Below, piece after piece: positions 1 through 64,000 of a stretch of DNA of 64,000 nt. Numbering within the stretch: position 1 is the first letter of the stretch; every line of letters begins with the position of its first letter. The notes below the pieces were generated by a model. It did not search any database. It saw nothing but the letters and a program-made list of their open reading frames with translations, and was not told the DNA's origin. Both the position numbers and the translations under genes were made by a program. This stretch comes from Squalus acanthias (Eukaryota): the NCBI GenBank assembly GCA_030390025.1, contig CM059432.1, positions 35,838,001 through 35,902,000 of the forward strand, read 5' to 3'.

Positions 1-201
1 AAGAATTTTTTAATATGCTCAGTTTATCTTGTGCTTTCTCAGTTTGAAACAGTTTGGGCCCTCAAGATTTTGCAGAAAATACCTCTCCACATTAATCTTT
101 TTACATTTAGATACCTGATCACATCCTACCTCCACTTCAAACTTCATGTCCTTTCTCTGACATTGAATTTACTTTCATTAGTTATAGTTTAATTTTTTTT
201 T

Positions 202-515
202 GAGATGAAACGTTAAAGTGAGGCACCGTCTGGCCCTCTCAGGTAAAAGATCCCTTGGCACTGTTCAAAGAAGTGCATGGGAGTTCTCCTCAGTGTCCTG
301 GCCAATATTTATCTCCCAATCATCATCACTAAAACAAATTACCTGGTCATTTATCTTACTGCTGTTTCTGGGACCTTGCTCTGGGCAAATTGGCTGACGT
401 TTTCCCCTACATTTCAACATTGCCTACACTTCAAATGTACTTCATTAGCTGTGAAGCACTTTGGTATGTCTTGAGGATGTGAAAGACACTATATGAATGC
501 AAGTTCATTTTTTCT
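202..515 (+). mobile_element. SINE fragment (DeuSINE/SacSINE1-like body with L2-type tail)
   Basis: Body 'taaaagatcccttggcactgttcaaagaag...ctttggtatgtcttgaggatgtgaaagacactatatgaatgcaagtt' recurs at ~26262-26650 and ~54167-54470. Its tail resembles the L2 3' end at ~38190-38250. Boundaries approximate. Confidence 0.7.
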
Positions 516-611
516 TTAAAACCTGGAAGGGCAAATTGCTCTGGTCCCTATGTGTATTGATACTTTGAATGATTTCATAAAAGTTTCCCTTGGTCAACAC
601 ATTCAAACAGA

Positions 612-1135
612 ACGCATTCAGTTTTGGGCGCCAATCCTCAGGAAGGATATATTGGCCTTGAAAGGGGTGCAGCACAGATTCACCAGAATGCTACCAGGGC
701 TTAAAGGGTTACATTATGAGGACAGGTTGCATAAACTTGGCTTGTATTCTGTTGCGTTTAGCTGGTTGAGGGGTGATCTAATTGAGATGTTTAAAATGAT
801 AATGGGATTCGATAGGGTAGATACAGAGAAACTATTTCCTCTGGTGGGGGAAACCAGAATCCAAGAGGGCACAATTTTAAAATTAAGCCATTTGGGAGGG
901 AATCAGGAGGCACTTTTTTTACACAAAGAATAGTGGAAATCTGGAACTCTCCCCAAAAGGCTGTGGTGCTCGGTAAATTGAAATTTTCAAGACTGAGATT
1001 TGACGGATTCTTGTTGAATAAGGGTATCAAGAGATATGAAGCTAAGGCGGGTAAGTGGAGTTGAGATACAGATCAGCCATGATCTAATTGAATAGCGGAA
1101 CAGACTTGAATGGCATGCTCCTGTTCCTATGTTTC
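612..1135 (+). mobile_element. CR1 LINE 3' fragment
   Basis: [24 protein letters not shown]...RGDLIEMFK, the CR1 ORF2 C-terminus, followed by the CR1 3' UTR and tail. Confidence 0.85.
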
Positions 1136-1554
1136 CATGTAGCATGTTGACTATTTCACTGGAAGTATCAACCAAAATTCTCCATAAATGTATTTATGAT
1201 GCCATACATGGCAGCTACACCATTTCATCCTTTGTAGTGATTCTATGAATCCTATCCATTGTCTTTATTTTCAAATCCAGTGACCACGCCTCAGCAATAT
1301 CCCACGTGTCACTTCACCAATGCTAACAGCAGCTCTCTTCCCCTCCTGATGTCTCAGTAGATAAATGCATCACTTGGTGTCACACTGAGGCATAAAAATT
1401 GGGTTCCATCTGCTGTCAGTGCTGAGTTTGCGAATCTCGACCTGGACAGTAGTTGGGGTGCTATAATTGGCCTCAGTATTCCTGAGCTTGGAAGGGAAAA
1501 ATCAGCCAGGGTTCCTGCTCCTGGTCACTGTCCAGGAATCCCTGATGGAAAATG

Positions 1555-4292
1555 CATAGGTTACATAGGATATGCAGCACAGAAACAGGCCATTCAGCCC
1601 AACCAGTCCATGCCAGCGTTTATGCTCCACTCAAGCCTCCTCCCATCTTTCCTCATCTAAATCTATCAGCATAACCCTCTATTCCCTTCTCCCTCATATG
1701 CTTGTCCAGCCTCCCCTTAAAGGCATCTATACTTTTCGCTTCAACCACTCCCTGTAGTAGCAAGTTCCACGTTCTCACCACTCTTTGGTTAAATAAGTTT
1801 CTTCTGAATTCTCTATTGGATTTCTTGGTAACTGTCTTATATTGATGGCCTCTAGTTATGCTATTCCCCACAAGTGGAAACATTCTCTCTCTATCCACTC
1901 TATCAAAACCTTTCATAATTTTAAAGACCTCTATTAGGTCACCCCTCAGCCTTTTTTCAGGAGAAAAGACACCCAGCTTATTCATCCTTTCCTGATATGT
2001 ATACCCTCGCATTTCTGGTATCATCCTTGTAAATCTTCTCTGCATCCTCTCCAGTGCCTCTATATATCCTTTTTATAATATGGCAACCAGAACTGTACGC
2101 AGTACTCTAAGTGTGGTCTAACCAAGGTTCGATACAGGATTAGCATAACTTCCCTACTTTTTAATTTTATACCTCTAGAAATAAACCCTAGTGCTTGGTT
2201 TGCTTTATTTATGGCCTTGCTAACCTGTGCCGCAACTTTTAGTGATTTGTATATTTGTACTCCGAGACCCCTTTATTCCTCTACCCCACCTAGACTCGCA
2301 CCCTCCAAGTAATAAGTGACCTCCCTATTCTTCCTACCAAAATGTAATAACTCACATTTATCTGTGTTGAACTTCATTTACCAATTATATGCCCATTCTA
2401 CAAGTTTATTAATGTCCTCCTGTAATGTGTTGCAGTCCTCCTCAGTATTGACTATCCCCCCCAATTTGGTGTCATCCGCAAATTTAGAAATTGTGTTTTT
2501 GATTCCAAAGTCTAAATTGTTAATGAACAACAGTGGTCCCAGCACTGATCCTTGTGGAACACCACTACCCACCTTCTGCCACTGTATATAGCTATCTTTT
2601 ACCCCTACTCTCTGCTTTCTGTCTTGAAGCCAGCTAGCTATCCATTCTGCTGCTTGTCCCCTGACTCCACATTCTCTGACCTTGTTCATCAGTCTATTAT
2701 GGGGTACCCTATCAAAGGTCTTTTGAAAATCTAGATAAATTACATCTACTACATTACCATTGTCTACTCTCTCTGTTACCTCTTCAAAAAATTCATGAGG
2801 TTGGTCAAGCAAGACTTTCCCTTTTGAAATCCATGCTGACTGTTCCTTATTATTTTTTTGGTTTCTAGATGTTCTTCTATTTTCTCCTTTAGTAGGATTC
2901 CATTATTTTTCCGACCACCAATGTTAAGCTGACTGGTCTATAGTTCCCTGGACATGTTCTATCTCCCTTCTTAAATATAGGTTTTCCATTAGCTATCCGC
3001 CAGTCCTCTGGTACTACACCTTTTTCTAATGAATTATTAAATATGTGTAGTAATGCCTCTGCTATCTCTCTCCTAGATTCTTTTAAAAGGCGTGGATGCA
3101 ATCCATCTGAACTAGGGGTTTTATCCTCTTTGAGTTTGATTAGTTTATTTAATATATCCCCTCTTTTTATTTTAAATGCACTTATCTCATTACTAATCTC
3201 ATCATCCAATGTCATGTCCACCTGTTCTATCTCCCTGGTAAATACTGAAGCAAAATAATTATTTAATATTTCTGCCATCTCTCTATCGTTACCTGTGGTA
3301 TTATCCTGTCTATCCCTTAATGGCTCTATTCCTATTCCAAGCTTCCTTTTTTTATTGATGTGCCTGTAAAATATTTTACTATTTTGTTTTATGTTCCTTG
3401 ATAATTTAATTTCATAGTTCCTCTTTGCCTTCCTAATTGTTTTTTTTTAAATTCTCTCCTAATCTCTTTGTATTCTCCCTTATCGTGCACTCCCCTGCTG
3501 TCTATGTACTTAATGTATGCCTCTGTCCTTACCCTCAATTGTTCCCTTATGGCTTTATTCATCCATGGAATCTCATTAGTGTTTAGTTTGTTCTTTCCTT
3601 TTAGCGGAATATATTGTTCCTGCACTCTGTTGAACACCGTTTTAAATGTTTCCCATTGCTGTTCTACATTGTTGTTTGCCAATATTGTTGCCTATTTTAT
3701 TTTCCCAAGTTCTATTCTCAGCCCCTCAAAATCAGCTTTTCTTCAATCTATTACCCTGGATTTCATCATACTTATGTCCTTCTCAATTATCAACTTAAAG
3801 CACATTATATTATGGTCACTATTGCCTAAATGTTCCCCTACTTTTACTTCTTTATCTGCTCTGGTTCATTCCCCATTACTAGATCCAATAGCGAATCCTC
3901 CCTTGTTGAGCTTTTTACATATTGGGTTAGAAAGGAGTCCTGTACACATTGTAGGAACTCCATTCCCTTATCCCCTTTACCTACTTCTTATGTGCATTAA
4001 TATCGGGGTAGTTGAAATCCCCCATGATGATTATTCTATGTTTTTTACTCATTTCCCTAATTTGTCTGCATATTTCTTCCTCCACCTCCCTTCCACTATT
4101 AGGTGCTCTGTGGACTACACCTATTAGTGTGATTGATCCTTTATTATCTTTTATCTCTATCCATATGAATTCTATTTTTGTCTTGCTGATAGCTGCGTCA
4201 CTTTTTTCTACTGCCATTATGTTATCCCTAATACGTACAGCTACTTCACCTCCCTTTTCCCTCTCTCTATCTTTTCTAAATATGTTATACAC
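1555..4292 (-). mobile_element. 5'-truncated, decayed CR1 LINE (APE + RT, multiple frameshifts)
   Basis: Minus-strand ORFs give MGDFNYPDIN (APE), [25 protein letters not shown] and RRFTRMIP in collinear order. Confidence 0.93.
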
Positions 4293-4945
4293 GTGTGAAT
4301 ATTGGATGAGGACAGGATTGAGTTCGACTGTGATGCCGCTTACAGTCGAATAGTAACTTTTGCCCTTTCTAGATCTGTAACATCCTCTATAAGACCACCA
4401 TGTACCAGTTCCATCAAATACTCAAAGAATTTCAGCACCTTTCAGACACTTCTCAATGTGCATGAGGGGGCGGTGAGCAGGGTTTGAAGATAACTCACCA
4501 TTTGGTCTTCCCCCAGTGACCCAGTGGATAAAGGCACCGTGTGATTTAGGACTAGCCCATCAAAAGGGTCCTACTTCAAGTCCCAATCTGTGCTGAGTTA
4601 GTTGGTCTCAGCTGAGGAAATGGCTGGGGTGCTGATGTTGGCTGCTGCACCCCTGGATTTTGGGGGTGGGGATAATCAGCCAGTGTGCCTGCTTCGATTG
4701 CTATCCAGTATTCCCTGCTGGAAAGTGGTGACGACAGGATCAGGTTCAATTGTGATGCTTCCCACTGTCAAATAGCCTATGGAACTGTATCACAGCAAGG
4801 GGCGGCACCTTTTGGAGAGAAGGGAATCAAAAGGGAGCAAATCTAAGGAAAAAATAATATCTAACAAAAACAGTTTGGTCCAATTAGGGTTCATTCCTCC
4901 TTCTAGTTTTATTCCTGATTTCTGCTTTCCACCTTTGTGACTCAG

Positions 4946-5154
4946 CACTCCTCCACTGAAGGCGGTGATGTTTGAAGTGTTCAAAACGGAGAAAGGGCGC
5001 GAGATTAACCGCATCCTGATTGAGAATAAAAGTATTCTCAGTGACAAGAGGAAGAGTCTGAAGGAGCTGACTGAGAGGATCAACAACACCAAGGAGGAGA
5101 TCGACATCACTAACCAGGTGCTCAACGTCAAGAAACGGGAGCGGCAGGACCAAG
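4946..5154 (+). CDS. KIF9: Kinesin KIF9, C-terminal region exon (209 bp)
   Basis: ctcag|c...caag|gtaatg. Encodes TPPLKAVMFEVFKTEKGREINRILIENKSILSDKRK...ERQDQ, matching remembered human KIF9 'TPPSKPVAFEEFKNEQGSEINRIFKENKSIL'. Its phase-1 end fits the next exon. Confidence 0.93.
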
Positions 5155-5324
5155 GTAATGCCACAAGGGCAGTGTACAAGTTCTGAGACACACTTGCCTA
5201 GAAGATACCAGGCTTGATTCCCCAGTCTGCTGGGTTAGCTGAACTAGGGCAGCAGTAATGGCACTGCAATCATCCCACGGTTCCTGCTCCTCATCACTGT
5301 CCTGTTATCCCTGCTGAAAATTGC

Positions 5325-5672
5325 CTTTTTTTCCCCCATTCTCGGGATGTGGGCGTCACTAGCGAGGCTAGCATTGATTGCCCATCCCTAGTTGCCCTGG
5401 GAAGGTGGTGATACAACCGAGTGGCTTGCTTGGCCACTTCAGAGGGCAGTTAAGAGTCAACTATGTTGGTGTGGGACTGGAGTCACTCATAAGCCATACC
5501 GGATAAGGATGGCAGGTTCCTTCTCTAAAGGACATTAGTGAACCAGTTGGATTCTTATGACGATCCGATTGCTTCATTGTCCCTTTTTTTAAAGCTGAAT
5601 TCAAATGATCAAACTGCCATTGTGGGATTTGAGCTCACATTCTCTGGATTACTAGTCCAGTAATCTAACCAC
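5325..5672 (-). mobile_element. tRNA-headed SINE with RTEX-type tail
   Basis: Reverse complement matches the SINE at 60281-60684 (head, body and the 'gggcaataaatgctggcc...gacgcccacatccc' tail). Confidence 0.75.
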
Positions 5673-6677
5673 TAAGTCCAATAAATGTGTGTGTAAACGT
5701 CAGGTCAGTACAGGATCCAACTCAGGCTGTGATAGCCCTCTGCAGTAGAATAGCTCACAGACACTCGCTGTCCAGGCTCGCACCCTTGGCCAAGGTATCA
5801 AGGCAGCCGATGTCTTTAGCGTATGCCCAGTTTAAATAGACTGACTCCAGCCTGGAAACAAAAAGGGGATAAAATTGGAGGGAGGGAATATTCGTAACTG
5901 TAATAATGTCGCCTCCGCATTGAGCACTTGTGGACAGCTACAATTTGGATGATTCAGTCTTCAAGTTCTCCTCCCCGCTCCACTCCCCTGCCCAGTGTGG
6001 TGTGTCACAAGGAAAATTGAACATGTTTGTACTACTGTACCTTGTGCCTCCTAGCAGCCAACGCAAGGGGACATTAGTAAAGGTGAGGGAGCAGGTCATT
6101 TCATCGATCTTGGCATCAAAGGTATAAGTCTGAGCTACGGCATGGAGAAATAGGATGTTATGATATTTTAACTTTTCCAGAAATGGACTTTTTGCCCACA
6201 GCCCTCAGGCCCCATTCATAAATGCCCCAGCGTACAACTTTTATGATTTCACTGCTGGAACGGGGCAGTGGGTTCTCGTTCAAATTATGTTCCCAGCTCC
6301 CCCGATGGCTCAGTGGGTAGACAGACAAGGACGATCCGATTTCAGTTCTCTGGTCTGTGCTGAGTTAGTTGTGCTCAGCCAAAGCAGCAGTTGATGCGCT
6401 GCAATTGGACTCAGTATCACGTGCCTGCGGGGAGGGGTGGGGGAAATGACCAGGGTTCCTGTTTCTGATTGCTAGCCGATGATCCCTGCTGGAAAGTGTA
6501 TGCCTTCAGACAAGGACAGGATAAGACTGGTGTGTGGTGGTCAATAGTTGTACTTGACTCACTACCATCTATTATCCTCAATATAGCTCATTGTGCTTAT
6601 AACAGAGTTCTGTACTAAGGACCACAGCCTGAAAATGCCCAAACTTGTTTGATTGTGGTTCTTTCCATACCTGACAG

Positions 6678-6857
6678 GTGAGTACATGAACGAACAAGGT
6701 GACCCCATAATCGATGAAGATGAGTTCAATCTAATCATGCAGCTGAAGAATCTGAAACAGCACTACCGGCATGATTTTGACGCATTGCGAGACCTGCGGG
6801 TGGAGCTGCAGTACTGCCAGAAGCTGGTCGACCAGTGCAGGCTGCGGCTGCTGACAG
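6678..6857 (+). CDS. KIF9: KIF9 exon (180 bp)
   Basis: gacag|gt...acag|gtaagg. Encodes GEYMNEQGDPIIDEDEFNLIMQLKNLKQHYR...LRVELQYCQKLVDQCRLRLLT, matching KIF9 'IIDEEEFLLILKLKDLKKQYR...EIQYCQHLVDQCRHRLL'. Confidence 0.95.
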
Positions 6858-8651
6858 GTAAGGGAAGACCACTCAGCCCCAAGGTGCGCTTCAGGTGAGA
6901 GTCTGTGCCTATTTCAGTGGCTCAGATAGATTTTAAAGATGCCAAGACACTATTGAAAGAAGAGTAGGAAGTAGTCCTGGCCAACATTCCTCCCTCAACC
7001 AAAAAACAGATTTACTGTTTGTGGGATCTTACTTTGCACAAAAAGGCTACAAAGTAACTCATTGGATGTGAGACACTGAGACATTTCTGAGAGACATGAT
7101 AAGGCGCTATATAAATGTAACTCTTCTACTAAACCATATAGACTAGAAGATCCCAGGTACAATCCTAAGTCCTCGATGAATGCTTTCTGCTCTCTCAACT
7201 CTTGAATCCAGTGACCAAACTATAGTGTTACTCCATGTGTGATCTCACTAATGCCATATAAAGTGTCACTTTACGTGCCACAGTTTACAAAGTGGTATTC
7301 CTAATGCTTAACCTTCCTTTGGAGAACACAGTGATTGTGGGTGGAGACCTACCCTATATCTTGAGAGGCTTCCCAGTGACCCAGACAGGCATTTATGGTA
7401 GTCGTAGTAAGATACAGTGACATAGTACATGGTCTGCCCTCCACTGAACAGGGAAGGAGTTCACCTTTTAGTCCAACCCACACAAGTTGTAATCCGGACT
7501 AGACTAAAACCCTAAAACACCCACCTGCCATTGGTTCATAGATGCACCATTGCCCTGTTGTCAACTCTGATGACATATCTGTTAATCTTCAATTAACACA
7601 AGGGATCTCCAACCCCCCACCCCTCCCCAACGCCGGTGACCCAGCCCATCCCTCCTAATGACCACAAATTCACAGCCAAGAACTGACACCTAACATTGCA
7701 ATGGGTAAATATCAACAGCAGTCCTCAGAGGCTACAAAGGACCGACCTCTTCAACCAAAATCCACAAGATGCTCCAAATCCAAACTAGGAGCGCAAACAG
7801 GTGAGCTAGAATTCCAACATACGAGACGACATGCTGAAAGTGGGCTGATCCAGACTCGGGGAGAGCTAATAAACCTGTTCTCTGCAGGCATTGAGAGGAT
7901 GTTATCGTTATACTGCGAGCAGGGAAACAAGCCAGGAACGCATATACCTTGCACAAGCAAACACAGCATAGAACCACTAAATTGATGCTTCATTCATACA
8001 GCCAAGCCATCAACCACCCCACCAAAATCAACAAGGAATTTTCCTCCCTCTGTATCTCTGACGCACAGGAAACGAAATGCTTCGCAGCCAAGCTCACATT
8101 CCCCCTAGAGGAGAATGCACAGCAGCTAGGCCAATCTATTGGCACAGGACTCCTATCTGGCAAAGTACCAGAGCTAGAAAGCAGATTCCACAAAGTGTTA
8201 GGTGGAAAAATTCAGTTGATTAGCGCCTCCCGTTAGCGCCAGCAGCTGGGCAAGGTGAATCCAGTGCCGCATGGCAAATCCAGTCCCCCCGTTGCGCCGC
8301 CGGTACAAGGTACCGCTGGGGACTTCAACGCCAGGCAGATCGTGACGTCAGTGAGCGTCCGATCTGCGACATTGACTTTCACCATGTACCTTAGCGCTTC
8401 GACCAGACAGCGACGGGGAGAGGAGGCGTCAAGCTGGCGGAAGCCGGCTCCAGGGACGTTATTTAAAGGATCATGAGTAATGAGTCCCAGCTGTCAGGTT
8501 AGTGGAGTTTCAGAGCTTTCTTGTCAGTTTGACATTGTGCAACAGTTCAATTCATGAATTTAAAGGTTCTTCTGTATCAGGAGTGTTGTAACTAAAAAGT
8601 AGTTACATTTATTCTTAAAAAATATCAAAGTGCTACACTTGGCTTACATTA

Positions 8652-9772
8652 ATGGGGGCTGTACGGGCAGTCGACCTCGCCCTCCAGGATCTACGGCAGA
8701 GGGAGCGGAGGCAGCAAGAAAAACTGGAACATGTGGCCAGGGGGAGGAGGAGTGCCATCAGGGCTCTCAACAGGAGGCCTTACCCTCCGAGGGTATTCTG
8801 AGAGCACTTCTCCTACCTCCAATTAAACGAGGAGCAGTGTATTAGAAGTCTCCGCTTCAACAAGGAGGTGGTCACAGAACTCTGCCACCTCCTGCAACCA
8901 GACCTCGAGCCTCAGATCAGGGCGACCACGGCTCAGTGGCAGTCACCGTCGCCCTCAATTTCTTGGCCAGCGGATCCTTCCAGTCTGCAACAGGAGACGT
9001 AGCTAACATCTCGCAGTTCGCTGTCCATCGCTGAATCATGCAGGCACAGAGACTCTCTACAGTAGGAGAAGGGACTACGTTTCCTTCCCTAGCACCAGAG
9101 AGAAGCAGGACGAGCGGCCTGTGGCTTTGCCAGGATAGCAGGAATCCCCATGGTGCAGGGTGCCATTGACTGCACCCACGTGGCTTTGCGGGCACTGCAT
9201 AACAATCCTGACATCTTCTGTAACCGCAAAGGCTACCACTCACTTAATGTGCAGTTGGTGTGCGACCACACACATCGAATCCTTAATGTGAATGCCCGCT
9301 ATCCTGGCAGCAGCCACGATGCCTTCATCCTGCACCAGACCGGTGTGCCAGCATTCTTCCAGCCACCACGTCAAGCTCACTGCTGGCTGCTTGGAGATGA
9401 GGGCTATCCACTCTCCACCTGGCTCATGACTCCCCTCTCAACCCCAACACTCCTGCCCAGCACTCATATAATGAGAGCCATGCTGCGACCAGGAACATCA
9501 ACGAGCAGACCATCGGGGTGCTTGAGCAACAATTCCGCTGCCTTGACCGCTCGGGAGGAGCTCTCCAGTACTCAGCTGAGCGGGTGTCCCACTTCGTGGT
9601 GGTCTGCTGTACGCTCCACAACTTGGCCAGCATGAGGGCCCAGCCCTTGCCACCAGGGATTGTGGGACCACCTCAGGAGAGGAGGAGGAGGAGGAGGAGG
9701 AACAGGAGCGAGGGTGGAGACAGCCACTCAATCAGCCTTCCGGATCGCCTCATCAGACTGCGGTTCCAATAA
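8652..9772 (+). pseudogene. Harbinger (HARBI1-like) DDE transposase, frameshifted
   Basis: VQGAIDCTHVAL...NRKGYHSLNVQLVCD...YPGSSHDAFIL...WLLGDEGYPL...EQTIGVL.QQFRCLD...CCTLHNLA motifs split over frames. TATA-like tatttaaa near 8460. Confidence 0.9.
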
Positions 9773-11241
9773 TTAAACCCCAGATCCCCGTTGCTCACCA
9801 CATCCCCATCATTCCATCCCTGTCGCACGCCATATCACAGCGCAAAGCTGAAATGAGAGATACCACAAAAGAATCCAATCTGAATAAATAAATTTATCAA
9901 TCAGTGAACACATATTTAAAACAACAATATTAACTATTCACCCTTGTGCAATCCCGAGTGCCTCTCATTACTGTGCCTTTGCCTACTCTAGTGCTCCTAT
10001 GAAGTGTTGGCCCAGTGGCTGCAGCAGGGCTGGTGGAAGACTGCTGAGTGTCCATGCGGGAGACTTCAGATGGCCTTGCAGGACGCCCTCGACCAGCTCT
10101 GGACCTGGAAGGCCCGGTTGTAGACTGCACCACCTCAGCATGGGCGGCAGCAGTCTGGGCTGGCTGGATGACCGGCAGCGACGAGGGCAATGCTGTCATC
10201 CTGAGAGAGGACAGTAGGTTCCTGCTCCACTGACCCACTGCCACTCCCCCGGGGCAGCTCCTCAACATCCCTAGCAATCTATTGGAGTACAGATTGCTGG
10301 CCTGCTGCGACACTGTGAAAGCCCCAGTCGATGGTGGTAGACCCCAGCCGCGATGGCAGCAGTCAGAGCTTGCGTGGCATCAAGCTGAGACTGCATGAGA
10401 GCAGTCTGAGATTGGATGCCACCAAGCATAGACTGCATTACAGCACTAAGACGTTGCGTCGCTTCCACCTGTGCTGCAATGGAAGCTGCCAGGTCGCCCA
10501 TCACATGCAGCATCAGGTCTGGGTCGCCAGGTCTCTCTGGGAGTGTACCATCCTTTGCAGACTGGAAATGATGGGCTCCATGGTGTGCGCAGAGCCTTGT
10601 GCAATGTTGGAGGCGCACTCCTCCACACTCCTCATTATTGCTGAGAGGCTCTCGGGCACCCTTGCCATTGCACCTATCATATCTGTCTGCATGCCCATCA
10701 CCCTTCTTCTAAACGCCTCCCCATTGAGGTCCTCCTCTGAGTCTTGTGCAGCAGAACTCGTCCTCCGGGGAGCTGGCCCCCAAGCTACCCTTTCCCCCTG
10801 GCCTTGCTGCAGCCCACTCGTTCCCGGTGCCTCACCCTGTGCAGATCCCGCTACTATACTAGCCTCTAAAGAACGCGGAGTGCCAGTATCTGAGCTGGTG
10901 CCTGCGGGTGAGACATGCAGTGACGCAGTGTGTTTTTCCTTCTCTTCTCCCGCCTCGCTCTCAACGGTGCCCTCTGCGCAGGTCCTTGCTCATTATCTGA
11001 AAGCATAAAGGCAGAAGAGTCGGGTTAAGGTGAGGGGAAGGGGGCAGGAAGGGAGAAATGCATGCATACAGCATGATTAGCTGGAAAGTGCGAAACACTT
11101 GTGGGGTGAGGGGGAAGTGGGATGTGACGAGGAGGAGTAGGGCTGAACATATCGTTGCTTTCCCCAAGGGGGTCAACGTCGCCAGTGGCCACGGCACCCA
11201 CCACCTGCGCCCAATGATTTGCAACACTCTTTCCTCCAGCT

Positions 11242-14200
11242 GTTGAACACCGCTTGGAAGAAGCACTGAGAGTAGCAAGGGCACAGAATGTACTCTGGGT
11301 GGGGGACTTCAATGTCCATCACCAAGAGTGGTTCGGTAGCACCACTACTGACCGAGCTGGCCGAGTCCTGAAGGACATAACTGCGAGTCTGGGCCTGCGA
11401 AAGGCGGTGAGTGAACCAACAAGAGGGAAAAACCTACTTGACCTCGTCCTCACCAATCTACCTGTCGCAGATGCATCTGTCCATGACGGCATTGGCAGCA
11501 GTGACCACTGCACAGTCATTGTGGAGACGAAGTCCCGTCTTCACACTGAGGACACCCTCCATCGTGTTGTGTGGCACTACCACCGTGCTAAATGGGATAG
11601 ATTCAGAACAGATCTAGCAGCTCAAAACTGGGCATCCATGAGGCGCTGTGAGCCATCAGCAGCAGCAGAATTGTATTCCATCACAATCTGTAACCTCATG
11701 GCCAGGCCCAGGCATATCCCTCACTCTAGCATTACCACCAAGCCAGGGGACTAACCCTGGTTCAACGAGTGTAGAAGAGCATGCCAGGAGTAGCACCAGG
11801 TGTACCTAAAAATGAGGTGCCAAACTGGGGAAGCTGCAACACAGGACCCATGCATGCTAAAAAGTGGAAGCAGCATGCTATAGACAGGGCTAAGCGATCT
11901 CACAATCAACGGATCAGATCAAAGCTCTGTAGTCCTGCCACATCCAGTCGTGAATGGTGGTGGACCATTAAACAACTAACGGGAGGAGGAGGCTCCAAGA
12001 ATATCCCCATCCTCAATGCTGGTGGAGCCCAGCACATGAGTGCAAAAGACAAGGCTGAAGCATTTGCAACCAACTTCAGCTAGAAGTGCTGAGTGGATGA
12101 TCCATATCAGCCTACTCCTGAGGTCCCCACCATCACAGAAGCCATTCTTCAGCCAATTCGATTCACTCCACGTGATATCAAGAAACGGCTGAGCGCACTG
12201 GATGCAGCAAAGGCTATGGGCCCCGACAACATCCCGGCTATCGTGCTGAAGACTTGTGCTCCAGAACTAGCCGCGCCTCTAGCCAAGCTGTTCCAGTACA
12301 GCTACAACACTGGCATCTATCCAACAATGTGGAAAACTGCCCAGGTATGTCCTGTCCACAAAAAGCAGGACAAATCCAATTCGGCCAATTCCCGCCCCAT
12401 CAGTCTGCTCTCAATCATCAGCAAAGTGATGGAAGGTGTCATCGACAGTGCTATCAAGCGGCACTTACTCACTAATAACCTGCTCACTGATGCCCAGTTT
12501 GGGTTCCGTCAAGACCACTCGGCTCCCGACCTCATTACAGCCTTGGTCCAAACATGGACAAAGGAGCTGAATTCCAGAGGTGAGGCGAGAGTGACTGCCC
12601 TTGACATCAACATTGAAACATAGAAGATAGGAGCAGGAGTAGACCATTCGGCCCCTCGAGCCTGCTCCGCCATTTAATCAGATCATGGCTGATCACCCAA
12701 ATTCAGTACCCTGTCCCTGCTTTCTCCCCATATCCCTTGATCCCTTTAGCCTTAAGAAATATATCTAACTCCTTCTTGAATATATTTAATGAATTGGCCT
12801 CAACTGCCTTCTGTGGTAGAGAATTCCACAGGTTCACCACTCTCTGGGTGAAGAAATTCCTCCTCATCTCAGTCCTAAATGGCTTACCCCTTATCCTTAG
12901 ACTGTGACCCCTGGTTCTGGACTCCCCCGCCATCGGGAACATCCTTCCTGCATCTAGTCTGTCTAGTCCTGTTAGAATTTTATAAGTTTCAATGAGATCC
13001 CCTCTCATTCTTCTAAACTCTAGCGAATACAAGCCCAATCGTCCCAATCTCTCTTCATACGTCATTCCTGCCATCCCAGGTATCAGTCTGGTGAATCTTC
13101 GCTGCACTCCCTCCATGGCAAGAACATCCTTCCTCAGATAAGGCGACCAAAACTGCACACAATACTCAAGGTGTGGTCTCACCAAGGCCCTGTACAACTG
13201 CAGCAAGACATCCTTGCTCCTATACTCGAATCCTCTCGCTATGAAGGCCAACATCCCATTTCCCTTCTTAACCGCCTGCTGCACCTGCATGCTTACCTTC
13301 AACGACTGGTGCACAAGGACTCCCAGGACTCGTTGCACTTCCCCTTTTCCCAATCTATTGCCGTTCAGATAATAATCTGCCTTCCTGTTTTTGCCACCAA
13401 AGTGGATAACCTCGCATTTATCCACATTATACTGCATCTGCCATGCATCTGCCCAATCACCCAACTTGTCCAAATCATACTGGAGTTTCTCTGCATCCTC
13501 CTCGCAACACACACGCCCACCCAGCTTTGTGTCGTCTGCAAACTTGGGAGATATTACATCTAGTTCCCTCGTCTAGATCATTAATATATATTGTGAATAA
13601 CTGGGATCCTAGCACCGATCCCTGCGGTACCCCACTCGTCACTGCCTGCCACTCGGAAAAAGACCCGTTTATTCCAACTCTTTGCTTCCTGTCTGCCAAT
13701 CAGTTCTCTATCCAAGTCAGTACCTTACCCCCAATCCCATGTGCTTTAACTTTACACGCTAATCTCTTATGCGGGACCTTATCGAAAGCCTTCTGAAAGT
13801 CCAAATACACCACATCCACTGGTTCTCCCTTATCTATTCTACCAGTTACATCCTCAAAAAATTCCAGTAGATTAGTCAAGCATGATTTACCTTTTGTAAA
13901 TCCATGTTGACTTTGTCCGATCCTGTCACTGTTTTCCAAGTGCTCTGCTATTATATCTTTTATAATGGACTCTAGCATTTTCCCCACTACCGATGTCAAG
14001 CTTACCGGTCTATAATTCCCCGTTTTCTCTCTCCCACCTTTTTTAAATAGTGGGGTTACATTAGCAACCTCCAATCCATGGGAACTGTTCCAGAGTCTAT
14101 ACAATTTTGGAAGATGACCAGCAATGCATCTACTATTTCTAGGGCCACTTCCTTAAGTACCCTAAGATGTAGATTATCAGGCCCTGGGGATTTATCGGCC

Positions 14201-15412
14201 TTCAATCCCGTCAATTTCCCTAACACCATTTCCCTACAAATACTGATTTCATTCAAGGCAGCATTTGACCGAGTCTGGCATCAAGGAGCCCTAGTAAAAC
14301 TGAAGTCAATGGGAATCAGGGGGAAAACGCTCCACTGGCTGGAGTCATACCTAGCACAAAGGAAGATGGTTGTGGTGGTTGAAGGTCAATCATCACAGCC
14401 CCAGGACATCGCTGCAGGAGTTCCTCAGGGCAGTGTCCTAGGCCCAACCATCTTCAGCTGCTTCATCAATGACCTTCCCTCCAACATAAGGTCAGAAATG
14501 GGGATGTTCACTGATGACTGCACAGTGTTCAGCGCCATTCGCAACTCCACAGATAATGAAGCAGTTCATGCCCGCATTCAACAAGACCTGGACGATGTTC
14601 AGGCTTGGGCTGATAAGTGGCAGGTAACATTCGCGCCACAGAAGTGCCAGGCAATGACTATCTCCATCAAGCGAGAGTCTAAACACCTCCCCATGACATT
14701 CAATGGCATTACCATCGCCAAATCCCCCACTATCAACATCCTGGGGGTCACCATTGATCAGAAACTTAGCTGGACCAGCCACATAAATACTGTGGCAACA
14801 AGAGCAGGTCAGAGGCTAGGTATTCTGCGGCGAGTGTCTCACCTCCTGACTCCCCAAAGCCTTTCCACCATCTACAAGGCACAAGTTAGGAGTGTGATGG
14901 AATACTCTCCACTTGCCTGGATGAGTGCAGCTCCAACAACACTCAAGAAGCTCGACACTATCCAGGACAAAGCAGCCCGCTTGATTGGCACCCCATCCAC
15001 CACCTTAAACATTCACTCCCTCCACCACCGGCGTACCGTGGCTGCAGTGTGTACCATCTACAAGATGCACTGCAGCAACTCGCCAAGGCTTCTTCAGCAG
15101 CACCTCCCAAACCCGCGACCTCTTCCACCTAGAAGGACAAGGGCAGCAGGCGCATGGTAACACCACCACCTCCAAGTTCCCCTCCAAGTCACACACCATC
15201 CTGACTTAGAAGTATATCGCCGATCCTTCATCGTCGCTGGGTCAAAATCCTGGAACTCCCTACCTAACAGCACTATGGGAGTACCATCACCACACGGACT
15301 GCAGCGGTTCAAGAAGGCGGCTCACCACCACCTTCTCAAGGGCAACTAGGGATGAGCAATAAATGCTGGCATTGCCAGCGACGCCCTGATCCCATAAACA
15401 AATTTTAAAAAA
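11242..15412 (+). mobile_element. RTEX-like LINE, 5'-truncated, with 4-bp TSD agct
   Basis: VGDFNVHHQEW (APE), [22 protein letters not shown] and FTDDCTV motifs; A-rich tail; agct at 11238-11241 and 15413-15416. The clade name is assigned from motif memory. Confidence 0.85.
12611..14252 (-). mobile_element. CR1 LINE (5'-truncated) nested in the RTEX element
   Basis: Minus-strand ORFs 12703-13512, 13475-13699 and 13700-14104 encode CR1 RT. The host sequence gacatcaa|ggcagc (intact at ~34713) is split, with tcaa duplicated. Confidence 0.93.
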
Positions 15413-16774
15413 AGCTCAGGCAGTGGTTGGGTGTCGGCTTGTGCCCGCCTGTGTGCTCCTGCTCCCTCCTGTTGTGAGCCACCTTGGCCTGCAAGAGAAA
15501 GGAAAGTGTGTGAATGAGTGTGGAGCAATGTGTTTGGGTGATGTGCCTGTCATAGTTGAAAAGCTGTCATTGTGTGCAAGGTGTGAGGTGTGAGTGTTGG
15601 TAGGTAGAGATTGTTGGGTGAGTGCTGGGGGAGTGGTGCTTTGGGCAGTGTGTGAAAACTGTGGTTCAGATGGTAGTATGTAGCATTTGTTGAAGCATTG
15701 ACTCACCCGAGTGAAGTCGTTAAATTTCTTCCTGCACCGTGTGTGGGTCCTGAGGACCACAGTGCTGCCCGAGACGTGCTGGGCTACCTCCCTCCACGTG
15801 GTGCGGAAGACTTGCGGCGAGGACCTCCTGCCAGTTGCTGGGTGGAGCACCACCCTCCGTCTCTCCACAGCGAACACCAATGCTTCCAATGCTTGATCAC
15901 AGAATCTGCGGGCTCTCTCCCTGGGCGTGGATCTGCCATCAGTACAGCTGCTTGAGTTGTCCAGCTCCTTCTACTTGACCTGCTGCTGCTTGCTGAGGCA
16001 GCTGCACAGCCAGCAATGCTGAGAATGAGGTTCGGCAGCATCAATGAACCTCCCCTTTAAGAACTGGAAAAAGCCTGTGGCAATGATGACCTGCGATTAG
16101 ACTGCACCTGATATTGGTCCACCCTTTGAGTGTAACGCCAATGAGCTTGGGCTTTAAGGCTTGAATTAGCGCCCCAATCATTTCTTTGTGCAGTGAGACT
16201 TCATTTTGCGTGCAGTCGAAAGCATTAGCGCCTGGCGCTAATTCTCAAACATTTCTAAAGATACCACCCATTCCTGGGCTATAATGAATTTCTAGCCCAC
16301 ACTCCTTGAACTGACCAAGAACAGATGAGGTTCACATACCAGAGTTGGGTACATGCCCAGATCCCATCACTTTAATGCATTAAAAGGGGTAGAACCCCAG
16401 TGCCTGTGCATTATACATGGCCAATCATCCCTAGTATGGTATAGTACGCCCAAACTAAACTGAGTTCACACAAGCATACCTCTCAGTGGGCAATAGCACA
16501 AACACACCAGCTCTAGTCCTGTTTCTTGATGCGGGAAAGGCTTTCAGTTCGTAGAGAGGAGCTACTACTTTTTTTGTTCAATTTGTTCTCGGGCAACACT
16601 GTCAAAGCAGCATTTATTTGCCCATCCCTAGCTGCCTCTGAGGGCATTGAGAGTTAACCATGTAATATGCGACTGGAGTCACATGTAGACCAGCCTAGGT
16701 AGAGGTGTCATGTTCCCTTCCCTGAAAGACATTAGTGACCCAGTTGGGTTTTTTAGTGAAAATCCAGCAGCTTT

Positions 16775-17323
16775 GAATCATAGAATGGTTACAGCACAGA
16801 AGGAGGCCATTTGGCCTGTCGAGCCCGTGCCGGCTCTCTGCAAGAGCACTTCAGCTAGTCCCACTCCCCTGCTCTTTCCCCGTAGCCCTGCAATTTTTTT
16901 TCCTTCAGGTACTTATCCAATTCCTTTTTGAAAGCCACGATTAAGTCTGCCTCCACCACCCTTTCAGGCAGTGCATTCCAAATCCTAACCACTCGCTGCA
17001 TAAAAAAGTTTTGCTGATGTCGCCTTTCGTTCTTCTGCCAATCACCTTAAATTTGTATCCTCTGGTTCTCGACCCTTCTGCCAATGGGAACAGTTTTTCT
17101 CTATCTACTCAGTCTGGACCCCTCATGATTTTGAACACCTCTATCAAATCTCCTCTCAACCTTCTCTGCTCTAAGGAGAACAACCCCAGCTTCTCCAGTC
17201 TATCCACATAACTGAAGTCCCTTATCCCTGGAACCATTCTTGTAAATCTTTTCTGCACCCTCTCTAAGGCCTTCACATCCTTCTTAAAATGTGGTGCCCA
17301 GAATTGGACGCAATACTCCAGTT
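16775..17323 (-). mobile_element. CR1 3' fragment inserted in a tRNA-headed SINE
   Basis: [29 protein letters not shown] and the CR1 tail. SINE halves lie at ~16570-16770 and ~17350-17425. Confidence 0.8.
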
Positions 17324-18083
17324 GATGGGGGGGGAGGGGTGGTTTTGGTGCTAATTTGCCATGGTGTGAGCTCATGGCCTCTGGGTTGCTAGTCCAGTAC
17401 CATAACCACTACATTAACATACCAACCCCTCCACCTTGTTGCTCTTCTCTGCACTCGTGTAGTATACCAACCAAAAATGTATGCAGTATTCCAAGTGTGG
17501 TCTGACCCTGCACTATAAGCCTCAGCATAACCTCAGTACTCGGTTCTTATATCCTCACTGATTTCCACCAGTAATGAGGGACCAGGTAGGGATACCTTAG
17601 AGATACTGAGGGTAGCCAGGAAGGGAATAGAAATAGCTTCTACGACAAGGAGACACAAGAATGGTGATGGCTGGAACAGTGAATGTCTCAGCCCCCAAGA
17701 GGAAGCAGGTTAGTAATACATTTTTTAAATCTCAACCAGATGCTAAAATTGGCCTCAGTGCCCCTGGATTAGGGAGGGGGAAATTATCCAGGGTTCACGA
17801 TTCTAATCATTCCCCAGTGACTTGACACTGTAAGTGTTTCTGTGTTTGGGCATAGGGTGAGGGCGGGATTCGGTTCATCTGTGATGCCCCTACATTCAAA
17901 ACGCTGTTGACGCTCACTGTCTCAGCTCACAAATAAACAACGGCTACTTCAGCACAAAGGGAGGCTGGTGCAAGAGGAGCCATTCCCCCAGCAAATTGTC
18001 AGAAATTTCAGAAAGGAGGAGAGAAAATTGGCAGAAATATATAAATAGTGATTTATTTTATTATTTGTTTCTTTCCCATATAG

Positions 18084-18196
18084 AGTTTGATATTTGGTAC
18101 AATGAGTCTTTTCTCATTTCTGATGATGTTCGACTTGCACCACAAGTAGATAGCATCCGACCAGGGTTGCTCCCCTACTCCAGAATGGTATCTCTG
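18084..18196 (+). CDS. KIF9: KIF9 exon (113 bp)
   Basis: catatag|ag...tctctg|gtaagt. Encodes EFDIWYNESFLISDDVRLAPQVDSIRPGLLPYSRMVSL, matching KIF9 'EFDIWYNESFVIPED...SIRPGMVPVNRIVSL'. Confidence 0.95.
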
Positions 18197-18339
18197 GTAA
18201 GTTTCACAGGATTCCTTGCAACACAGATCTGCCTCCTCCTAATCTTGTTATAGTGTTAGCTTGGCCCACCAAGAAACATGGCCATTCGGCCCATCAAGTC
18301 AGTGCTGATGTTTTTCTCCACATGAGCCCCCTAGTCCAA

Positions 18340-18822
18340 ACCCCATATCCTGCTCAATACCCTTCAATACTCCATCTATTATAATCCCATTCTCCTGCTT
18401 GCCCCCCCATATCCTTTAATACCCCACCCAGTCTAACCACACACTCCTGCTCACTCCACTCCCCATACCCTTTAATATCCCACCGAATTTAATCCCGCTC
18501 TCCTGCTCACTCCCCACACTCTTTAATATCCTACGTCTAATCTAGACTCCTGCTCACTCCCCATACCCTTTAATAACCCACCAAGTCTAATCCCACTCAC
18601 CTGTTTACTCCTCATATACTTTAATATCCCACCTAATCTAATCCCACTCTCCTGCTCAATCCCCATACGCTTTAATATCTCACCTAGTCTAATCGCACTC
18701 TTGCTCACTCACCATATCCTTTACTATTCCACCTAATCTAACCTCCCACTCCTGCTCGCTTCCCGTATCCTTTAATATTCTACCCAGTCTAATCCCACTC
18801 TCCTGTTGATTCCCCATACCCT
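18340..18822. repeat. Degenerate ~51-bp minisatellite, about 9 units
   Basis: Unit approximately ccatatcctttaatatcccacctagtctaatcccactctcctgctcactcc. The 'tttaat'-like anchor recurs at 18471, 18522, 18569, 18620, 18671, 18720 and 18771. Confidence 0.85.
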
Positions 18823-18834
18823 TGAAAGTTGCAT

Positions 18835-19690
18835 GATGATGGAATACTTTGTGCGTTGTAGAAGTTGTGAGATGTTTTCCTTCCAGGTCCAGGGCTTCTT
18901 CTGCAACAACTGCAAGCTAGTTGATACAGTCAAGGATGAAGTGGTCAGGCTTAGTGAGCAACTGGCCACACATCACAATATCAGAGAGGGAGAAGTTTTT
19001 AGAGACCCTGGTACCTAGAGGAAGAGGGTGGATCTCTGTTAGAAAGAGGACCAGAAGTCGTGGTCAGGTAGTGGGAAAGGAGCATTCATCCTTATTGCTC
19101 TCCAACGGTTTCTCTCCTCTGGAGATAGATGACATGGAGACTCAACGGTTGGTTGCGACAGGCAAGGAGGTGCCATGCACAAGGGCGATCCAGCAGCCTG
19201 TCAGGGAAGGAGGGAAAATGAGAAAGTTGTGGTATTGGGGATTTACAGATAGAATTCTGTGCAAACTGGACCCAGAACAACGAATGGTTTGTTGCCTTCC
19301 TGGTGCACGGGTCAAGCATCTTATGCCCCAGGTTGACAGAATACTCAAGAAAGCAGATGAGAAACCAATTGTTGTCGTCCATATGGGAAGAAATAACATG
19401 GGTAGAAGTAGACCATAGGGCATTAGGAAGGAAGTTTAAGGGATGGACTTCAAGTGTAGTAATTTCTAAAATACTATCCATGCTAGTGAAGAGAGACAGA
19501 GGGTGATTAGGCACCAATGTGTGGTTAAGACTTTGGTATAAGGAATCAGAAGTTTGATTCCTCGAACAGTGGAGCACCTTTTGGAATAGAGGGAGCCTAT
19601 ACAGACCAGATGGGATCCACCTAAACAAAAGTGGGATAGCGGCCATGGCAGGCCAGAGAGATAGGATGGTGGGGGAGTGTTTAAATTAAA
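18835..19690 (+). mobile_element. Decayed CR1 ORF1 (Cys-finger + SGNH esterase) remnant
   Basis: VRCRSCEMF...FCNNCKLV, LLLSNGFSPL and RMVCCLPGARVK...PIVVVHMGRNN align with the intact ORF1 at 42182-43138. Confidence 0.8.
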
Positions 19691-20026
19691 TATGGCGATT
19701 GGTTGCAGTAGGTGTAAGAAAACACCCATATCGACTGGAGCAAACCTTAAGGTGTACCAGTGAAAACAAAAATCAATGTTTAATAAATCCAATTCTAAGG
19801 GTGGGAGAAAAACAAAGGAAAATAATAATAAAGCAAATGGGAAATGTAAAAAAAAAAATGGTATTGTGCTTGCACTAATGCAAGTAGCCTACCACCAGCC
19901 GGGGAAAAGGATCCCATTCCCCAGCACAATCCAGTGCTTTGGGAGTGGAGAACGATAGTGTGGGGGTGCGGGGGGTGGAGGGCAAACTGCCCGGTCTGAA
20001 ATACTCTGTGCCTCCCGTCCACCTAG

Positions 20027-20131
20027 GAAGAAGATGATAAGGAGAAGTTCCAACGCATCCAGAATGAAATCCTGATGGAGAATCCGGGCTCAGTCTCATT
20101 TTACAAAGCGCGGATGAAGCTGGAACAGCGG
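20027..20131 (+). CDS. KIF9: KIF9 penultimate coding exon (105 bp)
   Basis: cacctag|gaa...cagcgg|gtaggt. Encodes EEDDKEKFQRIQNEILMENPGSVSFYKARMKLEQR, matching KIF9 'GEDDQDKFSQLQQRVLPEGPDSISFYNAKVKIEQK'. Phase 0 at both ends. Confidence 0.93.
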
Positions 20132-20479
20132 GTAGGTGAAGAGCTGGATAGACAATCGGATCAGATTGGGAAGAGCTCAGTAAGAAGAAAAAACATCATC
20201 GTGGTTGGGGGGCGGGTGGGAGGAGGAAGGGGAGATGTGAGAGAGAAAATTAATTTTTTATTCCGTACCCTAAACATGTGGACATGTGGTCTGAGTGTAG
20301 CTGACTGGCACAAGTTCAAAGACTGAGCATATAAAAATGGCGTCGTAACTTTGCAGGTTGGTGATGCTCCACGTGGTCGTCACGTAGAATCTCAGCACCA
20401 CTGGCATTGCGCCTTTTTGTTTTTCCCCAACTAAAGGTTCTTTACTCTTCGTATCAGACAAGAAAAACTACGAAAAATT

Positions 20480-23326
20480 CAAAAATGGGTTTAGAATGCA
20501 TGTACGTTAACGCACAAAGTGTGGTGAATAAGGTTGGTGAGCTACAAGCACAATTAGCCATGTGGAAATATGATGTGGCAATAACGGAAACGTGCCTTAA
20601 AAACGGTGAGGACTGGGCACTTAATATTCAAGGGTACAGGGTGTTCAGAAAATATAAGGAAGGAAAAAAGGGAGGTGGGGTGGCAGTGCTGATTAAGGAA
20701 GACATTGTAGTGTTGGAAAGGGATGATGTTCTTGAGGGGACAAGGACAGAATCTATTTGGTTAGAGTTGAGGAGCAAAAAGGGTATGATCACACTATTGG
20801 GGGTATTCTGCAGGCCTCCAAATAGTGGGAGGGAGGTAGAGGAGCAAATCTGCAGGGAAATCAGAGATATGCAAGAGCTATAGAGTGGTGATATTGGGGG
20901 ACTTTAATTACCTAAATATCGATTGGGATAATGCTTGGGTAAAGGGAAAGGAGGGGGAGGAATTTCTGAAATGTGTTCAAGAGAATTTCCTTGACCAGTA
21001 TGTTCTTGGCCCAACTAGGAAGGAGGCATTGCTGGATCTGGTGCTGGGGAATGAGATGGGCCAGGTCGACCAAGTGTCTGTGGGAGAACACTTGGGTACG
21101 AGTGATCATCATATCATAAGATTTAGATTAGCAATGGAGAGGAGCAAGGAACAATCTAGAGTGGAACTTCTAAACTGGAATAGGGCTAACTTCAATGGGA
21201 TGCGAAAGGGTCTAGCCAGGGTAAAATGGAACCAAAGACTGACAGGAAAAACTAACGGAACAATGGGTGATCTTTAAGGAGGAGATGTTCCAAGTACAGG
21301 CTAGGTACATTCCAACAAGAGAAAAGGGTAAGGGAACCAAAACAAGGGTTCCTTGGATGACGAGGGAGATAGAGAAGATGATGAAACAAAAAAAGAGGGT
21401 GCATGATACATGTCAGGTGAATTCTTCAAGGGAGAACCAGACCAAATACAATAAGTTGAGAGGGGAAGTGAAGATGAAAATAAGATTGGCAAAGAGAGAA
21501 TATGAGAGTAGAGTGGCGGTTAACATAAAAGGGAACCCAAAAATCTTCTACCGGCATGTAAACAGAAAGCGGGTAGTAAGAGCGGGGTGGGGCCTTTTAG
21601 GGACAAAGAAGGTCATATATGCTTAGAGGCGCAGGACAAGGCTAGAATACTCAATGAGTACTTTGTATTGGTGCTTACTAAGGAGGTGGATGCTGACAAA
21701 ATATCGGTAGAAGTGGAAAAGGTAGAAGCAATGGAAGGGGTGAAAATTGATAGACAGGATGTACTAGAAAGGCTGGGTATGCTTGGAGTGGATAAGTCGC
21801 CTGGTCCAGATGGCTTGCATTCCAGGTTGCTAAGGGAATTGGGGGAGGAGATAGCAGAAGGGCTTGCCATAATTTTCCAATCTTCCCTAGATGCGAGGGA
21901 GATGCCTGAGGATTGGAAAGTGGCAAATGTGACACCATTGTTCAAGAAAGGGTGTAAGGACAATCCTAGTAACTACAGGCCGGTCAGTTTAACATCAGTG
22001 GTGGGTAAAGTTTTAGAAACAATAATCAAGGAAAAAATTAACGGGCACTTGGAGAAGTTTCAGCTAATTGAGAGCCAACATGGATTTGTAAAAGGCAGAT
22101 TGTGTTTGACTAATCTACTTGAATAACAGGGAGGATTGATGAAGGGAATGCAATGGATGTTGTCTACATGGATTTTAGGAAGGCGTTTGACAAAGTACCA
22201 TGTAGAAGGCTGGTTAACAAAATTGAGGCTCATAGAATAGGTGGGTCAGTGGCAGCTTGGATAAGGAATTGGCTTAAGGACAGAAACAGCGAGTTGTGGT
22301 AAATGGCTGTTTTTCAGACTGGAGGATGGTAGACAGTGGTGTTACCCAAGGGTCAGTGCTGGGGCCACTGCTTTTTTTGATATATATAAATGACCTGGAT
22401 ATTGGAGTACAGAGTAAAATTTTCTAAATTTGCCAATGACACCAAACTTGGGGGTGTGGCAAACAGTGAGGATGATACTAATCGACTGCAACAGGACATA
22501 GAAAGGCTAGCAGAATGGGCAGACAAGTGGCAGATGGAATTTAATACAGAGAAGTGTGAGGTGGTGCATTTTGGCAGAAGGAACAGGGAGAGGCAATATA
22601 CACAGTTTTAAAGAGTGTGCAGGGACAGAGGGACCTGGGAGTTAATGTGCATAGGTCCCTGAAGGTGGTGGGACATATTGAGAGAGTGGTTAACAAAGCA
22701 TGTGGGATCTTGGGCTTCATAAATAGAAGTATTGTGTACAAAAGTAGAGAAGTTATGCTGAATCTTTATAAAGCGCTGGTTAGGCCACAATTGGAGTATT
22801 GCGTCCAGTTCTGGTTACCACACTTTAGGAAGGATGTGAAGGCCCTTGAGAGGGTGCAGAGGAGATTTACCAGAATGGTTCCGGGGATGGGGGATCTTAG
22901 CTACAAGGACAGGTTGGAGAAGCTGGATTTGTTTTCATTAGAGCAAAGGCGGTTGCAGGGTGATTTGATAGAGGTGTACAAGATTATGACGGGTTTGGAT
23001 AGGCTAGACGGGGAAAGGCTGTTCCCACTAGTTGATGGTACAAGGACTAGGGGACACAGATTTAAGGTTTTGGGCAAGAGATACCGGGTGGGATCTGAGG
23101 AAAAAACTTTTTTACGCAGCAAGTGGTGAGGACCTGGAAGTGGTGGAAGCGGAGACACTCAATGTTTTCAAGGGGAGACTGGAAAGGCACTTGAGGGAAA
23201 TAAACTTGCAGGGCTACGGGGATAGAGCGGGGGAATGGGACTGACTGGATTGCTCTACAGAGAGCCGGCACAGACTCGATGGGCTGAATGGCCTCCTTCT
23301 GTGCCGTTCTGACTCTATGACTCTGT
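20480..23326 (+). mobile_element. CR1 LINE, near-complete ORF2, decayed
   Basis: LECMYVNAQSV (APE start), GDFN, KSPGPDG, NYRPVSLTSVVGK and FANDTKLGG motifs plus C-terminus and tail; many frameshifts. Confidence 0.92.
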
Positions 23327-23611
23327 GAAATCGTCGCCAAACTTAGGAATGCGGTCTCCAGCTTTTCTGCACGATATTTTTGTTCCTCGTTCAGGTTTCC
23401 CAGGCGTGTAGGATGTTCACACTAGTCATTTCATATGGGTAGCAACTAGCAAGCTTCCAGAACATGCCATTTAAGAGAACACTAAGAGGAAATGTAACAT
23501 AGGTTTTTAAAATTTTGGAGACCGGGTAATTAAGGAAAGACCATTTCTCAGGTTGGAGAATCAGTGACAAGGGGGTCATCAATTTAAAATTGTCACAAAG
23601 AGAGTTTTTTC

Positions 23612-23997
23612 TTTTAATTTATTCTCAGTATGTAGGTGTCGCTGGCCAGGCTGGCTTTTATTTCCCATCCCTAGTTGCCCGTTGGAAGGTGGTGATATAA
23701 CTTCAGAGGGCAGTTAAGAGTCCATCACATTGTTGTGAGACTGGAGTCACATATAGGCCAGACCGGGTAAGAACAGCAGGTTTCCTTCCCTAAAGGACAT
23801 TAGTGAAACAGTTGGGTTTTTGCAACAACTTCATGGTCATTTTTACTGATAACAGCTTTTTATTTCCATCTTTTTTTCTTTAAATTGAATTCAAATTCTC
23901 AAGCTGCCAGGGTGGGATTTCAATTTATGTTCTCTGGATTATTAATCCAGGCCTCTGGTTACTGGTCCAGTAACATAACAACTACTTTACCATACCC
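23612..23997 (-). mobile_element. tRNA-headed SINE with RTEX-type tail
   Basis: Reverse complement is collinear with 60281-60684. Confidence 0.75.
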
Positions 23998-24406
23998 ATA
24001 TCTAGTGTGCAATGCTTTGCCACAGGGATTGGTTGAAACAGAAACCATTGTATCTTTTAAGGGAAAATTTGATAAATAATTCAAGCAAAGGAAGATACAG
24101 GGCAATGGGGTAAAAGTGAGGAGCAGAAAGATTAATTTTAAACTTATCTAGGAGTTGGAACAGGCACTATCTGGAGCAGAGCAGTCTGCTTGACCGGCAC
24201 CCCTGTCCCTGAATTCAATATTCATCCACTCCACTGCTGGCGCGCTGTGGCTGGAGTGCTGTCTGTGGGATACACTGCAACGCCTCGCCAAGCCAACCTT
24301 GGGGGCTCCTCCCAAGCCCACATCCTACAGCACGGAGAATAACAAGGGAGCACCATTACCTGGAAATTTCCCTCCACGACATGCACCATTCTCCACTAGA
24401 CACATA

Positions 24407-25285
24407 GAGGGAAAAATTTGGTTGCTTTGCGCCTCCTGTTAGCGCCCTAAGAGGGCGCTAATGGGGCGCAAAGCAACTAGCGCCCGGGCGCGGCGATGTT
24501 TGCGCCGCTCGCGAAATTGACCAGAGTTTTTGCGGCGGCACTAAACACTACTACCACGATCTCCTGTGCCCGCAAATCGTGACGTCAGTCGAGCATGTAG
24601 AGCCCCGGACATTGAGTGGCGCCCCCTGCCTTACCGCCTGCTGCTAGCAACGACAGGTTGAGGGGAGCGTTTTGCAGTCGGGAAGGGACTGGGAGGGCGC
24701 TATTTAAAGGCGACCGTTTCCTGCCTTTTTTTGTCGGCGACATTTTTGCACCACGCATTCTGAGAGAGAGAGAGAGAGAGACTTCTGGAGAGATTCAACG
24801 CTGTGTGAAGGAGTTTTGGGTACTGAGCAGCACTTTGCAGGTTCATTTTGATTTGACCTTCCTTGCATCGATTTAGAAGAGACTATGTGGGCTGCACTCT
24901 GAGCTCTTTCCCTGGGCCTCTCCATTGTTCTTTCCAGCAGATTTGATGTACAGGTCTCTCCAGGCTGAGATTCAAGGCTGCAATGAGCAGGCTGTGGATG
25001 GAGAGCAAGATCGACCCTCCCCTTTAAGAACTGGCCGGTGCCAGTGTGTTTGTGTTCATTGCTGACTGACATCACATGAGCTTCGCCAGCGCTCTGAGGT
25101 AGCGCCTCGCTCCTCGGCGTTAGCGCCTTAAGAGAGGTGTGTAGCACCTGATTTAGCGCTTCAATCGCCTCCAGGGGCGATAGAAGCCAAGTTTGCAGTC
25201 GGAGGTGATAATTAGCGCCAGGCGCTAAACATTGCGCCCGGCCAATAATTGCGCCCCAAAAGGGGCAATACCGAATTTCTCCCCC
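24407..25285 (+). mobile_element. Non-autonomous Harbinger deletion derivative
   Basis: Terminal inverted repeats gagggaaaaattt / gaatttctccccc; 3-bp TSD ata (24404-24406, 25286-25288); subterminal agcgcc motifs shared with 8201-16298. Retains a Myb-gene-like start (MERPRERA, minus strand). Confidence 0.85.
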
Positions 25286-25289
25286 ATAA

Positions 25290-25765
25290 TCTACTGCCTA
25301 TATCCTAACTTGCACCAAGTCCCGCTAACCCGTCAGCCCTGTGCTCACTGACCTATATTGGCTCCCAGTCCCTATACACTCAATTTTTAAATTCTCACCC
25401 TCATGTTTAAATCTCTCCATGGCCTCGCCCCTCCCTATCTCTGTAACCTCCTCCAACCCTACAACTGTCCAAGAACTCTGTGTTCCTCCAACTCTGGCCT
25501 CTTGTGCATCCCCCACTTGCTTCCCCCACCATTGGCCTTCAGATGTCTTGGCCCCAAGCTCTTGAATCCTCTTCCTAAACCCCTTCACCTCTCCACCTCT
25601 CTCCCTCCTCCTTTAATACCCTCCTTAAAACCTACCTCTTTGACCAAGCTTTTGGTCATCTGTCCTAATATCTCCTCCTTTGGCTCGGTGCCATTTTTTT
25701 TCTGATTTAAGCCCCTTGGGACGTTTTACTATGTTAAAGGCACTATCTAAATGGAAGTTGTTCTT
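25290..25765 (+). mobile_element. L2 LINE 3' fragment
   Basis: Collinear with the L2 3' end at 37770-38250 (LTDLYWLPV...FKSLHGLAPPYLCNLLQP). Confidence 0.8.
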
Positions 25766-26261
25766 CATCATTGCTGGAATTCCCTAGAGCATCACCACCT
25801 GCAACAGTTCAAGACCACCTATTCAGAGCAGCTAGGGACGGGCAATGACTGCGGGCTTGCCAGAGTTGTCCACATCCTGGGAATCTTTTTTTTTTTTAAA
25901 AGCCCACGCGCACTTGCTGTCAAGGCTCACTTGGTGGATGACCACTGACCCATGTACAAACGTATCAGAGTTAGCTGATCTCGGGCATGGTGGATATGGG
26001 AGCATACCCTTGAGTTGGGGAGGGAGAAAGCCAGCTGGGGTTTCTACTCCTGATCGCTATTCAGTAACCAGTGTTGTCCTTGAGTGAGGACAAGACTGGA
26101 CTTGGCACTCCATAGTTGAATTGCCTTCTAACATTGACAGTAGACTGGTGACTAGCATGACATACGAGAGGGCAGCCAAACTCTTATCCAAAAAGCTTCA
26201 GGACCTTTAGGAAAGAAGAGCAGGGAAAAGTGTGAGATTGAGAGACTTTCATTTCAGAACA

Positions 26262-26650
26262 GGTAGCACTTTTATTCATAAGGTTGTGGGTTCATGTCTC
26301 ATTCCAGGGACTTGAGCACATCATGAGGGAGTACTGCACTGTTGAAGGTGCCATCTTTCAGATGAGACGTTCAACTGAGGCTCCATTTGCCGCCTTGTAT
26401 GGACATATTCGAACAAGAGCAGGAGAGTTCTCCCCAGCGTCCTGGCCAATATTTATCCCTCAACCAACAACACTAAAAAACAGATTATCTGGTTATTATC
26501 TCATTGCTGTTTGTGGGACCTTGCTGTGCGCAAATTGGCTGCCGCGTTTCCTACATTACAACAGTGACTACACTTCAAAAGTACTTAATTGGCTGTAAAG
26601 CACTTTGGGATGTCCTGAGCTGTGAAAGACAAGTCTTTCTTTTCTTTTTC
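26262..26650 (+). mobile_element. DeuSINE/SacSINE1-like SINE
   Basis: Same body and tail as 202-515 and 54167-54470. Confidence 0.7.
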
Positions 26651-27029
26651 TTTTAGGAACCCTGTTTATTCATCGATCAGTACCTCCTCATCACCATATA
26701 TATATAATAACACTTCATTATGTCAGGGACAGCTCAAACTGTTTTGGGTGGAAAGAATTCTGCCTGACGTCTCTTAATTACTCGCAACTAACTGATTTTT
26801 CTAGGAAAATGGGCAAAGCCTGAACCCAGAAGGGTAGTGACCAGCCAACTTCAGGGGGCTTTACAATTAACCACATGCTTAGGAGTCACATGTAGGCTAG
26901 ACTCGGTACAGGGCTGGCAGGTTAGGTTTTCCTGGTGCCAGTCCATATTTTACCAGATTTATTTAATTCAATTTCACAATTTGCTCTGGTGGGATTTGAA
27001 CTCCAGTACCATAACTACTAGGCTACCGT

Positions 27030-27550
27030 ACATAGGAACAGTAGTAGGCCATTCAGCCCTTGAGCCTGTTCTGCCATTCAATTAGATCCTAGCTGATCTG
27101 TACCTCAACCCGACTTACCTGCCTTTGCTGCATATCCTTACTTAACAAAAATCTATCGATCTCAGTCTTAGAAATTGACTCAGCATCAACAGCCTTTTGG
27201 GGCAGAGTTTCAGATTTGTATTTCCTTTTGTGTAAAAAAAAAGTACGTCCTGATTTTACTCCTAAATGGCCGAGCTCTAATTTTAACATTTTCTGGATTC
27301 CCCTGCCAGAGGAAATAGTTTCTCTCTATCCACCCTATCAAATCCTTTTATCATTTTAAACACCTCGATCAGCTCACCCCTCAACCTTCTAAACTCAAGT
27401 TTATTTAACTTGTCCTCATAATTTAACCCTTTAAGCCCTGGTATCATTCTGGTAAATCTGCACTGTACCCTCCAATATATCCTTCCTGAGATTCGTGCCC
27501 AAAACTGAACGCACAGCTCCAGAAGGGGTCTGGCCAAGGCTCTGTACAAC
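27030..27550 (-). mobile_element. CR1 3' fragment
   Basis: YRALARPLLELCVQFW...RRLRGELIEVFK and tail on the minus strand. Confidence 0.8.
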
Positions 27551-27577
27551 TTAAGATTATGCCTCCTACTAATGTAA

Positions 27578-29030
27578 GAAAGGAGAGAGAGAGAAAACAG
27601 GGAACTACAGGCCAGTTAGCTTGACATCAGTTGTCGGGAAAATACTGGAATGCCTTATTAAGGAAGTGGTAACAGGGCACTTAGAAAATCATAATATGAT
27701 TAGGCAGAGTCAACATGGTTTTATGAAAGGGAAATCATATTTAACAAATTTATTAGAGTTTATTAGAGTTTTTTGAGGATGTAACTAGCAGGGTAGATAA
27801 AGGGGAACCAGTGGATGTAGTACATTTGGATTTCCAAAAGGAGTTCAATAAGGTGCCACATAAAAATGTTGCTACACAAGATAAGGGCTCTTGGGATTGG
27901 GGGTAATGTATTAACATGGATAAAAGATTGGTTAGCAGACAGAAAACAGAGAGTAGGGATAAATGAGTCATTTTCTGGTTGGCAGGCTGTAACTAGTGCA
28001 GTAGGTGCGTCAAGGATCAGTGCTTGGGCCTCAGCTATTTACAATCTATATTAATAACTTAGATGAAGGGACCGAGTGCAATGTCTACTAGTTTGCTGAC
28101 GATACAAAGCTAGGTGAGAAAATAAGCTGTGAGGAGGACACAAAGAGCCTGCAAAGGGATATAGATAGGTTAAATGAGTGGGCAATAAGGTGGCAGATGG
28201 AGTATAATGTGGGGAAATGTGAGGTTATTCACTTTGATAGGAAGAATAAAATAAACAAAATATTTTTTAAATGGTGAGAAATTATTAAATGTTGGTGTTC
28301 AGAGAGATTTAGGTGTCCTCGTACAGGAAACACAGAACGTTAGCATGCAAGTACAGCAAGCAATTAGGAAGGCAAATGGCATGTTGGCCTTTATTGAAAG
28401 GGGGTTGGAGTACAAGAATAAGGAAGTCTTGCTACAATTGTACAGGACTTTGGTGAGACCACACCTAGAGAACTGTGCACAGTTTTGGTCTCCTTATCTG
28501 AGGAAGGACATACTTGCCTTAGAGGCAGTGCAACAAAGGTTCACTAGATTGATCCCTGGGATGAGAGGGTTGTCCTATGAGGAGAGATCGAGTAGATTGA
28601 GCCTATACTCTCTGGAGTTTAGAAGAATGAGGTGATCTCATTGAAACATGTAAGATTCTGAGGGGGGGATTGACAGGGTAGATGCTGAGAGGTTGTTTCC
28701 CCTGGTTGGAGACGCTAGAACTAGGGGGCATAGTCTCAGGATAATGGGTCAGCCATTTAAGACTGAGATGAGGAGGAATTTCTTCACTCAGAGGGTTGTG
28801 AATCTCTGGAATTCTCTGCCCCAAAGGATGCTGAGTCGTTGAGTATATTCAAGGCTGAGATTGTTGGGCTCCAGGGGAATCGAGGGATATGGGAATTGGG
28901 CGGGAAAGTGGAGTTGAGGTCGAAGATCAGCCATTCTGAAGATTCATCTGTTCTTATGATCTTGTTGAATGGTAGAGCAGGCTCGAGGGGCCGTATGGCC
29001 TACTCATGCTCCTAATTCTTATGTTCTTAT
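27578..29030 (+). mobile_element. CR1 LINE, 5'-truncated RT to tail
   Basis: NYRPVSLTSVVGK through MQVQQAIRKANGML...LEFRRMR, ending in a (ttcttatg)n tail. Confidence 0.9.
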
Positions 29031-29077
29031 GCTAGTTGGCATGTTATTTCACTGGATGATTTGCTTCATTCCTCCAG

Positions 29078-29191
29078 CAAAATTACACCAAAGCCATGGC
29101 TCAGCCCCAACCGGTAACCATAAGGAAGAAGCCAGGAATGGTCACCCCAGCCATCAAGAACAAACCGCCCTCCATCTTCAGTATCACCTAA
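29078..29191 (+). CDS. KIF9: KIF9 terminal coding exon
   Basis: cattcctccag|caa aat tac...acc taa. Encodes QNYTKAMAQPQPVTIRKKPGMVTPAIKNKPPSIFSIT*; the start resembles human 'HNYLKTMMGLQ'. Phase 0. Confidence 0.85.
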   Translation, partial: QNYTKAMAQPQPVTIRKKPGMVTPAIKNKPPSIFSIT

Positions 29192-29416
29192 TGACTGAGT
29201 TACCGTGAAGGAAAGGAGAGCCCAAAGGAACCCACCAGGTCTTCTGTGTGAAGAGTGAATACTGTTCAATTACATTTTTTTAAAAATCTCAAATCACTGG
29301 CAACGAGAGAATCGCCAAGAAGATCGCGCATATCGACACCGACATCACACCGGCATCTCCGCATCATAACAAATTCAAGGCCAGCACCCCCTAAAAACAA
29401 GTTTTGTACAAAGTTA

Positions 29417-29422
29417 AATAAA
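29417..29422 (+). terminator. Putative KIF9 polyadenylation signal AATAAA
   Basis: AATAAA ~225 nt after the stop, followed ~20 nt later by GT-rich 'gagttgtgtttcg'. Confidence 0.6.
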
Positions 29423-29470
29423 TCAGCCAAGATCACGAGTTGTGTTTCGCTACACGCAAGTATGCTTAGT

Positions 29471-29476
29471 TTTATT
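29471..29476 (-). terminator. Putative polyadenylation signal of the minus-strand tubulin gene
   Basis: tttatt on + is AATAAA on -. It is the first canonical hexamer I could find downstream of the tubulin stop. Confidence 0.35.
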
Positions 29477-29517
29477 ATAAAACCGTTGCACTGGCTAGTG
29501 GTATTGAGCCACACAGA

Positions 29518-30117
29518 TGGGATTCAATCCGCAACCTGTATTGAGTTACCTGATCTCAGCCTATGATTCAGGGTTCAATCCCCAGCCTGTGCTGAGTTAG
29601 TGGATCTCAGTACAGGCTGGGGATTGAACCCTGGATCATAGGCTGAGATCCACTAACTCAGCACAGACTGGGGATTGAACCCTGGATCATAGGCTGAGAT
29701 CCACTAACTCAGCACAGGCTGGGGATTGAACCCTGGATCATAGGCTGAGATCCACTAACTCAGCACAGGCTGGGGATTGAACCCTGGATCATAGGCTGAG
29801 ATCCACTAACTCAGCACAGGCTGGGGATTGAACCCTGGATCATAGGCTGAGATCAGGTAACTCAGTACAGGCTGGGGATTGAACCCTGGATCATAGGCTG
29901 AGATCAGGTAACTCAGTACAGGCTGGGGATTGAACCCTGGATCATAGGCTGAGTTACCTGATCTCAACCTATGATTCAGGGTTCAATCCCCAGCCTGTAT
30001 TGAGTTACCTGATCTCAGCCTATGATTCAGGGTTCAATCTCCAGCCTGTATTGAGTTAGTGGATCTCAGCCTATGATCCAGGGTTCAATCCCCAGCCTGT
30101 GCTGAGTTAGTGGATTT
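29518..30117. repeat. 51-bp SINE-derived minisatellite with an internal inverted block
   Basis: Unit ggctggggattgaaccctggatcataggctgagatccactaactcagcaca (~6.7 copies, 29611-29953), flanked on both sides by reverse-complement units. Confidence 0.95.
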
Positions 30118-30691
30118 CTGGACAGTGATCAGGATCAGGAGCACTGGCTGTTATTTCAACTTCCCAGCCCACCTACACTCAGGCCACTTGGGGCACTCTT
30201 ATCACCGCAGCAGCAGATTGACCATTAAACATGGGACCTTCCTGATCTGCCCATCAGACAGTGTCCATTTACACACTGAACCACCAAAGCACTGCAGTTA
30301 GCACTTTTTATATTAAAAAATGGGGCTGGGGGTGAATGTTGTGTAAATGATGCCAAGGAATGTAATCTTAGGCACCCAGTGTCAGCATCCAACACTCCCA
30401 GGGCAGGTACAGCATAGCTAGAGACAGAGCAAAACTTCTACTCCCAACACTGTGTCTCACCCACAACCTCAGAATGCACGAGTGTTACATTTCTCCGTTT
30501 CCCATACCAGCGACCTGAGTGTCAGATTCGGGCCGTTCAAGGAACTGGACTGTGGCTGCCCAAATTTAAAACCAGGAGCATGAGCTGGATTATAACCCAC
30601 GTCCTAGAGGTGAAAAACCAGCAACCAGTCCCCCGCCACCCCACACATCTGCACTTATTAATGACGTATGTAAATCAGTGAGATGGCAAGG

Positions 30692-30927
30692 TCAGTGATC
30701 TCCTGCCGCACTGTAATCATTCACCACAGAGTCCAGGATGTCGAAGGCCTGCAAGAAGTCTCCCTCTTCATAGCCGTGCTTCCAGTATCAGTGGAGATAG
30801 GCATAGGCATCGTACATGGTCCGAGCCTTCTCCAGGACACGCTGCATGTAGTCCGACACACTGCTGTGGTTGTCGCAAATAGTCAGCGACCGGCTGGGTG
30901 AGGTCAGGTCAACGATATTCCAAGGAT
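30692..30927 (-). pseudogene. TUBZ1: Zeta-tubulin-like gene, terminal exon with in-frame TGA
   Basis: ctaag|at. Encodes DPWNIVDLTSPSRSLTICDNHSSVSDYMQRVLEKARTMYDAYAYLH*YWKHGYEEGDFLQAFDILDSVVNDYSAAGDH*, the tubulin C-terminal helices (AYLHWY..G.E..F..A...L). Premature TGA at 30788-30790. Confidence 0.85.
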
Positions 30928-32098
30928 CTTAGCTGAGGGAGAAAAATCACAGATTTCAGAAATCCAGTGTACGTAATCTTTAAATTCCTCCACGAATGAG
31001 GAATATTTTAAAACTGATAAAGTGGGAAACCACAGAATAAGAAAAGGTCACTCCTCCCACATTCCCTGTACAATCTCCTCTATTGTGGGCTCTACCCACC
31101 CATTTAATGTCTTCCCACAGACCCTGTTCACTCTCTCCTATCAGGGACTTTACCCACCCATTTAATCTCCTCCCACTGGCCCTGTGTACTCTATCCCAGA
31201 ATATTCATTCATCCTCACAACTCCACTATTTGACCCTGGCCTACTGCCCTCCACAGACAGCTAATCTCGAACCTTCATCCTACTCTCAAACAAATATTTA
31301 CTTAGCTCCTACGAGTTAATCCGCCTGTCAACTCATTTTAAATTAAAGACCAAAAATGCTAATAATACCCAGTGGGTGTGTCAGCATCTGAAAAGGGAAA
31401 CTATGGGTTAGTAATTCAGGTGTCATCTCTTCCCAGCACCATAAAGAGTCATTTCTCTCGCCAGATGCTGACAGATCCATTGTGTACTTCCTGCAAGTCC
31501 CAGAATTTGGGTGCTTTTTTAAAAATTCCTTCTCCTGCTATCCCTTCTCAGATCCATCAATTCCTATTTTTGGGAAGTTAATTTGAGCTTTGTTCCTATA
31601 CCAACGGCTTGCGTGTCAGTGAGGATGCCACAGCCCCACAGAGAACAGCATCACGTTAATCGCCATTGCGCAGATTCCTAAATGATCTTTGATTTCCAGT
31701 ATTGTCCCTGAATCTTCCTGATTGTCCTGAGCCTGATTCAGTGAGCTTCCCAATCTCCTCCCTCAGGATTAAAGCTCACTGCAATAGAGGGTTCCTGCTC
31801 CTGGTTCACCACTCAATCACCCTTTCCGGAAAGTGCACCGCGAGGACGGGATCGGACTCCGCTCCGACGCCCTCCAAGGTTAAACGGCCTACCAATGGTC
31901 GCTATGTATGATCACATGTGAAGAGAGGTCCTTGGAAGAAGGTACAGGAGAGTAAACAGCTCTCGTGGACTCGCACCTCAGCGGCTGTCAGCACTTCCAG
32001 GAGAGGAGGCAAGAAAAGCAGGGGGGGCTAAAATACGCGTTTTAAAACTGGTTCAGACCAACATCAACGGATAATGCTTTGAGCCTATACGCAATCGT

Positions 32099-33005
32099 GG
32101 GGTCGATTTTAAACCCGCGGGTTTCAGGCAGGCGGGTCAGATCGGGTCCAATACGCACTTGCTGGCCTAAGTTTGACACCCGGCTTTTTAACCCCCGGGT
32201 CTCATTTGCACACCACCAGTCAGCTGCCCTTCCGAAATGGGTGGAAAGCGACTGCTGACCAGCGGGCAGGAGAGGATGTTTGGCGGGCTGGAGGAAAGCC
32301 CGCCAGCAAGCTGGTAAGTCGCAGGGAGGGAGTTTTGGGAGGGTCTTGCAGGAGGGAAGATGATTCTGGGGCAGCGGTGGTGGCAAATTGCAGGGCCCAG
32401 AGGAGCACTCCGGGCCCCACAAAGGAGATTTTCATTTACCTTGAAGTGCCTTTTCGTCCTTCCCGATAGCTGCCATAGACGGACACAGCACAGAAGGAGG
32501 CCATTCGGCCCATTGTGCCTGTGCCGCCTCTTTGAAAGAGCTATCCAATTAGTTCCACTCCTCCGCTCTTTCCCCATAGCCCTGCAAAGTTTTCCTTTTC
32601 AAGTATTTATCCAATTCACTTTTGAAAGTTATTCGTGAATCTGCTTACACCACCCTTTCATGTAATTCCAAATCATAACTCGCTGTGCAAAATAAATCTC
32701 ATCTCCCCTCTGTTTCTTTTGCCAATTTTTGCCGAACTGCCTTTATCTCTTGGGAAAGCCATGGCCGCTTCCCATCTCGGGCCCGGTGCAAATGCAATCG
32801 AGGCCCCACTGGCGTAATAGGACCCCGATTTGCAGAAATTAATGAGGCAGATGCCACAGCCACTGAACCTATAGTGAACAATTACAATGGTGGACCGTGT
32901 GATTACTGCTGGAATATGGTGGTAAGCCACAATGCTCCATTTTAAAGCCCTTCCCCCACCTCGATCCCACAGAGAGGAGGGCGGGTTTGGGTGAAAATCA
33001 ACCCC
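32099..33005. mobile_element. Harbinger-like MITE interrupted by a CR1 tail (~32475-32730)
   Basis: Terminal inverted repeats ggggtcgatttt / aaaatcaacccc; flanks cgt / cat (3-bp TSD with one transition). Confidence 0.65.
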
Positions 33006-33381
33006 CATATCTCGGACCTGTGTTCAAGCTATGGATGCTGGGTCAATTGAAATTTTCAAAACTGAGATCTATAAATTTTCATTAGATAAGGGTATCAAGT
33101 GATATGGGGCAAAGGCGAGTAAATTGAGTTGAGGTACAGATCAGCCATGAATGGCAGAACAGGATTGGAGGGCTGAATGGCCTGCTCCTGTTCCTATGTT
33201 CTTACAGTGCCGGGGGTGCAATAACCTCTAACAGCAGCAGAGGGCAGCATCTCCCCTGATGCCCACTCTAGTTACCAGTTCCCCCCTTCCTCTTCTAAAT
33301 GATTCTTGGGGTACTCTCCCAGGGGTACCAGCAGCCCACTGATCGCACCCAAGTAAGTACTCACCATACATGGGCATCGTG

Positions 33382-35872
33382 TTGGAAGAAGCATTGAGAG
33401 TAGCAAGGGCACAGAATGTACTCTGGGTGGGGGACTTCAATGTCCATCACCAAGAGTGGCTCGGTAGCACCAGTACTGACCGAGCTGGCCGAGTCCTGAA
33501 GGACATAGCTGCCAGTTTGGGCCTGCGACAGGTGGTGAGAGAACGAACACGAGGGAAAAACCTACTTGACCTCGTCCTCACCAATCTACTTGTCGCAGAT
33601 GCAGCTGTCCATGACAGTATTGGTAGCAGTGACCATCGCACAGTCATTGTGGAGATGAAGTCCCGTCTTCACACTGAGGACACCCTCCATCGTGTTGTGT
33701 GGCACTACCATTGTGCTAAATGGGATAGATTCAGAACAGATCTAGCAGCTCAAAACTGGGCATCCATGAGGCGCTGTGGGCCATCAGCAGCAGCAGAATT
33801 GTATTCCACCACAATCTGTAACCTCATGGCCCAGCATATCCCTCACTCTACCATTACCATCAAGCCAGGGGACCAACCCTGGTTCAATAAGGAGTGTAGA
33901 AGAGCATGCCAGGAGCAGTACCAGGCGTACCTAAAAATGAGGTGCCAACCTGGGGAAGCTGCAACACAGGACTACATGCGGAAGCAGCATGCTATAGACA
34001 GGGCTAAGCGTTCCCACAATCAACAGATCAGATCAAAGCTCTGCAGTCCTGCCACATCCAGTCGTGAATGGTGCTGGACCATTAAACAACTAACGGGAGG
34101 TGAAGGCTCCATGAATATCCCCATCCTCAGTGATGGTGGAGCCCAGCACGTGAGTGCAAAAGACAAGGCTGAAGCGTTTGCAACCATCTTCAGCCAGAAG
34201 GGCCGAGTGGATGATCCATATCGGCCTCCTCCTGCGGTCCCCACCATCACAGAAGCCATTCTTCAGCCAATTCGATTCACTCCACGTGAATCAAGAAACG
34301 GCTGAGCGCACTGGATACAGCAAAGGCTATGGGCCCTGACAACATCCCGGCTATCGTGCTGAAGACTTGTACTCCAGAACTAGCTGCGCCTCTAGCCAAG
34401 CTGTTCCAGTACTACAACACTGGCATCTATCCGACAATGTGGAAAACTGCCCAGGTGTGTCCTGTCCACAAGAAACAGGACAAATCCAATCCAGCCAATT
34501 ACCGCCCCATCAGTCTACTCTCAATCATCAGCAAAGTGATGGAAGGTGTCATCGACACTGCTATCAAGCGGCTCTTACTCACCAATAACCTGCTCACTGA
34601 TGCCCAGTTTGGGTTCCGCCAAGACCACTCGGCTCCCGACCTCATTACAGCCTTGGTCCAAACATGGACAAAGGAGCTGAATTCCAGAGGTGAGGTGAGA
34701 GTGACTGCCCTTGACATCAAGGCAGCATTTGACCGAGTGTGGCATCAAGGAGCCCTAGTAAAACTGAAGTCAATGGGAATCGGGGGGGAAAGCTCTCCAC
34801 TGGCTGGAGTCATACCTAGCACAAAGGAAGATGGTTGTGGTGATTGAAGGTCAATCATCACAGCCCCAGGACATCGCTGCAGGAGTTCCTCAGGGCAGTG
34901 TCCTAGGCCCAACCATCTTCAGCTGCTTCATCAATGACCTTCCCTCCAACATAAGGTCAGAAATGGGGATGTTCGCTGATAACTGCACAGTGTTCAGTGC
35001 CATTCACAACTCCTCAGATAATGAAGCAGTCCATGCCCGCATGCAACAAGACCTGGCGACATTCAGGCTTGGGCTGATAAGTGGCAGGTAACATTCGCGC
35101 CACAGAAGTGCCAGGCAATGACTATCTCCAACAAGCGAGAGTCTAAACACCGCCCCCTGACATTCAATGGCATTACCATCACTGAATCCCCCACCATCAA
35201 TATCCTGGGGGTCACCATTGATCAGAAACTTTACTGGACCAGCCACATAAATACTGTGGCAACAAGAGCAGTTCAGAGGCTAGGTATTCTGCGGCAAGTG
35301 TTGCACCTCCTGACTCCCCAAAGCCTTTCTACATCTACAAGGCACAAGTTAGGAGTGTGATGGAATACTCTCCACTTGCCTGGATGAGTGCAGCTCCAAC
35401 AACACTCAAGAAGCTCGACACCATCCAGGACAAAGCAGCCAGCTTGATTGGCACCCCCTCTACCACCTTAAACATTCACTCCCTCCACCACCGGCGTACC
35501 GTGGCTGCAGTGTGTACCATCTACAAGATGCACTGCAGCAATCGCCAAGGCTTCTTCGGCAGCACCTCCCAATCCCACGACCTCTTCCACCTAGAAGGAC
35601 AAGGGCAGCAGAGGCATGGGAACACCACCACCTCCAAGTTCCCCTCCAAGTCACGCATCATCCTGACTTAGAAGTATATTGCCGTTCCTTCACTGTCGCT
35701 GGGTCAAAATCCTGGAACTCCCTCCCTAACAGCGCTGTGGGAGTACCTTCACCACACGGACTGCAGCGGTTCAAGAAGGCAGCTCACCACCACCTTTTCA
35801 AGGGCAACTAGGAATGGGCAATAAATGCTGGCCTTGCCAGCGACGCCCACATCCCATAAACGAATAAAAAAA
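33382..35872 (+). mobile_element. RTEX-like LINE, 5'-truncated
   Basis: Highly similar to 11242-15412 without the CR1 insert; APE-RT ORFs at 33370-35811; A-rich tail. Confidence 0.9.
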
Positions 35873-36173
35873 GAGACTATTCCATCTTGGAGAGGAGAGG
35901 CAGCTGGACCTTATCTACACACTTCCAAGCATGAGTCATTCTGCTGAAGCAGGGGTGGGAAGTCTGGCTGATATTTCCTCCACCCCTTCTGGAGGGGAAC
36001 TAAGACCCATTCTGACGCCCTACTGCTGCTCAGCTGAGAACAACTGAGAATCGACCCCGGCATCTTCTGGTCTGTATGGCTCAGCACCATGTCGTGTACC
36101 ACACTTACCTACTGAGTATCTACCTACCGAGATGGATTGTTCCTGTGGAATTTCCGACACTGGGATTACTGAC

Positions 36174-36315
36174 CTGTCCAGTGGTCCAGGGGATGAGTGT
36201 TCCACGAAACACATCCATATCCTTGTTTCATTTTTGACGCGATGGGCCTCAGCGAGCAACTAAACGTGTCCGCTCCATTCCCACAAGCGACAGCTAGAAC
36301 AGCCGTGCTCTGGTG
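36174..36315 (-). pseudogene. TUBZ1: Zeta-tubulin-like exon (142 bp)
   Basis: gatatcag|cac...tggacag|gtcagt. Encodes HQSTAVLAVACGNGADTFSCSLRPIASKMKQGYGCVSWNTHPLDHWT; its phase-1 end completes Asp with the terminal exon. Confidence 0.85.
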
Positions 36316-36329
36316 CTGATATCAAAGGA

Positions 36330-36338
36330 GTTAAGGGT
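36330..36338 (-). promoter_or_regulatory. U12-type branch site (ACCCTTAAC)
   Basis: CCTTAAC about 15 nt upstream of the AG at 36316-36317, with no extended pyrimidine tract. Confidence 0.8.
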
Positions 36339-36416
36339 TTCTTATCGATAATTTTTCAACCACTCCCATTTGTTTGTCAAACCTCCCGTTCCCCTTCACC
36401 AGCGGAGCTCCACCCA

Positions 36417-39400
36417 GGGTACAGTAGCATAATGGTTATGTTGCTCAACTAGTAATCCAAAGGCCTGGACTGATAATCCGCGAGGTGTGAGTTCAAATCC
36501 CACCACGGCAGCTCTGGAATTTAATATCAGTTAATTAAATAAATCTGGAATATAATGCTCGTGTCAGGAATAGCTACCGGATTGTTGTAAAAATCCATCT
36601 GGTTCACTAATGCCCTTTAGGGAAGGATGTCTGCCGTCCTTACCTGGTCTGGCCTATCTGTGACTCCAGACCCACAGCAATCTGGTTGACTTTTAACTGC
36701 CCTCTGAAATGGCCGAGCAAGCCACTCAGTTGTAACAAACCGCTACAAGAAACCATAATAAGAATAAAACCGGACGGACCACCCGGCATCGACCTCGGCA
36801 CCGGCTTCAGACACAACAACGGCACACCCAGCCCAGTTGACCCTGCAAAGTCCTCCTCACTAACATCTGGGGACTTGTGCCAAAATTGGGAGAGCTGTCC
36901 CACAGACTAGCAATTCCATGTCTGAATCCCTCCAATCAGGTTTCCGCCCTTGCCACAGTACCGAAACGGCTCTCATCAAAGTCACAAATGACATCCTTTG
37001 TGACTGTGACAAAGGTAAGCTATTCCTCCTTGTCCTTCTTGAGTTGTCTGCAGCCTTTGACACGGTTGACCACTCCATCCTTCTCCGACGCCTCTCCACC
37101 GTCGTCCAGCTGGGTGGGACTGCACTCGCCTGGTTCCATTCTTATCTATCTAATCGTAACCAGAGAATCACCTGCAACGGCTTCTCTTCCCACTCCCGCA
37201 TCGTTACCTCTGGTGTCCCCCAAGGATCTATCCTTGGCCCCCTCCTATTTCTCATCTACATGTTGCCCCTTGGCGACATCATCCGAAAACACAGCGTCAG
37301 TTTCCACATGTACGCTGACGACACCCAGCTCTACCTCACTACTTCTTCTCTCGACCCCTCCACGGTGTCTAAATTGTCAGACTGCTTGTCCGACATACAG
37401 TTCTGGATGAGCAAATATTTTCTCCAATTAAATATTGGGAAGACTGAAGTCATTGTTTTTGGTCCCCGCCACAAACTCCGTTCCCTAGCCACTGACTCCA
37501 TCCCTCTCCCTAACATCTGTCTGAGGCTGAACCACACTGTTCGCAACCTTGGTGTCATATTTGACCCTGAAATGAGATTCTGACCACATATCCGCAGCAT
37601 AACAAAGACCGCCTACATCGCCCATCTCCGCCCTTGCCTCAGCTCATCCGCTGTTGAAACCCTCATCCATGCCTTTGTTACCTCCAGACTTGACTATTCC
37701 AACACACTCCTGGCTGGCCTCCCATATTTCACCCTACGTAAACTTGAAGTCATCCAAAACTCGGCTGCCCGTGTCTAACTCGCACCAAGTCCCGTTCGCC
37801 CATCACCCCTGTGCTCGCTGACCTACATTGGCTCCCGGTTAAGCAGCACCTCGATTTCAAAATTCTGATCCTTGTTTTCAAATCCCTCCATGGCCTCGCC
37901 CCTTCCTATCTCTGTAATCTCCTTCAGCCCCACAACGCCCCCCACCCCCCAAGATATCTGCGCTCCTCTAATTCTGCCCTCTGGAGCATCCCTGATTATA
38001 ATCGCTCAACCTTTGGTGGCCGTGCCTTCTGTTGCCTAGGCCCTAAGCTCTGGAATTCCCTGCCTAATTCCCTACCTCTCTTTCCTCCTTTAAGACGCTC
38101 CTTAAAACCTACCTCTTTGACCAAGCTTTTTGGTCACCTGCCCTAATTTATCCTTATGTGGATCGGTGTCAAATTTTTTGTCTTAAAATACTCCTGTGCA
38201 GCGCCTTGGGATGTTTTACTACGTTAAAGGCGCTATATAAATACAAGTTGTTGTTGAAGCAACAGCCTGACATAGTCATACTAACAGAATCATACCTTTC
38301 TGCCAATGTCCCAGACTCCTCTATCACCATCCCTGGGTACGTCCTGCCCCACAAGCAGGACAGACCCGCCAGAGGTGGCGGCACAATGGTATATAGTCGG
38401 GAGGGAGTGGCCCTGGGAGTCCTCAACATTGACTCAGGACCTGATGAGGTCTCATGGCATCAGATCAAGCATGGGCAAGGAAACCTCCTGCTGATTACCA
38501 CCTACCGCCCTCCCTCAGCTGATGAATCAGTACTCCTTCATGTTGAACACCACTTGGAAGAAGCACTGAGGGTAGCAAGGGCACAGAATGTACTCTGGTT
38601 GGGGGATTTCAAAGTCCATCACCAAGAGTGGCTCGGTAGCACCACTACTGACCAAGCTGGCCGAGTCCTGAAGGACATAACTGCCAGTCTGGGCCTGCAG
38701 CAAGTGGTGAGAGAACCAACACGAGGGGGAAAAACCTACTTGACCTCGTCCTCACCAATCTACCTGTCGCAGATGCATCTGTCCAGGACAGTATTGGTAG
38801 CAGTGACCACCACACAGTCCTTGTGGAGACGAAGTCCCGTCTTCACACTGAGGACACCCTCCATCGTGTTGTGTGGCACTACCACCGTGCTAAATGGGAT
38901 AGATTCAGAACAGATCTAGCAGCTCAAAACTGAGCATCCATGAGGCGCTGTATCCCACCACAGTCTGTAACCTCAGAGCCCGGCACATCCTTCACTCTAC
39001 CATTAATATCAAGCCAAGTGACCACCCTGGTTCAATGAGGAGTGTAGAAGAGCATGCCAGGCGTACCTAAAAATGAGGTGCCAACCTGGGGAAGCTGCAA
39101 CACAGGACTACATGCATGCTAAACAACGGAAGCAGCATGCTATAAACAGAGCTAAGCAATCCCTCAACCAACGGATCAGATCAAAACTCTGCAGTTCTGC
39201 CACATCCAGTCGTGAATGGTGCTGGACCATTAAACAACTGACGGGAGGAGGAAGCTCCATGAACATCCCCATCCTCAATGATGGCGGGACCCAGCACGCG
39301 AGTAAAAAAAACAAGGCTGAAGCGTTTGCAACCATCTTCAGCCAGAAGTGCCGAGTGGATGATCCATATTGGCCTCCTCTTGAGGTCCCCATCATCACAG

Positions 39401-40480
39401 AAGCCAGTCTTCAGCTAATTCGACTCACTCCACGTGATATCAAGAAATGGCTGAGCGCACTGGATACACCAAAGGCTACGGGCTCTGACAATATCCCGGC
39501 TGTTGTGCTGAAGACTTGTGCTCCAGAACTAGCTGCGCCTCTAGCCAAGCTGTTCCAGTACAGATACAACACTGGCATCTGCCCGACAATGTGGAAAACT
39601 GCCCAGGTATGTCTTGTCATATGTTCCGACAGGACCACTCGGCTGCAGACCTCATTACAGCTTTGGTCCAAACATGGAGAAAAGATCTGAATTCCAGAGG
39701 TGAGGTGAGAGTGACTGCCCTTGACATCAAGGCAGCATTTGACCGAGTGTGGCATCAAGGAGCCCTAGTAAAATTAAAGTCAATGGGAATCAGGGGAAGG
39801 ACTCTCCACTGGCTGGAGTCATACCTAGCACAAAGGAAGATGGTTGTGGTTGTTGGAGCTCAATCATTTCAGCCCCAGAACATCGCTGCAGGACTTCCTC
39901 AGGGCAGTGTCCTAGGCCTAACCATCTTCAGCTGCTTCATAAATGACCTTCCCTCCATCATAATGTCAGAAGTGGGGATGTTCGCTGATGATTGCACAGT
40001 GTCCTCAGATAATGAAGCAGTCCATGCCCGAATACAGCAAGACCTGGATGACATTCAGGCTTGGGCTGATAAGTGGCAAGTAACATTCGTGCCACACAAG
40101 TGCCAGGCAATGACTATATCCAACAAGCGAAAGTCTAACCACCGCACCTTGACATTACCATCGCTGAATCCCCCCACCATCAACATCCTGGGGGTCACCA
40201 TTGACCAGAAACTTAACTGGACCAGCCACATTAATACTGTGGCAACAAGAGCAGGTCAGAGGCTGGGTATTCTGTGGCGAGTGTCTCACCTCCTGACTCC
40301 CCAAAGCCTTTCCACCATCTACAAGGCACAAGTAAGGGGTGTGATGGAATACTTGCCTGGATGAGTGCAGCTCCAACAGCACTCAAGACGCTCGACACCA
40401 TCCAGGACAAAGCAGCCCGCTTGATTGGCACCCCATCCATCACCTTAAACATTCACTCCCTCCACCACCGGCACACAACT
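36417..40480 (+). mobile_element. RTEX-like LINE with intact 5' end (tRNA-like head), interrupted by L2 and 3'-truncated
   Basis: A box tagcataatgg and B box gagttcaaatcc, then LLTNIWGLVPKLGELSHRL | KQQPDIVILTESYL (APE start rejoined across the L2), then RT. Confidence 0.85.
36911..38254 (+). mobile_element. L2 LINE, 5'-truncated, nested in RTEX
   Basis: LQSGFRPCHSTETAL...SAAFDTVDH...GVPQGSILGP...YADDTQLY; (ttg)n tail. Confidence 0.92.
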
Positions 40481-42181
40481 GCAATATGATAATGACCTGT
40501 CTGTTTTAGTGATAGAATCATAGAGATTTACAGCACAGAAGGAGGCCATACGGCCCATCATGTCTGCACCAGTCGAAAAAAAGCTATCCAGCCTAATCCC
40601 ACTTTCCAGCTCTTGGTCCGTAGCCCTGTAGGTTACGGCACTTCATGTGCATATCCAAGTACTTTTTAAATGTGATGAGGGTTTGTACCTCTATCACCCT
40701 TTCAGGCAGTGAGATCCAGGCCCCCATCACCCTCTGGGTGAAGAAATTTCTCCTCAACCCTCCTCTAATCCTTCTACCAATTACTTTAAATCTATGCCCC
40801 CTGGTTATTGACCTCTCTGCTAAGGGAAATAAGTGCTTCCTATCCTCTTTATCTAGGCCCCTCATAATTTTATATACCTCAATTAAGTCTCCCCTCCCCT
40901 GTTCCAAAGAAAACAACCCCAGCCTATCCAATCTTTCCTCATAGCTAAAATTCTCCAGTCCTGACAACATCCTCGTAAATCTCCTCTGTACCCTCTCTAG
41001 TGCAATCACATCTTTCTTGTAATATGACCAGAACTGTACGCAGTACTCTAGCTGTGGTACAACTAGTGTTTTATACAGTTCTAGCATAACCTTCCTGCTC
41101 TTATATTGTGCCTCGGCTAATAAAGGAAAGTATCCCATATGCCTTCTTTAACCATCTTATCTACCTGTCCTGCTACCTTCAGGGATCTGTGGACATGCAC
41201 TCCAAGGTCCCTCTGTTCCTCTACATTTCTCAGTATCCTACCATTTATTGTGTATTCGCTTGCCTTGTTAGCCCTCCCCAAATGCATTACCTCACACTTC
41301 TCCAGATTGAATTCCGTTTGCCACTTTTCTGCCCACCTGACCAGTCCATTGATATCTTCCTGCAGTCTACAGCTATCTTCCTCATTATCAACCACACAGC
41401 CAATTTTTGTATCATCTGCAAACTTCTTAATCATGCCCCCTACACTGAAGTCTAAATCATTGATATATACCACAAAAAGCAAGGGACCCAGTACTGAGCC
41501 CTGCGGAACCCCACTGGAAACTGCCTTTCAGTCACAAAAACACCTGTCGACCATTACCCTTTGCTTCCTGCCACTGAGCCAATTTTGGATCCAACTTGCC
41601 ACTTTCCCTTGGATCCCATGGACTTTTACTTTTTTGACCAACCTGCCATGTGGGACCTTGTCAAAGGCCTTGCTAAAATCCATGTAGACTACATCAAATG
41701 CACTACCCTCATCGACCCTCCTCAAAAAATTCAATCAAGTTAGTCCGACACGACCTTCCCTTGACAAATCCATGCCGACTGTCCTTGATTAATCCGTGAC
41801 TTTCTAAATGAAGATTTATCCTGTCCCTCAGAACTTTTTCCAATAATTTTCTCACCACCGAGATTAGGCTGACTGGCCTGTAATTACTTGGTCTATTCCT
41901 TTCTCCCTTTTTAAACAATGGCACAATGTTAGCAGTCCTCCAGTCCTCTGGCACCACACCTGTAGCCAGAGAGGATTGAAAATGATGGTCAGAGCCTCCG
42001 CTATTGCCTTCCTTGCCTCTCTTAACAGCCTGAGATACATTTCATTGGTTGGTGAGTATTTCTCTTTTTTTTTTATACAAAACTTCAATTTTATTGTTTC
42101 TCGGGTATCTGTGGTGTAGCAGAGACTGCTGGCATAAATTAACTGAACAGTAAATAATACATTTTTAATTAATTACATAGA

Positions 42182-43138
42182 ATGGGAGAGCAGGTGATGT
42201 GTTACTGCTGCAATATGTGGGAGCTGGTGGACACCATTGATGTTCACGGTGAACACATTTGCAGTAAGTGTTGGCTGCTCGAGGAACTCCGGCTCCGTGT
42301 TGATGAGCTGGAGTCCGAGCTTCAAACACTGCGACACATCAGGGAGGGGGAGAGTTACCTGGACTCCGTGTTTCAGGAGGTAGTCACACCAATTAGAGTA
42401 ACTAATTCAGAAGTAGCCCGTGGTCAGGGACAGGAAGGTGTGACTACGAGTGAGGCAGGTACAGGGATCCAGGAGGTAGTGTTGGAGGAGCCGCAGCCCT
42501 TGCTCTTGTCCAACAGGTTCGAGGCTCTTACTCCCTGTGTGGATAGGAGCGGGGACTGCAGGGAGGATGAGCAACCTGGCCACAGCACCGTGGTAAGGGG
42601 GGCCATTCAAGTGGGGGGAGTAAAAAGAAATGTTGTAGTGGTAGGGGATAGTATCATTAAGGGGATAGATAGGGTTCTTTGCAGCCAAGAGCGAGAGTCC
42701 CGAAGGCTGTGTTGCCTGCCCGGTGCCAGGGTTAAGGACATCTCCTCTGGGCTGGAGAGAAACTTGGAGTGGGAGGGGGAGGATCCAGTTGTCGTGGTCC
42801 ATGTTGGTACCAATGACATAGATAGGACAAGGAAAGAGGTTCTGCTGAGGGAGTTTGAGCAGCTAGGGGCCAAATTAAAAAGCAGAACCTCGAGGGTAAT
42901 AATCTCTGGATTACTACCTGAGCCACGAGCAAATTTGGCTAGGGTAAATAAAATCAGGGAGTTGAATGCGTGGCTCAAAGACTGGTGTGGGAAAAATGGG
43001 TTTTGCTTCTTGGGACACTGGCACCAGTACTGGGGCAGGAGAGAGCTGTTCCGTTGGGACGGACTTCACTTGGCCAGTGCTGGGACTAGTGTCCTGGCGA
43101 ATCGAATAACTAGGGCTGTGGAGAGGGCTTTAAACTAA
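42182..43138 (+). CDS. CR1 ORF1p (Cys-rich finger, leucine zipper, SGNH esterase), 318 aa
   Basis: CYCC...HICSKC, LEELRLRVDELESELQTL, VVGDSI, LPGARV, VHVGTND and DGLHL motifs. Confidence 0.93.
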   Translation: MGEQVMCYCCNMWELVDTIDVHGEHICSKCWLLEELRLRVDELESELQTLRHIREGESYLDSVFQEVVTPIRVTNSEVARGQGQEGVTTSEAGTGIQEVVLEEPQPLLLSNRFEALTPCVDRSGDCREDEQPGHSTVVRGAIQVGGVKRNVVVVGDSIIKGIDRVLCSQERESRRLCCLPGARVKDISSGLERNLEWEGEDPVVVVHVGTNDIDRTRKEVLLREFEQLGAKLKSRTSRVIISGLLPEPRANLARVNKIRELNAWLKDWCGKNGFCFLGHWHQYWGRRELFRWDGLHLASAGTSVLANRITRAVERALN

Positions 43139-43176
43139 TTAGTGGGGGGGAGGATTCAAGAGAGCAAAAAATAAAA

Positions 43177-46128
43177 ATGACAACAGAGAGGGTCATAGAC
43201 ATAGGTAGCAGTAGGGGAATCACAAATCAGAGCGTGGCAGGAAGGGACAGAGTGTGTGGAGTAAAAGGTAAACTGGTAAAAAGTGAAAAAACAGGAACTA
43301 AGTGCCACAAAGCATATTTGAAAGTTCTCTATCTGAATGCACGTAGCATTCGTAACAAAATAGACGAGTTAATGGCACAAATAACTACATATGGTTATGA
43401 TATTGTGGCCATTACAGAAACATGGCTGCAGGGTGACAATGCCTGGGAATTAAACATACCAGGTTATTTAACGATCAGGAAGGACAGGCAGGAAGGAAGG
43501 GGAGGTGGGGTGGCTATGTTAATAAAGGAAGGAATCACTGTAATACAGAGTAATGATATAGGGTCAAAAAATCATGATAATGAAACAGTTTGGGTGGAGA
43601 TAAGGAATAATAAGGGGAAAAAAACATTAGTGGGCGTAGTCTATAGGCCTCCGAACAGTTGCAACTCTATTGGACGGAGTATCAATCAGGAAATAGTTGA
43701 GGCATGTAATAAGGGAACATCTATAATTATGGGGGATTTTAACTATCATATTAATTGGACAAATCAAATGGGGCAGGGCTGCCTTGAGGATGAGTTCATT
43801 GAGTGTATTAGGGATGGGTTTCTTGAGCAGTATGTAACTGAACCGACCAGGGGGCAAGCAACCTTAGATCTGGTCCTGTGTAACGAGACAGGATTAATTA
43901 AAAATGTCCTAGTAAAGGATCCCCTTGGAATGAGTGACCATAACATGGTTGAATTCCATATTCAATTAGAGGGTGAGAAGGTTGGATCTCAAACAAGCGT
44001 GCTAAGCTTGAATAAAGGAGACTATGAAGGTATGCGAGCGGAATTGAGTAGAGTGGATTGGGAAAATAGATTAAAGGGTAAGACGACACATGATCAGTGG
44101 TGTACATTCAAGGAGTTATTTTACAACTTCCAAAAAAAATATATTCCACTGAAAAGAAAAGGGTGTAAAAGAAAGGACAGTCATCCGTGGCTAAGTAAAG
44201 AAATTAAGGATAGTATTCGACTAAAAACAAGGGCATATAAGGTAGCGAAATCTAGTGGGAGGACAGAGGATTGGGAAAACTTTAAAAGGCAGCAAAAAAT
44301 AACAAAAAGATTGATTAAGAAAGGGAAGATAGATTATGAAAGTAAATTAGCAAAAAATATAAAAACAGATAGTAAGAGTTTTTATAGTTATATAAAAAGA
44401 AAAAGGGTGGCTAAAGTAAATGTTGGTCCCTTAGAGGATGAGACCGGGAAATTAATGGTGGGAAATATGGAGATGGCAAAAACACTGAATGAATATTTTG
44501 TATCAGTCTTTACAGTAGAGGACACTAAGAATATCCCAACACTGGACAAACAGGGGGCTATAGGGGGAGAGGAGCTAAACACGATCAAAATCACTAAGGA
44601 AGTGGTACTCGGTAAAATAATGGGACTCAAGGCGGATAAATCACCTGGACCTGATGGCTTACATCCTAGAGTCTTGAAGGAAGTGGCGGTAGGGATTGTA
44701 GATGCATTGGTAATAATTTTTCAAAACTCCCTGGATTCCGCTAAGGTCCCGGCAGACTGGAAAACTGCTAATGTAACACCCTTATTTAAAAAGGGCAGTA
44801 GACAGAAGGCTGGTAACTATAGACCGGTTAGCCTAACATCTGTGGTAGGTAAAATTTTGGAGTCCATTATTAAGGAAACAGTAACAAGACATTTGGATAA
44901 TCATAATTTAATAGGACAAAGTCAGCATGGTTTTACAAAGGGGAAGTCATGTTTGACAAATTTGCTGGAGTTCTTTGAGGAAGTAACATATAGAGTGGAT
45001 AAAGGGGAACCAGTGGACGTAGTGTATTTAGACTTCCAAAAGGCATTTGACAAGGTGCCACACAAAAGATTATTGCTTAAGGTAAAAAATCACGGGATTG
45101 GGGGTAATATTCTGGCATGGATAGAGGATTGGCTATCTAACAGAAAGCAAAGAGTTGGGATAAATGGTTCATTCTCAGACTGGCAATCAGTAACTAGTGG
45201 TGTTCCACAGGGGTCAGTGCTGGGTCCCCAACTCTTCACAATCTATATTAACGATTTGGAGGAAGGGACCAAGTGTAACATATCAAAATTTGCAGATGAT
45301 ACAAAGATGGGAGGGAAAGTAGTGAGTGAGGAGGACATAAAAAACCTGCAAGGGGACATAGACAGGCTAAGTAAGTGGGCAGAGATTTGGCAGATGGAAT
45401 ACAGCACTGGAAAGTGTGAGGTGATGCACTTTGGCAGGAAAAATCCTAGAGCAATTTATTATCTTAATGGCAAGAAACTGGAGAGTACTGAAGTGCAAAG
45501 GGATCTGGGGGTCCTGGTGCACGAAACTCAAAAGGTTAGTATGCAGGTGCAGCAAGTGATTAAGAAGGCAAATGGAATGTTGGCTTTCATTGCTAGGGGG
45601 ATAGAATATAAAAATAGGGAGGTATTGCTTCAGTTGTACAAGGTATTGGTGAGACCGCACCTGGAATACTGCATACAGTTTTGGTGTCCTTACTTAAGGA
45701 AAGACATCCTTGCTCTCGAGGCAGTGCAAAAAAGGTTCACTCGGTTAATCCCGGAGATGAGGGGGTGGTCATATGAGGAGAGGTTGGGTAGATTGGGACT
45801 CTACTCATTGGAGTTCAGAAGAATGAGAGGCGATCTTATTGAAACATATAAGATTGTGAAGGGGTTGGATCGGGTGGATGCGGGGAGGATGTTCCCGATG
45901 ACGGGTGAGACGAGAACTCGGGGACATAGTCTTAGAATAAGGGGCTGCTCTTTCAAAACTGAGATGAGGAGGAACTACTTCACTCAGAGGGTGGTAGGTC
46001 CATGGAATATGCTGCCACAAAAAGCTGTAGAAGCTACAACATTAATTAAATTTAAAACAGAAATAGACAGTTTCCTAGAAGTAAAGGGCATTAAGGGTTA
46101 CGGGGAGCGGGCAGGAATTTGGACATGA
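43177..46128 (+). CDS. CR1 ORF2p (AP endonuclease + reverse transcriptase), 983 aa
   Basis: Uninterrupted [49 protein letters not shown]. Confidence 0.97.
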   Translation: MTTERVIDIGSSRGITNQSVAGRDRVCGVKGKLVKSEKTGTKCHKAYLKVLYLNARSIRNKIDELMAQITTYGYDIVAITETWLQGDNAWELNIPGYLTIRKDRQEGRGGGVAMLIKEGITVIQSNDIGSKNHDNETVWVEIRNNKGKKTLVGVVYRPPNSCNSIGRSINQEIVEACNKGTSIIMGDFNYHINWTNQMGQGCLEDEFIECIRDGFLEQYVTEPTRGQATLDLVLCNETGLIKNVLVKDPLGMSDHNMVEFHIQLEGEKVGSQTSVLSLNKGDYEGMRAELSRVDWENRLKGKTTHDQWCTFKELFYNFQKKYIPLKRKGCKRKDSHPWLSKEIKDSIRLKTRAYKVAKSSGRTEDWENFKRQQKITKRLIKKGKIDYESKLAKNIKTDSKSFYSYIKRKRVAKVNVGPLEDETGKLMVGNMEMAKTLNEYFVSVFTVEDTKNIPTLDKQGAIGGEELNTIKITKEVVLGKIMGLKADKSPGPDGLHPRVLKEVAVGIVDALVIIFQNSLDSAKVPADWKTANVTPLFKKGSRQKAGNYRPVSLTSVVGKILESIIKETVTRHLDNHNLIGQSQHGFTKGKSCLTNLLEFFEEVTYRVDKGEPVDVVYLDFQKAFDKVPHKRLLLKVKNHGIGGNILAWIEDWLSNRKQRVGINGSFSDWQSVTSGVPQGSVLGPQLFTIYINDLEEGTKCNISKFADDTKMGGKVVSEEDIKNLQGDIDRLSKWAEIWQMEYSTGKCEVMHFGRKNPRAIYYLNGKKLESTEVQRDLGVLVHETQKVSMQVQQVIKKANGMLAFIARGIEYKNREVLLQLYKVLVRPHLEYCIQFWCPYLRKDILALEAVQKRFTRLIPEMRGWSYEERLGRLGLYSLEFRRMRGDLIETYKIVKGLDRVDAGRMFPMTGETRTRGHSLRIRGCSFKTEMRRNYFTQRVVGPWNMLPQKAVEATTLIKFKTEIDSFLEVKGIKGYGERAGIWT

Positions 46129-47390
46129 GTCTAGGTTCGGATCGGTCATGGCCCTGTGGGTAGTGGAGCGGGCCCAGGGACTGTGTAGCCTGATTCTGCT
46201 CCTATTTCGTGTGTGCAATTCTGTTAGATGCAGGAGATGTTTCTGTGATAGATAGTAGATTGGCGGTTAGGATCAGATCAGCCATGATCTTATTGAATGG
46301 CGGAGCAGGCTCGATGGGCCGATTGGCCTACTCCTGCTCCTATTTCTTATGTTCTTTCTTATGTTCATCCGGGCCTGGCGATTTATCTACTTTCAAAGAT
46401 GCTAAACCTCTTAATATTTAATTTCTCTCTATGTTTATCCCATCTAATACTTCACACTCCTCCTCCTCAACTACAACGTCTGCATCGTCCCTCTCTTCTG
46501 TGAAGACAGCCGCAAAGTATTCATTAAAAACCATACCCACGTCTTCCGCCTCCACACGTAGGTTACCCTTTTGGTCTCAAATAGCCCCTTATTCTTTCCT
46601 TAGTTATTCTCTTGCTCTTTATGTATTTATAAAACATTTTCCTTGATTTTACTTACCAATATTTTTTCATGCCCTCTCTTTGCTTTCCTAATTTATTTTT
46701 TAATTTCACCCCTGCACTTTCTATACTCCTCTAGGCTTTCTGTATGTTGGTTCAAGGATAAATGTTGGCCAGGACACCAGGGACACCTTGCTCTTCTTCA
46801 AAATAGTGACATGGGATCTTTTACTTCCACCTGAGAGGACTGACAAGGCCTCGGTTTAATGTCTCATCCAAAATATGGCACCACCAACAGTGCAAAAACC
46901 CCTCAGTACTGCACTGCAGTGTCAGCCTAGACTTTGTGCTCAAGTCACTGGAGTGGGGCTTGAACCCACAACCTTCTGACTCAGACGTGAGAGTGCTACC
47001 ACTGAGCCACAGCTGACTTACCCATACCTTATTATATATTGCCATTCTTTCATCATCACTGGGTCAATATCCTGGAATCCCCAACCCAACACCATCACCA
47101 AAAGGACTGCAGAGTTGGAATGAGAAGGTCCAATACCACCATCTCAGGGCAACTGCGGATTTGCAATAAATGCAGCCTTGCCGTATCCCAAGAACAATTT
47201 TTTTTAAGTCACTGCCTTCAGGAGAGATGAGAAAATTAGGAGCAGGGAAAAAGACACTCCTGATTGATCTGGAAGAATGCAACAAAAGATGTTAAAATGC
47301 AGGTCCTGTCAGTTAGTTTAGCTGGTCCTTGAAGTTAGGTTGTAATTGGCCCAAAGAATTTCTTCATCTCAACTGATCTTACTTATCTGA

Positions 47391-47399
47391 AAAGGATAC
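47391..47399 (-). promoter_or_regulatory. U12-type 5' splice site GTATCCTTT
   Basis: aaaggatac on + is GTATCCTTT on -, directly after the tubulin-like exon at 47400-47462. Confidence 0.85.
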
Positions 47400-47462
47400 A
47401 ATATTCCCGGTGGATGAGTGTGAACAATGGAGGAGAGCATTATATCCCAGGATGCAGTTCCC
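47400..47462 (-). pseudogene. TUBZ1: Zeta-tubulin-like exon (63 bp, frameshifted)
   Basis: ttgttcttag|g gga act gca tcc tgg gat = (R)GTASWDIMLSSIVHT, then a frame break, then STGNI|gtatcctttt. A length of 63 is incompatible with the required 3n+1. Confidence 0.75.
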
Positions 47463-48528
47463 CTAAGAACAAAGAGACTGCATTAGATTGGATCAGCAGT
47501 CCACGTATAATCTGAACTGTCATGGAGCCAAGTCCCAAGGGGATTAAATATTAAAAAGGAGAAAAGCCCATTTAGTTCATTGATCCTATTCAACATCTAA
47601 TCTACCCCGTCTTTGACAAGGTCTCTTTGGAGTTGAGAGGGCAGATGGGGCCTCAGTTTAACATCTCATGCAAAAAACAGCACCTCCGACAGTGCAGCAC
47701 TCCATCAATACTGCACTGAAGTGTCAGCCTGGATTATGTGCTCAAATTTCTGGAGTGAGGCTTGAACCCACAACCTTCTGACTCAGAAGCAAGAGTGCTA
47801 CCACTGAGCCAAGGCTGACACTTTGGGGACTGCTTGGCTTGGAGACTCTTAAGCTCAGTGACGGGTTTCCACACTCATCATACAACTGGCTAACGAAATA
47901 AAAAAATGGAATTTGCACCACCCATTTAAAAGCCTGGCCATTTAGGATATGCACCGCTTGGCAAGGGTAACTCCGCACTCCCAGTGAGTGCAGGTCAGAC
48001 ATGCACAGTTACAATGTTGTATCCTTATTAAGGAATGACCAGTGGCTTAACGGAGTGACCACTGGCTCAGTGGTAGTATTCCTGCCTCTGAGACAGAAGG
48101 GTTGGGTTTGGGGCCCACTCCAGGAAGCCCGGCAAGCAGAGCACCGGCTTTGAATAATGGATTCACGTCCAGTGGCTGTTCTTGTCTGATGGATGTAGGT
48201 GCCACCCCTCATCCCCCCCCCCCCCCCCACATCGTAACGAGTAGGTGGGGCTCTTTAAACTTGGTTGCAGCCCATCTAGGCAACGGTACTGTGAAGATAA
48301 ACACCTCTATTTCCTAGAAAGTGGCTCAAGAATCTCATGTGAGATGCCCTAGCGTGCTTCACTCTGTATCTAACCTGTGCTATACCTGATCTGGGAGTGC
48401 TTGATGGGACAGTGTAGATGGAGCTTTACTCTGTATCTAACCCGTGCTAGACTTTCCATGGGAGTGCTGGATGCTGACACTGAGTTCAAAATTCACACCA
48501 CTTCCTAGTCTGACACCTATTCTAAATT

Positions 48529-48918
48529 TTCGAATCTGACCTCGGGTGACTGTCTGTGTGGAGTTTGCACATTCTCCCCGTGTCTGCGTGGGTTTCCTCC
48601 GGGTCCTCCGGTTTCCTCCCACAGTCCAAAAATGTGTGGGTTAGGTTGATTTGGCTATGATAAATTGACCCTTAGTGTTAGGGGGGATTAAATATGTGGG
48701 GTTATGGGGATAGGATGGGATATGTTAGGGGGAATTAAATACGTGGGGTTACGGGGGTAGGGTGGGATATGTGTACTGTGGGGATTAAAGCAGGGACAGG
48801 GTACTGGATTTGGATGATCAGCCATGATCGTATTGAATGGCGGAGCAGGCTCGACGGGCCGAATGGCCTACTCCTGCTCCTAGATTCTATGTTTCTATGT
48901 TTTATGTTTCTATGTTTC
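48529..48918 (+). mobile_element. HE1-type V-SINE, 5'-truncated
   Basis: V domain 'ctgtgtggagtttgcacattctccccgtgtctgcgtgggtttcctccggg...ccggtttcctcccaca' with a CR1-type tail. Confidence 0.85.
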
Positions 48919-49013
48919 CACAGCCCAGTTCAAATTTTCACTGGGGCTTCCTCACACTCAGACAGACAGCCACTTTCACAATTAGACCCACTGCAGTCGA
49001 GTCTCCCTCCTAC

Positions 49014-49109
49014 CTCTTGTTTGTCTGGCTTGTGTACAGGAACTTTGTAGTTGGCACTGGACAGACAGATCTCAACAGCTCCCAGGGCTCCAGACCAATG
49101 CTGACACCG
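49014..49109 (-). pseudogene. TUBZ1: Zeta-tubulin-like exon (96 bp)
   Basis: ttttgaag|c...aagag|gtagga. Encodes (S)GVSIGLEPWELLRSVCPVPTTKFLYTSQTNK(R); phase 2-2. Confidence 0.88.
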
Positions 49110-51289
49110 CTTCAAAAAAAAACACACAAAACAGTTAGAGAATGAAACAAATCAACTTGTGGTACAAACAGATGGCCACGCCATGCTGTGGCACTTCTAC
49201 AAATGTAAGCCCAAACCTTGAACATTGGTGGCTCAATCACCGTTATGGCATCACAGCCATGTCCAATGCTATCCTCATCCAAAGTCCATACACACACTTT
49301 CCAGCAGGGGTGGGTTCAGTAAAGAGGCCCTTCAGCCCATTTTTCTTTCCTTGTCCCTAGATCAAGGTTACTGAGGCCAACTCCTACCGCCCCCTGCTGA
49401 GATGTGAAATGCAAAAATCAGCCTCTTGCTGATGGTTATCCAGTGACCCAATGTCCAACTGGTATTGTGAGAGGATGAAATCAAATGGATTGAAGTGCCT
49501 TTTTCACCAGAACCCATCTAGCGACCCCTGTCAAGGAATTGTACATGACAAGGATGACAGGATTTGGATGCCTTCTACAGTCAGATAGTTGGTCAACACT
49601 CATTCTTTGGGCTCACGTATGAAGTGGCCACTTGGGTGCGGTACCAGAGGGCTGCTGGTGCCAGTACAACCGAACAGTGTCGCAACAAGAGTTAACACTT
49701 GCGGTGATGGAAGGGGAGAGAAATAGTAGGGTTAGAGAAAGCCACAGCCTCAACTGTCCAACTCCATTTGAGTATCACTGTGTTTGTCCTTTTGGGGCTG
49801 TTTTAATTAGAACAGTGGAGATTACAGGGTGATTGTGAAGGGATGGGACAGAGGAGATAGAAACAGTAAGTCATTCAGGGTCCAGAATGAGGGAACATAG
49901 TTATAAGATTAAATGTAAGAGATGTAGGACAGAGAGCAGGAAAAACTTTTTTTTTTTTTACACAGTGGGTTGTGAGTCAGTGGTTGAAGCAAAGACCATG
50001 TCAACATTTAAGAATAGTTAGCTAAGTAGATGACGGAAAGGGGGATAAATGGAAATGGGAACAGAGCAGTCACATGGATTAGGACTGCGGCTCATGTGGA
50101 GGATAAACTGGTTGGGCCAAATGGCCTGTTTCCTTTTGGTAAATTCTATGTAATCCTTGGGCCTGACTAGGTTCATGCCACTCAGGAAAGTTTGTCTTGC
50201 CAAAGTTCTCTATTTCTTCCTCTCTCCTAAAAACAGTGGCTTTCACTGTACTGCAATCCCACAGATGTCTTTGCCAACTTGCCGAAATGGCCAAATATCA
50301 TTGTGTGGGCAGTGAGTGTCAGCAGGCTGTTTGACCGTGTTGGGTATGGAAGATAGGAGCCAAGCCTGGTACTGTCCTCAACCAATCTGTATACACACAC
50401 ACACATGTAGTTCCAACATAGGTCACTGGACAGTGACCTGGAGTAGCCCAGAAGCATTCAAGCCATTTGTGACACGCCAAGTAAGGGATCAGCTACCTCA
50501 GCACAGACCGGAGACCAATTCGGGGACCTTCTGGTCTGTGCCTCAATTCTAGGTTCAATCCTTTAACAAATGAGTCATTAGAAAGTCTACAACTCCATTT
50601 TTAAAAGGCGTTAGTCAACACATCGTCACCTGGGAGTCTAGGCCACAGATCTGTGGGGAATAAAATTCCTTCTGATGCTAAATCTTCCTTGAAGTATTTT
50701 AGTCTTATGCTGGCTGTGAAAATATAAATTGGAAGGCAAAATTCAAGGTTTCCTTAATCAAAGGCCAACCATAGGGAAAGTGCCCATGCTTCTCCTAGGC
50801 CCAGAGCCAGACTAGTGTAATTGTGTCAATCTTTTTCATACAGGACTTTTCAGGGAAATGCTCATTTAATAGATGAGTAAACTAGAGCCAATTTACAGTA
50901 AATTTGGTTCTTAAGAAGATTACTCGTGACGCTAAGGGGATTAAAACCAGGGACCCTCCCCCACCCCTACACCCCCCCACCCCCCATTTGAAAACGCCAT
51001 CTATTGGCACTACTACCAGGCAAAATATGTCAATCATCCAACTCTGAGTACAGGACTAAAAGTACGATTACTCATTACCATTAGAGCAGAAGTTCCCAAA
51101 CTGGGGATTGGGGGGCGCAAAGGTTATCAGGGGTTCAGGAAGACACATGGGTTTTGTCACTCAAACCTGAGACTACCGGTACATAGTACCAAAGCATCAT
51201 TGACCAATCTGCTCACGTCACGTCAGTAGCCCCTAGCTCCTGTGTGCTACATAACTGACGTGAATGTGACGTTTGGTGTTTTACGAATG

Positions 51290-51917
51290 AACATAGGAAC
51301 AGGAGTAGGCCATTTAGCCCCTTGAGCCTGCTCCGCCATTCAATGAGATTATGGATGGTCTGTGACCTAACTCCATACACCCACCTTTTCCCCATATCCC
51401 TTAATACCTTTGGTTAACAAAAATCCATCAATCTCAGATTTGAAATTAACAATTGACATAACCTTAATTGTTATTTGTGGAAGAGAGTTCCAAACTTCAC
51501 CCACCCTTTGCGTGTAGAAGTGTTTCTTAACTTCACTCCTGAAAGGCCTGGCTCTAATTTTTAGGTTATGCCCTCAGTCCTCGACTCCCCAACCAGCAGA
51601 AATAGTTTCTCTCTATCTACCATATCTGTTCCCCTTTATATCTTCAAAACTTTGATTAAATCACCCCTTAACCTTCTAAATTCCAGGGAATACAACCCTA
51701 ATTTGTGTAATCTCTCCTCGTAATTTAACCCTTGGAGTCTGCGTATCATTCTGGTAAATCTACGCTGCGCTCCCTCCAAGGCCAATATATCCTTCCTGAG
51801 GTGTGGTGCCCAGAACTGCTCTCAGTACTCCAGGTGTGGTCTAACCAGGGCTTTGTATAGCTGTAGCATAACTTCTACCCCCTTGTATTCTAGTCCTCTA
51901 GATATAAAGGTCAGCAT
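51290..51917 (-). mobile_element. CR1 3' fragment
   Basis: Reverse complement of the CR1 ORF2 C-terminus and tail. Confidence 0.8.
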
Positions 51918-52393
51918 GTTTTGATGGGTAAAGTTGAGGATTTTGATCCTGGGGAAGGATGTGGAACTGGGCAAAAAAGAAAACTATTAACTATGATCCT
52001 TCCTACTTGGACTTTCATAAGGGAATTGGATATATACTTGAAAAGAAAAAATTTGCTGTGCTATAGGGAAAGTGCAGGGGAATGGGACTAGCTGGATCAC
52101 TCTTTCAAAGAGCCAGCGCAGGCACTATGGGTCAAATGGCCTCCTTCTGTGCTGTATAATTGATTCTATGACTTGGGATTCTTATTTGCTGGCTCTCGAT
52201 CAGCAGTGTGTTGTTTCTTAGAAAGGGAGGGACATGAATCTCCAAAGGGGGATGCAACAAAAAAAGATTAGGAAGCTCTGGGGTTAAGAGGCATTATTCT
52301 GACAGAGGAGTAGTTTCTCTCCCTCTCACTCCGTGCCCCTCAGCACCCTGATTGTTCTTTGACTCTACCTTTGCCACATACAGTATATCCTAC

Positions 52394-52552
52394 CTTCGTG
52401 TTCGGAGGCTGCTCACTGGGTACATCAGTCCCGCCAGGCAGGAAGCGACATGCGTGTTCATGTCGGACAAATAAATTTGCAGCTGTGGAGTTGGGATCTT
52501 CTTTCCACACAACACGTCATCATTGTGAAATAGGAGTACTCCGTCGGCATAC
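52394..52552 (-). pseudogene. TUBZ1: Zeta-tubulin-like exon (159 bp)
   Basis: ctttgcag|g...cgaag|gtagga. Encodes (R)YADGVLLFHNDDVLCGKKIPTPQLQIYLSDMNTHVASCLAGLMYPVSSLRTR(S), the tubulin 'D....ND.L...MN..IA' region. Confidence 0.88.
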
Positions 52553-53348
52553 CTGCAAAGATGTCAAATACAAAAAAAAATGATGCTAAACGGAACAGCC
52601 TAAGTTGGATTTCAACCTCGGGTCCTCCAGCTGAAAGGAGGGTGTGCCGATTCAAGTGTCATTCAGCCTAAGGGGGGAAATGTCCTCCGTCTATTGACCT
52701 CAATCATATTTTTAGTATAGCATATGTACTGATTTAGGTATCGGCCTTGGCTCAGTTGGTAGCACTGTTGCCTCTGAGTCAGGAGGTTGCGTTCATCCAG
52801 GAGAACTCCCATTCTCTTGTGCAAAAAGTGTCATGGGATCTTTTACATCCACCTGAGAGCGTCGACGGGGCCTCTGTTTTATGTCTCATCTGAAAGACAG
52901 CACCTCCGACAGTGCACCACTGCCTCAGTACTACAGTGGAGTGTCAGCCTGGATTATGTGCTAAAGCACGTAGTGGGGCTGGAACCCACAACCGTCCGAT
53001 TAAGAGGGGAGAGTGCTTCCAACTGAGCCAAACTGGCAAGTATAATGGAACAAATGTCAGACTACGGTACTCAAGAGTTCTTTTCTTTCTGAGGTTGGGT
53101 CTAAGATATCCTTGTGACACAGTAGAGGAAGCTTCGCTTCGTAACTAACCCGTGATTTATCTGACCGGAGGAAGCGTCAGGGAAATGTGACTCTGCATCT
53201 CGTCAGTGTACCTGATCTGAGACTGCTCAATGCTGCCCCCCTGGCTGCCTGAAATGGAAAGTGTTCCATTCATCTTGAGGAGCACAGAAATTCATACACA
53301 CAAAAGAAATCTTATTTAAAGCATAAAACAGCCAGAGTGTGGAGTTAG

Positions 53349-53490
53349 CTCTGGAGCCAGGGAAGGCAGAGCAGCGAGTTGTAGTGTTGCAGTGGGCTTT
53401 CCCCCGCCTGGTGTGGAGCGACCGTCACAGAGAGAATGTGACCCATGGGAAACTCCTCTCGGATTGATTCACACAAACGTGCTCCCAATC
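53349..53490 (-). pseudogene. TUBZ1: Zeta-tubulin-like exon (142 bp) with mutated donor
   Basis: ttctctag|ga. Encodes (G)LGARLCESIREEFPMGHILSVTVAPHQAGESPLQHYNSLLCLPWLQ(R), the segment right after the tubulin GGGTGSG loop. The donor reads ag|ctaact. Confidence 0.88.
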
Positions 53491-53717
53491 CTAGAGAAAA
53501 ATAACATTCACCAGATCATAGTTTTGAAAGGCTACAAGGCCCAACAGGAACAGTTCTCTCCATTGACCAGTCATCACCTCCCACCTTCTCCTTGGCTCTG
53601 TGGTAGCGCTCTGACTTCTGAGACAGAAGGTCATGGGTTCAAGTCCCACTCCAGAGACTTGAGCACACGATCTAGTCTGACACTCCTAGTGCTGCACTTT
53701 CTGAGGCGCCGTCCTTT

Positions 53718-54166
53718 GGGGCAACACGGTGGCATAGTGGTTAGCACTGGTGCCTCACAGCGCCAGAGACCCGGGTTCGAATCTGGCCTCGGGTGACTGT
53801 CTGTGTGGAGTTTGCACATTCTCCCTGTGTCTGCGTGGGTTTCCTCCGGGTGCTCCGGTTTCCTCCCACAGTCCAAAAATGTGCGGGTTAGGTTGATTTG
53901 GCTATGATAAATTGACCCTTAGTGTTAGGGGGGGATTAAATATGTGGGGTTACAGGGATAGGATGGGATATGTTAGGGGGAATTAAATACGTGGGGTTAC
54001 GGGGATAGGGTGGGATATGTGTCGGTGCAGGCTCGATGGGGATTCTGTATGAGAAAGCAGGGACAGGGTACTGGATTTGGATGATCAGCCATGATCGTAT
54101 TGAATGGTGGAGCAGGCTCGACGGGCCGAATGGCCTACTCCTGCTCCTAGTTTCTATGTTTCTATG
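53718..54166 (+). mobile_element. Full-length HE1-type V-SINE inserted in a Deu-type SINE
   Basis: tRNA head (tggcatagtgg A box, gggttcgaatc B box), V domain, CR1-type tail with (ttctatgt)n. Confidence 0.9.
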
Positions 54167-55282
54167 AGGCATTAAACCGAGGCCCCGTTTGCCCTCTCAG
54201 GTGGATGGAAAAGATCCCGTGGCACTATTTTGAAGAAGAGCAGGGGAATTCTCCCCGGTGTCCTGACCAACAGTTATCCCTCAACCAACACCTAAAACAG
54301 ATTATCCGGTCATTTATCTCATTACTGTTTCTGGGACCTTGCTGTGCGCTCATTGGCTGCCGCATTTCCCGACACTGCAACAGTGACTGCACTTCAAAAG
54401 TACTTCATTGGCTGTGAAGGGCTGAGGTCGTGAAAGGCGCTATATAAATGCAAGATCTTACTTTCTTTTGCCTAAAGTTTGACATTGGCTCAGTTGGTAG
54501 CACCGTCGCCTCCGTGTCAGAAAGTTGTAGGTTTAATACCACTAGTGCACACCAGTATCAAGTAGGAAGGCTAAGCAGCATTATATAATGGGTTGGCCCA
54601 ACTAAAAGTACAACTTCAAATGATTGCCAACACGGCCTGATGTCTGAATGGGACAGTGTCGTGTATGAAGCTGCAGGCCCACGATTTAGAGTCCTAAGGA
54701 GGCATTAACTGTCTTCACACAAAAAAACTGTGTTCACCCGAACTCTTGTTGTTTTTGGAACTGGACGAGCCATGCCTCATCCTCACCGCAATCAATGACT
54801 CATTGATGTGCTTTGCTGGATTCGTGCTGCGTGTTATCAAAAAACAAAAGTGGAAGTGTTCCTTTTTCAGCCTTGTTTATGTCAAACGAAGTGAGTTTAC
54901 CTCCACAATCCGAGTGGGGTCTAGTTTTCTTTCTGAGCGGCGAAGAGGCTCCTGCGATTTTGAGGCCCCCACCTCATTTTAAATGCAGCAGCCGAGCAGG
55001 TGCAGCTCGCCCGACTGAGGCCTCCAGATCCGGCTTGGGCGGCCGCCACCAGGGTAAGTTGTGGGAAGTGTCAGGATTGCAGAGGGTGGGGGTCCCGGGG
55101 TGGCAGCGGCCCAGCACCCCTGCTCCTCCGGGGCCTACAAAAATAATTCAATCCTTACCTTTGGCGGCCTATTTGGTTCCATTGCCCATGGAACTGATCA
55201 GAGTGTGCACTGCGCTGGCTCCGACCAGTTCCGAACTAAAATGGCAATCCGGGTCCAATTTACAACATAGGACACCGATTTC

Positions 55283-55835
55283 ATAGAAACATAGAAAAAT
55301 AGGAGCAGGAGTAGGCCATTCGGCCCTTCGAGCCTGCTCCGCCATTCAATATGATCATGGCTGATCCTCTATCTCAATACCATATTCCGCTCTCTCCCCA
55401 TACCCCTTGATGCCTTTTGTGTCTAGAAATCTATCTATCTCCTTCTTAAATATATTCAGTGACTCGGCCTCCACAGCCTTCTGTGGGAGAGAATTCCACA
55501 GCTTCACCACCCTCTGAATGAAGAAATTTCTCCTCATCTCAGTCCTAAATGTCCTACCCCGTATCCTGAGACTGTGACCCCTCGTTCTAGAACCCCCAGC
55601 CAGGGGAAACATCCTCCCTGTATCCAGTCTGTCTAGCCCTGTCAGAATTTTATACGTTTCAATGAGATCCCCTCTCATTCTTCTAAACTCTAGTGAATAC
55701 AGGCCTAGTTGACCCAATCTCTCCTCATACGACAGTCCTGCCATCCCAGGAACCAGTCTGGTGAACCTTCGCTGCACTCCCTCTATGGCAAGTATATCCT
55801 TCCTTAGGTAAGGAGACCAAAACTGCACACAATTT
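55283..55835 (-). mobile_element. CR1 3' fragment
   Basis: ORF 55355-55828: QFWSPYLRKDIL...GIKGYGERAEYG. Confidence 0.88.
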
Positions 55836-55939
55836 CCACATTAAAAGGGTCCTATCGCCTGAAGCAGCCGGGTGCTTTGGTCACCTTTCAAAATGGATCC
55901 GGCCGCATCACCTTTGTAATGCTACTGACCTTATTTTGT

Positions 55940-56085
55940 CCATGATGGGGTAGATTGTACAGGATCTGTGAGAGGAGAATAAAGGGTTGTGTAGAGTCCA
56001 TGATCGGGTAGATTGTACAGGGTCTGTGGGAGGAGAATAAAGGGGTGAGTAGAGTCCATGATCAGGTAGATTGTACAGGATCTGT
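55940..56085. repeat. Short tandem repeat, ~58-bp unit, ~2.5 copies
   Basis: catgatcgggtagattgtacagg(a/g)tctgtgggaggagaataaaggg...tagagtc. A related reverse-complement array lies at ~31050-31200. Confidence 0.65.
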
Positions 56086-57414
56086 TGGGGGGAACAGGCC
56101 TGATGGGCCTTTTCTCATTCCAACTGCTGATTGATGTTAGTAACATGCCAATCACAACCAAATGGTTGGGGGGTAGATCTCATTTGCAACTGTTTCTGTT
56201 TTTATATGCATCGGGATTTCTGAGCAGCCAGTTGCCATGCAATAGATCTGCCATATGCACAAGATCTAACAGAGCCCGTACGGAGGGAAACATTTCTGCA
56301 CCCGGCATACTTCAACAGCGGCAACTTACAACTCCCTTCATGTATTGAATATCCCCAAGCACTTCACAGGGGACTGGAGGACAGAGAGAAAGAAATGGGA
56401 AAGAAAGTTTAGAGAGTGACTCTAGATCTGGTCACAGAGGGATTTCAAAGTGGTCAAGAAATAAACAAGGTGGAGGAAATAAACCACACAAAATAAAATC
56501 ACTGTCCGAGTGAAACTCCAGCTGTTTTAAGCTTCCCCTGTGGCCTGGTTGATAAATATACTGGCCATTGTGCAGGAAAGTGGGGGAGATACAAGATCAG
56601 CCTTAGTGCCCCTCAGCTAAGAAAGGTTAAAAAAGGAAAAGGACACATGCACAGACAGGATCGTGGTCAGTGTGATGGTAACCCTAGTTGAATAGCCTGG
56701 CGACACTCAGCTTGAAATTGCAGTAATTATGGGAGTTTGTATTTCATTTCAGCTGGACTAAAGTAGAGGGATATCACACTGCCTTATTTCCACCCATTGG
56801 TGCACAGGTTTCCACTAGAGAATTGCCACTCTGGGCAAGGTCCCAGAGAGCTGTTGGCTCCTGTGAAACCGGACCTTGGCGTGGAGTCAGTGCCTCAAAG
56901 GAGGGGGTGGGGGGAGAGGTAATCTGCAAAGATCCACAAACCCTGCCTGGCTGCAGTTCTGGTGCAGAACCTCCCAGGAACAGGAACAACAGATAACAGA
57001 CTGCGTCTCACTCCTGCATTCCCGCTAGTTTTATTATCTTGTGTAAAAGCAGCAGGGGAGAGGTCACTTTCCTCCTCAAGTACTTTATGCCAGACACATT
57101 AAACCAGGCTGTCCAAAGACTTTGCTCCTTAACTAACCATGAACAGCTTTGTGTGCTCTAGGAAGCTTGTTGCAGCATGGAGGGGCAGTAGTAATTTCGC
57201 ACTCTCTCTGTGTTTCCCTGAAATACATTTTTTTTGAATTCTGATGTAAAATATTATTGTGTCAGGTGGGTGACAATTGCCTCTCCTCGCCACCCCCTGA
57301 AGGTGCTATCTCATGCTGTGATGCTGTGCTACAGCTCCAACAGGAACAACACCCTCTAGCGTCTTGTTCAATCAGCTGTACTTCATCCATGAGCCGAGAC
57401 AGGTGAGAGCCAGT

Positions 57415-58480
57415 TGGACTATTTAGTGCAGAGAAGTAAGAAGTGATGCATTTTGGGAGGAAGAATGAGGAAAGGCAATATGAACTCAATCATACAATTT
57501 TAAAGGGGGTGCAGGAACAGAGAGACCTGGGAGTTCACATACATAAATCTTTGAAGGTGGCAAGCTGTTAAAAAAACATAGGAGATTGGCAGAAGAACCA
57601 AAGGAGACATGAGGAAAAACCTTTTTACGCAGCGAGTGGTTAGGGTCTGGAATGCACTGCCTGAAAGGGTGGTGGAGGCAGACTCGATCGTGGCTTTCAA
57701 AAGGGAGTTGGATAAGTACCTGAAGGAAAAAAAATTGCAGGGCTACGGGGAAAGGGCAGGGGCAGTGGGACTAGCTGAAGTGCTCTTGCAGAGAGCCGGC
57801 ACGGGCTCGATGGGCTGAATGGCCTCCTTCTGTGCTGTAACCATTCTATGATTCTTTCCTGGGCTTTACAAATAGAGGCATAGAGTACAAAAGCAAGGAA
57901 GTTATGGTAAACCTTTATAAATCACTGGTTAGGCCTCAGCTGGAGTATTGTGTTCAATTCTGGGCACCAGAGTTTAGGAAGGATGTCAAGGCCTTGGACA
58001 GGGTGCAGAGGACATTTATAGAATGGTACCAGGGATGAGGGACTTCAGTTGTACGGAGAGACTAGAGAACCTGGGATTGTTCTCCTTAGAGCAGAGAAGA
58101 TTAAGGCGAGATTTAATAGGTGTTCAAAATTATGAGGGGTTTTGACACAGTAAATAAGGAGAAACTGTTTCCACTGACAGGTGGGTCGGTAACCAGCATA
58201 CAGATTTAAGATATTTAGCAAAAGAACAAGGGGGGGAATGAGGAGAATTTTTTTTACGCAGCAAGTTGTTATGATCTGGAATTCACTCCCTGAAAGGGTG
58301 GTGAAGCAGATTCAACAGTAACTTTCAAACAGGAATTAGATATAAACTTGAGAAGGAAAAATTTGCTGGGCTATGGGGAAAGAGTGGGGGATTGGGACTA
58401 ATTGGATACTTCTTTCAAAGAGCCGGTACAGACACGATGGGCTGAATGGCCTCCTTCTGTGCTGTTTGATTCTAATTCTA
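57415..58480 (+). mobile_element. CR1 3' region with a second CR1 tail nested at ~57578-57855
   Basis: EK.EVMHFGRKN...RDLGVH is followed by an inserted 3' end, then GFTNRGIEYKSK... resumes. Confidence 0.75.
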
Positions 58481-59894
58481 TAAAAATAAGCAATGTCAAC
58501 ACACCCCTGCTTCCCTCACCCTCTGCTTGACAGAGTTTTGCCCTTTTAAAAACAAAGAAAAATAAGCTGGAGATACTCAGGTCTGAGGAAGAGCCTTAGA
58601 CCTGAAACATCAACTGACTTGCATAGAGTCTACAGCACAGAAACATTAGGCCCAACTGGTCTGTGCCAGCATTTATGCTCCACACAAATTGTACATCCAA
58701 TTCCCAAATCCAAATTGTTTATGTAAATTATGAACAAGTGGTCCCAGCTTCCCACCTTTTGCCAGTCTGAGTAGCAACCCTTAACACTTACTCTCTGTTT
58801 TCTGCTCTGTAGCCAACTTGCTATCCATTCTGCTACTTGTCCCCTAACGCCACATGCTCTGACCTTAGTCATGAGTCTAATGTGCGGTACCTTATCGAAA
58901 GCCCTTTGAAAATCCAATACATGACTGACTTCTGTTTCTCCACAGACGGGCTGAGCATTTCCAGCTGGTGATCTGGAATGCACTATCTGAAAAGGTGGTA
59001 GAAGCAGATTCAGTAGTAACTAAATGTTGGCTAGAAGGCCGCCTCCCTGCCCCACTTCAAGTATTGCCGTGGCATTTTAATGTCCATCAGAACAGGGCAT
59101 CAGCTAAACTTCTCACCAAAAGGGCAACCCCTCCAACAACGGAGCACTCACAATATGGACACAAGATGAAGGAGACCATTCACTCAGAAGGACCTACAGT
59201 CCACCAATCATAGCATCCAATTGTTTGTTAAATGATTACAAGGTTTATTTTTGGCTTCACAAACTGGGATGTCTGCCTTGTGTTCCGTTCACTAAAACTC
59301 AATGAGTTTTTATGATCAGCCTAAAGGGGTGGTGGAAGCAGACTCAATAGTAACTTTCGAAAGAGAATTGGATCTATACTTGAAAAGGAAAAATTTGCAG
59401 GGCTATGGGGAAAGAGAAGGGGAGTAGGACTAATTAGACAGCTCTTTCAAGCATAGACTCTGGGGCGATTTGATTCAGGTCAATAAAATAATGAAGGGAC
59501 TAGATTGTGTGCACACTGACAAATTATTTCAATTAGATAGGTTATGTGGAAAGATTAGAGAAGCTGGGACTGTTCTCCACAGAGCAGAGAAAGTTAAGGG
59601 GAGATTTGATAGAGTTGTTCAAAATCATGCACGGTTTTGATAGAGTAACTAAGGAGAAACTGTTTCCAGTGGCAGGAGGGTCAGTAGCCAGAGGACACAG
59701 ATTTAAGGTAATTGGCAAAAAATACAGAGGCGACATGAAGAAAGACTTTTTAAGTAGTGAGTTGTAATGATCTGGAATGCATTGCCTGAAAGGGTGATAG
59801 TGGTCACGATGCGGAGATGCCGGTGTTGGACTGGGGTGGACAAAAATGAGAAGTCGCACAACACCAGGTTATAGTCCAACAGTTTTATTTGAAA

Positions 59895-59935
59895 TCACAA
59901 GCTTTCGGAGCTTACGTGGCCCCTTCCTCAGGTGA
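59895..59935 (-). ncRNA. Mirror copy of the minimal hammerhead motif
   Basis: Exact reverse complement of 60035-60075 in the left arm. Confidence 0.75.
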
Positions 59936-60034
59936 AGTAAAGAAATACAGACTCGACAAAGCATATATAGATGTAAGTTACACATGCATTGTTCTCTATC
60001 TATATATGCTTTGTCGAGTCTGTATTTCTTTACT

Positions 60035-60075
60035 TCACCTGAGGAAGGGGCCACGTAAGCTCCGAAAGCTTGTGA
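60035..60075 (+). ncRNA. Minimal type I hammerhead ribozyme motif
   Basis: tcac-CTGAGGA-a-GGGGC-cacgtaa-GCTCC-GAAA-G-CTT-gtga: conserved core, 5-bp stem II, stem I tcac/gtga, palindromic AAGCTT stem III. Confidence 0.75.
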
Positions 60076-60280
60076 TTTCAAATAAAACTGTTGGACTATA
60101 ACCTGGTGTTGTGCGACTTCTCATGAAAGGGTGATGGAAGCAGATTCAATAGTAACTTTCAAAAGAGAATTGGATAAATACTTGAAGGGGAAAGATTTGC
60201 AGGGCTCTGGGGAAAGAGCGGGGGAATGGGACTAATTGGATTGCTCTTTCAAACAACCGGCATAGGCACGATGGGCCGAT

Positions 60281-60684
60281 GGGGTATGGTAGCATAGTGT
60301 TTATGTTACTAGATTAGTAATCCAGAGGCCTGGACTAATGATCCGGAGACATGAGTTCAAATCCCACCACGGCAGCTGGGGAATTTAAATTCAATGAAAT
60401 AAATCTGGAATAAAAAGCTAGTATCAATAATGGTGACCATGAAACTACCGGATTGTCGTAAAAATCCATCTGGTTCACTAATGTCCTTTAGGGAAGGAAA
60501 TCTACCCGGTCTGGCCTATATGTGACTCCAGACCCACAGCAATGTGGCTGACTCTTAACTGCCCTCTGAAATGCCACTTATTCAAGAAGGTGGCTCACCA
60601 CCACCTTCTCAAAGGAAATTAGGGATGGGCAATAAATGCTGGCCTTGCAGACGACGCCCACATCCCATGTATGAATTTTAAAAA
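60281..60684 (+). mobile_element. Full-length tRNA-headed SINE with RTEX-type tail
   Basis: A box tagcatagtg and B box gagttcaaatcc. The body corresponds to 36417-36712 and the tail to the RTEX 3' end (35770-35870). Confidence 0.85.
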
Positions 60685-60819
60685 TGGCCTCCTACTGTGC
60701 TGTCTTCTTTGCTTCTAGGTTGGGGAAGACCAGGAATCATGAGTATAAATTACACAAAGCAAGAAATAGATCAGATCTTGGGTGGTTCTTCTTTCCCCAG
60801 AGAATAGTAGACCTGTGGC

Positions 60820-61752
60820 AAAGGCTTTAAACTAGTAAGAAGGGGGGAGGGATCTACAAGAAACGTATGCAGCCTAAATATAAACAAAACAGGAAAAGTG
60901 AGCATAGGAAAGAATAAAGTAAGGGAGGACATTGATGGCAAGGGAACAAATAGAGTTAAACAGGGGGGAAAAATTCAGTTGATTTGCGCCTCCCGTTGGC
61001 GCTAACGGGGGCGCAAAGCAACTAGCGCCTGGGCGTGGCGCCTCCCGCGAAATTCAGCGGGAGGTTAGCAGCAGCCCGGCTGCGATCGTCGGTAGCACCC
61101 CCTGACTTACCGCTGGACGCTATGTCCGACAGGGTCAGAGGGGCCTACCTGCGGCCGGGGCGGTGCAAATTAAAGGGGAGGTGCCAGGCGGCCATTTTTG
61201 TTGCTGGCCACCTGCCAGCACCTGCCCCCGTTGCTGTCCCCGGCCTTCTGTGCAGCCCCCCGCGGAGTGCCGGCTGCACTCCGTGAGCCCGGCACTTCTC
61301 TTGAGTGCCGGGCTCTTTTGCCGGCACTCCGATACCTGGTGGCCCAGCTGGGCCCCGGGTCGCGCTGCGCTCGGCCCCTCCCCTTTAATAAGGGGAGGAA
61401 GGCCTGCAGTGCCACAGCACGTAGCGCCGTGATATTCACTTGCAGCGCACCAAGAGGGAGGCGGGGCGCATCCAGTAGCGCCCCGCCTCCCTCTTGGGGC
61501 GCTACCAGTGAATTTCGGGTACAGGGGCACTAATTTTTTCAGGCCGCTTAAAGTAGGCCCAAAGGGGGCGCGACCCAATTTTTCCCCCCAGGAGTCTAAA
61601 AAGATGGTAAAACATAAATTGAGAGGAAATCCTATTAAAAATGAGTTAAACTGTCTGTACAGCAATGCACACAGTGTCCGAAATAAAACAGGGGAGCTGG
61701 AGGCAATCATGCGTTGGGAGGAATCAGACATAGTAGGGATTACTGAGACATG
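60820..61752 (+). mobile_element. CR1 ORF1/ORF2 junction fragment
   Basis: 'gctttaaactag' ORF1 end, then LNCLYSNAHSVRNKTGELEA...DIVGITETW (APE start); interrupted by a MITE. Confidence 0.75.
60964..61588. mobile_element. Harbinger-family MITE
   Basis: Perfect 12-bp terminal inverted repeats gggggaaaaatt / aatttttccccc and TSD cag. The 5' ~45 nt nearly match 8201-8245. CpG-rich, so probably young. Confidence 0.9.
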
Positions 61753-61808
61753 GGGGCTGATTTTCTCAATGGGAAGCTTTTGGAGGCGGGACTCCCACTT
61801 GTCGGGTT

Positions 61809-62116
61809 TCACAGAATCCCCACAGTGCAGATAGAGGCCATTTCGGCCCATCGAGCCTGCACCGACACATATCCCACCCTATTCCCATAACCCCACGTAT
61901 TTAATCCCCCCTAACACTAAGGGTCAATTTATCATAGCCAAATCAACCTAACCCGCACATCTTTGGACTGTGGGAGGAAACCGGAGCACCCGGAGGAAAC
62001 CCACGCAGACACGGGGAGAATGTGCAAACTCCACACAGACAGTCACCCGAGGCCGGATTCGAACCCGGGTCCCTGGCGCTGTGAGGCAACAGTGCTAACC
62101 ACTATGCCACCATGTT
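61809..62116 (-). mobile_element. HE1-type V-SINE
   Basis: Reverse complement of the 53718 head and V domain, with a different short tail. Confidence 0.88.
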
Positions 62117-62621
62117 CAGTCCCGCCTCCATCAGCTTCTGTCCAACCAGTGGGATTTTCCCCTGATTGACCTTGTTAAGCCCGCCCGGCGGGTTTAGCAG
62201 GCCAATTAGGGCGAAGCCAGTTGCAGAGCACGTTAGCGTATGACATGTCATCTGTCAAGAATTTTTGAAAGAAGAAATGTCATCGTTTGACAGCTCTGTG
62301 AAGCTGTCAAACACTGACATTCTGTGTAGTTTGATGAGTCCTTGTGTTCAGGACTCATCAAACCTTTCTACTTTGCAGAAATCAGATGACTGTTGGATCG
62401 GAGGATGCAGCAGCCAGTCTGTGATCTCTACAATGGAGATGTCGGGGACTCTGGCTCCACAGCGGCTGATGGCTGCAGGAAGAAACAAAGGTAAGTTAAC
62501 ATTTTCTAACACTTTACACTCACCTCACATACTTACCACTCCACACTTGCACCCATCACTCACCTCTACAGCGCACTTTCAGACCCCTCCAACCCCCGCA
62601 GACCCACTGCTCACCTCCTAC

Positions 62622-63080
62622 ACCCTTTTGATGGGCTAGTCCTAAATCACACGGTGCCTTTATCCACTGGGTCACTGGGGGAAGGCCAAATGGTAAGTTA
62701 TCTTCAAACCCTGCTCACCCCCCCCTAATGCACATTGAGAAGTGTCTGAAAGGTGCTGAAATTCTTTGAATATTTGATGGAACTGGTTCATGGTGGTCTT
62801 ATAGAGGATGTTACAGATCTAGAAAGGGCAAAAGTTACTATTCGACTGTAAGCGGCATCACAGTCGAACTCAATCCTGTCCTCATCCAATATTCACACGT
62901 GTATAACATATTTAGAAAAGATAGAGAGGGGGGGAAAAGGGGAGGTGAAGTAGCTGTACGTATTAGGGATAACATAATGGCAGTAGAAAAAAGTGACGCA
63001 GCTATCAGCAAGACAAAAATAGAATTCATATGGATAGAGATAAAAGATAATAAAGGATCAATCACACTAATAGGTGTAGT
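62622..63080 (-). repeat. Inverted near-identical copy of 4112-4569
   Basis: I counted 6 mismatches in the ~277-nt non-LINE part. The CR1 junction and the first ~180 nt of CR1 are identical except in a G-run. Confidence 0.92.
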
Positions 63081-64000
63081 CTACAGACCACCTAATAGTG
63101 GAAGGGAGGTGGAGGAAGAACCATACAGACAAATTAGAGAAATTAGTAAAAAACATAGAATAATAATCATGGGGGATTTCAACTACCCCGATATTAATTG
63201 GACAGAAGAGGTCGGTAAAGGGGATAAGGGAATGGAGCTGCTACAATGTCTACAGGATTCTTTTCTAACCCAATATGTAAAAAGCTCAACAAGGGAGGAT
63301 TCACTATCAGATATAGTTATGGGGAATGAGCCAGAGCAGATAAGAGAAGTAAAAGTAGGGGAACATATAGGCAATAGTGACCATAGTATAATACGCTTTA
63401 AGATGATAATGGAGAAGGGCATAAGAATGACAAAAACCAAGTTAATAGATTGGAGAAAAGCTTATTTTGAGGGTCTGAGAATAGAACTTGGGAAGATAAA
63501 ATCGGCAACAATATTGGCAAACAATGTTGTAGAACGACAATGGGAAATATTTAAAACGGTGTTCAACAGAGTGCAGGAAAAATATATTCTGCTAAAAGGA
63601 AAGAACAAACTAAACACTAATGAGACTCCATGGATGAATAAAGACATAAGGAAACAATTGAGGGTAAGGAAAGGGGCATACATTAAGTACATAGACAGCA
63701 GAGGAGTGCATGATAAGAAAGAATACGAAGGGATTAGGAGAGAAGTCAAAAAAACAATTAGGAAGGCAAAGAGGAACTATGAAATTAAATTATCAAGGAA
63801 CATAAACAAAATAGTAAAATATTTTACAGGCACATCAATAAAAAAGGAAGGTTGCGATGGGAATAGGGCCATTAAGGGATGGACAGGACAATACCACAGG
63901 TAATGATAGGGAGCTGGCAGAAATATTAAATCATTATTTCGCTTTGGTATTTACCAGGGAGATAGAACAGGTGGACATGACATTGGATGATGAGATGAGT
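62899..64000 (+). mobile_element. CR1 LINE ORF2 (APE region), running off the window; same subfamily as 1555-4292
   Basis: ORF 62899-63903: YNIFRKDR...MGDFNYPDINW...SDHSII. Confidence 0.92.

Follow-up and report, generated by a model that had tools for sequence, protein, structure and literature searches.

Does the tubulin gene on the minus strand of this shark window (the whole stretch of DNA that was analysed, 64,000 nucleotides long) still encode a protein, is it a dead copy of a gene kept elsewhere, or is it what remains of a zeta-tubulin that the lineage has lost? The first-pass annotation had proposed a zeta-tubulin gene undergoing pseudogenization. Our analysis indicates with high probability that the locus is the single-copy zeta-tubulin (Xenopus tubz1) orthologue of a squalomorph shark, decayed to a unitary pseudogene.

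The gene occupies the minus strand, with ten exons across approximately 52.7 kb, and exons 5 to 10 lie inside the window. A tblastn search of the 30 kb upstream located exons 1 to 4 on the same contig (C8), 2-19 kb past the right edge of the window. Base-by-base reading showed that the start codon is retained, that the introns measure 0.8-11 kb and that 17 of the 18 splice sites are canonical. The main query was P0006, a shark orthologue of 425 amino acids. Each of the six minus-strand exons reported earlier from the window was matched by tblastn with P0006, and together they encode residues 134-425 (69% of the protein), which agrees with their description as the C-terminal two-thirds of a tubulin. 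Exon 5 (53349..53490), with which the earlier reconstruction began, has a canonical AG acceptor and encodes ...LGARLCESIREEFP...PLQHYNSLLCLPWLQ; its match at 53351-53491 (E 5e-23) showed 91% identity to P0006 residues 134-180. Exon 6 (52394..52552) encodes YADGVLLFHNDDVL... and was matched at 52396-52572 (E 2e-20). Exon 7 (49014..49109; 96 nt) is open, has canonical splice sites, encodes …GLEPWELLRSVCP… and was matched at 49013-49111 (E 7e-14). It is a cassette: in a 25-row alignment its 32 residues were absent from the 393-aa X2 isoforms of the Heptranchias and Hemiscyllium orthologues, which fits a shared exon boundary. Exon 8 (47400..47462; 63 nt) was matched at 47411-47464 (E 1e-3), and exon 9 (36174..36315), open with canonical splice sites and encoding …GYGCVSWN…, at 36175-36315 (E 4e-20). 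The last exon, exon 10 (30692..30927), closes with the natural stop codon, a TGA at 30692-30694; its match at 30695-30928 (E 5e-35) was 79% identical to P0006 residues 348-425. All of these exons and matches are on the minus strand. The neighbouring KIF9 gene is convergent to the zeta-tubulin gene, and the window holds only its tail, as two open exons matching Pfam PF23735 (4941-5183 and 6653-6895).

The assignment to zeta- rather than delta-tubulin had been made from motifs. PLQHYNS, LLF.NDD, EPWELL and CVSWN were found once each on the minus strand, and AYLHWY was absent, the sequence reading AYLH-TGA-Y. With exon 5 alone, 36 of 37 candidate proteins passed E<=0.001 (best identity 93%); with P0006, 464 proteins passed E<=1e-5, and 120 of these were listed. 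The Xenopus match (P0047) belongs to a cluster with NP_001082326.1, named "zeta tubulin L homeolog", and a UniRef "Zeta tubulin" entry. Xenopus tubz1 (NP_001082326.1) is of the same family, with 56% identity to the window peptide over 403 aligned residues, and of the same length class (approximately 423-425 aa). Phylogenies were built with the exons stitched into one peptide. In the careful tree (IQ-TREE, 34 rows including the stitched window peptide), a zeta clade of 21 rows holding both the window peptide and the named Xenopus laevis zeta tubulin had support of 100/100; within it the shark zeta clade was supported at 100/99, and the window peptide and Heptranchias (sevengill shark) formed a sister pair at 95/93. 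The delta clade was separate (100/98) and included a delta-tubulin probably of the same species. The window peptide was placed identically in a quick tree of 41 rows, whose outgroup rows L004 and L006 were unrelated long ORFs in other frames and were left out of the careful tree. Pfam added little on single exons: exon 5 scored 13.5 bits against PF00091, the tubulin/FtsZ GTPase domain (cut-off 33), which for one exon is uninformative, the sole match of exon 6 was a zinc finger at chance level and exon 9 had none. PF00091 is annotated (precomputed) in all listed orthologues. The data support the earlier view that the stitched peptide is a zeta-tubulin and not a delta-tubulin; judged from its sequence, the locus is a member of the zeta-tubulin family by descent and not a working member.

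Delta-tubulin (TUBD1) is the sister tubulin class of the same ZED module, and in addition to its separate clade the assembly has its own delta gene, retained on contig C11 as eight exon matches covering residues 1-448, one of which was read and was open. When the delta protein was searched against the zeta locus, the sole match (35% identity) lay over exon 10.

The full-length ORF of approximately 425 amino acids is not kept in the assembly, where the frame shifts twice, one donor is lost and a TGA stands prematurely; the proposed pseudogenization is upheld on these grounds. Three disabling lesions had been reported in the window, and all three were present. At the donor of intron 5 (53347..53348, minus strand), the AG of the exon end is followed by CTAACT in place of GT. 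Exon 8 has a 13-nt frameshift deletion around 47417-47420 (minus strand), the frame changing between ...SSIVH and SSTGNI; the exon is 63 nt long against the 76 implied by orthologues and is readable only in two frames. In exon 10, TGG>TGA at 30788..30790 (minus strand) places a premature stop inside AYLHWY, 32 codons ahead of the natural stop, at a Trp kept in 13 of the 13 rows printed from the 25-row zeta-tubulin alignment. Lesions beyond these three were also observed. Exon 4, outside the window, has an 11-nt frameshift deletion, at about 35,904,164-35,904,179 of contig C8, upstream of the GGTGSG nucleotide-binding signature (…LSGGTGSG), which is encoded in the same exon. In exon 6, tblastn gaps and 25 aligned zeta-tubulins placed two in-frame deletions on the minus strand, one of approximately 18 nt (six residues after DDVL) near 52509/52510 and one of approximately 9 nt (three residues) near 52494/52495. 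The boundaries of all deletions were inferred from protein alignments only. Exon 9 carries an R>C change at a site invariant in the 24 other aligned zeta-tubulins. The Xenopus gene, in contrast to the window copy with its two frameshifts, lost donor, premature stop and two in-frame deletions, is intact.

Routes of rescue were considered and rejected. A nearby cryptic donor would extend exon 5 into a TAA at the second codon. Skipping exon 8 would not help, because at 63 nt the exon leaves the downstream frame the same whether it is present or not. Together the two frameshift deletions remove 24 nt, yet stops occur in the stretch between them. Spliced conceptually, the CDS measures 1227 nt where 1278 would be expected, and codon 137 is the first stop. 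A correctly spliced transcript would thus encode 106 native and 30 out-of-frame residues before this stop in exon 5, and as the stop precedes the last exon junction by a long way, nonsense-mediated decay would be expected and no tubulin would be made.

Conceivably, some reduced use of the locus persists, such as transcription into a regulatory RNA or production of the 106-residue N-terminal peptide, and we give this a very small chance. Such a use would agree with the intact state of the start codon, of exons 1-3 and of most splice sites, and with the good preservation of the exon sequence. However, the 106-residue fragment ends before GGTGSG and cannot fold as a tubulin, and the preservation is explained equally by the shark mutation rate, given in PMC10587355 as very low (7e-10 per bp per generation).

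Could the gene instead be functional in the species, with the lesions representing assembly or consensus errors or a null allele of the sequenced individual? The lesions do rest on one assembly, and in amino acids the stitched peptide has diverged no further than functional shark orthologues have. The size spectrum also counts against decay: all four deletions are 9-18 nt long with no indel of 1-2 nt, which is unusual for neutral decay. Against an error, six separate events would be needed (deletions of 11, 18, 9 and 13 nt, the donor G>C and the nonsense G>A), none of which is a homopolymer-length slip, and the surrounding exons and 17 of the 18 splice sites read cleanly. As a null allele, a haplotype with six lesions would have to have gone long unselected, which is hard to reconcile with a coexisting functional allele. 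No protein of the same species was among the listed zeta matches (36 for exon 5; 120 for P0006), whereas a probable same-species delta-tubulin is annotated. Of 24 sequencing runs considered, from eight studies, five contained at least half of the sampled words, all under a single organism label and taken from two samples across two studies, with no RNA run listed as containing them; runs so labelled shared 72-76% of the words sampled from a 9.6-kb stretch, a figure that is uninformative at the lesion sites. We therefore regard a functional gene as unlikely and prefer a unitary pseudogene, whose lesions are probably fixed in the species, as far as can be judged from their reading in one assembly.

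The lesions had been attributed to either a loss of zeta-tubulin or a dead duplicate with an intact copy elsewhere. In a protein search of the 3.71-Gb assembly, in which the best candidates were scored, zeta-like matches (58-81% identity) were obtained only at the C8 locus, and the other 20 matches showed 22-32% identity. The DNA of exon 10 and of exon 5 occurred in one place each in the assembly, namely the window. The assembly comprises 3882 contigs and is possibly incomplete, which limits the single-copy result and, together with the scoring of best candidates only, is what speaks for a duplicate. No other candidate scored exceeded 32% identity, however, and all ten exons are kept with their introns, hence the locus is no retrocopy. 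Duplications of delta-, epsilon- or zeta-tubulin occur in no species analysed by Findeisen et al. (PMC4202323). An intact zeta-tubulin elsewhere in the genome is therefore highly improbable; neither protein nor DNA searches of the assembly found one, and of the two earlier proposals the loss stands and the dead duplicate falls. With no second zeta copy in the assembly, the locus is a unitary rather than a duplicate pseudogene: the exon-intron structure is kept, a functional paralogue is lacking in the assembly and orthologues are present in relatives.

Those orthologues are annotated as protein-coding in ten other shark species of five orders (Heptranchias, Heterodontus, Cetorhinus, Carcharodon, Mustelus, two Scyliorhinus, Chiloscyllium, Hemiscyllium and Rhincodon). 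They are direct orthologues with 82-88% identity to the stitched peptide, their frames are open and contain all residues that the window copy lacks, and we assume from these open frames that they function. They carry the name "tubulin delta chain-like"; by their sequence relationships these shark genes are zeta-tubulins, not delta-tubulins. With the nearest orthologue in the sister lineage, the shark loss is independent of that in placental mammals, as had been suggested, and would have followed the split from the sevengill-shark lineage.

The absence of zeta-tubulin from placental mammals, taken as known in the first-pass annotation, is documented: according to PMC4202323, Eutheria lack the gene, Metatheria possess it, and it has disappeared independently on many occasions. 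Table 1 of the same work (Findeisen et al., PMC4202323) lists 0 pseudogenes among 49 zeta-tubulin sequences. A lineage may lose delta or zeta, though not both, according to a passage of PMC4741028 that cites Turk 2015. Under this either-or rule the placental loss was likewise lineage-specific with delta kept; the shark event differs in being independent and in leaving a gene wreck that is still fully recognizable. Our literature search found no paper treating zeta-tubulin together with sharks. In Xenopus, zeta-tubulin is a basal-foot constituent in multiciliated cells, according to secondary accounts (PMC11156431, PMC4741028). This role may be dispensable in our shark, or it may be covered by the retained delta-tubulin.

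The loss had been described as recent. The loss is retained here and its recency is not, since the branch is no longer than that of its sister, the shark clock is slow and the range of ages is wide. In the careful tree the terminal branch of the window peptide was 0.055, compared with 0.075 for its functional sister Heptranchias, and identity to Heterodontus was 87.7% for the window peptide and 86.3% for Heptranchias. Over 405 comparable columns there were 12 private residues in the window peptide, a small excess over the 7 in Heptranchias and 6 in Heterodontus; three, one and one, respectively, fell at otherwise invariant sites. Amino-acid divergence is thus not raised and offers no separate indication of a long period of relaxed constraint. 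The six lesions could be tens of millions of years old, up to the age of the sevengill-lineage split.

Zeta-tubulin may be eroding repeatedly across cartilaginous fishes and not in this lineage alone, a tentative idea that we consider possible yet rather doubtful. It draws on the present pseudogene, on the lack of any skate, ray or chimaera zeta protein among the matches listed (120 of 464 for P0006; 36 for exon 5) and on changes in the white-shark model. Ray and skate delta-tubulins are annotated. In the white-shark zeta model, four otherwise invariant sites carry private changes, GGTGSG is replaced by GGTGYG and the exon-2 residues are lacking. If repeated erosion were true, chondrichthyans would form a natural gradation from intact through decaying and dead to gone and would offer a handle on what zeta-tubulin contributes to the basal foot and on how it is replaced.

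Zeta-tubulin is the least understood of the tubulins, and its sole described role, at the basal foot, rests on Xenopus. It is missing in humans and mice, which puts it out of reach of the standard mammalian models. The loss in this shark is in itself not surprising, as repeated independent losses of zeta-tubulin are already documented, and it adds one more lineage to those without a functional copy. The analysis also corrects a naming trap, in that shark proteins entered in databases as "tubulin delta chain-like" are zeta-tubulins. What the species would provide is a natural knockout, in which the whole dead gene can be read and whose close relatives retain zeta-tubulin. If basal-foot structure and the orientation of cilia were compared in this shark and in a catshark, the result would bear on whether delta-tubulin or another factor compensates for the loss.

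Six-frame translation of six minus-strand intervals with 30-nt flanks (53349-53490, 52394-52552, 49014-49109, 47400-47462, 36174-36315 and 30692-30927, exons 5 to 10 of the gene) revealed tubulin-like peptides in each; because the exons begin in differing phases, translating the intervals in one frame gave mixed results. In a tblastn search, residues 134-425 of P0006, a 425-aa shark zeta-tubulin orthologue used as query, aligned in order to all six intervals (E 5e-35 to 1e-3). The six exons described in the first-pass annotation as splicing in order into a tubulin are thus confirmed, far above chance. Of the five motifs quoted there, four had a single minus-strand occurrence (PLQHYNS at 53395, LLF.NDD at 52536, EPWELL at 49090 and CVSWN at 36213), whereas AYLHWY was not found because the sequence reads AYLH-stop-Y. 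In a protein search of the genome, residues 1-40, 34-68 and 110-135 also matched same-strand sequence of the contig lying upstream of the window (contig C8:35,838,001-35,902,000), and tblastn against the adjoining 30 kb located exon 1 with the ATG and exons 2, 3 and 4 at window-equivalent positions 83,346-66,100. Read base by base, the gene has ten minus-strand exons across ~52.7 kb (104, 96, 62, 127, 142, 159, 96, 63, 142 and 236 nt for exons 1 to 10), with 17 of 18 splice sites canonical. Exon 7 (49014-49109, 96 nt) corresponds exactly to the 32 residues that the 393-aa 'X2' isoforms of Heptranchias and Hemiscyllium (P0004 and P0009) lack; this agreement suggests a conserved in-frame cassette exon of shark zeta-tubulin.

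Exon 5 alone matched 36 of 37 candidate proteins at E ≤ 0.001, the best with 93% identity, and those listed were mostly named 'tubulin delta chain-like'. Searching with full-length P0006 gave 464 matches at E ≤ 1e-5, 120 of them listed, from sharks, coelacanth, amphibians, reptiles, marsupials, non-teleost and some teleost fishes, and invertebrates; the Xenopus tropicalis match belonged to a 14-member cluster including NP_001082326.1, 'zeta tubulin L homeolog [Xenopus laevis]', and the UniRef entry 'Zeta tubulin'. True delta-tubulins were gathered with an exon from contig C11 of the same assembly (402 of 451 candidates at E ≤ 0.001; listed names mostly 'tubulin delta chain'). An IQ-TREE analysis was performed on 34 rows: the peptide translated from the joined exons, 20 zeta-tubulins, 10 delta-tubulins and, as outgroup, three beta-tubulin ORFs from the same genome. 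The window peptide and the named Xenopus protein fell within a zeta clade (100/100), and delta-tubulins formed a separate clade (100/98), so that the peptide does not group with delta-tubulin and its earlier assignment to zeta holds. A quick tree of 41 rows gave the same result; two outgroup rows in it proved to be unrelated ORFs and do not appear in the 34-row tree. Judged by these clades, the database name 'tubulin delta chain-like' is misleading for the shark zeta proteins. The closest solved structures were beta-tubulins (E about 1e-31, residues 4-420), and no zeta-tubulin structure was among the 60 structure matches listed.

In this assembly the gene carries multiple lesions, with deletion sizes inferred from protein alignments. 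In exon 4, outside the window, SFR is missing between ...TME and KEVERR..., with a change of frame from one part to the other; this indicates that 11 nt have been deleted upstream of the GGTGSG signature. At the exon 5 donor the intron starts with CTAACT instead of GT, and read-through meets a TAA at the second codon. Exon 6 has lost in frame six residues after DDVL and three before PTPQ (18 and 9 nt), all present in every other shark aligned. Exon 8, 63 nt against the 76 implied by orthologues, is readable only in two frames (...SSIVH / SSTGNI) and therefore has a 13-nt deletion; in exon 10 the Trp codon of AYLHWY has become a minus-strand TGA (30788-30790). Joined together, the exons total 1227 nt compared to 1278 expected, and the frame from the ATG ends at codon 137, leaving 106 native residues followed by 30 out-of-frame ones. 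Assembly error could in principle produce such lesions, but these are six independent events, none of homopolymer type, within a gene otherwise cleanly readable, which argues indirectly against it. Word sampling of window 44,000-53,600 found 24 sequencing runs from eight studies. Five runs of one organism (two samples, two studies) contained 72-76% of the sampled words and runs from other organisms 24-35%; none of the 24 runs listed was an RNA run containing them.

The first-pass annotation had proposed either a loss or a dead duplicate. In the 3.71-Gb assembly (3882 contigs), the protein search yielded nine zeta-like matches (58-81% identity), all at this locus on C8; the other 20 were 22-32% identical and comprised long ORFs of alpha/beta/gamma type together with a single delta exon. 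The DNA of exons 5 and 10 occurred once each, and neither search found a second zeta-tubulin copy. A dead duplicate was therefore rejected in favor of a loss, and the introns of the locus show that it did not arise as a retrocopy. Subject to assembly completeness, the locus is a unitary pseudogene, and very probably a real and well-preserved one of zeta-tubulin. No literature treating zeta-tubulin together with shark was found.

Database protein searches returned annotated zeta orthologues in ten shark species (Heptranchias, Heterodontus, Chiloscyllium, Hemiscyllium, Rhincodon, Cetorhinus, Carcharodon, Mustelus and two of Scyliorhinus). Within the shark zeta clade (100/99) the window copy was sister to the sevengill Heptranchias (95/93), and one C11 delta exon that was read (L012) was open, with a top match of 100% over 72 aa to a protein of the sawshark Pristiophorus japonicus, which makes that species or a close relative the probable source of the assembly; the loss therefore falls on a squalomorph branch after the sevengill split. 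The wording 'in the process of pseudogenisation' fairly describes the state of the gene, but 'recent' is unsupported. The terminal branch (0.055) is shorter than that of Heptranchias (0.075). The window peptide was 82-88% identical to other sharks, values as high as those of the functional Heptranchias protein. Of 405 columns, 12 hold residues private to the window peptide, three of them where all other sequences agree (Y>H, S>Y, R>C), compared to 7 and 1 in Heptranchias and 6 and 1 in Heterodontus, which may represent a mild excess. PMC10587355 gives a directly measured shark mutation rate of 7e-10 per bp per generation, at which even an old pseudogene would remain legible.

Among the shark orthologues, P0010 (Carcharodon carcharias 'tubulin delta chain-like') alone carries G10R (GQCGNQ loop), G121A, L180F and G300R, at positions that do not vary in the other 24 sequences; it also has GGTGYG where others have GGTGSG, shows a 2-residue gap and lacks the exon-2 residues. 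Either relaxed constraint or a faulty gene model may account for this. No skate, ray or chimaera zeta-tubulin was among the matches listed (36 for exon 5, 120 of 464 for P0006), and the gene may be missing or unannotated in these groups. Delta-tubulins of Mobula, Amblyraja and Narcine were among the listed delta matches.

A Pfam scan covered 95 stop-to-stop ORFs with a minimum length near 100 aa, along with two shorter KIF9 candidates, and assigned a family to 25. Two open plus-strand exons encode the KIF9 C-terminal domain PF23735 (4941-5183, E 2e-14; 6653-6895, E 1e-18); only the 3' part of KIF9 lies in the window, and its tail is thus convergent with the 3' end of the zeta gene. A further PF23735 locus was seen on contig C9. 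Nineteen ORFs were LINE reverse transcriptases or endonucleases, one a GDSL-lipase-like LINE ORF1, one Myb/SANT-like and two DDE_Tnp_4. The latter two, of PIF/Harbinger type (9093-9769, plus strand, E 3e-18; 15419-15970, minus strand, E 1e-11), and the Myb/SANT-like ORF sit between KIF9 and the zeta-tubulin 3' end. Intron 8 holds an apparently full-length LINE antisense to the pseudogene (42173-46125, plus strand). Its ORF1 (42173-43135) has a GDSL-lipase/OSK-like domain, and its ORF2 (43114-46125), open over 1004 aa, carries an endonuclease and a reverse transcriptase domain; the element may be young and still coding. Intron 4 contains an inverted repeat (59846-60124) whose 127-nt arms are 100% complementary and flank a 25-nt spacer; it may represent a foldback element or else a palindrome created in assembly.

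As summarised in secondary accounts (PMC11156431, PMC4741028), Turk et al. (2015) described a co-conserved module of zeta-, epsilon- and delta-tubulin and identified zeta-tubulin as a basal-foot component in Xenopus multiciliated cells; as cited in PMC4741028, a lineage may lose delta or zeta, though not the two together. The zeta-tubulin passages of Findeisen et al. (2014; PMC4202323) describe many independent losses, absence in Eutheria and retention in Metatheria; there, no zeta gene was found duplicated, and none of the 49 zeta sequences is listed as a pseudogene. In this shark assembly, eight exon matches at C11:674,510-715,872 span residues 1-448 of the delta-tubulin P0155; delta-tubulin is therefore retained, in line with the delta-or-zeta rule. 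Placental mammals have also lost zeta-tubulin, but with its placement on a squalomorph branch and orthologues annotated in ten other shark species, the shark loss is an independent event, as had been proposed.
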